A stretch of DNA of 43,919 bases from Candidatus Didemnitutus sp. (GTDB taxonomy: Bacteria > Verrucomicrobiota > Verrucomicrobiia > Opitutales > Opitutaceae), in NCBI GenBank assembly GCA_030682505.1, contig JAUXOH010000245.1:1-43919 (forward strand), written 5' to 3'. Of this stretch, positions 1-43,919 are shown one piece after another. Made by a program: the position numbers and the translations under genes. Within the stretch, counting starts at the first letter, position 1, and every line of letters begins with the position of its first letter. The notes beneath the pieces were generated by a model, which did not search any database, was not told the DNA's origin, and saw only the letters and a list, made by a program, of their open reading frames with translations.

Positions 1-95
1 TCCCCCAAGGTCGGTTCCCCGGTGACATAGAAGACGCCGGTTGCGTCTTTCAGCACGTAAAGATAGCGGGCGTCGAGCGGGCGGGCGTCAGCCAT
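1..95 (-). CDS. Hypothetical protein, 5' part only (MADARPLDARYLYVLKDATGVFYVTGEPTLG...), runs off the window
   Basis: ATG at 95 on the minus strand, frame open to position 1, divergent from the XRE gene across paired operator-like palindromes. Confidence 0.5.
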   Translation of the reverse strand, partial: MADARPLDARYLYVLKDATGVFYVTGEPTLG

Positions 96-108
96 GGGAT
101 AAAAAGGG

Positions 109-160
109 ATATGCTAGATGAGCATATACAGCGCAAATCGAATATGCCCAATGGGCATCT
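109..160. promoter_or_regulatory. Two operator-like palindromes: ATATGCT-N5-AGCATAT (109-127) and ATATGCC-N5-GGCATCT (142-160)
   Basis: Read directly. Both have the same 7-5-7 architecture, start 33 bp apart, and lie between divergent genes, one of them an XRE HTH. Confidence 0.7.
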
Positions 161-193
161 TTAAGGCCGGGAACCGCTTTAACATGGCGGGCA

Positions 194-439
194 GTGAAGC
201 GCCCTACCAAACCCAAGAAACGCAACCTGATAGGACGAAAGGTTCAGCAGCTTCGCATGGCCGCAGTGCCCAGGATCACCCAGGAGGATCTGGCCGGCCG
301 ACTGGCTCGCCACGGGCTGCATCTAAGCCAACCGCAGATTGCCAAGGTGGAAAACGGTGTGCGCCTGATTCCCGATCTGGAAGTGCCGGCGTTTGCAAAG
401 GCCCTGAAAGTGTCTGTTGAAGTGCTGTTCGAGTCCTGA
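194..439 (+). CDS. XRE/Cro-C1 family helix-turn-helix regulator
   Basis: IGRKVQQLR...ITQEDLAGRL...SQPQIAKVENGVR...FAKALKVSVEVLF matches the HTH_3 pattern; 81 aa. Confidence 0.88.
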   Translation: MKRPTKPKKRNLIGRKVQQLRMAAVPRITQEDLAGRLARHGLHLSQPQIAKVENGVRLIPDLEVPAFAKALKVSVEVLFES

Positions 440-455
440 CGAGGTCGTCGAGGTC

Positions 456-485
456 AAAAAAAACGCCCCGGGTTTCCCCGGAGCG
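456..485 (-). terminator. Rho-independent terminator closing the long minus-strand operon
   Basis: Minus strand reads CGCTCCGGG-GAAA-CCCGGGGCG followed by T8 (A8 at 456-463 on plus). Confidence 0.85.
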
Positions 486-568
486 CTGGCCCGTGTTGGC
501 GGATAAAGGGCAAACGTGCCGGAGAATGCAACCGCGGAAATATTGAACTTTCGGGCTGCCGGATCGTC

Positions 569-1384
569 TCAGACGGAAACACGCGGGCCATTCGTTGAGG
601 GTGCTTCGTCGGCGGAAAATAACCCAAGCTGGGCCACGGTTTGAATTGGTTCCGCGGGCGGCTTGACGATTCGCGGCATCGGCCGCTGCTGCTCTGGGGC
701 CATTTTTTCGGGCACCGTCAGGTCGAAAGACAATTCAATGGCGGCCCCATGGAGAACAACCGCAGGCTCGCCTGATGGGCGCGGTGGCAGTTTCACATAG
801 GCTCGGGCTCCGAAAAGAGGCATGGGCAAATCTCCGGAATAGTCGCCTTGGACAAAGCGCTTCAAACTGGCGTGCAATTTGCGGATGTTGGCGAGCGCCT
901 TTTCGCATTGCTGCTTGGTCCACGCAAAGCGATCGGGTGCGGGCTGGAACTGCGGATCGGCATCAACCAGACAGAGCAGGCGGTGCGCCGCCTGCCAGAG
1001 CGGTGCCCGTTCGTGGTCGGGGGCGAAAAACGCATCGTTGATCGCCTTGTCCACATAGAGGGAAACGTGGATGAAATTGCCCCTCCGGTCGCGTTCCGGT
1101 TTCACCGCGCGGTGCAGATTCACCAAGAGGGCTTTCCTCTCCCGGTCTTGGTTTTCCGCCAGTGTTTCCAGATACTCCGGCCTGATGGCCAAAGGACCGG
1201 ACTGGCCCATGCCAATGCCCGACAGCGACCAAAACCCGCTTGGACTCACCGGAAAGTATCCCCTTTCTACGGCGACCAACGAGACACCAAAGCGTGAACG
1301 ATTGATTCCAACCGGGCGACCCCGCACGGAGACGATCTGCCCGGGACCCTCGGCGTTGTCTTCGGAATCGGCTGGCTTTCCCAT
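569..1384 (-). CDS. Hypothetical protein, 271 aa, with a QLGLF beta-clamp-like motif near the C-terminus
   Basis: Starts 5 nt after the yhcG-like stop and is followed by the terminator; no family recognised. Confidence 0.7.
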   Translation of the reverse strand: MGKPADSEDNAEGPGQIVSVRGRPVGINRSRFGVSLVAVERGYFPVSPSGFWSLSGIGMGQSGPLAIRPEYLETLAENQDRERKALLVNLHRAVKPERDRRGNFIHVSLYVDKAINDAFFAPDHERAPLWQAAHRLLCLVDADPQFQPAPDRFAWTKQQCEKALANIRKLHASLKRFVQGDYSGDLPMPLFGARAYVKLPPRPSGEPAVVLHGAAIELSFDLTVPEKMAPEQQRPMPRIVKPPAEPIQTVAQLGLFSADEAPSTNGPRVSV

Positions 1385-1389
1385 GCGGC

Positions 1390-2445
1390 TCAGGACGGCA
1401 CTGCCCCACTTCGCTCCGCTCCGGGCAACGCCTTGGTCAAACGCGCTCTCGCCCGCTGCACCGCGTCATGGAGCTTCTTCTCGAGTTCCTTCCTCGGCAG
1501 CACGTCGGCCAGATAGGACGCGACGCGGACCGGGCCTTCGTTGAGGCCAAGCAGCCGCACGGTCTCCTCGTTCCGGTCGGCGCACAGAATCAAGCCCACC
1601 GGGTTCTGCTCACCTTCCACCTGTTCATTTTCCCGCAGCCACGCCAGGTAGAGTTCCATCTGGCCCTTGTCCGCCGGTTTGAAGGCGCCGAGTTTCAATT
1701 CGACCGCGAACAGCCGGTGGAGCCGGCGATGATAGAAGAGCAAATCGAGGTAATGATCGACCCCATCGACGGTCATCCGCTTTTGCCGCGCAACGAAGGT
1801 GAAGCCTTCGCCCAGTTCGAGCAGGAACGCCTCGATGTCATGGAGGATGGCAGCCTCCAGGTCCTTTTCGGCGTAGCTGTCCTTCAACTGAAGAAAATCT
1901 AGCACATACGGATCACGAAAAACCAAGTCCGGCGAAAGCCGGTTCTCCTCCCGCAGCGCGACGAGTTCCGCCCTCGCGAGCGTCTCGGGTTTCTTCGACA
2001 AGGCAGAGCGCAGGAAAAGCTGCGAGTTGATCCTCTCCTGCAAGGTGCGGACGCTCCAGCGTTCGAGCCGGGCTATTCCCGCGTAGAATTCACGGGCCAG
2101 CGGATCATCCACCCGCAACAGCAGCGTGAAGTGCGACCAGCCCAACTGGGCTGACAGTGTCTGCACAATCCTGCCATCCGGGAACAGCTCGGCGAAACGC
2201 ACCATGCCCGCCAGATTACTGCGGCTGAACCCCGTCCCGAACTCCCGGGTCAATTTTCCAGACAGTGTCTGGATAATCTCGCGACCGTAGTCGGCGCGTT
2301 TCTGGTTGAGCGCCTCCCGGCGGATGCGCTCCCCGACTTGCCAGTAAGCCATAGTCAGCCCGGCGTTGACCGCGTGGGCGACCTTCTGGCGGGCCGCGAG
2401 GATGAGTTCGCGGACGTCGGCGTGAAGTGCGGGCACAGGTTTCAT
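1390..2445 (-). CDS. yhcG: YhcG/DUF1016 family PD-(D/E)XK nuclease-like protein (351 aa)
   Basis: YWQVGERI, LGWSHF, WSVRTL, FRDPYVLDFL, ELGEGFTFVARQKR, DLLFYHRRL, VELK, GQMELYL, PVGLILC. Start reset to ATG 2445 (ATGA overlap with the upstream gene). Confidence 0.92.
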   Translation of the reverse strand: MKPVPALHADVRELILAARQKVAHAVNAGLTMAYWQVGERIRREALNQKRADYGREIIQTLSGKLTREFGTGFSRSNLAGMVRFAELFPDGRIVQTLSAQLGWSHFTLLLRVDDPLAREFYAGIARLERWSVRTLQERINSQLFLRSALSKKPETLARAELVALREENRLSPDLVFRDPYVLDFLQLKDSYAEKDLEAAILHDIEAFLLELGEGFTFVARQKRMTVDGVDHYLDLLFYHRRLHRLFAVELKLGAFKPADKGQMELYLAWLRENEQVEGEQNPVGLILCADRNEETVRLLGLNEGPVRVASYLADVLPRKELEKKLHDAVQRARARLTKALPGAERSGAVPS

Positions 2446-2855
2446 GGAGCCGGACAGCCTCCCGGCCCCAAGTGCCGCAAACGGGCATCCATCGTGGGGA
2501 GGTTGGCCACCGCGCGACCGGGGCTTTCGTGGACGGGAAGACCGATGTGCCGGGCCTGATCGATCATGTCGGCGGTGCCCTCGGCCCCGGGGAAGGCGAT
2601 GACCGCTTCGGCGGCTTCTGCCAGCCGGGCGTTCGCCCGGCACGGAGCGGCATCCCCGTCCTTCTTCCAGTTGGGGCGTATCGCCTCGACCGGAATATTA
2701 CGCCGCGTGGCCCACGCCGCGGCCTGGGCATCCACGCCGCGCGCCCCGCCGGTCAGAATCGTGGTGGCGCCGAGAATGCTGATGGCATTATCCAAAAAGA
2801 CGTAGTCGGAGGCAGTCATGACGTAATTGCGTCCGCCAGTGACGACGACTCTCAC
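2442..2855 (-). CDS. SLOG-superfamily protein (DUF2493/YspA-like)
   Basis: MRVVVTGGRNY, ILTGGARGVDAQAAAWA, ANARLAE, VIAFPGAEGTADMIDQA are typical DUF2493 motifs. Confidence 0.85.
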   Translation of the reverse strand: MRVVVTGGRNYVMTASDYVFLDNAISILGATTILTGGARGVDAQAAAWATRRNIPVEAIRPNWKKDGDAAPCRANARLAEAAEAVIAFPGAEGTADMIDQARHIGLPVHESPGRAVANLPTMDARLRHLGPGGCPAP

Positions 2856-2875
2856 GGCAGGTCAGCCCACCCCGT

Positions 2876-2917
2876 GCGGACGGAGCGCCCGGTCGAAAGA
2901 CCGGTTGCCCCGTCCGC
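2876..2917. other. Intergenic compound hairpin (GCGGACGG...CCGGTC-GAAA-GACCGG...CCGTCCGC)
   Basis: Perfect 8-bp outer and 6-bp inner stems read directly; a T-rich tail follows on the plus strand. Confidence 0.6.
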
Positions 2918-2953
2918 CGTTGTTTTCTGTTCCCTCATGCGTGCGTTGCGGGG

Positions 2954-3445
2954 TCACATCGCCATTTTCGGAGGCGCACCCGCCGCGGGCTGGCTCGGCA
3001 TCGGGACGACCCGGCCAGCCTCCGTGCCAGGCGGCGTGGTGCTGGGAGCCGGGGAGGCAAACTCCCGGCGCGCCTGCCGGTCCTTCTCGCGGAGTGCCGC
3101 GCTGACAAACGCCTTGTCGCGGTAGAAGGGCTCAACCCCTTGGAGGTCGGCGTCGATGCGGGCCTTGGCTTCCGGCGCCTGGGCGTTGTAGAAGGCCCGC
3201 GCCTGCGGGAGTTGCTTGTTGACGAGCCTCATTTCGTTTTCATGACGCTGCATGTCCTTGTAGAACATGGCGTCGATGGCGCGCTCGGGATGCTCCTTCA
3301 CGAGACGGGTGTAATACGTCACGTCATCGGGATTCGCGGCCTTGTAATCGTCGATGCGCTTTTTCACCTCCGGATTGTTGCGGAACTGCAACGGCGGAAG
3401 TTTTTCAGCTTTGGTGGATTTGTCGGGTTTGGTTTCGATAGCCAT
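2954..3445 (-). CDS. Hypothetical helical protein, 163 aa
   Basis: Protein-like charged/helical composition, operon context, starts 12 nt after the upstream stop. Confidence 0.75.
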   Translation of the reverse strand: MAIETKPDKSTKAEKLPPLQFRNNPEVKKRIDDYKAANPDDVTYYTRLVKEHPERAIDAMFYKDMQRHENEMRLVNKQLPQARAFYNAQAPEAKARIDADLQGVEPFYRDKAFVSAALREKDRQARREFASPAPSTTPPGTEAGRVVPMPSQPAAGAPPKMAM

Positions 3446-3457
3446 ATGCGTATGGGA

Positions 3458-3751
3458 TTAGGCAGCCTCTTTCTGGTGTGCGGGCTGCGTCGGCACCGGG
3501 CGGGAGTCCCGCCCAAATTGTTGACCGAGGACGGGATTGAACGGCGGCTCCGGCGGTCCTTGGATCAGCCGGAGCGCGAGGTCGAATTGCGCGCAGATGT
3601 CTTCGCATTCGTGCCGGGCCAGCGCGAACGCCATGAGCGTCTTCGCTTCAAGCTTCGGGCTCGCGCCGGGAAAGCGACCGTTTAGTTTGTCAGCCGCCGC
3701 GTAGAATTCCGCAGCGACCGGTCCGGGGAGTTGGAGGGTCAATGTTATCAT
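3458..3751 (-). CDS. Small hypothetical protein, RHH-like (97 aa; MITLTLQLPG...), paralogous to 24802-25137
   Basis: Start reset to ATG 3751 (preceded by AGGA); N-terminal alternating beta-strand followed by two helices. Confidence 0.65.
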   Translation of the reverse strand: MITLTLQLPGPVAAEFYAAADKLNGRFPGASPKLEAKTLMAFALARHECEDICAQFDLALRLIQGPPEPPFNPVLGQQFGRDSRPVPTQPAHQKEAA

Positions 3752-3755
3752 GGTC

Positions 3756-4469
3756 CTATGGTTTTGGTTGTTGGGGGATGGGTGAAAAATTGGCGGCCCG
3801 AGCACCCGGAGGGTCGGGACGGCCCGGAGCGGAGTCCTGCCCGGGCGCCGGAGGCTCGGCGGAGGCAGCCGGGCGGCGGAGCGAGGGGCCGGGCCCGACC
3901 TTCCGGGTCGATGCCGCCCCTTCCGCCGCGACAACGGGGAGCGGGACGAGGTTTGGGGAGTCCCGCTCGGCGTTGTTAATCGGTGCGACGGCCAGGACGA
4001 CGCGCAGTCCAATGACAACCTGGTCCAGTTCGCGGGCTTGGGCCGCTCCCTTCGCGGTCACATCGAGCGATTCGAGGACGATCCCCGGCTGATCCATCCA
4101 CGATTTCAGGAAACGGAGATAGTCCGGCCAATCATGCAGACGCGGTGCGGAACGGGAAAGCAGCACGGATCGGCTGGCGCCATCCGGCTGCTGCCATTCG
4201 ACACGCCAGCCCGTTCCCACCTGTTCCGTGAACTTTCTCGCCGACCAGGCAACCGGCGGCAGCGCTCTGGACTGCTGACGCAGATTCGTGAGCGTGGCGT
4301 CGTCGTTTGCCGCGAGGGCGTCGCGCTCGCCGCGCAAGGCGACGAGTTCGGTGTCAACGCCGGTCGGCACGGGCCGCAGACGCGGTAGCGCCAAACCAAC
4401 CCCGGCGACAATCGCGCTCAGGCCGAGCAGAATCCATGCACCCCGCGTGATGAGAAAAGGGCGATTCAC
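3756..4469 (-). CDS. Membrane-anchored PilO/GspM-like pilus assembly protein with a low-complexity tail
   Basis: GTG 4469 overlaps the upstream TGA; N-terminal TM segment, coiled coil, then a ferredoxin-like alpha/beta segment; lies after the PilN-like gene. Family call is positional. Confidence 0.5.
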   Translation of the reverse strand: MNRPFLITRGAWILLGLSAIVAGVGLALPRLRPVPTGVDTELVALRGERDALAANDDATLTNLRQQSRALPPVAWSARKFTEQVGTGWRVEWQQPDGASRSVLLSRSAPRLHDWPDYLRFLKSWMDQPGIVLESLDVTAKGAAQARELDQVVIGLRVVLAVAPINNAERDSPNLVPLPVVAAEGAASTRKVGPGPSLRRPAASAEPPAPGQDSAPGRPDPPGARAANFSPIPQQPKP

Positions 4470-5674
4470 GGTGTGAAGACTCCGTTGACGGTGAAGGCTC
4501 CGGTGTCCCGGGGAGCCGCGGCCGGCAATACGGTCCAGCGTCTGCCACCGAGACGGTTGCGCCATTGCTCCCACGCAGCGGTGGCACCGGGCGCGACATG
4601 GCCACTCAGCGTAAAGCGGCCCTGGGCGACGCGGACTTGGTCGAGTGCGAGCTGCGGCGGCAGCGCGCCGCACACCGCATCCAGCAGTTCGCCGACCGGC
4701 GGACTCGAGCCGGGGCCAGCCAGCTTGGCCCGGAGGGAGACGATTTCGGCGGCGTTGACACGGTAGTGATCGATCTCGGCCCGCAGGGCAGATTTCTCGT
4801 GTGCGACGGCGTGCTGTCCGTCGTTCCATGTCATGAACTCATAGGCATAGGCGGCACCGCTCCATCCACCAGCGAGCAGCAGGCAGATGCTGGCGGCGAT
4901 GACCGCCCGTTGTGGGGTGACGGCGGACGCGGCGGGCAGCAATTGCGCCGGATGCGATCGCGGGAGAACGACCGACGATGACAGTGCCTCGTGCAGAGGG
5001 AGGCTCAGCGGGTCGTCCGGATCAGCGGCCTCATTCGGGAACACCAACAACGCCGGATCGTCCGGAAGCCGGGCCGTTTCCTCCTCAAGCCACGACTGGG
5101 CTTCATCGACGGCGGCTTCTCCGTGCCACCGGTGCACCATGCGACGCCCGTCCGCCGGATGATGGTAGGCGAGTGCGCAATTGTGGTTGTCCGCGAAGGC
5201 AAGAACGAGGGTCGCGCCCGTCTTGGACAACTCCTTGGGGAGTGACTGAAGGAAGGTCGCGAGCGGCCAAGCGGAAACCACGATCACTCTTCTTTGCGCC
5301 AGCCGAGCGACGAGTGAAAACAGCCCGGGCTCGGTCTCGTAGTGCAGCAGCGTGCTGTAGCCGTCGCCGACCGGCAGGATCGGTTCATGGCTCCAAGCGT
5401 GGTCAGGTGCAGCGAGAGCCGGGTGCTCGAACGCCAGCGCCCTTTGCAAGGCCGCACGAGGGCCGTGCGGACAGTCCACTGCCACGGTGACGAGCGTCTC
5501 CGGTTGGTAGATCAATCGCAACCGAACCGGATGGGGTTCGCCGGCCAGATGAGCCGTGAGAACCTCGGCCGCATGGGACAGGTTCTCGAAGGCGAGCGGT
5601 TCCACCCGCCCGGCGAGCCACCAGTGATGGCCCCACAGGAGCGCGGTGCGCTCAGATGTCGGCGAGATAGACAT
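4466..5674 (-). CDS. PilM/PilN (GspL-like) fused alignment-complex protein
   Basis: Cytoplasmic N-domain, one TM (AVIAASICLLLAGGW), coiled coil, and a PilN-like end (LLDAVCGALPPQLALDQVRVAQGRFTLSG). Confidence 0.6.
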   Translation of the reverse strand: MSISPTSERTALLWGHHWWLAGRVEPLAFENLSHAAEVLTAHLAGEPHPVRLRLIYQPETLVTVAVDCPHGPRAALQRALAFEHPALAAPDHAWSHEPILPVGDGYSTLLHYETEPGLFSLVARLAQRRVIVVSAWPLATFLQSLPKELSKTGATLVLAFADNHNCALAYHHPADGRRMVHRWHGEAAVDEAQSWLEEETARLPDDPALLVFPNEAADPDDPLSLPLHEALSSSVVLPRSHPAQLLPAASAVTPQRAVIAASICLLLAGGWSGAAYAYEFMTWNDGQHAVAHEKSALRAEIDHYRVNAAEIVSLRAKLAGPGSSPPVGELLDAVCGALPPQLALDQVRVAQGRFTLSGHVAPGATAAWEQWRNRLGGRRWTVLPAAAPRDTGAFTVNGVFTP

Positions 5675-6407
5675 ACACGTCGGTCACGCCATTGATGGGG
5701 GCGGCATATGCCACGATGCCGGTGTCGGAGGCGGCGCCTTCGACCGGGGCCAACTGGGGCGCATTCATGGAGAGCGCCAGTTCATAAGCGTCCCGCGCCG
5801 GGCAGTTCGGGATGACGAGGTAAGCCACCACGAGATTGGCGGAGAGATTGGTGGTCGTATCCCGTAACCGGAAATTGGCTCCCTGGGCGGCAGACGGTGC
5901 GAGGGCCGCATTGGAGGATCTTGCCTCGACGCGGGTGACGGCCGACCAGTTCCTCAACGGGGCTGCATCCGGGGTCATGACGAACGCCTGGACGGACTGG
6001 CTCCAGGTCATTTCATTGCCGGTGCCGGTGGAGGCGAAGAGCTGGCTACCGAGACGCAGGCTGACAGGACGTTCGAGTTTGCCGGCGGCAAGGAGCACGG
6101 CATCGAGCCGGGCGCCGTTGCCCTTGGCGGCATCGGTGGCGCCGGTGAGCGCGGCCCCGGAGCACGGGATGCCCGTGCCTTCGGTGCGGGGAATGCTGCC
6201 GTTGCCGCCCGGCATCACGATAAATTCCGTGATCGCGGTCTTGAGCGTCTCGGCAGTCTTTTGCGCCTGCTGGATGCGGGCGTTGCGCAAGGCATCAAAC
6301 CCCTTGGGCAGGAGCAAGCCGACCAGGATGCTGACGATAGCGAGGACGAGAACGAGTTCGAGCAGGGAGTAACCCTGCGTGGAATGGGTGCGTTTGGTAT
6401 GTTTCAT
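5652..6407 (-). CDS. Type IV prepilin, probable major pilin (251 aa)
   Basis: Class III signal MKHTKRTHSTQG/YSLLELVLVLAIVSILVGLLLP with E5; preceded by its own 39-nt intergenic region. Confidence 0.88.
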   Translation of the reverse strand: MKHTKRTHSTQGYSLLELVLVLAIVSILVGLLLPKGFDALRNARIQQAQKTAETLKTAITEFIVMPGGNGSIPRTEGTGIPCSGAALTGATDAAKGNGARLDAVLLAAGKLERPVSLRLGSQLFASTGTGNEMTWSQSVQAFVMTPDAAPLRNWSAVTRVEARSSNAALAPSAAQGANFRLRDTTTNLSANLVVAYLVIPNCPARDAYELALSMNAPQLAPVEGAASDTGIVAYAAPINGVTDVYVYLADI

Positions 6408-6446
6408 ATTTCGTTTGGTGGTTGTGGGCCGGACGGCCCGTGAAAA

Positions 6447-7646
6447 TCAGAGGACGCGGGCGACCTGCTCGATGGTCGTCTGGCCTGACGCCGCCCCGGC
6501 CAGTCCGTGCTGCCAGAGGGTCACGCATCCCTCGCGTTCGCGGAGGGCGGCGAGTTCGGCGAGCGGTGCATCTCGTTCGATAAGCGGAGTGAACTTGGCG
6601 GTCGGGATGACCTCATGGATGGCAATGCGCCCGCGAAAGCCCGTGCCCCGGCACGCCGGGCAACCGACCGCCCGGCAAAACGCTGCATCGGGCAAGCCGT
6701 GCTCCTCCCGCAAGCGGACGTTCGCCGGATGGGGCTCCTTGCACTCGGGACAGAGCCGGCGCACGAGCCGCTGGGCTGCGACCAGCCGGAGTGCCGCGGC
6801 GAGGAGAAAACTCTCGATGCCCAGGTCTCGCAGGCGCGGAATCGCGGCGAGGCCGTCATTGGTGTGCAGGGTCGAGAGCACCAGGTGCCCTGTGAGTGCC
6901 GCGCGGATAGCGAGCTGGGCGGTTTCGGCGTCGCGGGTTTCGCCCACCAGCATCACGTCGGGGTTTTGCCGTAGGAGAGCCCGCAGCGAAGCCGCAAAGG
7001 TGAGCCCGATCTTTTCCCTGATCTCGGTCTGGCGGATACCGGGGAACTCGTATTCCACCGGGTCTTCCAGCGTGTGAATCACCCGGCCCCGGTGATCGAG
7101 CTGGTGCAGTGCCGAATGGAGTGTCGTGGTCTTGCCGGAGCCGGTCGGGCCGGTGAGGTAGATGAGTCCCGCCGGGCCGGTGAGGGCCGCCTTCATGGCC
7201 TCGGCCTGCGGCAGCCCAAGGCCCAGCTCGGCAAACGACTGCCCGGGCATAGTCTGGTCCAGCAGTCGGATGACGAGGCTTTCGCCATACACCGTGGGCA
7301 CGGTGCTCAGGCGCAAATTGAACCGGCGGTTGTTCTCCTTCAGCATTGCCCGGCCGTCCTGGGGCAGCCGCTTTTCGGTGATGTCCAGCCCGCCGAAAAT
7401 CTTTCCGCGAGCGAGCAGCGCGTCGCGGTGGGCCAGGGCCACCCGCGCATGGTCGCGCATCTCGCCATCGATGCGGAAACGGACGAGCAGACCGTCCTCC
7501 TTGGGTTCGCAATGGATGTCGCTCGCTCCCTCCGCCGCGGCGGCCCGGAGAATCGCGTCGAAGGTGCGCGTGGCATCGGAACCCGGCTCGATGGCACGGG
7601 CCGGTGCCGGCGGGCGCGGACGGAAGGATTGGAGCAATTCGCGCAT
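6447..7646 (-). CDS. gspE: PilB/GspE/MshE-family assembly ATPase (399 aa, lacks the N1 domain)
   Basis: ASDIHCEP, RLPQDGR, GPTGSGKTTTL, TLEDPVEY, LRQNPDVMLVGETRD, TGHLVLSTLHTN, CPEC...CPAC. Start reset to 7646 (TGATG overlap). Confidence 0.93.
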   Translation of the reverse strand: MRELLQSFRPRPPAPARAIEPGSDATRTFDAILRAAAAEGASDIHCEPKEDGLLVRFRIDGEMRDHARVALAHRDALLARGKIFGGLDITEKRLPQDGRAMLKENNRRFNLRLSTVPTVYGESLVIRLLDQTMPGQSFAELGLGLPQAEAMKAALTGPAGLIYLTGPTGSGKTTTLHSALHQLDHRGRVIHTLEDPVEYEFPGIRQTEIREKIGLTFAASLRALLRQNPDVMLVGETRDAETAQLAIRAALTGHLVLSTLHTNDGLAAIPRLRDLGIESFLLAAALRLVAAQRLVRRLCPECKEPHPANVRLREEHGLPDAAFCRAVGCPACRGTGFRGRIAIHEVIPTAKFTPLIERDAPLAELAALREREGCVTLWQHGLAGAASGQTTIEQVARVL

Positions 7647-9049
7647 CAGCGGATGAGTTTCGGGGTGAGGAAAATCACGAGTTCGGTCCGGCTGGTGAGG
7701 GTCGCCTTGCTGCGGAACGCCCGCCCTACGACCGGCACCGCGCCCAGGATGGGCACGGCCCGCGTGGAATCGCCCGCGTCCTCGGAGATGAGCCCGCCGA
7801 TCATGGCGGTCTCGCCGTCCTTCAGACGGACGATGGTCGAAGCCTGCTTCACCTCCGTGAGCGGTGCCGTCTGCTTGCCGTCCGGGCTCGTCACAATCGC
7901 CTGCAACCGGGTGATGGCCGGCAGCACATCGAGCGTGATGACGCCGTTGGCGTCGATCTGCGGCGTCACCGCGAGGATGGTGCCGATGGTGATGGTCGAA
8001 ACCGAAAAGCTTTCCTGCGTTTGGTTCACCGGCACGGTGCTCCCGCCCGATTGGAAGGTCGTGGATTGCTGCAGGCGGAAGAACGGCCGGTCCTCGCCCA
8101 CCTTGATAAAAGCGGTCTGGTTGTTCAGCGTCCTCAGCCTCGGCTGCGCCACGGTCTTCACCTGACCCTGCTGCTGGAGGGCGTGGATGACCGCGGTGGC
8201 CCGGCCGAAGCCGAGGTTCGCCGCGAACGTGTTGGCCGCAAGCAGCGTGCCGCCCACGCCGGCGACCTGGAGGGGGGCACTGGCGTCGACCTGCACACTC
8301 CCCGCCGTGGTGGCGGCCAGGTCCCAATCGACGCCGAGCTTTCGCTCGTTGTGTAGCGTCACCTCAACTATGCGGGCTTCGATCTCGACCTGCTGGGTGA
8401 TACGCCGGTTCACGAGTTCGATGAAGGCGCGGATCGTCTCCTGCCTCCGCACGGGTGCCGTCACCTGTGCGACGCCCGAGAACTTGTTCACGACCAGGCT
8501 GTCGCCGTCCTTAAGCATGGTGCGCAATTCGGCCTCCAGCCCCGTCCAGAAAGTGTTTTGGTTCTCCTGCGAAATCGAAACCTGGGTGGCGTCTGAACCA
8601 GGCTGGCTCTGGCCGGTGCCGCCCAGCGTCTGCGGCAGCGATTGCGTCTGGCCGTTCTGATTGTAGCCGCCGCCGTTGTTGGCCCCGCCCAGCGTGATCG
8701 AGGCACTGCCCGAACCGCTGCGCGTCAGTTGCGGGTAGTCGATGGCGTAAAGGATGGTCCGCCGAAAACGCACCGCGATGCCGTCCGGGGTCTCCTCGAA
8801 ATAATACCCGCCAGGCTCGGTGAGCGCGGTCAGCGCGGAGCGCAAGGTCCCGTGGTTGACCTCGGCCGTCACCTCGCCGGTCACTTCGGGATCGAGCAGG
8901 ATGTTTGCCTGACAGGCGCGGGCTAGCGAACGGAGGGCGGCCGGCAACGGCGCTTTCTCCAGGCGAAGGTTGTCAACGGGGCGGTCGAAGAGCGCGGGCT
9001 CGACGGCGAGCGCCACGGTAGCAGAGAGAAGAAAGAGAATGAATTTCAT
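7646..9049 (-). CDS. Outer-membrane secretin (MshL/PilQ/GspD-like; 467 aa)
   Basis: Signal peptide, QVEIEARIVEV, LGVDW, PRLRTLNNQTAFIKVG, VRLKDGETAMIGGLI, VPILGAVPVVGRAF, ELVIFLTPK. The YAIDYPQLTRSG segment plus Ser/Gly insert resembles MshL. Start reset to 9049. Confidence 0.92.
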   Translation of the reverse strand: MKFILFLLSATVALAVEPALFDRPVDNLRLEKAPLPAALRSLARACQANILLDPEVTGEVTAEVNHGTLRSALTALTEPGGYYFEETPDGIAVRFRRTILYAIDYPQLTRSGSGSASITLGGANNGGGYNQNGQTQSLPQTLGGTGQSQPGSDATQVSISQENQNTFWTGLEAELRTMLKDGDSLVVNKFSGVAQVTAPVRRQETIRAFIELVNRRITQQVEIEARIVEVTLHNERKLGVDWDLAATTAGSVQVDASAPLQVAGVGGTLLAANTFAANLGFGRATAVIHALQQQGQVKTVAQPRLRTLNNQTAFIKVGEDRPFFRLQQSTTFQSGGSTVPVNQTQESFSVSTITIGTILAVTPQIDANGVITLDVLPAITRLQAIVTSPDGKQTAPLTEVKQASTIVRLKDGETAMIGGLISEDAGDSTRAVPILGAVPVVGRAFRSKATLTSRTELVIFLTPKLIR

Positions 9050-10911
9050 GGGTTGGGCTGGATGACGTAGGGGATGGATTCCGGCGTGCGACCGGTCTGG
9101 AGGAAGGTGCGGCCGGTCGCGCGGTAGCGGAGAACGGCGGGAGCCGCCGCGTTGAAGGTCCGGGTGACCGGAGCAGCCGGGAGGTAGGTGCCATCGCCGG
9201 GCTGCGTCGCCTGGACGCTGACGGCTCCCGGTCCGGTCAGGGTCAGCACACCGCCCGAGTAGGTCGCCGGCCCGGTGACGGTCAGCGTTACCGGCAACCC
9301 GGAGGTGGTCGTGACCATGAGCGGAAAACTCGCGCCCACGCTCTGGTCGCCGATGGCCGGGAAGGAAATAGTCTGGACCGTCTTGGACTCGAACACCGCT
9401 TGGACGGACAGGGGTCGGGTGATGGTCAGAGCAATGGATGGTGCGCTGCCGCTGGCATCGCCGGCCCAGCCGACAAACCGGTGGGTGGCGTCGGCCGCCG
9501 CCGAGATGGTTACAGTCGTGCCGTAGGGATAGTTGCCGCCGGGCGTTACGGCACCTCCGCCGCTGGCATTCGTAGTCAGCGAAAAGCTCTTCGGCGAGAA
9601 ATTCGCCTGCACGGTCTTCGCCCGGTCCATGAGGACGGCGAGCGGATTGGACGTTCCGCCGGCATCGCCGCTCCAACCGGCGAAGTCATGCGCGCCGCCC
9701 GGCGTGGCAGTGACCATGACGGTCGTGCCGGCCGTGTAGGTGCCGCCCGCTGATACCGCACCGCCCGCGCCTCCCGAGGTGACCAGGGCGAACTGGACCG
9801 GCGGCGGCGGAGCGACCGTGATGGCGACTGTGGCCGAGTGATACCACCCGCTGCCGTCAGACGCGGCCGATCTCACATAGTAAGTGCCGACGTCGGTGAA
9901 GGTAAAGCTGGCGGAGCGCGTCGAATCCGCGCCGCTGCCCACGGGACCGCCTTGATAGGGTTCGCCGGTCGCAAATCCGCCCTGGTAATTCCAGTCGCCG
10001 GCCGGGCGCTGGATGTCGAGATTGTGGTTCGAAATATTGCCGTCGAGATCGGTGGCCCGACTACTGATCATAAGGGTGGTTCCGGCAGTGATCGTCTGCG
10101 CACCGGGAGCAAGCAGTGTCACCGACGGGGGCTGATTCACCACGGCATTGATCGTGACGGTGTGGGTGATGACCGGGGACGTGGCGCCATCGGCATCCAC
10201 CGCCTGGGCGGTGAACGTGACTGTTTGCGGGCCACCGTCGCTCGTCCAGTTCCCGGAGTCGCCATCCGTGCCGTTGCCGCCGCCGGCAAAGGCGAATGGC
10301 TGTCCGTTTTTCCAAACGTTTACTTGGGCGAGGTTGCCGTCAGCGTCGTTGCCATGGGCGGCAACATAGTAGCCCTCTCCGTTCGCTGCGCTCGTCGGGG
10401 TGCTGCTCCAGGTGATGGTGGGCGGCGACCCTGACGGCCAGCCGTCGAGAAAGGCGGTTTCCGTCCAGACCGTGGTCGCTTGTAGTGGTGACGCCCAAGT
10501 CGTGTATTCAAAGAAGCGCAGGGTATAGGTGCCGGCGGGAACCCCCGTGATGTGCCACTGGGCTTCCAGCTGGCCGTCCGCCGGAGAGCCATCGGCTGCG
10601 TAGATGTTCACCCACGAGACCACGTCGGTCAGATAGCCCAGGCTGGCGAAAGTGCTGACCCCGGTGGTCTGGTAATGACTCGCCGTGACCCGTCCCAGAA
10701 GGTTGCCGCCGGCATCCCGCAGTTCCACTCGTCCTGGGGCGCTTGATTGCGGGTAGTCGTCGCCGAACCAATTGACCATGAAACTTACGGTGTAGCCTCC
10801 GGCCGGAATTGAGACCGTTTGGGTCGTGACGACGAAAATGGTGGTGGGTGGGGCGGCGTTAGCCGTCGCCAGACAAAGACAGGCTAACAGAGCGAGAATG
10901 AGTTTTTTCAT
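9046..10911 (-). CDS. Secreted beta-rich adhesin-like protein with Ig-like domains and two InlB B-repeat-like units (621 aa)
   Basis: Signal peptide MKKLILALLACLCLATANA; two repeats of the form GGxVxxGGxYxxGTTVxxxA...FxGWxGD; C-terminal QTISF...SGLPV Ig-like unit. Start reset to 10911. Confidence 0.8.
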   Translation of the reverse strand: MKKLILALLACLCLATANAAPPTTIFVVTTQTVSIPAGGYTVSFMVNWFGDDYPQSSAPGRVELRDAGGNLLGRVTASHYQTTGVSTFASLGYLTDVVSWVNIYAADGSPADGQLEAQWHITGVPAGTYTLRFFEYTTWASPLQATTVWTETAFLDGWPSGSPPTITWSSTPTSAANGEGYYVAAHGNDADGNLAQVNVWKNGQPFAFAGGGNGTDGDSGNWTSDGGPQTVTFTAQAVDADGATSPVITHTVTINAVVNQPPSVTLLAPGAQTITAGTTLMISSRATDLDGNISNHNLDIQRPAGDWNYQGGFATGEPYQGGPVGSGADSTRSASFTFTDVGTYYVRSAASDGSGWYHSATVAITVAPPPPVQFALVTSGGAGGAVSAGGTYTAGTTVMVTATPGGAHDFAGWSGDAGGTSNPLAVLMDRAKTVQANFSPKSFSLTTNASGGGAVTPGGNYPYGTTVTISAAADATHRFVGWAGDASGSAPSIALTITRPLSVQAVFESKTVQTISFPAIGDQSVGASFPLMVTTTSGLPVTLTVTGPATYSGGVLTLTGPGAVSVQATQPGDGTYLPAAPVTRTFNAAAPAVLRYRATGRTFLQTGRTPESIPYVIQPNP

Positions 10912-11861
10912 TGGAGCGTGATGGTTGGGTTTTCGCGGAGCGTGAATCGAAGTGCTTCGACGCCTGGCCACACGGTGCCGCGGTTGATGAGGACGAGCCG
11001 CCCGCCGAGGATCTCCGGTGAGACGCTCGCCCCGGTGTTGGCCGCCGCACTGAAGGCGTTCGGCGTGTTGTTGAACGAGACGAAGGCCGTCTCGGTCGGG
11101 TGATTGTTGTTCACGCTCACCCGGAACTTCGGGAGCACGATACGTCGGACACACAGCTTGCTCACCTGGGTGATGCCGGCGGAGCCCGCTGACCACGCGG
11201 CCAGCTGCGCGGGTGTCAGCCGTCCCGACCAGTAGGCGGGCGGCGTCGCGGTGCGGCTCTCGAAGTCATTATGCCAGATGGCATCGAACCAAGCGGCGCT
11301 ACTTTCGTAAGCGGGCAGCACGAGCTGGTCATTGCGCGCCATGAGGCTCACGAGCAGGAATCGCTGGCGCCCGGCCTCGACCGGGCCGGCGATCAGAAGC
11401 CGCGGATTGCCCAGACTGTTGAACGCGATCCGAGCCAGTTCCGGCTGCACGGCCGGCGTTGGGGCCGCACCGATTTGCGGCGTGATGCCGCGCGAGCGTG
11501 CCAGCTTCGCAAACCAATCGGTATTTCCGGTGGTCGCATATGCGCCGCTGGTGGACGTGGCGAACACCGTGGCAGTGTCCCCCGGACCAATTGTCCCTGG
11601 CAGGGCCGCCAGGTTCAGGTTGGTCAGGTCGGTCTGCTCGAACGAGGCCGTGATGTTAGCGGTCAGTTCATCCAACGTCTTGGCTTCCGCGTCACGCCGG
11701 CCGCGCTCGACTATATCCCGCACGGAAGGTGCGAGCGCGGCGGCGAGAAGGCCGAGAACGAACAGGACCAGCACGACCTCGAGGAGGGAGAAGCCGCGGA
11801 TCACTTTGCGCCAGTGATCGCGCAGGAGCCGGTTACGGTAGAGAAAAGGATAAAGGACCAT
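10908..11861 (-). CDS. Large minor pilin/pseudopilin (317 aa)
   Basis: Prepilin motif KVIRG/FSLLEVVLVLFVLGLLAAALAP. Confidence 0.85.
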   Translation of the reverse strand: MVLYPFLYRNRLLRDHWRKVIRGFSLLEVVLVLFVLGLLAAALAPSVRDIVERGRRDAEAKTLDELTANITASFEQTDLTNLNLAALPGTIGPGDTATVFATSTSGAYATTGNTDWFAKLARSRGITPQIGAAPTPAVQPELARIAFNSLGNPRLLIAGPVEAGRQRFLLVSLMARNDQLVLPAYESSAAWFDAIWHNDFESRTATPPAYWSGRLTPAQLAAWSAGSAGITQVSKLCVRRIVLPKFRVSVNNNHPTETAFVSFNNTPNAFSAAANTGASVSPEILGGRLVLINRGTVWPGVEALRFTLRENPTITLQ

Positions 11862-11864
11862 AAG

Positions 11865-13067
11865 TCAGGGGTGGTTGGCTCCGCCGAGGAGCGAGAAAAT
11901 CGGGAGGAAGAAACTGAGCGCGATGCCGCCCACGATGGCCGTGAGCGTGGCGAGTAGCAGCGGCTCCAGGAGAGCCAGTGCGGTGGCCAGCCGCTCGCGG
12001 GCGCGCCCGCCCGCGTAGTCCTCGATGTGATGCAGGGCGGCCCCAAGCTGCCCGGTGGTTTCCCCGGCCTTGAGGGCCGGCACGATCCAGCCCGGAAACG
12101 AATGCTTCCTGGGGAGCGAGGCATAGAGCGGTTTGCCGGTAGCCACCGCCTCGCGGGCGATGAGCAACTGCCGCGACAGAACGGCGTGGTTCGCCAGCTC
12201 GGCGCCGGTCGCAAGGGCTTCCAGCATGGGGATGCCGGCCTCGTGCAGCAGCCGGCAATGGGCCGCAAACCGGGCGGTCGCGATGCACCGGATGGTTTCA
12301 CCGAGGATCGGCACCCAGAGGAGGGCCGCATCGCGCAGGTAGCGCAGGCGCGGCGTCCGGGCCGCGAGCCAGAGCCCGAGGCCGATGGCGACCAGGCTCC
12401 CAACAATGGCAGGCCAGCCGTGGCGCACGACTTCGCTCGTGCGGATAAGTGCCACGGTCAGGCCGGGCAGCGGAAGATGCAGCGACTCGAAGATTGCCGC
12501 GAATTGCGGGACGATGCCCCCGAGCATGAAGACGACCAGGCCGACCGTGGCGGTGAGCACGATGCCCGGATAGAGCAGTGCCCGCCGGGCGGTCCGCTTC
12601 AGTTCGGCGGCACTGGACAGGTTAGCCGCCAGCGATTTGAGCGACTCGGGCAACCGGGCTGATGACTCGCCCGCGGCGATCACCGCCGCCATATGCGGCG
12701 GAAACTGCCGCGAGAAGAAGCGGCATGCGACATGGATGGGGATGCCTTGGGCGATCTCCCCATGAATCCGCTCCAGCATGGTGCGGAGCGCCCCGGCGGG
12801 GGCGTCCTCCGCTAGCTGGACCAAGGCGGTGTCAGCCGTCACCCCCGCGCGCAGTTGCAGTTCGAGCTGGTGAAGGAACGCGAGGAATTCTGGCAGCGGC
12901 ACCGTCAGGCGCGCCAGCTTCGCGCCGGAGCGGACCGTCCGGACCTTCAACGGCCAAAGCCTCTGGGCGCGGACGCGTTTGAGCACCGCCGGTTCGTCCG
13001 CGGCGGACTCGCGCAGGGACCGGCGGCGGCCGGTCGCGTCAATGGCGGTGATGGCAAATTCCGGCAT
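11865..13067 (-). CDS. gspF: PilC/GspF inner-membrane platform protein
   Basis: Two T2SSF repeats (AGESSARL / AGETTGQL), ALLYP, VPQFAAIF, LLEPLL, SFFLPIF. Confidence 0.93.
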   Translation of the reverse strand: MPEFAITAIDATGRRRSLRESAADEPAVLKRVRAQRLWPLKVRTVRSGAKLARLTVPLPEFLAFLHQLELQLRAGVTADTALVQLAEDAPAGALRTMLERIHGEIAQGIPIHVACRFFSRQFPPHMAAVIAAGESSARLPESLKSLAANLSSAAELKRTARRALLYPGIVLTATVGLVVFMLGGIVPQFAAIFESLHLPLPGLTVALIRTSEVVRHGWPAIVGSLVAIGLGLWLAARTPRLRYLRDAALLWVPILGETIRCIATARFAAHCRLLHEAGIPMLEALATGAELANHAVLSRQLLIAREAVATGKPLYASLPRKHSFPGWIVPALKAGETTGQLGAALHHIEDYAGGRARERLATALALLEPLLLATLTAIVGGIALSFFLPIFSLLGGANHP

Positions 13068-13070
13068 GGC

Positions 13071-13751
13071 TCAGAGGGTTACTTTCACCCGGGTGGGCTC
13101 GGGAGATACCGGGAGCCGCAGCCGGTGGGCACCGAAGCGAACAATGACCGCACCGGCCTCGATGCGCTCGACCTCGAATCCCTCGAATGTGTCGCCGGCC
13201 TGCACGAGCCGTTCGTTCACCACCGCGCAGGGGGCCTTGCCCAGGATGATGCCGCCGACCAGGAGCGTCACCTCGCGGGTCTTTTCACCGGGTGCGGTCC
13301 GCACGGCGAAGGGATTAACCGGCTCGTTGGCGTTGCCCGCCTGCTCGATGGCAGCGAGATCAATGACGCCTTCGGCGTTGGGTGCGATGGCGGGCTCAGC
13401 CTTTACCGCCACGGGAACAGGCACCGGGACCGGAACAAGGGGCGATGATGGAACCGCGACGGCAACGGGTTCAGAAACGGAAGGCGTCGCGACCGGCGCG
13501 GATTGCAGGTTCGTCAGACGGGCCGTGAGCGCTTCGTTTTGGTTGATGAGCGCCTCGATCAGTTGAGCCTGCTGGCGGCTTCGCGGGTCCGGCATGGCGT
13601 TGGCGGGGCGCGCCGGCGGCGGGGAAGCGACAGGGGGAACCGCCTGCAGGCGGACCGGGACGGGCGGCGGCGGGGCGGGCAGCGTCGCCACGGGTGCCGG
13701 CGTGCGGCAGCCACAGAGCGCGAGGAGCACGAGCGTAAGAAGTGGTTTCAT
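13071..13751 (-). CDS. Lipoprotein with a C-terminal PilP/GspC/MshK-like beta domain
   Basis: Lipobox LALCGC, Pro-rich linker, NPF motif, AVVNERLVQAGDTFEGFEVERIE. Confidence 0.65.
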   Translation of the reverse strand: MKPLLTLVLLALCGCRTPAPVATLPAPPPPVPVRLQAVPPVASPPPARPANAMPDPRSRQQAQLIEALINQNEALTARLTNLQSAPVATPSVSEPVAVAVPSSPLVPVPVPVPVAVKAEPAIAPNAEGVIDLAAIEQAGNANEPVNPFAVRTAPGEKTREVTLLVGGIILGKAPCAVVNERLVQAGDTFEGFEVERIEAGAVIVRFGAHRLRLPVSPEPTRVKVTL

Positions 13752-14731
13752 GGGCGTGCGGGGGTGACGGCCAGCCGGCGGGCTTGGCCCAAGTCGAGGG
13801 TTTGGGTGACGTAGAGATAGAAGGGTTTGCCCGCGGGAACCCGCAGGTAGAGGCCGTCACGGGCGATGGTTTCGCGGATGGATTGCGCATACTCGCGGAG
13901 CACGGCGCTCGTGCCAGTGAGGGCCGCGTTGCGGGCGGTCGCAGTCGGCAGCGACGCCTCACCCAGCAGTCCGGTGGACAGACGGGTGTCTTGTAGGGCG
14001 GCGGTCGCTGCGCTGAGAAAGGTGGCGGCGAACAGTTTAAGTTCGCGGTCGTTGTCGGTCTTGACGACCTGACCGCGGAGCCCGGCCGAGCCGTCGTTCG
14101 GTCCCCATTCGCCGGTGGGCAACAGTTCGCGGTCGAGCGCCAGGCCGTCCACGGACAGCTCCGTGCCGTTGTCGGCATCGGGTGTGCGCCACACGATTTT
14201 CCAAGGGCCAGGCACCGCCAGCCGTTCGCGGGTGCGGTCGAGCGCGGCCCGGGCATGGACTTCCGCTCCCGCCGGGATGACGAGGCGGCCGTCATGCCAA
14301 ACATCCTCCGTGACGAGACCGATGACCGGCGTCTCCAGCCGGTTTGATTCGAGGGCCACGATCGTCTGGCAGGGAATCAACCGCCCGAACGGTGCCGACG
14401 GGGCGCGCAGTGCGGCCGGAGGCGGTTCTGGTGGACCGGAGAACAGGACCAGTGGAAGCGCGGTGGGTTTTTCAGTCGATGCCGGGGCTGTCACTGCGGT
14501 GGGCGCGGAAGCGGCGATTGCGCCGGTCGCGGCTGGCACCGGGGCTTTGAAGCGCGCTCCTTCCCGCGTTAGTGTCTTGGGCAGGACGACTGTGGGCGTG
14601 GATTTCGCCGCCGGCAGCGGTGCGGGGGTGCGCTTGGCGTTCTGCCAGCGCACGGCGAGGATGCCGAGCATGAGCACCGCGACGACGAGCACGACCTGGC
14701 CGGTGGGGGAAGTGAAGAAGTCGCGGTTCAT
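13748..14731 (-). CDS. virB10: VirB10/TrbI-like T4SS core protein
   Basis: N-terminal TM, Pro/Ala linker, GRLIPCQTIVALES, PVIGLVTEDVW, VIPAGAEV, DGSAGLRG, YLRVPAGKPFYLYV. Confidence 0.85.
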   Translation of the reverse strand: MNRDFFTSPTGQVVLVVAVLMLGILAVRWQNAKRTPAPLPAAKSTPTVVLPKTLTREGARFKAPVPAATGAIAASAPTAVTAPASTEKPTALPLVLFSGPPEPPPAALRAPSAPFGRLIPCQTIVALESNRLETPVIGLVTEDVWHDGRLVIPAGAEVHARAALDRTRERLAVPGPWKIVWRTPDADNGTELSVDGLALDRELLPTGEWGPNDGSAGLRGQVVKTDNDRELKLFAATFLSAATAALQDTRLSTGLLGEASLPTATARNAALTGTSAVLREYAQSIRETIARDGLYLRVPAGKPFYLYVTQTLDLGQARRLAVTPARP

Positions 14732-15537
14732 GGGTGCGGCACGATGACGTTGAAATTCTCCCGCACGGACAGATTGGCGCGCCCGCGTCCCGGGCTTCCG
14801 CTGATCACGAGATGAATCCGCGTGGTGATCTTGGGTGGGATCGCCCCGGAGGCGTCGGCTAGGGCGGCGGGGTAAACCTCGTGGCCGACCCGCACGGCGA
14901 GCGCCTGCGGATCGTAGGGCACCGGCACGTCGAGGGTGTTTTCCAACCGGACGCGGAGCACGACCACGTCCTCGGCATCAAACCGCACGACTTCCTCGAC
15001 CGTCGCGCTGAAGGCCCGGTAGTGGGTGACGTTGCCGGGCTGCGCCCGGTCAATCCGGGCGATCATCTCGGGATATAGGCTTTGCAGCCGGTCCAGTTGC
15101 TTCGCCCGCTCCAGCAGCCCTCGCAGCGCCTCGGGGGTCGGTGGCTCGTAGGCGCCCCCCACCAGCGGTTCGTTCAGGAACACCACGGCCTGGTCGGCGC
15201 TCTCTCCGGTGGCAAATGCCAGAGCATAGACCCGGCCTTGGTGGATCACATTCAAGGCGCCGGTCGCATCGTCCTTCAGCGCGCGGAGAGAAAAATATTC
15301 CGTGCCCGGTTCGTGCGACATCAGGATGCCGGGGGCATCGTCCACCTTGGTCGAGACATTCGCGCCCACCAGCGCCTTGATCGCCCCGGGGAAAACGCAG
15401 GTGGTCGGCTCGCCCTTCGACAGCCGGATCGAATAGACGCTGCGCTCGTCGAGCGGATACGTCCGAATCTGCGAGGCTTCGACCCCCGCGACCAGCAGCG
15501 CCTGCACCATGATCATTGCGACGATTCGTAGGTCCAT
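14728..15537 (-). CDS. VirB9/TrbG-like T4SS outer-membrane core protein
   Basis: Signal peptide, VYSIRLSKGEPTTCVFP, and position between VirB8 and VirB10. Start is 15537 or 15516. Confidence 0.65.
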   Translation of the reverse strand: MDLRIVAMIMVQALLVAGVEASQIRTYPLDERSVYSIRLSKGEPTTCVFPGAIKALVGANVSTKVDDAPGILMSHEPGTEYFSLRALKDDATGALNVIHQGRVYALAFATGESADQAVVFLNEPLVGGAYEPPTPEALRGLLERAKQLDRLQSLYPEMIARIDRAQPGNVTHYRAFSATVEEVVRFDAEDVVVLRVRLENTLDVPVPYDPQALAVRVGHEVYPAALADASGAIPPKITTRIHLVISGSPGRGRANLSVRENFNVIVPHP

Positions 15538-16169
15538 ACAGCCAAGGGAAAGCGGCCGTTGCCGGCCAGGTTGGGGTTGCGCGCGAAGGTCAATCGCACG
15601 GTGAAGGCCGGGGCCTCCGTGAATGTCTGGTCGTTGACGACGCCGGTGCGGATCAACTGCCCCTCGGCCTGCACAAGCACGGACTGCTCGCGGGTTTCGA
15701 GGACGGTCAGCTTCAATATCTCCGGCTTTTGATGGAGCGATTTGGCCGCAAACTCCTCGGCGTCCGCCGCCGTCCGTTCGCGCGCCTTTCTGGCCGCCTC
15801 CGGGAGGAACAGCTTGTCGAGCAGTTCGGGATAGTCGAAGCCCGCTGGGTTGCGCTGGAACAGGGCGAGACACGCCAGGAGCGCGTGCTGTTCATGCAGC
15901 TTCGCCGCCTCCTCGAAGCCGAGGAGTGGGCTCGAGTAGAACGTCCCAGCCGCATCAAGCACGACGACACGCTCTTTCGTCCGGTAGGCGCGGATAATAA
16001 GGAAAGGCTGCACCGCGCAGAACCCGACGGCGATCAGGGCGACGAGGCACCACAGCCGCGCCGCCAGCGCATGGTCGGCAAACAGTTCGAGCGGCCGCCA
16101 AGCCCGGCGCGGGCGCTGTTCCGGGGTGGGCCGCACGTGCGGCACGGGGGATTCGCGGAGAGTCGTCAT
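15513..16169 (-). CDS. VirB8/TrbF-like T4SS protein
   Basis: Single N-terminal TM, VVVLDAAG, NTF2-like C-terminus ending RNPNLAGNGRFPLAVWTY. Confidence 0.7.
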   Translation of the reverse strand: MTTLRESPVPHVRPTPEQRPRRAWRPLELFADHALAARLWCLVALIAVGFCAVQPFLIIRAYRTKERVVVLDAAGTFYSSPLLGFEEAAKLHEQHALLACLALFQRNPAGFDYPELLDKLFLPEAARKARERTAADAEEFAAKSLHQKPEILKLTVLETREQSVLVQAEGQLIRTGVVNDQTFTEAPAFTVRLTFARNPNLAGNGRFPLAVWTYESSQ

Positions 16170-16172
16170 GGG

Positions 16173-17231
16173 TCAAATGCTCCTTTGCGCCGCAGGCAAG
16201 GTTAGGGAGGAGATGGCGGCTGCGGCGGCCTGGTCTCCGGCGGGGTCGGTGTTCGGTGCGGGCGCGGACGGTGCCTGGGCCGGCGGCGGTGTAGCCGGTG
16301 GCGGTGGCGGCGGCAGGCCCGGTCCGCCGGCGGTCCCCGAGGCGCCCCCGGTCTTCGCCGCGGAGGCCGCCAGAGCCGGAGCGGCGAGACCGGCCGTCTT
16401 CATCGTTTTCACCATGTAGGTGAGCTGCTGGAGCGCGTAGAGCTGGTGCAGTGCCGTGCTTCCGCCTCCGGACATCGGCGAACCCGAGCAGATGAGGCCC
16501 TGCATGAGAAAGGGCGTCGCGATGCTCCCGATGATGAGCCACAGCGCGCCGACCAGCCCGCCGAGCAGGCTCCCGAAGGAGGCGGCGTCGATTTCTCCCG
16601 GCGTCAGGTCGTAGGCGACGGCGAGGTTATTCGCGTAACCGGTGATCAGGTGGTAGGCGACGAGTTCCGTCACCGCGAACCCGACCGGCCAGGCCAGGAT
16701 GGCCACGGTCTGTTGCACATAGCGGGTCGCGAGCTGCGCCTGCGAGGGAATCATATAAAACGCGAGGGCGACCGGCAGGAACAGGTAGCACAGGAGCTTT
16801 AAGACGAATTGTAGGATGAGGAGCGGCACTTGCAGCAGGCTCGCGATCAAGACGACCAACTTCACCGACCCGTCGAGAAACGCTCGGTAGAGTGATTCGC
16901 CGATCCGCCGCAGGCTGAATTCGCTGTTGCTGGTGACCGTCTCGCGCAGCTTGGAGGCCGCGCGCATTGGGTGTTGCGTGTAGCCGTCCTGCACGGTGTC
17001 CGCCACGCTGAGAAACACCCGCTCGGTGAAACCGAACCAGTGGGGCAAGGTCGCCACAAGTCCGACGACAATCGCGGCCCGCACGAGCGGCCGGGTGAGC
17101 CCTTCGGTGTCCGCCCGCGCTTGCTGGATCTGGATCACCAGTCCGGCGACGCACACGAAATACACCACCACCCGCAACGCGTCGGTGAGGGAGAGGACGC
17201 CCTCGCGCAGTCCTGGAGCGAAGTTTTCCAT
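16173..17231 (-). CDS. virB6: VirB6/TrbL-like polytopic membrane protein (352 aa)
   Basis: Multiple TM helices, FLPVALAFYMIP, ILAWP, and an Ala/Gly/Pro-rich tail. Start reset to 17231. Confidence 0.75.
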   Translation of the reverse strand: MENFAPGLREGVLSLTDALRVVVYFVCVAGLVIQIQQARADTEGLTRPLVRAAIVVGLVATLPHWFGFTERVFLSVADTVQDGYTQHPMRAASKLRETVTSNSEFSLRRIGESLYRAFLDGSVKLVVLIASLLQVPLLILQFVLKLLCYLFLPVALAFYMIPSQAQLATRYVQQTVAILAWPVGFAVTELVAYHLITGYANNLAVAYDLTPGEIDAASFGSLLGGLVGALWLIIGSIATPFLMQGLICSGSPMSGGGSTALHQLYALQQLTYMVKTMKTAGLAAPALAASAAKTGGASGTAGGPGLPPPPPPATPPPAQAPSAPAPNTDPAGDQAAAAAISSLTLPAAQRSI

Positions 17232-17506
17232 CAGTTGCGTCCCTCCTGCGGTCGTTGCCGGATTTCCTCTTGGCGGAGCTTTTTCAGCAGCCGCCGCATC
17301 GGTTCCGATGGGTAGTCGGTCCGGGTATCGACCTTGATTTCTCCCTGCCAGCGGTCGACGGGCGCGACGTTCCGGCGAGGCGGTGCAGGCAAGTCCGACG
17401 TGTCGGGCAGCAAAGGTGCCGTGCGGCAGGCGTGTCGGAGAACCAGCAGACCGCACACGGTCAGACCGGCAAATGCAATGAGAAGATAGGCCGTCATGCG
17501 CTTCAT
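17231..17506 (-). CDS. Small membrane-anchored protein, candidate entry-exclusion factor
   Basis: 91 aa with an N-terminal hydrophobic segment, coupled on both sides between virB5 and virB6, where trbK/eex sit in IncP/W/N systems. Function is positional inference. Confidence 0.5.
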   Translation of the reverse strand: MKRMTAYLLIAFAGLTVCGLLVLRHACRTAPLLPDTSDLPAPPRRNVAPVDRWQGEIKVDTRTDYPSEPMRRLLKKLRQEEIRQRPQEGRN

Positions 17507-18312
17507 CGCCGGGTGTAGTCGGTCGGGGTCACCTTCATGCTCTCCTGCCAGGCGCCCACGACGCCCAAGGTCTGGCGCTCCTCCGCGAGCTGTTTCTCCA
17601 AATAATCCTGCCGCTCCTTGGCCGCCTGATTCTCGTTGAGGATCTGCTGGGCGCGGAGTTTCCCCTCCTCGTCGCGCCGTTGCGCATCCACCCGCGCGAG
17701 CTGGCCGTTCAGGGCGGCGAGTTTCCCGTTCAACTTGTCCACCTCGGCCTGCGTGCTGGCGGCGCGCAATTGTTCGAGCGTGGCGGCGATGTCCGCCTGC
17801 AGGCCGGCGGCGCGCTCGTCGGTCTGCGTTTGAACCGCGGCCAGGTTGTCGGCCTGCCGCTCCACGGCGGCGTATCTCTTATAGAGTGATTCCTGGCGGG
17901 TGAACTCCCGCCCCAGCGCGGTGCGGTCATCGAGTTTTTGGTAAATCCCCTCCGAAGTCCGCCGCAACGAATCGACCGCGTTGGCCAGACGGCGCGCAGC
18001 GGCCAGAGTCTCGCCATATTGCCGGGCGAGGTCGCCCGCACCTAGATCGCGCAGGGCAACGCCCGCACCGGCGGCACTCGGATCGCCGATGACATCGCGA
18101 ATCCGCTGCTGCACGGCGAGCTGCTCCTCCAACTGGCGCAACTGGCGGTTGAGCTGTTCCAACTGCTCCGCCCACCGGCGCATGGTTTCCAGGTGATTGG
18201 CGGCCTGGCCCGCCTGCACGGCGGAATTGACTGCGGTGTTGACGGGATCGTTGACGATCCATTGGGCGCACATAGGCGCGGCGAGCAGGAGAAATGACAG
18301 TAGGTATTTCAT
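17503..18312 (-). CDS. virB5: VirB5/TrbJ-like protein (269 aa)
   Basis: Signal peptide, then AQWIVNDPVN and a long Gln-rich coiled coil. Start reset to 18312. Confidence 0.75.
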   Translation of the reverse strand: MKYLLSFLLLAAPMCAQWIVNDPVNTAVNSAVQAGQAANHLETMRRWAEQLEQLNRQLRQLEEQLAVQQRIRDVIGDPSAAGAGVALRDLGAGDLARQYGETLAAARRLANAVDSLRRTSEGIYQKLDDRTALGREFTRQESLYKRYAAVERQADNLAAVQTQTDERAAGLQADIAATLEQLRAASTQAEVDKLNGKLAALNGQLARVDAQRRDEEGKLRAQQILNENQAAKERQDYLEKQLAEERQTLGVVGAWQESMKVTPTDYTRR

Positions 18313-18491
18313 GGCGTCTTGGGGTTGGGCACGGACGTCGTCCGCTGCTGGTTCTGGATGATCCAATACTGCTCCTTCACGGCCTGCCGGTAGCCGCGCT
18401 CGTAGGCCAGGGCCTCGGCATCCGGTTCGCGTCGTGGGGACGCGCAGCCGGTCAGGAGCAGTAGGCAGATGATGATGAGGCTAGCCCGCAT
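18309..18491 (-). CDS. Small lipoprotein, VirB7-like (60 aa)
   Basis: MRASLIIICLLLLTGC lipobox; overlaps both neighbours. Confidence 0.65.
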   Translation of the reverse strand: MRASLIIICLLLLTGCASPRREPDAEALAYERGYRQAVKEQYWIIQNQQRTTSVPNPKTP

Positions 18492-21390
18492 GGCGTTCCT
18501 CCTGGATGTGGCGGATGGTGCCGCACTGCGGCGGTTGCGCCGTAGGCGCGAAATAGCAGAGCGACGAATACCGGCCGTGGTCCGGCAACTGTTCGGGCAG
18601 CGGATACCGCTGGATGGCATCGAGAGCCGTCTCAGGCAGCGGCAGGTCCGCGGCCAGATCGGCGAGGTCCGCGCGGTCGGCCTGCCGCATGAAGAAGAAT
18701 TGCTTGGCGTTGCCGATGACCGCGGCGCGGATGCGAGAAGTCTTGAACCGCGAATACTGTTGGATGATCGAGGCGCACCAGCAGTTGTGCTTGCGAAGCT
18801 GCGCGTAGCCCTCGGCGACGATCTGCTCTCCGCCCGGCGTATCGAGGAACCGCGACAGCTCCTCAAACAGGATGCGTTTTCTTTTGGCGCGCGGCAGAGC
18901 CAAGATGTGCTGGCGGCCCAGCCCGCTGATGAGCAGTCCGATGGCGGCCTTGAGTTCGACCGCCTGCTCGGGGATGGAGCCGAGCTCGAAGTGCGCGATC
19001 CGACGGTTGAGCGAAATGTTCGTCACCCCGTCGAATAGGCGCCCATACTGACCTTCGACGCTCCACGCTCGGAGCAAGGTTGCCAGCCGGTCGATCTCGT
19101 CCTTGCCGTGTTCCGGGAACCGGCCGTAGGCGAGCAACTCGACCAGTGCACTGTGCGTCGGATAGTCTTCCGGCGCGTAGAAGGCGCACGCGGTATGCGC
19201 GACGAGTCGTTCGGTCTCCGGTGCTTGGGCGAAGCGGGTGATGCTCTCTTCGGACAATCCGGCGACAAAGTTCCGGGCCTCGTTGTCCTCGCGGGCCAGC
19301 CGGTCCCGCAGGTCGCAGTAGATGTCGAGCGGTGTGGCTCCCGCCGGGAGCTTCGCCCGCCATTGATGGGCGGCACAGGCCAGCCGCCGGACCTTTTCGG
19401 CTTCTTCCGGATTCTTCCGCGACCAGTCCACATAGCTGTCACGGTAGAGCTGGTGGAGGTATTGGGTGAGTTGGGCTTGCCGCAAGGCCAGTTGTTCGGC
19501 GTTTGCCGGTTGTCCCACCATGCGGGCGAGGAGTGCCACAGCCGTGGCCAGATGCAGTTGCGACAGCGGCAGCCGCTGGGTGTCGAGGTAGTTGAGCGTA
19601 AGCGCCGAGTCGGGATGAACGATGATCGGGGTTTCGCCCAAACTCTCGGTGAAGCGCTTGTAGGAAAAGCCTTCTTCGGCGATCAGCGTGTAGTCGAAAT
19701 CGCCCGCTGTCTGCCAAAGCAGATCCTCCACATACGCCGACTTGCCTGCTCCCGTGATTCCGAACAGCACCGCGTGCTGCGGCGAGCCGCCCGCCTGCGT
19801 CGAAACCCCGACGAGATTGCCATGGCTGCCGTCGTAGAGCGCCTCGGCCTCGGCCAGCGCCCCGGTAAACGTGGCGGAGAACGGCAGCATGTCCGCGAGA
19901 AAAGTATCCTCGGCGTAAAGCTCGCGGTGCCGATACGACGAATGCGTCCAACCCGGCCACGACGACCAAAAGAGTTTCTGCGCCGTCGTCGGCAGCGAAC
20001 ACTCGAGGTATTGGGCGCCATCCATGGCGTGGATCGCCGCCTGCACGGCCGCGAGCTTCTCGCGTAGCGCGTCTCTCGTCGGTGCCCACACGCGCACGAG
20101 GTAGGTGACATGGAACGGCCGGGCGAAGCCGCCTGAGAGCTGTTCGACTTTGCGCTCCTTCTTTCTCAGCGCCACGAGCAGGGAGGTGCGTGGCTTCTCG
20201 GCGTATTCTCCGCGCAGGCGCTCGGCGGCCCGCTCCTCGCGGCCGATCTCCGCCCGGGCGGCGGCGGGGGTCACATTGACCGTCAGGCAATAGTCCAGGA
20301 AGGGCAGGCCGGTCAGGTGGGTGACGATTCCGGGCCTCGTCCGCTGCGGCCAGCGGGACAGCGCCAGCACGGCATGATAGTGTCCGTCCAGATGGAACCC
20401 GCCGTCCTCTTGTCCGATGCCTTCGCTGTGCCAGCAGTTCTCCTGCAGGGTGAGGCTCGGGTCGAACGAGTCCGCCGCGGCTTCCTGCCCGCGCATCCCG
20501 AGGCTGGGATTGAGGAAGCGTCGCAGGATCGCGCAGTGCCCGGCCTCGTCCAGCGGAGTGATCGCGGTCTCCGCCCCGAACACGCTCCGCAACGTGGCGG
20601 CGAATTCCTCGAATTGGGCTGCCAGTTCGCCGAGCAACACCTCGTAGTGGCCTTCAAGGCCCCCGCGTGTCCGCAGGTTGCCGGCGTAGGCGGTGATTTC
20701 GATGGAGAAAAAGACGGTGAGTCGTTCCCGCCGCAACCGTCGGTCGGCCATGCGCTGCCAGTAGCGGGTGAACCGCTCATTGCGGACGCGCCGGATCTCC
20801 GAGTTGGACACCACCTGGGTGCGTTCATGGTAGCGGAGCAATTCGGCCTGATAGTCGGAGTCACAGGACCATTGAAACTGCACCCGCCGGCCAGGGCCGA
20901 CCAGGGCAAGCATAGCCCGCACTTGGTCTTGGAAGGCGTTCAGCCGGGCAATGCTCGCCCCGCGCAACTCGGGTGGCTCAAACCGGTAGCCCTTGACGAC
21001 GACTCCACCTTGTTCAGGCGCGCCGTAGAGGACGAAACCGTTGACGAATCTGCCTTCGGGCGGCCGGGCGTGGGTCTTCCCCAGGCAGGGGGCATCGGCA
21101 CCGGGGGACCCGTTTCCCCGGCCCATGACCATGTCCACCCGGTCCCGGTCGTAGCCCCGGGGTTTCCCATGCCTGAATCCCAATACCCATACGGAAACGA
21201 CACCCAAAGGCACTACTCCGAGCAGTCCGGCGGTGCCATAACCGATGCCAAGGAGCCCGAATCCGGCAAAAATCCCGATTGCGGACACCAAGCCGGCCGC
21301 GAGTGGCAGGTAGAGGTTGCCATCGAGCCCGAAAGCGCGTCCGACCGAGTCGTCGGCAGCATTGGTGTCGGTGAAGCGCAGTTCAGTCAT
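18481..21390 (-). CDS. virB4: VirB4 ATPase with an N-terminal VirB3-like two-TM domain (969 aa)
   Basis: Walker A LFGITGAGKS, Walker B region ILFEELSRFL, QLRKHNCWCASIIQQ; first ~100 aa contain two TM helices and GKPRGY. Start reset to 21390. Confidence 0.9.
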   Translation of the reverse strand: MTELRFTDTNAADDSVGRAFGLDGNLYLPLAAGLVSAIGIFAGFGLLGIGYGTAGLLGVVPLGVVSVWVLGFRHGKPRGYDRDRVDMVMGRGNGSPGADAPCLGKTHARPPEGRFVNGFVLYGAPEQGGVVVKGYRFEPPELRGASIARLNAFQDQVRAMLALVGPGRRVQFQWSCDSDYQAELLRYHERTQVVSNSEIRRVRNERFTRYWQRMADRRLRRERLTVFFSIEITAYAGNLRTRGGLEGHYEVLLGELAAQFEEFAATLRSVFGAETAITPLDEAGHCAILRRFLNPSLGMRGQEAAADSFDPSLTLQENCWHSEGIGQEDGGFHLDGHYHAVLALSRWPQRTRPGIVTHLTGLPFLDYCLTVNVTPAAARAEIGREERAAERLRGEYAEKPRTSLLVALRKKERKVEQLSGGFARPFHVTYLVRVWAPTRDALREKLAAVQAAIHAMDGAQYLECSLPTTAQKLFWSSWPGWTHSSYRHRELYAEDTFLADMLPFSATFTGALAEAEALYDGSHGNLVGVSTQAGGSPQHAVLFGITGAGKSAYVEDLLWQTAGDFDYTLIAEEGFSYKRFTESLGETPIIVHPDSALTLNYLDTQRLPLSQLHLATAVALLARMVGQPANAEQLALRQAQLTQYLHQLYRDSYVDWSRKNPEEAEKVRRLACAAHQWRAKLPAGATPLDIYCDLRDRLAREDNEARNFVAGLSEESITRFAQAPETERLVAHTACAFYAPEDYPTHSALVELLAYGRFPEHGKDEIDRLATLLRAWSVEGQYGRLFDGVTNISLNRRIAHFELGSIPEQAVELKAAIGLLISGLGRQHILALPRAKRKRILFEELSRFLDTPGGEQIVAEGYAQLRKHNCWCASIIQQYSRFKTSRIRAAVIGNAKQFFFMRQADRADLADLAADLPLPETALDAIQRYPLPEQLPDHGRYSSLCYFAPTAQPPQCGTIRHIQEERHAG

Positions 21391-21392
21391 GG

Positions 21393-21710
21393 CTAGAACC
21401 GAGGGGTCACGACTGCGTCCTGCATCCCGAAGATCGCAAAGAGGGCGCCCATGATTGCTGCTGCTGCGGCGATGATGATCCCGGCCAGAATCCCCCCTTT
21501 GCCTTCGGAATCCCCTTTGCTGATGGCGTTGGCCCCGCCCCAAATTTTGATGATACCCCAAAAAAAACCGATCATGAAGATCAGCACGAGGGCGCTGCCG
21601 AAGCCCTCCCGGAGCTGTTGGAGTTGGGCAATCGGTGGAACAAACGGCGTGCCTTTGGTCAGGAACGCGATCTTCGCGCGGGCGGGAGCAGTGAGAGAGA
21701 AAATCACCAT
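21393..21710 (-). CDS. VirB2/TrbC-like conjugative pilin
   Basis: 105 aa, leader followed by two hydrophobic helices, first gene of the virB run. Confidence 0.7.
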   Translation of the reverse strand: MVIFSLTAPARAKIAFLTKGTPFVPPIAQLQQLREGFGSALVLIFMIGFFWGIIKIWGGANAISKGDSEGKGGILAGIIIAAAAAIMGALFAIFGMQDAVVTPRF

Positions 21711-21712
21711 TT

Positions 21713-21769
21713 CTCTAAACCCATACGATAAATAATCTCCTTGTCAAAATTAATCGTATGGGAATAGAG
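21713..21769. promoter_or_regulatory. Divergent AT-rich promoter region bracketed by two oppositely oriented 15-bp boxes
   Basis: 21713-21727 (minus) CGTATGGGTTTAGAG and 21755-21769 (plus) CGTATGGGAATAGAG. Confidence 0.75.
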
Positions 21770-21776
21770 TTGTTCC

Positions 21777-22247
21777 GTGAACTCCGACACAAAACCGATC
21801 AAGGTAGGGTTCTCCTTTTACCCGGCAGACATGACCGCCCTGAAGGACCGCACCGCCGAACTAAAGAAGGCGGGGGTGAAGGTTCGCGCCGGCACTTTTC
21901 TGCGGGCGCTCATCTATCTGACCACCCCGGTCGAAATGCACGCGCACGCGCTGCTCCTCGCCTCCGCCTATGCAAAAAAGGACGGTCCCCGGGAAGCGGA
22001 CAACGTCACGGGGCATCCGACGGTCGATCTGCCGAAGGACCAGGTCAGGAAGCTGGACGATGTGGTGGACGGCCTCCACGACGCCGGCGTCACCGCAACC
22101 CGCGCTTTTGTCGTGCGGGCCGTCCTGCGGTCGCTCCGCGACGGTGGGTCGATTGCCCCCGACGTGCGGCAGTTTTTGGAAAATTTTCCGCCCAAGCCTC
22201 GCGGCTGGCAGGTCGCTGGGACTTGGAAGGCGAAGAAACATGGCTGA
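21777..22247 (+). CDS. Putative DNA-binding protein with two tandem RHH-like repeats
   Basis: Gapless internal repeat with an offset of 71 aa (residues ~10-46 vs ~81-117); divergent from the virB operon. Confidence 0.6.
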   Translation: MNSDTKPIKVGFSFYPADMTALKDRTAELKKAGVKVRAGTFLRALIYLTTPVEMHAHALLLASAYAKKDGPREADNVTGHPTVDLPKDQVRKLDDVVDGLHDAGVTATRAFVVRAVLRSLRDGGSIAPDVRQFLENFPPKPRGWQVAGTWKAKKHG

Positions 22248-23262
22248 CCCCGCCCGCATCGCCCATCTGCGCGGCCTCGAAGGGCACTTGCGTTCCCGTA
22301 TTATCGGCCAGGAGCATGTCCTGCCCCGCGTAGCGGCTGTCTTCGGCAGCGGCGAATGCGGCATAGCCGATCCCGCCCGGCCCAAGGGTTCCCTTCTCCT
22401 GGCCGGCCCGACCGGCTCCGGCAAATCGGAGACCTTCAAATGCGCCGTCGAATACTGCCTCGGCGCGGACCAGATCATCCCCTTCGACATGTCGGAGTAT
22501 CAGGACAAGTCGGCGGTGAACCGGCTGCTCGGCACCAGCAGGGATGGTCCTGGCCTCCTGGGCCTGGCGCTTCTTGCCCGTCCGTCCGGTGCCCTGTTTT
22601 TCGACGAGATGGACAAGGCCTATCCGGCTCTTCTGGATGTGTTCCTCCAGATCCTCTGGGACGGCCGGGTGACGGTGGCGACCGGCCAGACGTTCACCTT
22701 CGGCAATTATTACGTAGGCCTTGCCACGAACATCGGCGGCGCCGAGGCGATGCGGATGGAGCATTCCAGTGCCACGCGCGTCGAGCAGGCGGTCATCCGC
22801 CGCCTGCGGGAGAGCCTGCGACCGGAATTCTTCGGCCGCCTGGACGAAGTGCTGGTCTTCCGCAAGCTGACGCCCGACGGCCAGCGCCGGATCTGTGCGC
22901 TGGAAGTCGCCCGCGAGGCGAACCGGTTGAAACACCTCGGCTTCGACCTGGAGGTGTCCCGCGAGGCGCTGGAGTTTCTCGTGCGCGAGGGTTTCGATCC
23001 GCAGCTCGGCGCACGCCCGTTGCGCAAGACGGTCGAGCGCCAGCTTAAGGATGCGGTGAGGCGCGATCTGTTCGCGACCGGCCTCGGTCGCGGGCGGCTG
23101 ATCGTGGATTCTCCAGCTAGCCGACTACGACTCGTAGAGCACAGCACCCCAGCTAAAGCGACTGACTTGGAAGCAGTCCGATCCAAGGCTGCCTGCCCAG
23201 CGGGCCAGGTTCTGATGTCTGGACCACGCGAGGCGAGAAGCGCAAACAATGGAACAGCCTGA
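22240..23262 (+). CDS. Stand-alone ClpB/ClpA second-ring (AAA_2 plus ClpB_D2-small) ATPase
   Basis: RIIGQ, LAGPTGSGKSE, DMSEYQ, FFDEMDKA, LQILWDGRVT, LRPEFFGRLD, GARPLRK. Start reset to ATG 22240. Confidence 0.88.
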   Translation: MADPARIAHLRGLEGHLRSRIIGQEHVLPRVAAVFGSGECGIADPARPKGSLLLAGPTGSGKSETFKCAVEYCLGADQIIPFDMSEYQDKSAVNRLLGTSRDGPGLLGLALLARPSGALFFDEMDKAYPALLDVFLQILWDGRVTVATGQTFTFGNYYVGLATNIGGAEAMRMEHSSATRVEQAVIRRLRESLRPEFFGRLDEVLVFRKLTPDGQRRICALEVAREANRLKHLGFDLEVSREALEFLVREGFDPQLGARPLRKTVERQLKDAVRRDLFATGLGRGRLIVDSPASRLRLVEHSTPAKATDLEAVRSKAACPAGQVLMSGPREARSANNGTA

Positions 23263-23420
23263 TCGACGACGAGCGCCGGATTGCCCTCCTGCTGCTCCAT
23301 GGTCTCACGTTCAGCCAACTCGCGCCCGCGTTCCGCAAGGATGCCCGCGAAACCGAAAAGCTTTTCATCTCCTGTCTCGAAGAGCTAGGCGACATCACGT
23401 TCCAGCAGTTGTGCATGCTC
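23250..23420 (+). pseudogene. LuxR-type HTH-like remnant without a clear start codon, in frame with araC
   Basis: Manual translation gives WNSLIDDERRIALLLLHGLTFSQLAPAFRKDARETEKLFISCLEELG; the frame is open from 23166 but has no ATG/GTG/TTG before 23409. Confidence 0.35.
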
Positions 23421-23714
23421 CACGCGCATGCGGAATTTGGAGCCATCAAAGGCATTTGCCCGCGCCGCCGGACTCCGGGCAAGCCAAGGCACGCGGCGGG
23501 ACTCATCATCGCCGCATTTTGCCGACTGGTTGGACGAACGCGAAACCGCCTCATTCTTTCACTACTGATGAATGGGGAAATTTGCGGTTCCCGTGCGAGC
23601 CGCGCCACAGCGCATTTTGCCGAAACCAAAGCGCGTTCCGCCGATTCAAGCCGGATGTTTTTCGTTATGATCCATGCAATGCCTGCGTTGGGCCACGCGG
23701 GCATTTTCAAACCA

Positions 23715-24611
23715 ATGACCTACGATTCCCTCGAAGGGTGGTCAGTTCCACCCGTGCCCAACCCACCCCTCTTGCCTCCGGCAACCAATGGCTACCGCCG
23801 CAGTCTCTATCCGGGACGCGGCGTCAGCGTTTATTGCGACAGACATCCGCCCAACGAATGGCCCGAGCACTGGCATATCCAGGACCAGATATCGGGGTTG
23901 CTCGATGCCGTGGAGTGCTTCGTCCGGATCAAATGCCTTGATGGCAAATGGACCGATTTTCACGTGCAAGGGCCGGCGGTCTGGGTGATCCCCGGGGGCA
24001 CGCCCCACGCTCTCATCTACCCGAAGGAGGCGGACATGTTCACTCTCTATCCGGAGCAGGCCTTTGTCCGCGAAACGCTCGAAGGCCAACGGACGGAGTT
24101 TGAAATCGTGCCGCTATCCCTGCTCGCCAGTCGCGACGAAGTGATCGGGCAGTTATCCAAAGCCTTCAGCCGGCTATGCCGCGAGCTGGGAACGGCTAAT
24201 CCTCTCTATGTCGAGTCCATTGGCACAGTGCTGGCCACACACATCCTCCGCGCGATGTTCGCGCCTGCCCAGCGGGAGGATCTTGTCGGCGGACTGCCCG
24301 ATGGCGCCCTCCGCCGGGTTGTCCGCCACATAGACGAACAACTGGCCGACGAGCTCTGCCTAATTGTCCTCGCGAATACTGCTGGCTACCGGAGCACGAG
24401 CTATTTCGGAAAGCTCTTCAGAAGGAGCTTCGGTCTCACCCCGCACGACTACCTGATGCGACGGCGGGTCGCCCGCGCTGAGGAGCTGTTGGAATCGACC
24501 CAGCTCAAGGCCATCGAGATCGCGCATATGTGCGGCTTTTCGGACGATACCATGATGGCCCGGTGGTTCCGACGGGTAAGCGACCGTCTGCCGAGCGACA
24601 TCAGACCGTAG
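23715..24611 (+). CDS. AraC-family transcriptional regulator (~298 aa)
   Basis: Cupin-like N-domain (EHWH, IPGGTPH) and double HTH (YFGKLFRRSFGLTPHDYL...EIAHMCGFSD). Start 23715 chosen by typical length. Confidence 0.88.
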   Translation: MTYDSLEGWSVPPVPNPPLLPPATNGYRRSLYPGRGVSVYCDRHPPNEWPEHWHIQDQISGLLDAVECFVRIKCLDGKWTDFHVQGPAVWVIPGGTPHALIYPKEADMFTLYPEQAFVRETLEGQRTEFEIVPLSLLASRDEVIGQLSKAFSRLCRELGTANPLYVESIGTVLATHILRAMFAPAQREDLVGGLPDGALRRVVRHIDEQLADELCLIVLANTAGYRSTSYFGKLFRRSFGLTPHDYLMRRRVARAEELLESTQLKAIEIAHMCGFSDDTMMARWFRRVSDRLPSDIRP

Positions 24612-24801
24612 GATGCGGGAGCGCAAAATGCCGGACGAATGTGCGTTTCCCGCCGATACTTCCAGCTCCCGCCTGTGCTACGGTGTCGGCGTCAAAGCCA
24701 TCCCGTGGGTTCATCCATGCGCCCGCGTTTCAATCCCAACCCCCGCTTGGTGCACATCCGACCGCTGCCGACCAGGTGGTTTACCGTAGCCCTCATGATC
24801 C

Positions 24802-25137
24802 ATGCACACGTCCTCCCGCCTCGTAACGCTCAAGATTCCCCTCCCGCGTAGGGACCACCGCGTCTTTCTCGCGGCCCGTCGCATTCTCGTTCGCATCATG
24901 GGCGCCAAAGCCCCGGACGCGATTGGCCTCATCCAACAATACCTGCGCGGGCGCGATGCCCGGGGCCTCGCCGATGAATACCTCGATACAGTGGGTTGGC
25001 CGATGGCCGGCAGCCGCACGGTCTCGCTGCGCCGCCGGCGGAAAGTCCCAGCTGCGGTGCGGCCGGTGCGCAGCGCCGTCCCACCTCGCGTTGTTTTGCC
25101 GCGTCAGCGCGGTCTGATGGATCCGACGCGGAACTGA
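24802..25137 (+). CDS. Small basic hypothetical protein, RHH-like, paralogous to 3458-3751
   Basis: VTLKIPLP...FLAA...AP.DA..LI...L aligns by eye with ITLTLQLP...FYAA...SP..EA..LM...L. Confidence 0.6.
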   Translation: MHTSSRLVTLKIPLPRRDHRVFLAARRILVRIMGAKAPDAIGLIQQYLRGRDARGLADEYLDTVGWPMAGSRTVSLRRRRKVPAAVRPVRSAVPPRVVLPRQRGLMDPTRN

Positions 25138-25201
25138 CGACTTATGGATTTCACGCGGTGTGTTGTGTCGCTGTGTGAATGACAAATCCGGGGGCCACCG
25201 G

Positions 25202-25243
25202 CCCGGGCCGGAGTAGCTTGTAGTTCGGCTGCTTCGGCCCGGG
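25202..25243. terminator. Hairpin between convergent genes (probable terminator)
   Basis: 16-bp stem CCCGGGCCGGAGTAGC / GCTGCTTCGGCCCGGG (two G-U pairs) abutting the virD4 stop; no long U tract. Confidence 0.5.
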
Positions 25244-26746
25244 TTAATTCAACGAGGGATCAACGGGAGGGCTCGAGTTCGGCAGTGTGAAGGTCGTGAA
25301 CGGCAAGGCGCGCAAGAGCGGCCGGCCCGTCCTAGCCGGGTGCTTGATGACCGCCTTGCCCGGAGGCAAGGCCAGCAGGCTAGTCGTCTTGAACCAGGGT
25401 TCATCTGACGGCTGCCAGTTGCGCGATGTGCGACCACTGCTCACTCCGCCGCTGTATTTGCGGACTTCGCGCCCGCCCATTTTCTCGGAAATGATCTTGG
25501 CTCCTATCTCGTCGGCGGCGCGAAAGTGAATTTGGGATCTCAGATTCGCCATGAATACGTCGGCTTTGCGTTCGGTCTCGAACGAGGCGTAAAGCGAAAG
25601 CGGAGTCTGGGTTGCGGAAATCAGGCACACGCCCGCCTCGCGCAACTCGTCGACGGTGGCATGATCAGAAAACCCATCCTCGGAAACGAGGGTCGTTTTC
25701 TGCCCTTCATCGAGCACCAGTGAAATCATGTTTCTCCGGCGCAGTTCGACGGGATCGAGGTCGAACCGCCGGAACGCATGCAAAAAGAAGAGCTGCTTGC
25801 AGAGCAGGTTCAGGTAACGGCGCTCGACCTGGTAGGTCTGTGGGACCGAAAGGCAGATGAGCCGGCCGGCGTCCACCTCGGCTAGCGTAAAGTTGGGTTC
25901 GACCGAACAGAATACGCTGCGGATGTCCGGCGGCGTGTAGGGCCGCAGGTAATTGGCGACCGTGGAGACCGTGCCGCCTTTTTGCTCCGGGGGCTGGGCG
26001 GCGAAGTCCTTGAAATACTGGCGCTCGATTTCCGCGGCGGCCTTCTTGTTCTCGCCCAGCCGCCCGAGCAGCATCGCGGTGTCCGTCGAAATGCAGAGCA
26101 CATTGTGGATGTTGGACAGGGTCACCGGTAATTCGGCGGCCTCCAGCGCGTGCATGGCGTGAGTGATGGCATCGCGCGCCGTCTCCTTGAAAAAACTCTG
26201 GCCTCCGCGCTGGCCCGAGGCCGTCGCCGTATCGACGATTATTTTCGCATAGGTGCTCCACGGCACGTCGGGGTCGCCCAGCATGTTAAGCCGCAGGGGG
26301 GGCGACCATTTGGACGGTGGAATATGGCTGGGACGCACCCGGATGAGCCGCAAGGAGTCCTCCTGTCCCAGGGCTCGCGCCATTGCGGCCATCGGCTTCC
26401 AGAGGGCGCCCTTCGAATCCACCGCCAGGACACCGGTATCCGGCAAAGTCGAACGCAAGCCATGCACGATCGGCACAACCGCCCGGGCCGTCTTGCCGGT
26501 GCCGGTGGCCCCGGTGATGAAGAAATGACAGCACGCCTCGTCTCGAGTCCAGGTCAGGCCCCACAGGCGAAGCACAATGCCGCTGCTGCTTTCGCACGCT
26601 TCGACCAGCGCGCAATATGCCAGCCAGATCCCGGCTGACTCAGCGAGCATGGGCAGCCAGTAGCCCACCGGCCGCGCGACGCCGGCCTTCGCGGCCCAAG
26701 CGACGACGAAACACATTCCAGCCAGGCTGACGGAGCGGGCGTTCAC
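25244..26746 (-). CDS. virD4: Type IV coupling protein (VirD4/TraG/TraD-like)
   Basis: N-terminal hydrophobic segments, HFFITGATGTGKT, VDSKG, LVLDEGQ, LREAGVCLISATQ. Confidence 0.88.
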   Translation of the reverse strand: MNARSVSLAGMCFVVAWAAKAGVARPVGYWLPMLAESAGIWLAYCALVEACESSSGIVLRLWGLTWTRDEACCHFFITGATGTGKTARAVVPIVHGLRSTLPDTGVLAVDSKGALWKPMAAMARALGQEDSLRLIRVRPSHIPPSKWSPPLRLNMLGDPDVPWSTYAKIIVDTATASGQRGGQSFFKETARDAITHAMHALEAAELPVTLSNIHNVLCISTDTAMLLGRLGENKKAAAEIERQYFKDFAAQPPEQKGGTVSTVANYLRPYTPPDIRSVFCSVEPNFTLAEVDAGRLICLSVPQTYQVERRYLNLLCKQLFFLHAFRRFDLDPVELRRRNMISLVLDEGQKTTLVSEDGFSDHATVDELREAGVCLISATQTPLSLYASFETERKADVFMANLRSQIHFRAADEIGAKIISEKMGGREVRKYSGGVSSGRTSRNWQPSDEPWFKTTSLLALPPGKAVIKHPARTGRPLLRALPFTTFTLPNSSPPVDPSLN

Positions 26747-27216
26747 GCCAGCAGCACTATGACCGAGGCCAGGACGCCGAGGGCGACGCCAATCAACAAG
26801 GCCGCCAGCAATTGCCGCCGCTGGGCCGTCTGGAAGTTGCGCGACAGCGGGGCCAGCGACTTTTCCAGGGACTGCAACTGGCTGACCGCCTGCGCGACCG
26901 GCTCCTTCAATTCCTTCTCGAACTGTTGGCCGAGCTGCGCTGGCTTCTGCTCCAGCGCGTCCTGCACCTCCGCGAGCACGGTGTTGACGCCTGCAACGGT
27001 GTCCGCCGCATCGGCCAAAGAATCAACCCGGGCATCGAGGGCACTCTTCAGTTCCACGATGGCCAGCTTCACCGTGTCTTCGCACGCTTTCATCCGGTTC
27101 CAGTGCCAGGCGATCAGCAGGAACACCGGGTCATTGGGCTGAAGCCGGTATTGAGTGACGACCCATTGCAGGTCTTCCGGCATAGTCGCCGGATCGAGCA
27201 GTTCCTCCGGCTTCAT
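26743..27216 (-). CDS. TraM/MobE/StbC-like protein with a C-terminal TM (157 aa)
   Basis: NDPVFLL motif, coiled coil and C-terminal TM; follows a TraL-like ATPase. Start reset to 27216. Confidence 0.6.
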   Translation of the reverse strand: MKPEELLDPATMPEDLQWVVTQYRLQPNDPVFLLIAWHWNRMKACEDTVKLAIVELKSALDARVDSLADAADTVAGVNTVLAEVQDALEQKPAQLGQQFEKELKEPVAQAVSQLQSLEKSLAPLSRNFQTAQRRQLLAALLIGVALGVLASVIVLLA

Positions 27217-27920
27217 GCGACGAGCAATTCCCGGGCCTTGGCCATTTCCCCGGCCATGTGGGTGTGGAATCGGACGCAACGGGAGCGATCCAGCAGATGG
27301 AGTTGGGCGGCGGTGCGCCCCTTGCCGACCGTGAGGTTCGCGGTCTGCAGTTGATTGCGTGTCACCTCGGCCAGACACGGCACGTCGATTTCGACAGCCC
27401 GGAGCTCGCCCAACCGTTTCCGGGCATTGCTCTGATCAAACAGGCGCAGATTCGGGCCGTCGCGGAAGTTGCGGGCCACGAGCCAGCGGACGCGCCCGCC
27501 GTGGGTGTCGAGCAACTCGGCGATCTGGGAGTTCGCGTCCTTGTCGTCCGTCGCAATGATCACGAACACCAGCAGACAGTCGAACTGAGCCTGCAACTCG
27601 GGCAGTTGGGTTTCGTCCAGATACGCCAGCACCTTGCTCCCGCCGGAGGCGCGGTTGTCCACGAGCACGACGTCGGCCTCGTCCAAGGCGTGCACAATGC
27701 GGTCAAGGGTGCCCAGTTTGTCCGTGTCCACGTCGGTGTCGATGAACTCGGCCTCGGGGACCAGTCTTTGAAACGTGGAATTGGCGTGGTCCAGGTCGAA
27801 GGCTTTGACGGCGACCCCCTCCTCCAGCAGGTGGTCATGGAGCAGCGTGGCGATAAAGCTTTTGCCAATACCGCCCTTGTCCTGGGGAAAGAGAATAATG
27901 CGTTTGGTGGGTGTATTCAT
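27213..27920 (-). CDS. TraL/MobD/StbB-like ParA-type P-loop ATPase
   Basis: Deviant Walker A QDKGGIGKS, FDLDHANSTF, VLVDN. Confidence 0.8.
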   Translation of the reverse strand: MNTPTKRIILFPQDKGGIGKSFIATLLHDHLLEEGVAVKAFDLDHANSTFQRLVPEAEFIDTDVDTDKLGTLDRIVHALDEADVVLVDNRASGGSKVLAYLDETQLPELQAQFDCLLVFVIIATDDKDANSQIAELLDTHGGRVRWLVARNFRDGPNLRLFDQSNARKRLGELRAVEIDVPCLAEVTRNQLQTANLTVGKGRTAAQLHLLDRSRCVRFHTHMAGEMAKARELLVA

Positions 27921-27926
27921 AAGGGT

Positions 27927-28292
27927 TCAGTAGTTATCCCGCGCGATCTTCGGCCCGCGCTTGCCGAGTATGGTGGGAGTGGCCGCCGGTGTGAGAGGTA
28001 ACAGCGGGGTAACGGCGACCGGCTTGGGGCCGGTCTCGTTCTCCACCCGCTGCCGTTCCCGGAGGATCTCGCCCTTGGTGAAGGCGCGCCGACAGAAGAC
28101 GCCAACGGCCGCCGACGAAACCTTGAGCCCGTGCCTGGTCAGGGTGGCGGCAATCTGTTCGTAACTCATGTATTTGGCCCGCCAGAGCAGCAGCACATCC
28201 CGGTAGGGGGCGAGCAGACCACGGGTATGCTCCGCCGGGTTGTAGCGGCGGGCGTCCTCCATCAGGCGGGCGTAAAGCGGGGTGTTTTCCAT
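27927..28292 (-). CDS. TraK/StbA-like oriT-proximal DNA-binding protein (121 aa)
   Basis: HTH-like LAPYRDVLLLWRAKYMSYEQIAATLTRHGLKVS; first gene divergent from the relaxase. Start reset to 28292. Confidence 0.6.
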   Translation of the reverse strand: MENTPLYARLMEDARRYNPAEHTRGLLAPYRDVLLLWRAKYMSYEQIAATLTRHGLKVSSAAVGVFCRRAFTKGEILRERQRVENETGPKPVAVTPLLPLTPAATPTILGKRGPKIARDNY

Positions 28293-28622
28293 CAATTCAC
28301 CTAATATAATAACGTATGGGCATAGAGAAAGCGAAAAGTGACGACACCCCATCGGTCGCGAGTAGCGGCAAAGTAGTGGTGAAGTAGTGGCCGAGTAGTG
28401 GCGGAACGAGAATTTCCTAACGGACGTTAGGGGAGGCGTGTGCCCTCTGGTATAGGTAGGTGGTGCGGCTTTTGCCGCTCAGTTCGCTGGCTGTTGATCA
28501 GTTGGAGTTGCGATGAAAAAATGTGCCGGCTGGGTCACTCAATGGGTTGGTTTGGGTGTTTCGGTGATGGCTGAACCGAGATTCGGCTCGAAAACGTATG
28601 GGTTATGAGTATGGGTTTAGAG
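28293..28622. other. Candidate origin of transfer (oriT) region
   Basis: Non-coding gap between the divergent stb-like operon and the MOBF relaxase, with phased repeats and a perfect inverted repeat CCTAACG-GA-CGTTAGG (28416-28431). The nic site was not determined. Confidence 0.7.
28361..28404 (+). repeat. Four direct repeats of AGTAGYGG with exact 11-bp periodicity
   Basis: Copies start at 28361, 28372, 28383 and 28394. Confidence 0.85.
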
Positions 28623-31262
28623 ATGGTGAGATTCGATCAACCCTGCTTTCTCGTGAAAGGTGCCGTGGAGTATTTCCGCGAGCACATGGCGTTGGGTGAT
28701 TACCTGACGCAGGAAGGCCAGTCCGAGATGACCTGGGCGGGCAAAGGAGCTGAAATGCTCGGCCTGGCCGGTCAGTGCGACCTGACGCACTTCGAGAACC
28801 TGTGCCGGGGCCTGCACCCGGTGAGCGGTGAGAAGCTCATGGTCCGCAACAAGGGCGTCTCGCGCCGGGTATGCTATTTCGGGCAGGTATCTCCCCCCAA
28901 GGATGTCTCCATTTTACACTTGGTCGGCGGCGACCAACGGATTGCGGGTTGGTGGCGCGAGGCGGTGGCCGAGACCCTCCGTGAAATCGAGGCGGTGACC
29001 GCCACCCGTGTGCGCCGGGCCGGGGCCAACCAGGACCGCCAGACCGGGAACATGGTGGCGGCCATCGTCACTCATGACGCCAACCGGTCGCTTGACCCTC
29101 AGCTTCATACCCACCTGTGCGTCATGAACGTGACCTACGATGCCACGGAAAGCCGTTGGAAGAGCGTCCAGCCTACGGGCTTTTATCGGCATCAGGGCTA
29201 TTTTCGCGAGGTTTGTTACAACCGGCTCGCGGCCCGGATGCTGGAGGCCGGTTACGAATTGGAGCCGGTGCGGCGAATTGGGTTCACCATCAAAGGCGTG
29301 CCCGCCGAATTGCGGGACACCTTCAGCAAGCGCCGAAGAGAGATTCTGCGGGAGGCCACCGAAACCACCTCCCAAGATGAACTGCAAAACATCGCGTTGC
29401 GCACCCGGGCGGGGAAAACCAATGCAACCGCCGCCACCCTGCGCGCCCGCTGGCTGGCCGAATGCGGCGGGCACCTCGAAACGCTCCGGGCGGTGATCGC
29501 CTCCGCGCAGGGTTCGCTCCGACCGGCATTGCTGGCCACGCTGCTCGATGCGGTGGATTCAGCCGGTGCCCATGTCTTTGAACGGCGCTCGGTCGTTGAT
29601 GCACGCACGTTGCTGCGCGAAGCTCTCGTCGTCGGACGCGGGCAGGTGACGCTGGCGGCCCTGAAACAGGCGGTGGCCATCCGGGAGCGCGCCGGCGAGC
29701 TGATCCGGTCGGGGGACGAACTTGCCTCTCGCTCAGGGCTGGAGGCCGAAAAGGAGTTCACCGGCTGGGCCAGCGCGGAATTGAACCGGTGCGACAGGTT
29801 GGGGGCCAAGCCCGAGACGGCCGGCCTTGGGGAGGATCAGGCCAAGGCGATAACCGAGCTTTTGCGCTCCCATTCCCGCGTCACGATTCTGCAAGGCGAC
29901 GCGGGGACCGGCAAAACAACGAGCCTCAAGGCCATCGTGGCAGGAATCGAGCAGAACGGCCTTCAGGTATTCGGTTGCGCTCCCTCCGCTGGCGCCGCGG
30001 ACGTGCTACGCCATGAACTCACCCCGGTGGCGGACACGTTGCAGCAATTGCTGGTGAACGAGTCGCTGCAAAAGAAGGTCCGTGGCCGGGTAATCATCGT
30101 GGATGAGGCCGGCTTGGTGTCGGTGCGGGAGATGCGCGACCTCTGTCGGATGGCCGCTCTCAACGACAACCGACTGCTGCTGGTAGGCGACATCAAGCAG
30201 CATGGTTCCGTGGAGGCCGGCGATGCGCTCCGCGCGTTGCAAGAATACGCCCGCGTGCCGGTTTTCCGTCTCACAGAAATTCGCCGTCAGCGTGATCCCG
30301 AATACCGCAAGGCCGTCTCGCTTCTGGCGCGGGGTGATGCCTTCGGGGCATTCAACCACCTCAACCGGCTGGGGGCGGTTCGCGAACTGGCGGGCGGCGA
30401 TGGCCTGTGGCACGCCGCAGCCGCCGACTACGTGCGAACGGTGCTTTCGGGCAAGAGCTGCCTCGCGATTTCTCCGGTGTGGCTGGAGATCCACCGGTTT
30501 AGCACCGCCGTGCGGGAACAATTGAAGCAGGCGGGACTGATCGCCCGGGAGGAACGCATGGTCGTTACGGTTCACCCGTTGAAGTGGACCCGGGAGGAGT
30601 GCCGGAGGATTCGTAACTACCAGCCGGGCGACGTGCTCACGTTCCATCAGGTTTGGGGCGATTTTAGGAAACATGAATCGCTTACGGTGGTGCGTCGGGA
30701 AGACCGGCATCTGTTGGTCCAGGATGCGTCCGGCCACGAGCACCGGCTTGATCCGGCCCGGGTTCGCGGGTTCGATGTTGGTTTGGCCAAAGAATTGCCC
30801 GTGGCGGTTGGCGACCAACTGCTCATGCGCGCGAATCTGGCCCCAGCCGGCGTTCGCAATGGGGATTTGGCTGAGGTGGCCGGCTTCGGTGAGGATGGCG
30901 GCATTGTCCTGAAGGACGGCCGTCAGTTGCCCGCTTGGTTCCGCGATTTTGCGCATGGCTACGCGACGACTTCCCACGCGGCCCAGGGCAAATCGGTGGA
31001 TCGAGGTATTCTGCTCATGGCTGAAGCCGGCATCGCCGCGGGAAACTTGAAACAGGCTTACGTCTCAAATTCCCGGTTTCGCGAAAGCCAGATGATATAC
31101 ACGTCGGACAAACTGGCGGCGCGCGAGGCCATGATGCGCCCGGCGGACCGCATGCTGGCCATGGAGATGGCGGTTCCGACCACGGATGAGATCGCGCCGG
31201 CTCCGGAGCGCGAAGAAAACGCCCTCCGACCGGGGGTCAAGTCGAGCGCCGTGTCATCCTAA
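28623..31262 (+). CDS. MOBF relaxase-helicase (TrwC/TraI-like; ~879 aa)
   Basis: N-terminal Tyr motifs (AVEYF...GDYL), SPPKDVS, HUH motif HDANRSLDPQLHTH, FSKRR, helicase QGDAGTGKT, IVDEAG, HGYATTSHAAQGKSVD. Start 28623 places the tyrosines as in TrwC. Confidence 0.95.
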   Translation: MVRFDQPCFLVKGAVEYFREHMALGDYLTQEGQSEMTWAGKGAEMLGLAGQCDLTHFENLCRGLHPVSGEKLMVRNKGVSRRVCYFGQVSPPKDVSILHLVGGDQRIAGWWREAVAETLREIEAVTATRVRRAGANQDRQTGNMVAAIVTHDANRSLDPQLHTHLCVMNVTYDATESRWKSVQPTGFYRHQGYFREVCYNRLAARMLEAGYELEPVRRIGFTIKGVPAELRDTFSKRRREILREATETTSQDELQNIALRTRAGKTNATAATLRARWLAECGGHLETLRAVIASAQGSLRPALLATLLDAVDSAGAHVFERRSVVDARTLLREALVVGRGQVTLAALKQAVAIRERAGELIRSGDELASRSGLEAEKEFTGWASAELNRCDRLGAKPETAGLGEDQAKAITELLRSHSRVTILQGDAGTGKTTSLKAIVAGIEQNGLQVFGCAPSAGAADVLRHELTPVADTLQQLLVNESLQKKVRGRVIIVDEAGLVSVREMRDLCRMAALNDNRLLLVGDIKQHGSVEAGDALRALQEYARVPVFRLTEIRRQRDPEYRKAVSLLARGDAFGAFNHLNRLGAVRELAGGDGLWHAAAADYVRTVLSGKSCLAISPVWLEIHRFSTAVREQLKQAGLIAREERMVVTVHPLKWTREECRRIRNYQPGDVLTFHQVWGDFRKHESLTVVRREDRHLLVQDASGHEHRLDPARVRGFDVGLAKELPVAVGDQLLMRANLAPAGVRNGDLAEVAGFGEDGGIVLKDGRQLPAWFRDFAHGYATTSHAAQGKSVDRGILLMAEAGIAAGNLKQAYVSNSRFRESQMIYTSDKLAAREAMMRPADRMLAMEMAVPTTDEIAPAPEREENALRPGVKSSAVSS

Positions 31263-31267
31263 GATCG

Positions 31268-31618
31268 ATGAGCATCGAACACCAACCCGGCCAGAAACCA
31301 CTTGTGCCCGCGCCTCCGCCCACCTGGGGCGAAGTCGCCACCGATGACGAGAAGGCGAAGGTGGTCCGGTTTGTCATGGTGGATCGGGTGGTGACGTTTC
31401 CCGTTTCAGAGTTGAAGCGGTGGGAGCATGTCGCGGGTGAACCGGAGGTGCTTTGCATCAATGCGGGGAAGGAGCAGGTGGTCATCGAGGGGGCGGAACT
31501 TGGCGCCATTTGCGCGGCTCTCGACCTGAAGCGGCTTTGCGAGGTCCGGGTCAACCACGAGCGATCCAAAGCCCGGCCCGGTCCCCGGGTGCGCCGGATC
31601 GCCATTGAAACCGCATGA
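31268..31618 (+). CDS. Hypothetical protein, 116 aa
   Basis: Tightly packed between the relaxase and the methylase-helicase; beta-rich, protein-like sequence. Confidence 0.7.
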   Translation: MSIEHQPGQKPLVPAPPPTWGEVATDDEKAKVVRFVMVDRVVTFPVSELKRWEHVAGEPEVLCINAGKEQVVIEGAELGAICAALDLKRLCEVRVNHERSKARPGPRVRRIAIETA

Positions 31619-31621
31619 CGT

Positions 31622-34600
31622 ATGGCCCAAAAGAAACAAACAGAACAGCTCGATTTCCTCGGGCACCTAACCCATGAGAGAACTCCTGATTTACGGACGA
31701 ATGGCGGAAACACACTGGCGGGAACATCGCCCGCGGATGGTGGCGGAACTGGAGGAGGAAAACCGCCTGCAGGCGGCGTTGCTGGACGCGCAGGAACAGA
31801 CGACGGCGGACATGGAGCGGCTGATCCGGCAATTCACGCGCCAGGGACTGACGCCGCAGCAGGCGCACGACCAGGCTTGGGAGCTGGTGCGGGAGAAATA
31901 CATCCTGCTGCCGCCGGAAGCGAAGGAGTAGCCCGCAACGCAGCCAACTACCGCATCACAGACGCCGACCGGCTGGGCGAAGGCCCGTTGCGCCGGAAAT
32001 TTGAGCAGAATGTCGCCGCCCTCGAACTGTTGTTTCAAATCGAGGCGGAACGGCGCGGGGCGACGGACGCGGAGAAGGCCGTCCTCGTCAAATACACCGG
32101 CTGGGGTGGCTTGCCGCAGGTATTCGCAACGCCCGCCGAGGCTCCGGGCTGGGAGAAAGAACAGAAGCGGCTGAAGGAACTGCTGGAACCGGCGAGCTTC
32201 GACTCGGCCCGGGCGACGGTGCTCAACGCTCACTACACGTCCCCCACGGTCATTCGGGCGATGTATGCGGCCGTCAGCCGGCTCGGATTCACCCATGGGC
32301 GCGTGCTAGAGCCCGCGTGCGGCCTCGGTCACTTCTTCGGTCTGATGCCGGAGGAGATGGCCTCCCGTTCCCAGCTCACCGGCGTCGAGATCGACCGGGT
32401 CACGGCCCGGTTGACGGCCTTGCTCTATCCTGACGCGGAGATTCACCCGCAGCCGTTCGAAGAGACGACGCTTCCGACCAACAGCTTTGACCTGGCTATT
32501 TCCAATGTGCCCTTCGGCGACTACTCACCGTTCGACCCGAAGCTGAACCGTCGGAAGTTCAAGATTCACGACTACTTTTTCGTCGCGGCGGCGGAACGCG
32601 TGCGCGCGGGCGGGCTCATCGCCTTCATCACCACGCGCGGCACTCTCGACAAGCAGTATCCCCATCTGCGCGAGGCAGTCGCCCAGCAATGCGATCTGGT
32701 GGCTGCGATTCGGCTGCCGAACACCGCGTTTAAGAAGAACGCCAACACGGAGGTCACGACCGATATTGTGATTCTGCGGAAAAGGGCATCGGGAGAGAAA
32801 CCGACCGGGCCGGCATGGCAGGAGAGCCGTCCCGTGCCGGGTGGCACGGAAGGAAAGCCGATCTTTCTCAACGAGTATTATCATGAGCGTCCGGCCATGA
32901 TGCTCGGCAAGCTGGAGCAGGTGGAGCACGGGATGTATGGCCGCGATGAGGTCACGCTTGAGCCGGACGGTCGCGAATTGGGCGAGGCACTTGCGGCTGC
33001 GATTGTCGATTTGCCAGAAGGCATCTACCGGCCGCTCACGGAGGCTCAGGCGGCAGCCCAGCGGCAGACAATTCCGGTGCCGCCGGGCGTGAAGCCTAAC
33101 GCCTACGTCCTGACCGACCATGGCGGGGGTGGCATCGCGGTCCGTGAAGGTGAAGAACTGCGGCTGCTGACAGAGCTTTCGCCCATGACGGCGCGGCGCA
33201 TCCGGCGGTTGATCCATGTGCGGGATGCCGCCCGCGAATGCTTGCAGTTGCAGGTTGCGGACCGGCCTGAACCGGAGCTGGCCGCCTCCCGGTTCAAGCT
33301 GAACCAGGTGTATGACTACTTCGTCGGACAATTCGGGGCGATCTCGCAGTCGGCCAATTCGCGCGTGTTCGCAGGAGATCCCGACATGCCGTTGCTGCTG
33401 TCGTTGGAGAACTACGACGAAGCCAGCAACACGGCAGCGAAAACCGCCATCTTCCGGGAGCGGACGATCCAGCGCCGGGCGGCGGTGACAAGCGTCGGAG
33501 GGGCCAAGGAGGCTCTCGTAGTCACCTTGAGCGAACGAGGCCGGGTGGACCTAGAGCACATCGGCCGGCTCTTGGGCAAGCCCGAGGCCGAGTTCCTGCC
33601 CGAGTTGCAGGGGGCAATCTTCCACAACCCAGTCACGAAGCGTTGGGAGTCCGACGACGAATACCTCTCCGGTAATGTCCGAGAGAAGCTCGCCGTGGCG
33701 GAGCGGGTCGCCCGGGAGGACGAGCGCTACCGGCTCAATGCCGAGGCGTTGCGCGAGGTTCAGCCGGCGGATTTGAAGGCGACGGAAATTGACGCCCGGC
33801 TGGGGGCGGCGTGGATCCCAGCGGAAGATGTCGTGGCGTTTGGGCAGGAGATTCTGCGGGTTCACGGTCGCCATGACGTGCGGGTCAGCCATGTGCCGCA
33901 GTTCGCCCTGTGGACGGTCGAGGTCAGCCACTATGCCAAGACCGGCGTCGCTAACAAAAGCGAATGGGGCACGGCTAGGGTGACAGCGCACGAACTGTTG
34001 GAGGCGGCGCTCAACCTGCGCACACCGACCGTTTACGATTACGACGAGGAGAAAAAGCCGCACGTCAACGCGGTGGCCACGGAGGCCGCCCGCGAAAAAC
34101 AGCAGAAGCTCAAGGACCGGTTTGCCGAGTGGATATGGCAGGATGACGCCCGGCGTGAGCGGCTCGTGGCCTTCTACAACCGCGAATACAATCACACCCG
34201 GTTGAGGATTTTCAGCGGCGAGCACCTGACGCTGCCAGGGGCGAGTCCGGCAATTACACTACGTCCGCACCAAAAGGCCGGGATCTGGCGCGTCCTGCAA
34301 ACGCCCAATGCGCTGCTGGCCCACGTCGTCGGCGCGGGCAAGACGTTCACGATGGCCGCCGCGGCGATGGAGCTGAAGCGGCTCGGGCTGGCGAGGAAGC
34401 CCATGTTCGTGGTGCCGAATCACATGCTCGGGCAGTTCAGCACCGAACTGCTGACGCTCTATCCAGGGGCCAACGTGCTTGTTGCGGGGAAAGATGATTT
34501 TGCCAGTGCCCGGCGCCGCGAGCTGATGGGCCGCATCGCCACCAACAATTGGGATGCAGTCATCGTCACGCATTCCGGTTTTGAGCGCCTGCCGATGTCG

Positions 34601-37474
34601 GAGCGCGCGCAAAAGGAGTTCCTGACGGAGCAACTGGTCGAGCTGGAGGAGTGCATCCGTGAGCAGAAGGGCAAGATGAGCGGCTCCTCGGATACCCGGA
34701 TGGTGAAGCAGCTTGAGCGGGCGAAAAAGAAACTGGAAGGGAAGATCAAAACGATGGCGGCGGTGCATCGGAAAGACGACACGCTCACGTTTGAGGAGAT
34801 CGGCGTGGACCGGCTCTTCATCGACGAAGCCCAGGCGTTCAAAAATCTGTTCTACGTGACGAAGATGACCCGCGTGGCCGGACTGCCACAGACGGCTTCG
34901 GAGCGGGCGTTCGATATGTTCCTCAAGGTTCAGCACGTTCAGCGGATGAACAGTGGCGCGGGCGTCGTGTTTGCCACGGGCACCCCGGTGACGAACACGA
35001 TGGCGGAGATGTTCACGATGCAGCGTTACCTACAGATGGAGGTGCTACGCCGGCAGCACTTGCAGCATTTCGACGCCTGGAGCGGGTCGTTCGGCGAAAC
35101 GGTGTCAGCGATGGAGCTGGCCCCGGACGGCGCCGGCTACCGGCTCAACACCCGCTTCGCGCGATTCGTGAATGTGCCGGAGCTGATGCACCTGTTCCGG
35201 CAGACCGCGGATGTCCAGACCGCGGACATGCTCAAGCTCCCGGTGCCGGAGCTGGAGGGTGGCAAACCGCAGGTTATCCGGGCGCCCGCGACGCCCGAGT
35301 TGAAGGGTTTTGTCCAATCCCTCGCCAAGCGGGCGGAGAAATTGAAGACCGGCCTCGTCGATCCGAAGGAGGACAACATGCTCAAGATCACCGGGGAGGG
35401 CCGCAAGGCGGCGCTCGACCTGCGGATCATGCGTCCGGCCACGCCGGATCATCCCGAGTCCAAGGCGAATCTCGCCGTCCGGGAAATCTACAGCATCTGG
35501 CAGGCGACGGGCGAGCAGCGGCTGACCCAGATGGTGTTCTGCGACCTCTCTACTCCGCAGGCGGAAGGCCGCCGGCTGTCGGTCTATCAGGACATCAAGG
35601 CCAAGCTGGTCTCGCTCGGAGTGCCGGCGGACGATATCCAGTTCATCCAAGACCATGATTCCGACGCGGCGAAGACCTCCCTATTCAAGGACGTCCGCAG
35701 CGGTCGGGTCCGCATCCTCATGGGCTCGACCCAGAAGATGGGGGCCGGGACGAACGTGCAGGCGAAGCTGGTGGCGCTGCACCACCTCGACGCGCCGTGG
35801 CGGCCGGCAGACATCGAGCAGCGTGAGGGACGCATCCGCCGGCAGGGCAATACCAACGCTACGATCAAAATCTTCCGCTACGTTACCGAGGGCAGTTTCG
35901 ACGCCTACATGTGGCAAACCCTCGAAACGAAGGCAAAGTTCATCTCGCAGGTAATGACGGGCGAAACGACGGCCCGGCGCATCGAGGATCTGGACGCACC
36001 GGCCCTAACGTATGCGGAGGTCAAGGCCATAGCCTCCGGCAATCCGATGATTGTGGAGAAGGCGAAGGCGGATGCCGAGGTCATGAAACTCTCGCGGCTC
36101 CGGGCCGAGCACGCCGAAAGTCAGTTCTCCCACCGCGGCCGGGTGCGGGTGATGGAGCAGGATGTGGCCCGGCTGGAGCGGCAGCTGGTCGCCACGGAGA
36201 AGGACGTGGTCGCGCGCCAGGACACCCAGGGCGACAAATTCAGGATCGTGCTCGACGGGGAGGTTTTCACCGACCGGGTGAAAGCAGGGTCGGCGCTGAT
36301 CTATCTGGTGGAGGACCACCGCACCGACCACCTGCTGGGCCGGCCCTCGCCGGCCGTGCTGGGCGAGTTTGCCGGCTTCAAACTCGAGTATCGTTCAACC
36401 TTGGCGGACAAGGTGACACTGCGCGGGGCCTCGGAGTATGTCGCCACCGTATCGCCGTCCCCGGTAGGGACAATCGGCTCGCTGGAGCACGCGGCCCGGT
36501 CAGTGGAGGACCAACTCCAGCGCACCCGCCAGGAGATCGCCCGGACGAGAAGCGAGCTGGGAGAATTGGCCAAGCTGGCCGGCGGGGTGTGGGAGCACGA
36601 GGAACACTACCGCACGCTCATCAAACGGCAGGCGGAGCTGGTGGACGCGTTGGATCTGACGAAGAATCAGGCCGCCGGGCAACTTGCCACGGAATCGGAG
36701 GAGACGGAAACCGTTGCCAGTCCGAGCCCGGAAGAAGAAGCCTCCGAAGAGGCCGGAATTGAAGCGGCGGGGCCGGCGGCAACGCCGGAGTATTTTGAAG
36801 ATCAGGCACCGGAATTACAGGCCCAACAGCGCGCCCGGCGACGGGCGGAGATTGAAGCCATCGGCCGCATGGAGTTTCCCGTTGCCGCCATGTTCGACGG
36901 CAAGTCCGTCACCATTCTCGGTCCCGTTGATCGTTTCTCCCCCTACAAGGAACAGGCCACGGGCAAGGAAGACCCCTTTCAACTCATGGTGCAGCCGTCG
37001 AAGGGCAAGCGATTCATCACCCTTGCGAGCGGCCTCCAGGTGAACGGCAAGCCGCTCGTGACGCGGGTGCTGCCGATGCGGGAGAAGCCGAATCCCTTTG
37101 TCGTTGCCGGACCACGCGGAAAGCCGGCGAAGACGCACCCGAAAACCAAAGCGGCACCCGCGACCGCGAAGGTCCCCTGCAAGTCCCTTCCACCTGAATT
37201 GATGTCGCCGCAGCAATTCAAGGCGGCGGGACTCGGCCCGGCCAATGATGCGATTGTCCTGAAGGCCGCGCGCCAGAGTAAACCGGTTTCGGCGCTGGCC
37301 GTGGACGAATACAATCTCAGCACTTCGCTCCCGAAAGGATATGTGCGCGAGGGCGAGCGCTTTGTATTCAAGGCGTCGCGAAGCGCGCGGTCGGAGCGGA
37401 CCAAGACGGAATTGGCTGAAACGATCTGTCACCCGGCCGCTCGCAGTCCGTCGAAGATGCGGATGAGCGCCTGA
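31622..37474 (+). CDS. DarB-like N6-adenine methyltransferase / SNF2-type helicase fusion (1950 aa)
   Basis: YTGWGG, NAHYTS, VLEPACGLG (motif I), ISNVPFG (motif IV), YLSGNVREKL, AHVVGAGKT, FIDEAQAFKN, FATGTP, WRPADIEQREGRIRRQGN. Confidence 0.93.
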   Translation: MAQKKQTEQLDFLGHLTHERTPDLRTNGGNTLAGTSPADGGGTGGGKPPAGGVAGRAGTDDGGHGAADPAIHAPGTDAAAGARPGLGAGAGEIHPAAAGSEGVARNAANYRITDADRLGEGPLRRKFEQNVAALELLFQIEAERRGATDAEKAVLVKYTGWGGLPQVFATPAEAPGWEKEQKRLKELLEPASFDSARATVLNAHYTSPTVIRAMYAAVSRLGFTHGRVLEPACGLGHFFGLMPEEMASRSQLTGVEIDRVTARLTALLYPDAEIHPQPFEETTLPTNSFDLAISNVPFGDYSPFDPKLNRRKFKIHDYFFVAAAERVRAGGLIAFITTRGTLDKQYPHLREAVAQQCDLVAAIRLPNTAFKKNANTEVTTDIVILRKRASGEKPTGPAWQESRPVPGGTEGKPIFLNEYYHERPAMMLGKLEQVEHGMYGRDEVTLEPDGRELGEALAAAIVDLPEGIYRPLTEAQAAAQRQTIPVPPGVKPNAYVLTDHGGGGIAVREGEELRLLTELSPMTARRIRRLIHVRDAARECLQLQVADRPEPELAASRFKLNQVYDYFVGQFGAISQSANSRVFAGDPDMPLLLSLENYDEASNTAAKTAIFRERTIQRRAAVTSVGGAKEALVVTLSERGRVDLEHIGRLLGKPEAEFLPELQGAIFHNPVTKRWESDDEYLSGNVREKLAVAERVAREDERYRLNAEALREVQPADLKATEIDARLGAAWIPAEDVVAFGQEILRVHGRHDVRVSHVPQFALWTVEVSHYAKTGVANKSEWGTARVTAHELLEAALNLRTPTVYDYDEEKKPHVNAVATEAAREKQQKLKDRFAEWIWQDDARRERLVAFYNREYNHTRLRIFSGEHLTLPGASPAITLRPHQKAGIWRVLQTPNALLAHVVGAGKTFTMAAAAMELKRLGLARKPMFVVPNHMLGQFSTELLTLYPGANVLVAGKDDFASARRRELMGRIATNNWDAVIVTHSGFERLPMSERAQKEFLTEQLVELEECIREQKGKMSGSSDTRMVKQLERAKKKLEGKIKTMAAVHRKDDTLTFEEIGVDRLFIDEAQAFKNLFYVTKMTRVAGLPQTASERAFDMFLKVQHVQRMNSGAGVVFATGTPVTNTMAEMFTMQRYLQMEVLRRQHLQHFDAWSGSFGETVSAMELAPDGAGYRLNTRFARFVNVPELMHLFRQTADVQTADMLKLPVPELEGGKPQVIRAPATPELKGFVQSLAKRAEKLKTGLVDPKEDNMLKITGEGRKAALDLRIMRPATPDHPESKANLAVREIYSIWQATGEQRLTQMVFCDLSTPQAEGRRLSVYQDIKAKLVSLGVPADDIQFIQDHDSDAAKTSLFKDVRSGRVRILMGSTQKMGAGTNVQAKLVALHHLDAPWRPADIEQREGRIRRQGNTNATIKIFRYVTEGSFDAYMWQTLETKAKFISQVMTGETTARRIEDLDAPALTYAEVKAIASGNPMIVEKAKADAEVMKLSRLRAEHAESQFSHRGRVRVMEQDVARLERQLVATEKDVVARQDTQGDKFRIVLDGEVFTDRVKAGSALIYLVEDHRTDHLLGRPSPAVLGEFAGFKLEYRSTLADKVTLRGASEYVATVSPSPVGTIGSLEHAARSVEDQLQRTRQEIARTRSELGELAKLAGGVWEHEEHYRTLIKRQAELVDALDLTKNQAAGQLATESEETETVASPSPEEEASEEAGIEAAGPAATPEYFEDQAPELQAQQRARRRAEIEAIGRMEFPVAAMFDGKSVTILGPVDRFSPYKEQATGKEDPFQLMVQPSKGKRFITLASGLQVNGKPLVTRVLPMREKPNPFVVAGPRGKPAKTHPKTKAAPATAKVPCKSLPPELMSPQQFKAAGLGPANDAIVLKAARQSKPVSALAVDEYNLSTSLPKGYVREGERFVFKASRSARSERTKTELAETICHPAARSPSKMRMSA
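31674..31931 (+). CDS. TnpV-like protein (85 aa) nested in another frame within the methylase-helicase 5' end
   Basis: YGRMAETHWREHRPRMVAEL...AWELVREKYI resembles the TnpV consensus (YGRM..YLKEHRP...AEEIV..ELI). Confidence 0.7.
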   Translation: MRELLIYGRMAETHWREHRPRMVAELEEENRLQAALLDAQEQTTADMERLIRQFTRQGLTPQQAHDQAWELVREKYILLPPEAKE

Positions 37475-37478
37475 TCGT

Positions 37479-37871
37479 ATGCCTGCACGATCCAGACTCG
37501 ACGACATCGACCGCTTGACCGAAGGGGAACGGTTGGCGCGGATCTGCGCCCTTCTGTGCAAGGCCATCGCGCAGAGTGATGCTCAGCGGGTCGTAGAGGT
37601 GTCCGGGGAGGATGCGCCCGGCCCCTCACCGCGTGGGTCTGATATGCCCGCACACCCCAACGACGTCCGAGTCATCCAATACCTCACGTTGATCGGCGAG
37701 GCCGGCCCTGAGCAGATTCGTGCCACCCTGAACCTTACCCGGTGGGAAAAAGACCAAGCCCTGCGAAGATTGGTCCAGGAAGGGCGAATCGCCGCCCATG
37801 GACAGACCCGCAAACTCACCTATCGGCTGAGTCATCAGCCGGCTCATGTGGCCCATCTGGGTCGAAATTGA
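37479..37871 (+). CDS. Small protein with a C-terminal winged HTH, upstream of the recombinase
   Basis: RVIQYLTLIGEAGPEQIRATLNL...ALRRLVQEGRIAAHGQTRKLTYRL. Confidence 0.7.
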   Translation: MPARSRLDDIDRLTEGERLARICALLCKAIAQSDAQRVVEVSGEDAPGPSPRGSDMPAHPNDVRVIQYLTLIGEAGPEQIRATLNLTRWEKDQALRRLVQEGRIAAHGQTRKLTYRLSHQPAHVAHLGRN

Positions 37872-37882
37872 CCCGCCGTGCC

Positions 37883-40000
37883 ATGAAAAATCCTCCTGTC
37901 GCAGCGACTGTATCCAACTCGGAGGTGCCGGTAGCCATTTACACCCGCGTCTCCACGGACAACCAGGTTGGCGGGCGGTTCGATTCACTGGAAAGCCAGG
38001 CGACCATCTGCCGCGACGTCATCAGCAAGCGCGCGGCCGATGGCTGGCATGAGGTCGCCTGCTTTACCGACGCCGCATATTCCGGTGGGACGATGGACCG
38101 GCCGGGCATTCGGGCGTTGAAGCGACAGATCGAGGCCGGTGAGGTTAAAGTCGTGCTCATCTACAAGCTGGAGCGGGTGCTAAGGTCGACGGACGAATGG
38201 GTTCCATTTCGCGCGTTTCTGTTGAAGCACGGCTGCCGGCTAGAAAGCGCCACTGAGGACCTTTCTGAGGCGACCGCCTCGGGTCGGCTGAAGAACAACG
38301 TCCTGATGAGCGTCGCCGAATACGAAAGGCAGAACACTGCAGAAAAGACCCGGGCCAAAATGGAGCAGCAGGCGAAGAAGGGCTATTGGAACGGAGGAAT
38401 GGTTCCGTTTGGGTATGCCTATGACGAAAAAGCCCAGACGCTGCATCCCGATCCGGTCGATGCACCTATCGTCCGGCGCATTTTCGAGCACGCAGCGACC
38501 CTAGGTTCATTGACAGAACTGGCCAACACGCTGAACGGCGAGGGACGGCGCACCAAGGAACGGGTTTTTAACCGGCGCGAAGGGAGCCAACAGACAGTTG
38601 GGGGGCGACTGTTCCGGTCTGATGGACTGCGCTTGATCGTGCGTAATGTCATCTACCGGGGCGCGGTGAAGTTTGCCGGCCACGAATATGCCGCGCGCCA
38701 TGAGCCTCTCGTGCCGCCGGAACTTTGGGAGCGGGCCAATGCCGCAGTCTTGAAAACGGAACCGCGGGCGGCGGATCTCATCGTCGAGCGTGACCGGCAT
38801 ACCAATCTGTTGAAGGGACTCGCATGGTGCGGCCATTGTCAGCGGGCGATGGTTCCACATCAGAGCGGAAAACCAAATGCCACCGGGAAACCTTACCGCT
38901 ATTATTATTGTGGCTATGTCATGCGCGAACGCCGGCCCGATGCCTGCGCTGTCGGGCGTCTCTCTGCGGACGGGTTGGAACGGGCCGTGATCGGTTTCCT
39001 AAGCGAAGTCGGGAAGCATCCCAAATTAATTGCCGGTGTGGTTGACGAGTCGCGCAGCCGGAACCGGGGGGATCGCCATGCTTTGCGGGCAGACCTGGAG
39101 AAATCCGAGGCCGCACTGAAGAAAGCGGCGGGGGAGCTGTCCAATTGCGTGGATGCGGTGGCGAAAGGTGGACTCGATGTTCTGGGCGATGCGCTGACGC
39201 GGCGCGTCCAGGAATTGCGCTACCAGCACCAGCAACTGACGAATGAGTGCCAACAGCGGCGGCAGGCATTGGTGGCGTGCGAGACTGCTATTTATGATGA
39301 GCAACGCATCCGCCAGTCCATCGAACAGCTCGGCACACTCCTCCCGCGACTCTCCCCGGAAGAGCGAAAGGAGCTGGTTCGGCTGTTCGTTCTGCGGGTC
39401 GAACTGCGCAACCCGACGACGCGGACGCAACGGACGGACCTGGGCGAGGCGCAGGACCGGCGGCTGGCCTTGAAGATCAAATTGAGCCTCCCCGAACTGG
39501 TTCAGGGGGTTGAGACCCGTGACCAATTGAGTTCCGGCTGGGCGAGCCGGCAGCGGCCCATCGCGGCCCGAGGTGTCAGTTTTGACGCGAGGGTGGATTT
39601 TACCCACGCCATGCAAGGGGAGGTTACGATCCTGACACCCTTCCAGCAGGTGTTCCGAAACGGTGCCATAGTGCCGCGCAAGGCTTCACCCGAGCCCAAG
39701 GTGCAACACGCCATTGTGCGCGCCCGCAAATGGCAGCAGATGTTGGAAGCCGGCAAGGTGGCCAATCGCGTCGCGCTGGCGAAACAGCTTGGGATCACTC
39801 CGGGAGCCGTGACTCGGATACTTAAACTTTTGGAAGTGATGCCGGATATACAGCGGTTCCTTGAGTCCCTGAACACGAAGCAGGCCAACCGGCATTTCAC
39901 CATTAAGAAGGTCGGCAGTCTCGCGTGCTTGCCTCCTTCCGAGCAACTTATCGAGTTTAGAAAGATGCGCGCAGCCTTCGCGCCGCGCATGGGCGCGTAG
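37883..40000 (+). CDS. Large serine recombinase (integrase; 705 aa) with an extra C-terminal HTH
   Basis: AIYTRVST catalytic motif, SGGTMDRPG, GGMVPFGY, HEPLV, zinc ribbon CGHC...YYYC...C, coiled coil. Start reset to 37883. Confidence 0.93.
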   Translation: MKNPPVAATVSNSEVPVAIYTRVSTDNQVGGRFDSLESQATICRDVISKRAADGWHEVACFTDAAYSGGTMDRPGIRALKRQIEAGEVKVVLIYKLERVLRSTDEWVPFRAFLLKHGCRLESATEDLSEATASGRLKNNVLMSVAEYERQNTAEKTRAKMEQQAKKGYWNGGMVPFGYAYDEKAQTLHPDPVDAPIVRRIFEHAATLGSLTELANTLNGEGRRTKERVFNRREGSQQTVGGRLFRSDGLRLIVRNVIYRGAVKFAGHEYAARHEPLVPPELWERANAAVLKTEPRAADLIVERDRHTNLLKGLAWCGHCQRAMVPHQSGKPNATGKPYRYYYCGYVMRERRPDACAVGRLSADGLERAVIGFLSEVGKHPKLIAGVVDESRSRNRGDRHALRADLEKSEAALKKAAGELSNCVDAVAKGGLDVLGDALTRRVQELRYQHQQLTNECQQRRQALVACETAIYDEQRIRQSIEQLGTLLPRLSPEERKELVRLFVLRVELRNPTTRTQRTDLGEAQDRRLALKIKLSLPELVQGVETRDQLSSGWASRQRPIAARGVSFDARVDFTHAMQGEVTILTPFQQVFRNGAIVPRKASPEPKVQHAIVRARKWQQMLEAGKVANRVALAKQLGITPGAVTRILKLLEVMPDIQRFLESLNTKQANRHFTIKKVGSLACLPPSEQLIEFRKMRAAFAPRMGA

Positions 40001-40054
40001 CATAACAGGCCCCACATCAACCATTGCAGGTCGGCGGCGGCGACCGTGCGCTGC

Positions 40055-42130
40055 TTATCCGCTTTTTTGTTCCGCTTTGACATTGCTCATTACTTGGCGC
40101 TTTTGCGGTGAACCGCTTGGCGCACGGAGCAACCGGAGCGCGTTGGCGACGACAAGTAATGTCGCGCCGGTGTCGGCTAGAATTGCCAGCCAAAGACTGG
40201 CGTGGCCGATCAGCGTTAGAACTAGGAAAATGGCCTTCAGACCCAGTGCGAAGGTGATGTTGAACCGGATGATCCCCATGGTGCGACGACCCAGCCGGAT
40301 CGTCTCGGCGATCTTGCCGAGATCGTCCTTCATCAGGGCGATGTCGGCGGTTTCAATCGCCGCATCGGTGCCCGCTACGCCCATGGCGATGCCGATATTG
40401 GCCGTCGCCATTGCCGGCGCATCGTTCACGCCGTCACCGACCATGCCCACGATACCGTATTTTTCACGGAGCGCTTTGACGGCGGCAACCTTGTCGTCAG
40501 GCAAAAGGTCGCCTCGCGCCTCGTCGATTCCAACCTGACGGGCAATGAAGTCCGCGGTGCGTTGGTTGTCGCCGCTAAGCATGATTACCTGTTCCACGCC
40601 GGCCGCATGCAACGCGGCAATGGAATCCTTGGCGTCGGAGCGCAGGGTGTCGCCAATCGCGATGATCCCGAGCACTTCGCCCTGACAGCCATCGTGCGGC
40701 CGATGCCCGACGACCACCACGGATTGACCCTTCTCCTCGATGGCGGCGAGCCGCCGTTCGATCTCATCACTGCAGACGCCGAGTTCGTGCGCGAAACGAT
40801 GATTGCCGACGAAATAGGGATGACCTTCCACGGTCCCCTCCGCGCCACGTCCGCTGCGGTTCTGATAGTTTTCCGCGCGATGAAAGCTGACCTGCTTTTC
40901 ACTGGAGTAAGCCACCACCGCCTTGGCGAGAGGATGGGCCGAATGATCGTCAATGGCAGCGGCGATGCGGAGCACATCGGCTTCGGTGGGGGCGTTGACC
41001 AAATCGACCCCCTGAACCTTTGGCTTTCCCTCGGTTATCGTCCCCGTCTTATCCACCGCCAATCCCTTGAGACGACCGATGGTTTCAAGGTGGGCACCAC
41101 CCTTCACCAGCACACCCCGTTTGGCCAGCGCCGTGAGACCGGCGACGATGCTGACCGGCGTGGAAATTACCAATGCGCACGGACAGGCAATGATCAGCAG
41201 CACGCAGGCGCGATACAACCAGATGTTCCAGTCGCCGTTCATGAACACCGGCGGAACCAGAAAGATCAGAAAGGCGACCACCGTCACCGCGGGCGTATAA
41301 TAGCGGGCGAACACGTCCACAAAGCGCTGGGTGGGGGCTTTCTGTTCCTGCGCTTCCGCGACCAGCCGGATGATGCGGGCCAGCGTGGTGTCCCCGGCGG
41401 CCTTCGTGACCTTGATCTCTAGGGAACCCTCTCCGTTGATTGTCCCGGCGAAGACCGTGTCGCCGGGCTTCTTGTCCACGGGCACGGATTCGCCCGTGAT
41501 CGGTGCCTGGTTGACGGCGGATTCGCCCGCCAGCACCTCCCCATCGAGAGGAATGCTCATGCCGGATTTCGTCGCCACGGTCTCGCCCAGCGAGATCTGA
41601 TCGACGGACACCTCCGTAAACCGTCCATCCCGTTTCACCATGGCCACCTTCGGCGCCAGTTCCAGCAGGGCCTCGGTGGCCCGGCGCGCACGGCGATCAG
41701 CCCAGCCCTCCAGCCATTCTGCCACGCCAAAGAGAAAAACGACGGCCGAAGCCTCCACCCATTCACCGATCACTGATGCACCGATGGCCGCGATGACGAC
41801 CAGTAGGTTAATATCTGGTCGCATCTGTCGAGCAGCCTTCCAAGCCTTGGGCAATAGAAACCAACCGCCCGCCGCCATGGCCGAGAGAGAAATCCCCGCA
41901 ACCATCGAACCCGGAGCTTTGCCCCAAAGGCTAATCAAGCCTGCCAATACCAACACTCCGGAAATCACGAGACTGATTGATTCCACACGACTACTCTCAT
42001 GCGTGTGGCCCTCATGGTCAGCGTGGCCTTCGTCGTCATCGTGGGCATGTCCGGCTGGCGCATCGTGACCCGTTCCGGGTTGTGGCTTCTCGCGTCCATC
42101 GTTTTTTGGAGAGTTGTCGGATGTTTTCAT
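40055..42130 (-). CDS. cadA: P1B-type heavy-metal ATPase (Zn/Cd/Pb; CadA/ZntA-like) with a His-rich N-terminus (691 aa)
   Basis: TGES, CPCALVISTP, DKTGTIT, HP, GDGVNDAP, plus K in TM7 and ADTG in TM8 as in P1B-2. Start reset to 42130. Confidence 0.93.
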   Translation of the reverse strand: MKTSDNSPKNDGREKPQPGTGHDAPAGHAHDDDEGHADHEGHTHESSRVESISLVISGVLVLAGLISLWGKAPGSMVAGISLSAMAAGGWFLLPKAWKAARQMRPDINLLVVIAAIGASVIGEWVEASAVVFLFGVAEWLEGWADRRARRATEALLELAPKVAMVKRDGRFTEVSVDQISLGETVATKSGMSIPLDGEVLAGESAVNQAPITGESVPVDKKPGDTVFAGTINGEGSLEIKVTKAAGDTTLARIIRLVAEAQEQKAPTQRFVDVFARYYTPAVTVVAFLIFLVPPVFMNGDWNIWLYRACVLLIIACPCALVISTPVSIVAGLTALAKRGVLVKGGAHLETIGRLKGLAVDKTGTITEGKPKVQGVDLVNAPTEADVLRIAAAIDDHSAHPLAKAVVAYSSEKQVSFHRAENYQNRSGRGAEGTVEGHPYFVGNHRFAHELGVCSDEIERRLAAIEEKGQSVVVVGHRPHDGCQGEVLGIIAIGDTLRSDAKDSIAALHAAGVEQVIMLSGDNQRTADFIARQVGIDEARGDLLPDDKVAAVKALREKYGIVGMVGDGVNDAPAMATANIGIAMGVAGTDAAIETADIALMKDDLGKIAETIRLGRRTMGIIRFNITFALGLKAIFLVLTLIGHASLWLAILADTGATLLVVANALRLLRAPSGSPQKRQVMSNVKAEQKSG

Positions 42131-42408
42131 AAAAGCGGGCGGGCCTTGGCTTCGTTGCCGGTGCGGAAGCGACGCATCCGCCACCAGAACCGGATCGCCT
42201 CGAAACCGGCCCCCAACATGAAGCCGGCGACTCCGGTTCCCATCATTATGAACATGTTTGGTTTTAAGCACAGTTCGATACCCAATCCGACGATCCACCC
42301 GACGACAATGCCGGCGAGGATGCCAGTCATGGCGTATTCCGGTTTTGGAACGCGCTGGCGTCGTTTGCCTCGCAACTGGTAAGCTGTCTTCATCGCATGG
42401 TCAGTCAT
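42127..42408 (-). CDS. Small two-TM membrane protein
   Basis: Two Gly-rich hydrophobic helices; stop overlaps the ATPase start. Start is 42408 or 42393. Confidence 0.6.
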   Translation of the reverse strand: MTDHAMKTAYQLRGKRRQRVPKPEYAMTGILAGIVVGWIVGLGIELCLKPNMFIMMGTGVAGFMLGAGFEAIRFWWRMRRFRTGNEAKARPLL

Positions 42409-42418
42409 TTTACGCCGG

Positions 42419-43798
42419 TCAAGGTTGCGTCGTGGCGGGGCTGGCAACTTCGTTGTAATCGACTTCCGAGAGCCCCATCGCCGTGCGCAAACGGGCCAGT
42501 GCAACGTTGTGACTGTAGTAGGCCCGGAGTTGGTTGGTCCGTGCGGTCGTCAGCGCCACCTGCGATTGCAGCAAATCGAGTTGAGGTGTCATGCCTGCCT
42601 GGTAACGCGTCAGGGCGATGCGCACCGCTTCCTCGGCCTGCTTGACCGACTGCCGGGTGGCGCCGACCAGTTCGGTTGCTTCCTCCAAGGAGGACAGGCC
42701 ACGGCGCACCTCGACCTGCACGGCGAGTTCTGCGGCACCAAGCGCGAGACGCGCTTGCTCAATCAAGGATTCGGCCTGCCGGATCTTCCCGGCGGTGGCG
42801 CGGGGGTTGCCGGTCCACTGTCCTTCGGCTCCGGCGCGCAGACCGCGCCGTGAATCGCTGAAACTTTCCGTGGGGCCTTTGCGCAGTTCACCACCGGCGG
42901 TCAACGCAAGGCTGGGATAGAAGTCGGCACGGGCCGTCAACTCACCGGCTTCGGCGGCATCAACAAGCTTGGCGAGTCGCTGTAACTCCGGACGGCCCGT
43001 GCGCGCGGCAGCGAGCGCGGCCGAGAGTTCAGGGCTCGATGATTCGATGGTGAGTGATCCGATGAACTCCGGGGTTTGGTCGGAGGATTGGTCGCGAGCG
43101 GGCACCAAGCCAATCGCCTGGCGCAGTTCATGGGTGGCCAGACGATAGTCGTTGCGCGCCTTGATGAGCGGCGGCTGGGCATTGGCCAAGGCCACTTCGG
43201 CGCGAAGCTGCTCGAATTTCGAGACCGAACCCGCCTCATAACGATTCGTGACATCAGTCAATTGGTGCTGGAGCAGTTCCAGATTTTGCTCCTGCACCTT
43301 GATATCCTCACGGGCGAGCAGGACCGTGTAGAAACGGGTGCGCACATCCAGCAATGCCGAATTAACGGTTTCCTGCAGACCGAAAACAGCCGCTTCTCGG
43401 GTATGCTTCGCGGCATCGATTGCCGACCTGATACCGCCTCCGGCATAGACTATCTGGCGGACTGTGAAATTCATCCGCCAGAAACGACCCGACGGAATGA
43501 TGATCAGTTGTCCGGTGTTCTGAGTGCCAGTCTGAAAGGACTGGAGGTTGCTTTTTTGGAAACTGCCTGCGGCCGACACATTCGGGAGGGCCGCCGCACT
43601 GACCGTGGTGACAATACCCTCATGCTCCCGGATGTTCTCCCGCGCCCGCCGGATTGCGAAGTTATGATCAAGCGCAAAAGCCAGTGCCTGTTCGAGATCG
43701 AAGCGGTTCGGCACGACGTTCCCCATGGCGGGCGCTGCCGAGATAATCGACCCGACGCCGGGAGACAGCATGAGAACAAACACCAGCCTGATATTCAT
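42419..43798 (-). CDS. TolC-family outer-membrane efflux protein (~459 aa)
   Basis: Signal peptide, LEQALAFALDHN, two OEP repeats (RYEAGSVSKFE / RYQAGMTPQLDLL), RPEL motif. Confidence 0.9.
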   Translation of the reverse strand: MNIRLVFVLMLSPGVGSIISAAPAMGNVVPNRFDLEQALAFALDHNFAIRRARENIREHEGIVTTVSAAALPNVSAAGSFQKSNLQSFQTGTQNTGQLIIIPSGRFWRMNFTVRQIVYAGGGIRSAIDAAKHTREAAVFGLQETVNSALLDVRTRFYTVLLAREDIKVQEQNLELLQHQLTDVTNRYEAGSVSKFEQLRAEVALANAQPPLIKARNDYRLATHELRQAIGLVPARDQSSDQTPEFIGSLTIESSSPELSAALAAARTGRPELQRLAKLVDAAEAGELTARADFYPSLALTAGGELRKGPTESFSDSRRGLRAGAEGQWTGNPRATAGKIRQAESLIEQARLALGAAELAVQVEVRRGLSSLEEATELVGATRQSVKQAEEAVRIALTRYQAGMTPQLDLLQSQVALTTARTNQLRAYYSHNVALARLRTAMGLSEVDYNEVASPATTQP

Positions 43799-43919
43799 TT
43801 CAGGGGTATTTGAAGTCGTGGGATTCGGAGGCCCCCTCACTTTCACTCGTGAACAAACTCAGTAGCACAATGAAGTTGTGCGGTGGGCGAACCGTCGCGG
43901 TGGAAACAAGGGTCATGCC

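Follow-up and report, generated by a model that had tools for sequence, protein, structure and literature searches.

What does a complete set of type IV filament genes do inside the transfer operon of a conjugative element? The window analysed here, a stretch of 43,919 nt of DNA from Candidatus Didemnitutus sp., poses this question in a run of 18 minus-strand genes that stand head to tail from 21710 to 3756. We propose as the likely reading that this is an ICE transfer operon to which a complete filament cassette is joined through a fusion of a T4SS lipoprotein with an MshK-like domain, the filament probably serving as an adhesive mating pilus and the DNA passing through VirB8-9-10. The genes of the operon and of the surrounding element are as follows.

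2954..3445, minus: 163-aa ORF, operon tail; empty-site marker in filament-less sisters
3458..3751, minus: 97-aa ORF, T4SS operon tail; directly 3' of the lipoprotein in some filament-less sisters
3756..4469, minus: PilO/GspM-like protein (ESM Atlas GspMb/PilO 0.94); GTG start overlaps the upstream stop
4466..5674, minus: PilM-PilN fusion / GspL-like alignment protein (Foldseek PilM, EpsL, E 2-5e-7)
5652..6407, minus: prepilin, likely the major pilin (12-aa leader, G|YSLLE, 239-aa mature)
6447..7646, minus: PilB/GspE-family extension ATPase, 399 aa (PF00437 372 bits)
7646..9049, minus: MshL-like secretin, Secretin_N_2 + Secretin (Pfam matches; best family TIGR02519)
9046..10911, minus: secreted beta-rich InlB-B repeat protein, likely tip adhesin (PF18998)
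10908..11861, minus: large prepilin, likely minor/tip pilin (PF07963; 22-aa leader, G|FSLLE)
11865..13067, minus: PilC/GspF/MshG platform protein (PF00482 130 bits)
13071..13751, minus: chimeric lipoprotein (hhalign, HMM tests, structure model matches)
13748..14731, minus: VirB10/TrbI (PF03743 58.5 bits, cut-off 35)
14728..15537, minus: VirB9/TraK-like (nearest named ESM Atlas clusters CagX/VirB9, TraK)
15513..16169, minus: VirB8-like (position only)
16173..17231, minus: VirB6/TrbL-like (PF04610 E 0.003, under cut-off)
17231..17506, minus: 91-aa membrane-anchored ORF, variable among elements; entry-exclusion candidate from its position
17503..18312, minus: secreted coiled-coil protein, VirB5/TrbJ-like (position)
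18309..18491, minus: 60-aa lipoprotein, VirB7-like (size and position only)
18481..21390, minus: VirB4/TraC-family ATPase, likely N-terminal VirB3-like fusion (weak TraC-F, VirB4_CagE scores)
21393..21710, minus: VirB2-like conjugative pilin (position and hydrophobic hairpin; no HMM match)
22240..23262, plus: single-ring ClpB-D2-type AAA+ ATPase (PF07724, PF10431)
25244..26746, minus: coupling protein, VirD4/TraD-like (PF10412, PF02534)
27213..27920, minus: TraL/ParA-like ATPase
28605..31262, plus: MOBF relaxase-helicase (NF041492 195 bits, cut-off 100; TrwC 250 bits)
31622..37474, plus: large methyltransferase/SNF2 helicase
37742..40000, plus: large serine recombinase, right end of element (PF00239, PF07508, PF13408)

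All ORFs named in the initial annotation were found where it had placed them, and its description of nearly all junctions as overlaps or gaps of a few nucleotides holds: 16 of the 17 lie between -25 and +3 nt, lengths that are somewhat circular in that start codons were picked partly by nearness to the upstream stop. The sole wide junction is the 39-nt gap between pilB and the pilin gene. This pattern is repeated in 8/8 related elements, and within the cassette only the major pilin gene is preceded by a real gap, 27-50 nt long in relatives. The seeming gap between the virB5-like gene and virB6 is occupied by the 91-aa ORF at 17231-17506, overlooked earlier, and the operon extends past 3756 to 2954. 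A promoter and terminator scan gave results at chance level, and RNA-library contigs on the operon are short, low-depth pieces only, possibly DNA.

The ICE gene set, comprising serine recombinase, MOBF relaxase, T4CP and VirB4-family ATPase, lies on one element here and likewise in relatives; the relaxase had been assigned to MOBF from the start, and its NF041492 score bears this out. In three relatives the recombinase adjoins tRNA-Gln, -Arg or -Asn, and DNA read cover falls just after ~39990, past the recombinase, in two of four runs from other studies. A search for att direct repeats found none.

On the T4SS side, a putative VirB2-VirB10 set stands in virB order, with VirB10 above its cut-off, VirB6 and VirB9 weak, and VirB2, 5, 7 and 8 positional. 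The VirB4 ORF scores 88 bits against TraC-F and 66 bits against VirB4_CagE, both far below cut-off; the VirB4 of relatives aligns from residue ~105 of the window ORF, the first ~105 aa being a separate upstream ORF there, and we read the gene as most likely a VirB3-VirB4 fusion. A profile comparison between the VirB8-like protein and the product of the gene in the virB8 position of R721 gave no significant match, and PDB profile searches with the VirB8-like and VirB9-like genes gave no matches. This VirB11-less T4SS family is present in 37 of the 401 genomes searched in the host phylum, Verrucomicrobiota, for whose conjugation systems a literature search found no paper; our survey comprises 48 loci of 49 VirB4 matches, with one at a contig end (G127) left out. 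The VirB11 ATPase, a criterion of MPF_T, is absent here. Profile searches agreed with the initial annotation in finding no VirB11, VirB1-type transglycosylase, PilT or prepilin peptidase in the window, nor did they find any of these in 81 stretches of filament-bearing elements; the R64 and R721 controls of the peptidase search were positive.

The cassette comprises nine genes of an MSH-like type IV filament and is both PilT-less and peptidase-less. Pfam matches above cut-off cover PilC/GspF, PilB/GspE, the secretin and two class III prepilins, the PilMN-like protein has the PilM/GspL fold (Foldseek E 2e-7), and for the PilO-like protein the ESM Atlas offers GspMb/PilO as the nearest lead (0.94). 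The label MshL-like for the secretin stood in part, since MshL (TIGR02519) is its best family at 200.9 bits, against 136 bits for PilQ and 100 bits for TIGR02520 PilN, but the cut-off of 250.2 is missed and the tree places the protein as sister to the MshL pair, outside it, and outside the GspD clade as well. The ATPase is without the long N-terminal part that its relatives of 460-760 aa have, and it falls outside the PilQ (T4bP) clade (support 1.0); the two MshE references group at 1.0 with the ICE ATPase apart, in a tree whose references are few and whose deep support is weak. A second ATPase was found in none of 55 stretches holding PilB, and MshM in 0/81 stretches, with Aeromonas and Legionella controls positive. 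One A24 peptidase is encoded in the genome, outside the element, in keeping with the reliance on a host prepilin peptidase that had been suggested. Purifying selection is evident, dN/dS being 0.05-0.42 across all 15 genes tested and 0.05-0.07 for the major pilin. The adhesin candidate is the most length-variable protein among relatives (262-821 aa) and is among those that agree least with the other genes (rho 0.06-0.44).

The true junction between T4SS and filament is inside the lipoprotein gene 13071-13751 and not at the ATGA overlap formed by the end of virB10 (13748) and the lipoprotein start (13751). The N-terminal part of the encoded protein carries the lipobox and coiled coil of an ancestral T4SS lipoprotein that follows virB10 (residues ~53-85), and a Pro-rich linker then leads to a C-terminal domain of MshK/GspC-HR/PilP type (residues ~157-226). 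Comparison of the chimera with the lipoproteins of filament-less elements gave an hhalign probability of 95.6 (E 1.2e-8). The model of the C-terminal domain superposes on GspC-HR with Z 7.5 and an rmsd of 1.4 over 57 residues, followed by GspB and PilP; the domain also matches a Legionella ORF upstream of mshL (hhalign probability 95.7) and does not match R721 PilP (0.7). The nine filament genes counted from the lipoprotein onward stand as a cassette; the supposed first filament gene is half T4SS lipoprotein, a fusion that the initial annotation missed. To take the ATGA overlap for evidence that T4SS and filament are coupled was an overstatement: the -4 overlap is inherited, and virB10 overlaps the resident lipoprotein gene in the same way in 10 of 32 filament-less sisters. 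What is new in this system is the chimeric protein at the junction.

The cassette occurs in the same gene order at 8/8 loci whose VirB4 is at least 58% identical; of the remaining 40 T4SS loci, 38 have no filament gene in the stretch examined and two have a different filament. A PilC search returned 80 loci, 61 of them 55-92% identical, and virB10 lies directly upstream in 56/56 of these 61 with enough upstream sequence; no virB genes were found at the 19 distant loci. Among metagenomic virB10 loci (80, of which 25 were too short and 55 were scored), filament and fused domain are both present in 31 and both absent in 24, with no mixed locus. Because these co-occurrence counts come from kin and include duplicates, they speak for one evolutionary event and are not independent tests. 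Sister elements show the empty site, marked by the 163-aa ORF ~0.7-1.0 kb after virB10.

In a FastTree tree of 47 of 66 rows, near-duplicates left out and the TSB47 VirB4 represented by its longest intact piece only, the VirB4s of filament-bearing elements form a single clade (support 1.0) that branches from within filament-less lineages; in the VirB10 tree the filament clade has a support of 0.10. The clade consists of Opitutaceae ICEs with a MOBF relaxase and a serine recombinase. The 56/56 virB10 linkage, the metagenomic loci, the monophyletic VirB4 and the ATPase and secretin phylogenies uphold the claim of a distinct ICE lineage with a linked, non-type-IVb filament. The T4SS of the TSB47 plasmid is more distant (VirB4 ~26-32% identical) and has the same fused arrangement, which makes ancient gain with repeated loss, or cassette exchange, possible.

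Judging from the trees, the ancestor may have been a cassette related to the one on the TAV5 plasmid, which includes PilT and has its HR domain in a gene of its own. Such a cassette would have been placed behind virB10 and fused with the resident lipoprotein, and the ICE clade would then have lost PilT and the N-terminal part of PilB. The idea of a recent capture from the host chromosome was rejected: neither ATPase nor secretin groups with the paralogues of the host, GC and GC3 are alike in both modules, and the HR-domain profile has no other match in the host genome.

In the likely reading, of an adhesive mating pilus, one transcript would yield both T4SS and filament, and the host A24 peptidase (PilD) would mature both prepilins. 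The 399-aa ATPase, PilC, PilMN and PilO are predicted to extrude the filament through the MshL-like secretin with no dedicated retraction motor, and the C-terminal domain of the chimera would bind that secretin in the manner of GspC-HR and PilP. The InlB-repeat protein, variable among relatives, may be the tip adhesin, and the filament would catch and hold recipients while the T4SS would transfer the ssDNA brought to it by the MOBF relaxase and the coupling protein. The absence of PilT counts against this reading, as captured cells would have to be drawn in without a dedicated retraction motor.

The chimera could do more than bring the two gene sets together. It might tether the secretin to the T4SS outer-membrane core in one physical hybrid, with the filament at the transfer site and perhaps essential as in PAPI-1. 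The T4SS-derived N-terminal part is kept in at least 53 of 61 fusion copies (RYVDP beta domain in 12, coiled coil in 41; the chimera of Oleiharenicola sp. Vm1, L102:9255-9998, is of the RYVDP type), residues 96-201 of the TSB47 copy fit the profile of the ancestral N-terminal part (E 8e-5), and the genome from which the window comes yielded no lipoprotein gene of the ancestral kind in unfused form. As a weak lead (P 0.004, probability 8%), the RYVDP domain also gives an in-register alignment to the C-terminal part of F TraV, the part that, according to a passage of PMC8617172, wraps TraK in the F core complex. Against this, every copy in the ICE clade has lost one or the other of the two ancestral parts at least, the window copy the RYVDP domain, a loss that looks like a T4SS half decaying to a membrane anchor and spacer; the TAV5 cassette is unfused and far from virB8-10, and a TraV profile found nothing above cut-off in five genomes. 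We judge such a tether rather unlikely. A broader version, in which the chimera links an MSH-like secretin to the T4SS core to make a two-filament conjugation machine in a Verrucomicrobiota-specific T4SS family whose stepwise history is visible, is tentative and, taken whole, unlikely. The steps it reads from the genomes are TAV5 unfused, TSB47 fused and the ICE clade trimmed in two alternative ways. Identity of the ancestral lipoprotein with TraV/VirB7 was dropped, with weak leads only.

Nor need the filament act in conjugation at all: it could serve the lifestyle of the host, in biofilms or by exporting the InlB-repeat protein, as a module for adhesion or T2SS-like secretion that gains expression and spread from the operon. 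The lack of PilT, an ATPase closer to GspE (438 bits) than to PilB (400), and a junction domain whose best structural matches are GspC and GspB would suit this, as would the chromosomal operon with the nearest secretin (L123/L132), which adjoins a secreted metalloprotease-like gene and has no virB. We nevertheless consider it improbable, given two prepilins in place of the GspH/I/J/K set of four minor pseudopilins, a secretin outside the GspD clade that typifies T2SS, a cassette always in the transfer operon and never apart from virB10 (56/56), and six further PilB/GspE-type ATPases already in the host. Very improbable is the proposal, made in the initial annotation, that the PilB-type ATPase replaces VirB11 and powers the T4SS. 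PF00437 is common to both and the window has no VirB11, but the proposal is not supported because filament-less sisters are also without VirB11: 14 of 14 such loci (10 genomes) have no PF00437 gene above cut-off within 45 kb, and the single-contig genome G153, with its MOBF relaxase 3 kb from virB4, has none within 800 kb. VirB11 is given as rare outside MPF_T (19%) in a passage of PMC4027160, and the family-wide extra ATPase is the ClpB-like AAA+ protein, whose gene adjoins the T4SS in 39 of 48 loci, unlike PilB.

We also considered a secretin that replaces the VirB8-10 channel, prompted by virB2-6 beside filament genes without virB8-10 in TAV5 and L043/L044. This was ruled out in two cases: TAV5 and G024 both carry virB8 and virB10 apart from the cassette, elsewhere on the same replicon or contig; VirB8-10 are kept in every filament-bearing element with enough sequence. 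G258 carries further virB8/virB10 copies on other contigs.

Accessory pili of conjugative elements had been described as usually encoded in a separate operon with its own peptidase. This is correct for IncI1 R64 and PAPI-1, which share with our element the possession of a type IV filament, whereas in IncI2 R721 the virB and pil genes form one same-strand string. The IncI2 plasmids R721/TP114 combine an MPF_T T4SS with a type IVb pilus; in the annotation of R721, genes for secretin, PilO, PilP, ATPase, platform, pilin and adhesin come after virB2-3-4-8-9-10 without a change of strand, and the pilus helps mating-pair formation according to a passage of PMC9045228. Since co-linear virB and pilus genes are thus known, the present case is a variant arrangement and an independent recruitment. 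R721 also encodes VirB11, VirB1, an A24 peptidase of its own, a shufflon, a MOBP relaxase, a separate pilP and a type IVb pilus; here the ATPase lies outside the PilQ clade and the junction domain, unlike R721 PilP, is fused to a T4SS lipoprotein. R64 and PAPI-1 have a type IVb pilus from a separate pil block with its own peptidase, in contrast to the peptidase-less cassette inside a transfer operon. The R64 T4SS is MPF_I, as against a full, in part putative, VirB2-10 set and MOBF here, and for PAPI-1 a review passage names only VirB4 and VirD4 as recognised. IncI type IV pili increase transfer in liquid, as passages of PMC12857230 and PMC9045228 state. The filament recruited for conjugation here comes from an MSH-like lineage, not type IVb as in IncI plasmids and PAPI-1.

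With MSH pili the cassette shares an MshL-like secretin with Secretin_N_2, an MshK-like domain, a PilMN fusion and a single locus, as well as the lack of a prepilin peptidase, which a passage of PMC6668835 reports for all MSH loci. It differs in having no MshM (mandatory with mshA, mshE, mshG and mshL in the TFFscan model, our MSH criterion), an ATPase outside the MshE group, two prepilins, another gene order and an ICE as carrier. Type IVa pili have PilT and separate PilM, N, O, P and Q; here PilT is missing and PilM-N are fused.

The closest parallels are the Opitutaceae plasmids of TAV5 (CP007054) and TSB47 (Termitidicoccus mucosus, NZ_CP109797), which have a homologous cassette, a related VirB4 and MOBF, and which, unlike the ICE clade, keep a PilT-like ATPase. 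Their cassette genes are mostly annotated hypothetical, and no published description was found in literature listings. TSB47 shares the order virB8-9-10, fused lipoprotein, pilC, minor pilin, whereas TAV5 has a 597-aa PilB, an unfused HR-domain gene and virB8-10 elsewhere. The cassette-less sister elements and the plasmid with the unfused state are natural controls, and Oleiharenicola sp. Vm1 is a cultured carrier. The fusion gene offers a direct test of whether accessory pili and T4SS are linked by co-expression alone or by a physical joint as well.

The window is an entire contig of 43.9 kb. On its minus strand a string of eighteen genes occupies 21710 to 3756 and is prolonged by two further genes to 2954; the nine-gene filament cassette sits after virB10 and ahead of these two tail ORFs. 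The near-continuous overlaps and tiny gaps claimed in the initial annotation are borne out: 16 of the 17 junctions between 21710 and 3756 measure −25 to +3 nt, the sole larger one being a 39-nt gap from pilB to pilin, and the same tight pattern is seen again in 8/8 related elements. The co-linear virB and filament arrangement is real. Family scans identify VirB10, PilC/GspF, PilB/GspE, two prepilins and the secretin, for which MshL is the best family, as annotated, along with the coupling protein, a serine recombinase and a relaxase whose proposed MOBF assignment they share. PilM/GspL, PilO/GspM and VirB9 are backed by structural models or embeddings, and VirB2, 5, 7 and 8 are assigned from position alone. 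VirB4 scores far below all VirB4/TraC cut-offs, so that "VirB-type" here denotes gene order, not class. The host genome is 3.1 Mb with 63% GC, and relatives of the contig are filed as Opitutaceae or Verrucomicrobiota. Other features are:

194-439 (+), small ORF resembling an XRE-type regulator, left part of the window
within 569-2445 (−), YhcG/DUF1016 PD-(D/E)XK nuclease-like gene and a 271-aa ORF, left part of the window
22240-23262 (+), single-ring ClpB-D2-type AAA+ ATPase, adjoining the T4SS in 39/48 loci
28353-28604, intergenic oriT candidate by position, flanked by the relaxase gene and the divergent T4CP/TraL cluster
40055-43846 (−), heavy-metal P-type ATPase and TolC-like outer-membrane protein, directly past the recombinase

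Short GTAGTGG repeats are present in 28353-28604, and homologues of the 271-aa ORF occur on the TSB47 plasmid of Termitidicoccus mucosus and, in relatives, at the tail of the operon. Two DNA runs show the 40055-43846 region joined to the element and two others lack it, so it is probably flanking DNA, not fixed cargo.

VirB4 matches were found in 37 of 401 sampled genomes of the phylum, the window's genome counted, and several genomes carry two divergent copies; of 72,556 plasmid records, just two, both from Opitutaceae, match most of the VirB4 length (29-30%). Up to 20 kb was fetched around 48 of the 49 other VirB4 matches, some stretches stopping at contig ends. In 8/8 loci with VirB4 matches of at least 58% the cassette separates virB10 from the two tail ORFs; of the remaining 40, 38 have no filament gene in the stretch fetched and 2 have a different filament. 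Five close sisters have an empty site, with a tail ORF 0.6-0.9 kb after virB10. The filament-bearing ICEs are united as one clade in the VirB4 tree, at support 1.0 and nested within lineages that lack the filament; the VirB10 tree repeats this topology at almost no support. Seen from the filament side, aligning PilC against GTDB genomes yielded 80 loci. Of these, 61 are 55-92% identical and come almost entirely from Opitutaceae or other Verrucomicrobiota; the other 19 reach at most 32%. The filament-virB link is kept in other genomes, virB10 being directly upstream of the cassette in 56/56 close loci with at least 1.2 kb of upstream sequence, and virB genes were found at 0/19 distant loci. Metagenomes supplied 80 virB10 loci, 31 with the filament, 24 without and 25 too short. 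Since these PilC, VirB4 and metagenome sets overlap, include duplicates and are all kin, the counts document one event and its retention. Three short contigs (2.7-9.4 kb) filed under other phyla in the PilC scan may be misbinned; contigs of 79-104 kb assigned to Limisphaerales and Pedosphaera (L064, L113) also carry the element and hint at spread beyond Opitutaceae, provided the bins are right.

The ATGA common to virB10 and the lipoprotein gene (13071-13751, −) lies at 13748-13751 as annotated and had been read as the virB10-filament joint. The overlap is genuine but inherited, because filament-less sisters also have a lipoprotein directly after virB10, with the identical −4 overlap in 10/32. 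The real seam is inside 13071-13751, a fusion of a T4SS lipoprotein with an MshK/GspC/PilP-type domain. In the sister lipoproteins a beta domain (RYVDP...HEAH...W) precedes a coiled coil, and they align with the filament-linked ones by hhalign (prob 95.6, E 1.2e-8). Fused copies keep the beta domain in 12/61 and the coiled coil in 41/61, the window's included (14.6 bits versus 3.7 for the best shuffle), never both (0/61), with 8/61 weak or cut. The extra C-terminal domain is present in 61/61 filament-linked versus 0/32 filament-less lipoproteins, and in metagenomes at 31/31 filament loci versus 0/24 others. Its model matches GspC-HR (Z 7.5, rmsd 1.4, 57 residues), then GspB and PilP; the top nine structural matches all belong to this fold family. 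One of them is chain 7muc_AF from the Legionella Dot/Icm T4SS, which means that fold by itself is no proof of filament origin. Its best outside sequence matches, among which R721 PilP does not appear, are the ORFs that immediately precede mshL in Aeromonas and Legionella (prob 95.7 for the latter), the position of MshK. On the TAV5 plasmid the HR-type domain is its own gene ahead of pilC, with virB8-10 elsewhere, and on the TSB47 plasmid it is joined to a long ancestral N-terminal part. These circular Opitutaceae plasmids (CP007054, L161/L166; NZ_CP109797, L162/L163) carry a homologous, mostly unannotated cassette plus a PilT-like ATPase; the many frameshifts and duplicated blocks of the TSB47 record are possibly an assembly problem.

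Phylogenies of PilB and the secretin, proposed in the initial annotation, agree with a distinct system, within trees of few references and weak deep support. The ATPase clade (support 1.0) is separate both from the six host paralogues and from the groups of PilQ (type IVb), MshE, GspE and HofB, and is weakly linked to the ATPase of TAV5; the secretin groups with those of TAV5, TSB47 and chromosomal operon L123/L132, beside MshL/PilN and away from GspD. The closest non-ICE secretins among 1.84 billion representatives reach ≤47% identity, one being named MshL by its source. L123 and L132 are a compact operon in Pseudomonadota MAGs (pilB-pilC-large pilin-pilMN-pilO-176-aa ORF-secretin); its secretin is the nearest non-mobile one among the references used, and the operon may resemble the donor type. 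The reported lack of a prepilin peptidase, VirB1-type transglycosylase and PilT extends to 81 stretches of filament-bearing elements, where we found no peptidase, transglycosylase, MshM or second ATPase (controls positive); the single host A24 peptidase is on another contig. According to Denise et al. (PMC6668835), MSH loci all lack a peptidase and MshM is mandatory. The cassette, without peptidase and with a secretin near MshL, thus looks MSH-like, yet lacking MshM it stands outside strict MSH membership.

Accessory pili had been described as usually set apart from T4SS genes. In R721 (IncI2), however, virB2-11, virD4 and then pilN-V lie on one strand, co-linear as in the window element, and such an arrangement as such is already known. 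The literature covered does not describe this Verrucomicrobiota system; the supplements of PMC6668835 and PMC4027160 may list such systems. A second, different pairing occurs in the same T4SS family at L043 (G024:C31:225082-245081) and L044 (G258:C50:61283-81282), where genes for several prepilins, a PilT-like ATPase, PilM-/PilO-like proteins, a 757-aa PilB, PilC and a secretin come immediately after virB2-3-4, lipoprotein, virB5 and virB6. Both loci are embedded in housekeeping genes for an epimerase and glutamate synthase, their ATPases branch apart from that of the window, and in G024 virB8-10 are 37 kb away; the loci may represent an independent recruitment or else a domesticated element.

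The proposal that PilB offsets a missing VirB11 is not supported by the filament-less sisters, which also lack it (no PF00437 gene over cut-off ≤45 kb from 14/14 loci in 10 genomes), and VirB11 is reported to be rare outside MPF_T (PMC4027160). MOBF relaxases are present in five of five tested genomes with such sisters. The ClpB-D2-type AAA+ protein is a better candidate in this VirB11-less T4SS, as third ATPase or as unfoldase; depending on lineage, its gene is divergent upstream of virB2 or lies downstream of virB10 on the strand of the latter.

Purifying selection acts on all 15 genes tested, with dN/dS of 0.05-0.42. The filament is probably an adhesive mating pilus produced together with the T4SS; IncI and PAPI-1 pili help transfer or are required for it (PMC12857230, PMC9045228). 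A physical tether joining the secretin to the T4SS core complex would suit the weak alignment of the ancestral lipoprotein beta domain with the TraK-binding end of F TraV (PMC8617172), but the copy in the window no longer has that domain, and we consider the tether improbable. The adhesive mating pilus would carry the InlB-repeat protein as its putative recipient-recognising adhesin; the length of this protein ranges from 262 to 821 aa, and its distances are poorly concordant with those of other genes, as expected for such a role. The recombinase adjoins different tRNAs in three relatives, and in two DNA runs of other studies the element is covered and cover falls directly after the recombinase, which, with the two divergent copies in several genomes, is in line with mobility. 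The interval between minor pilin and adhesin holds 1-4 kb of extra DNA in L062, L072, L074, L083, L084, L086, L087, L091, L094, L097-L099, L105 and L106, and is a variable slot, which may take up further adhesins.
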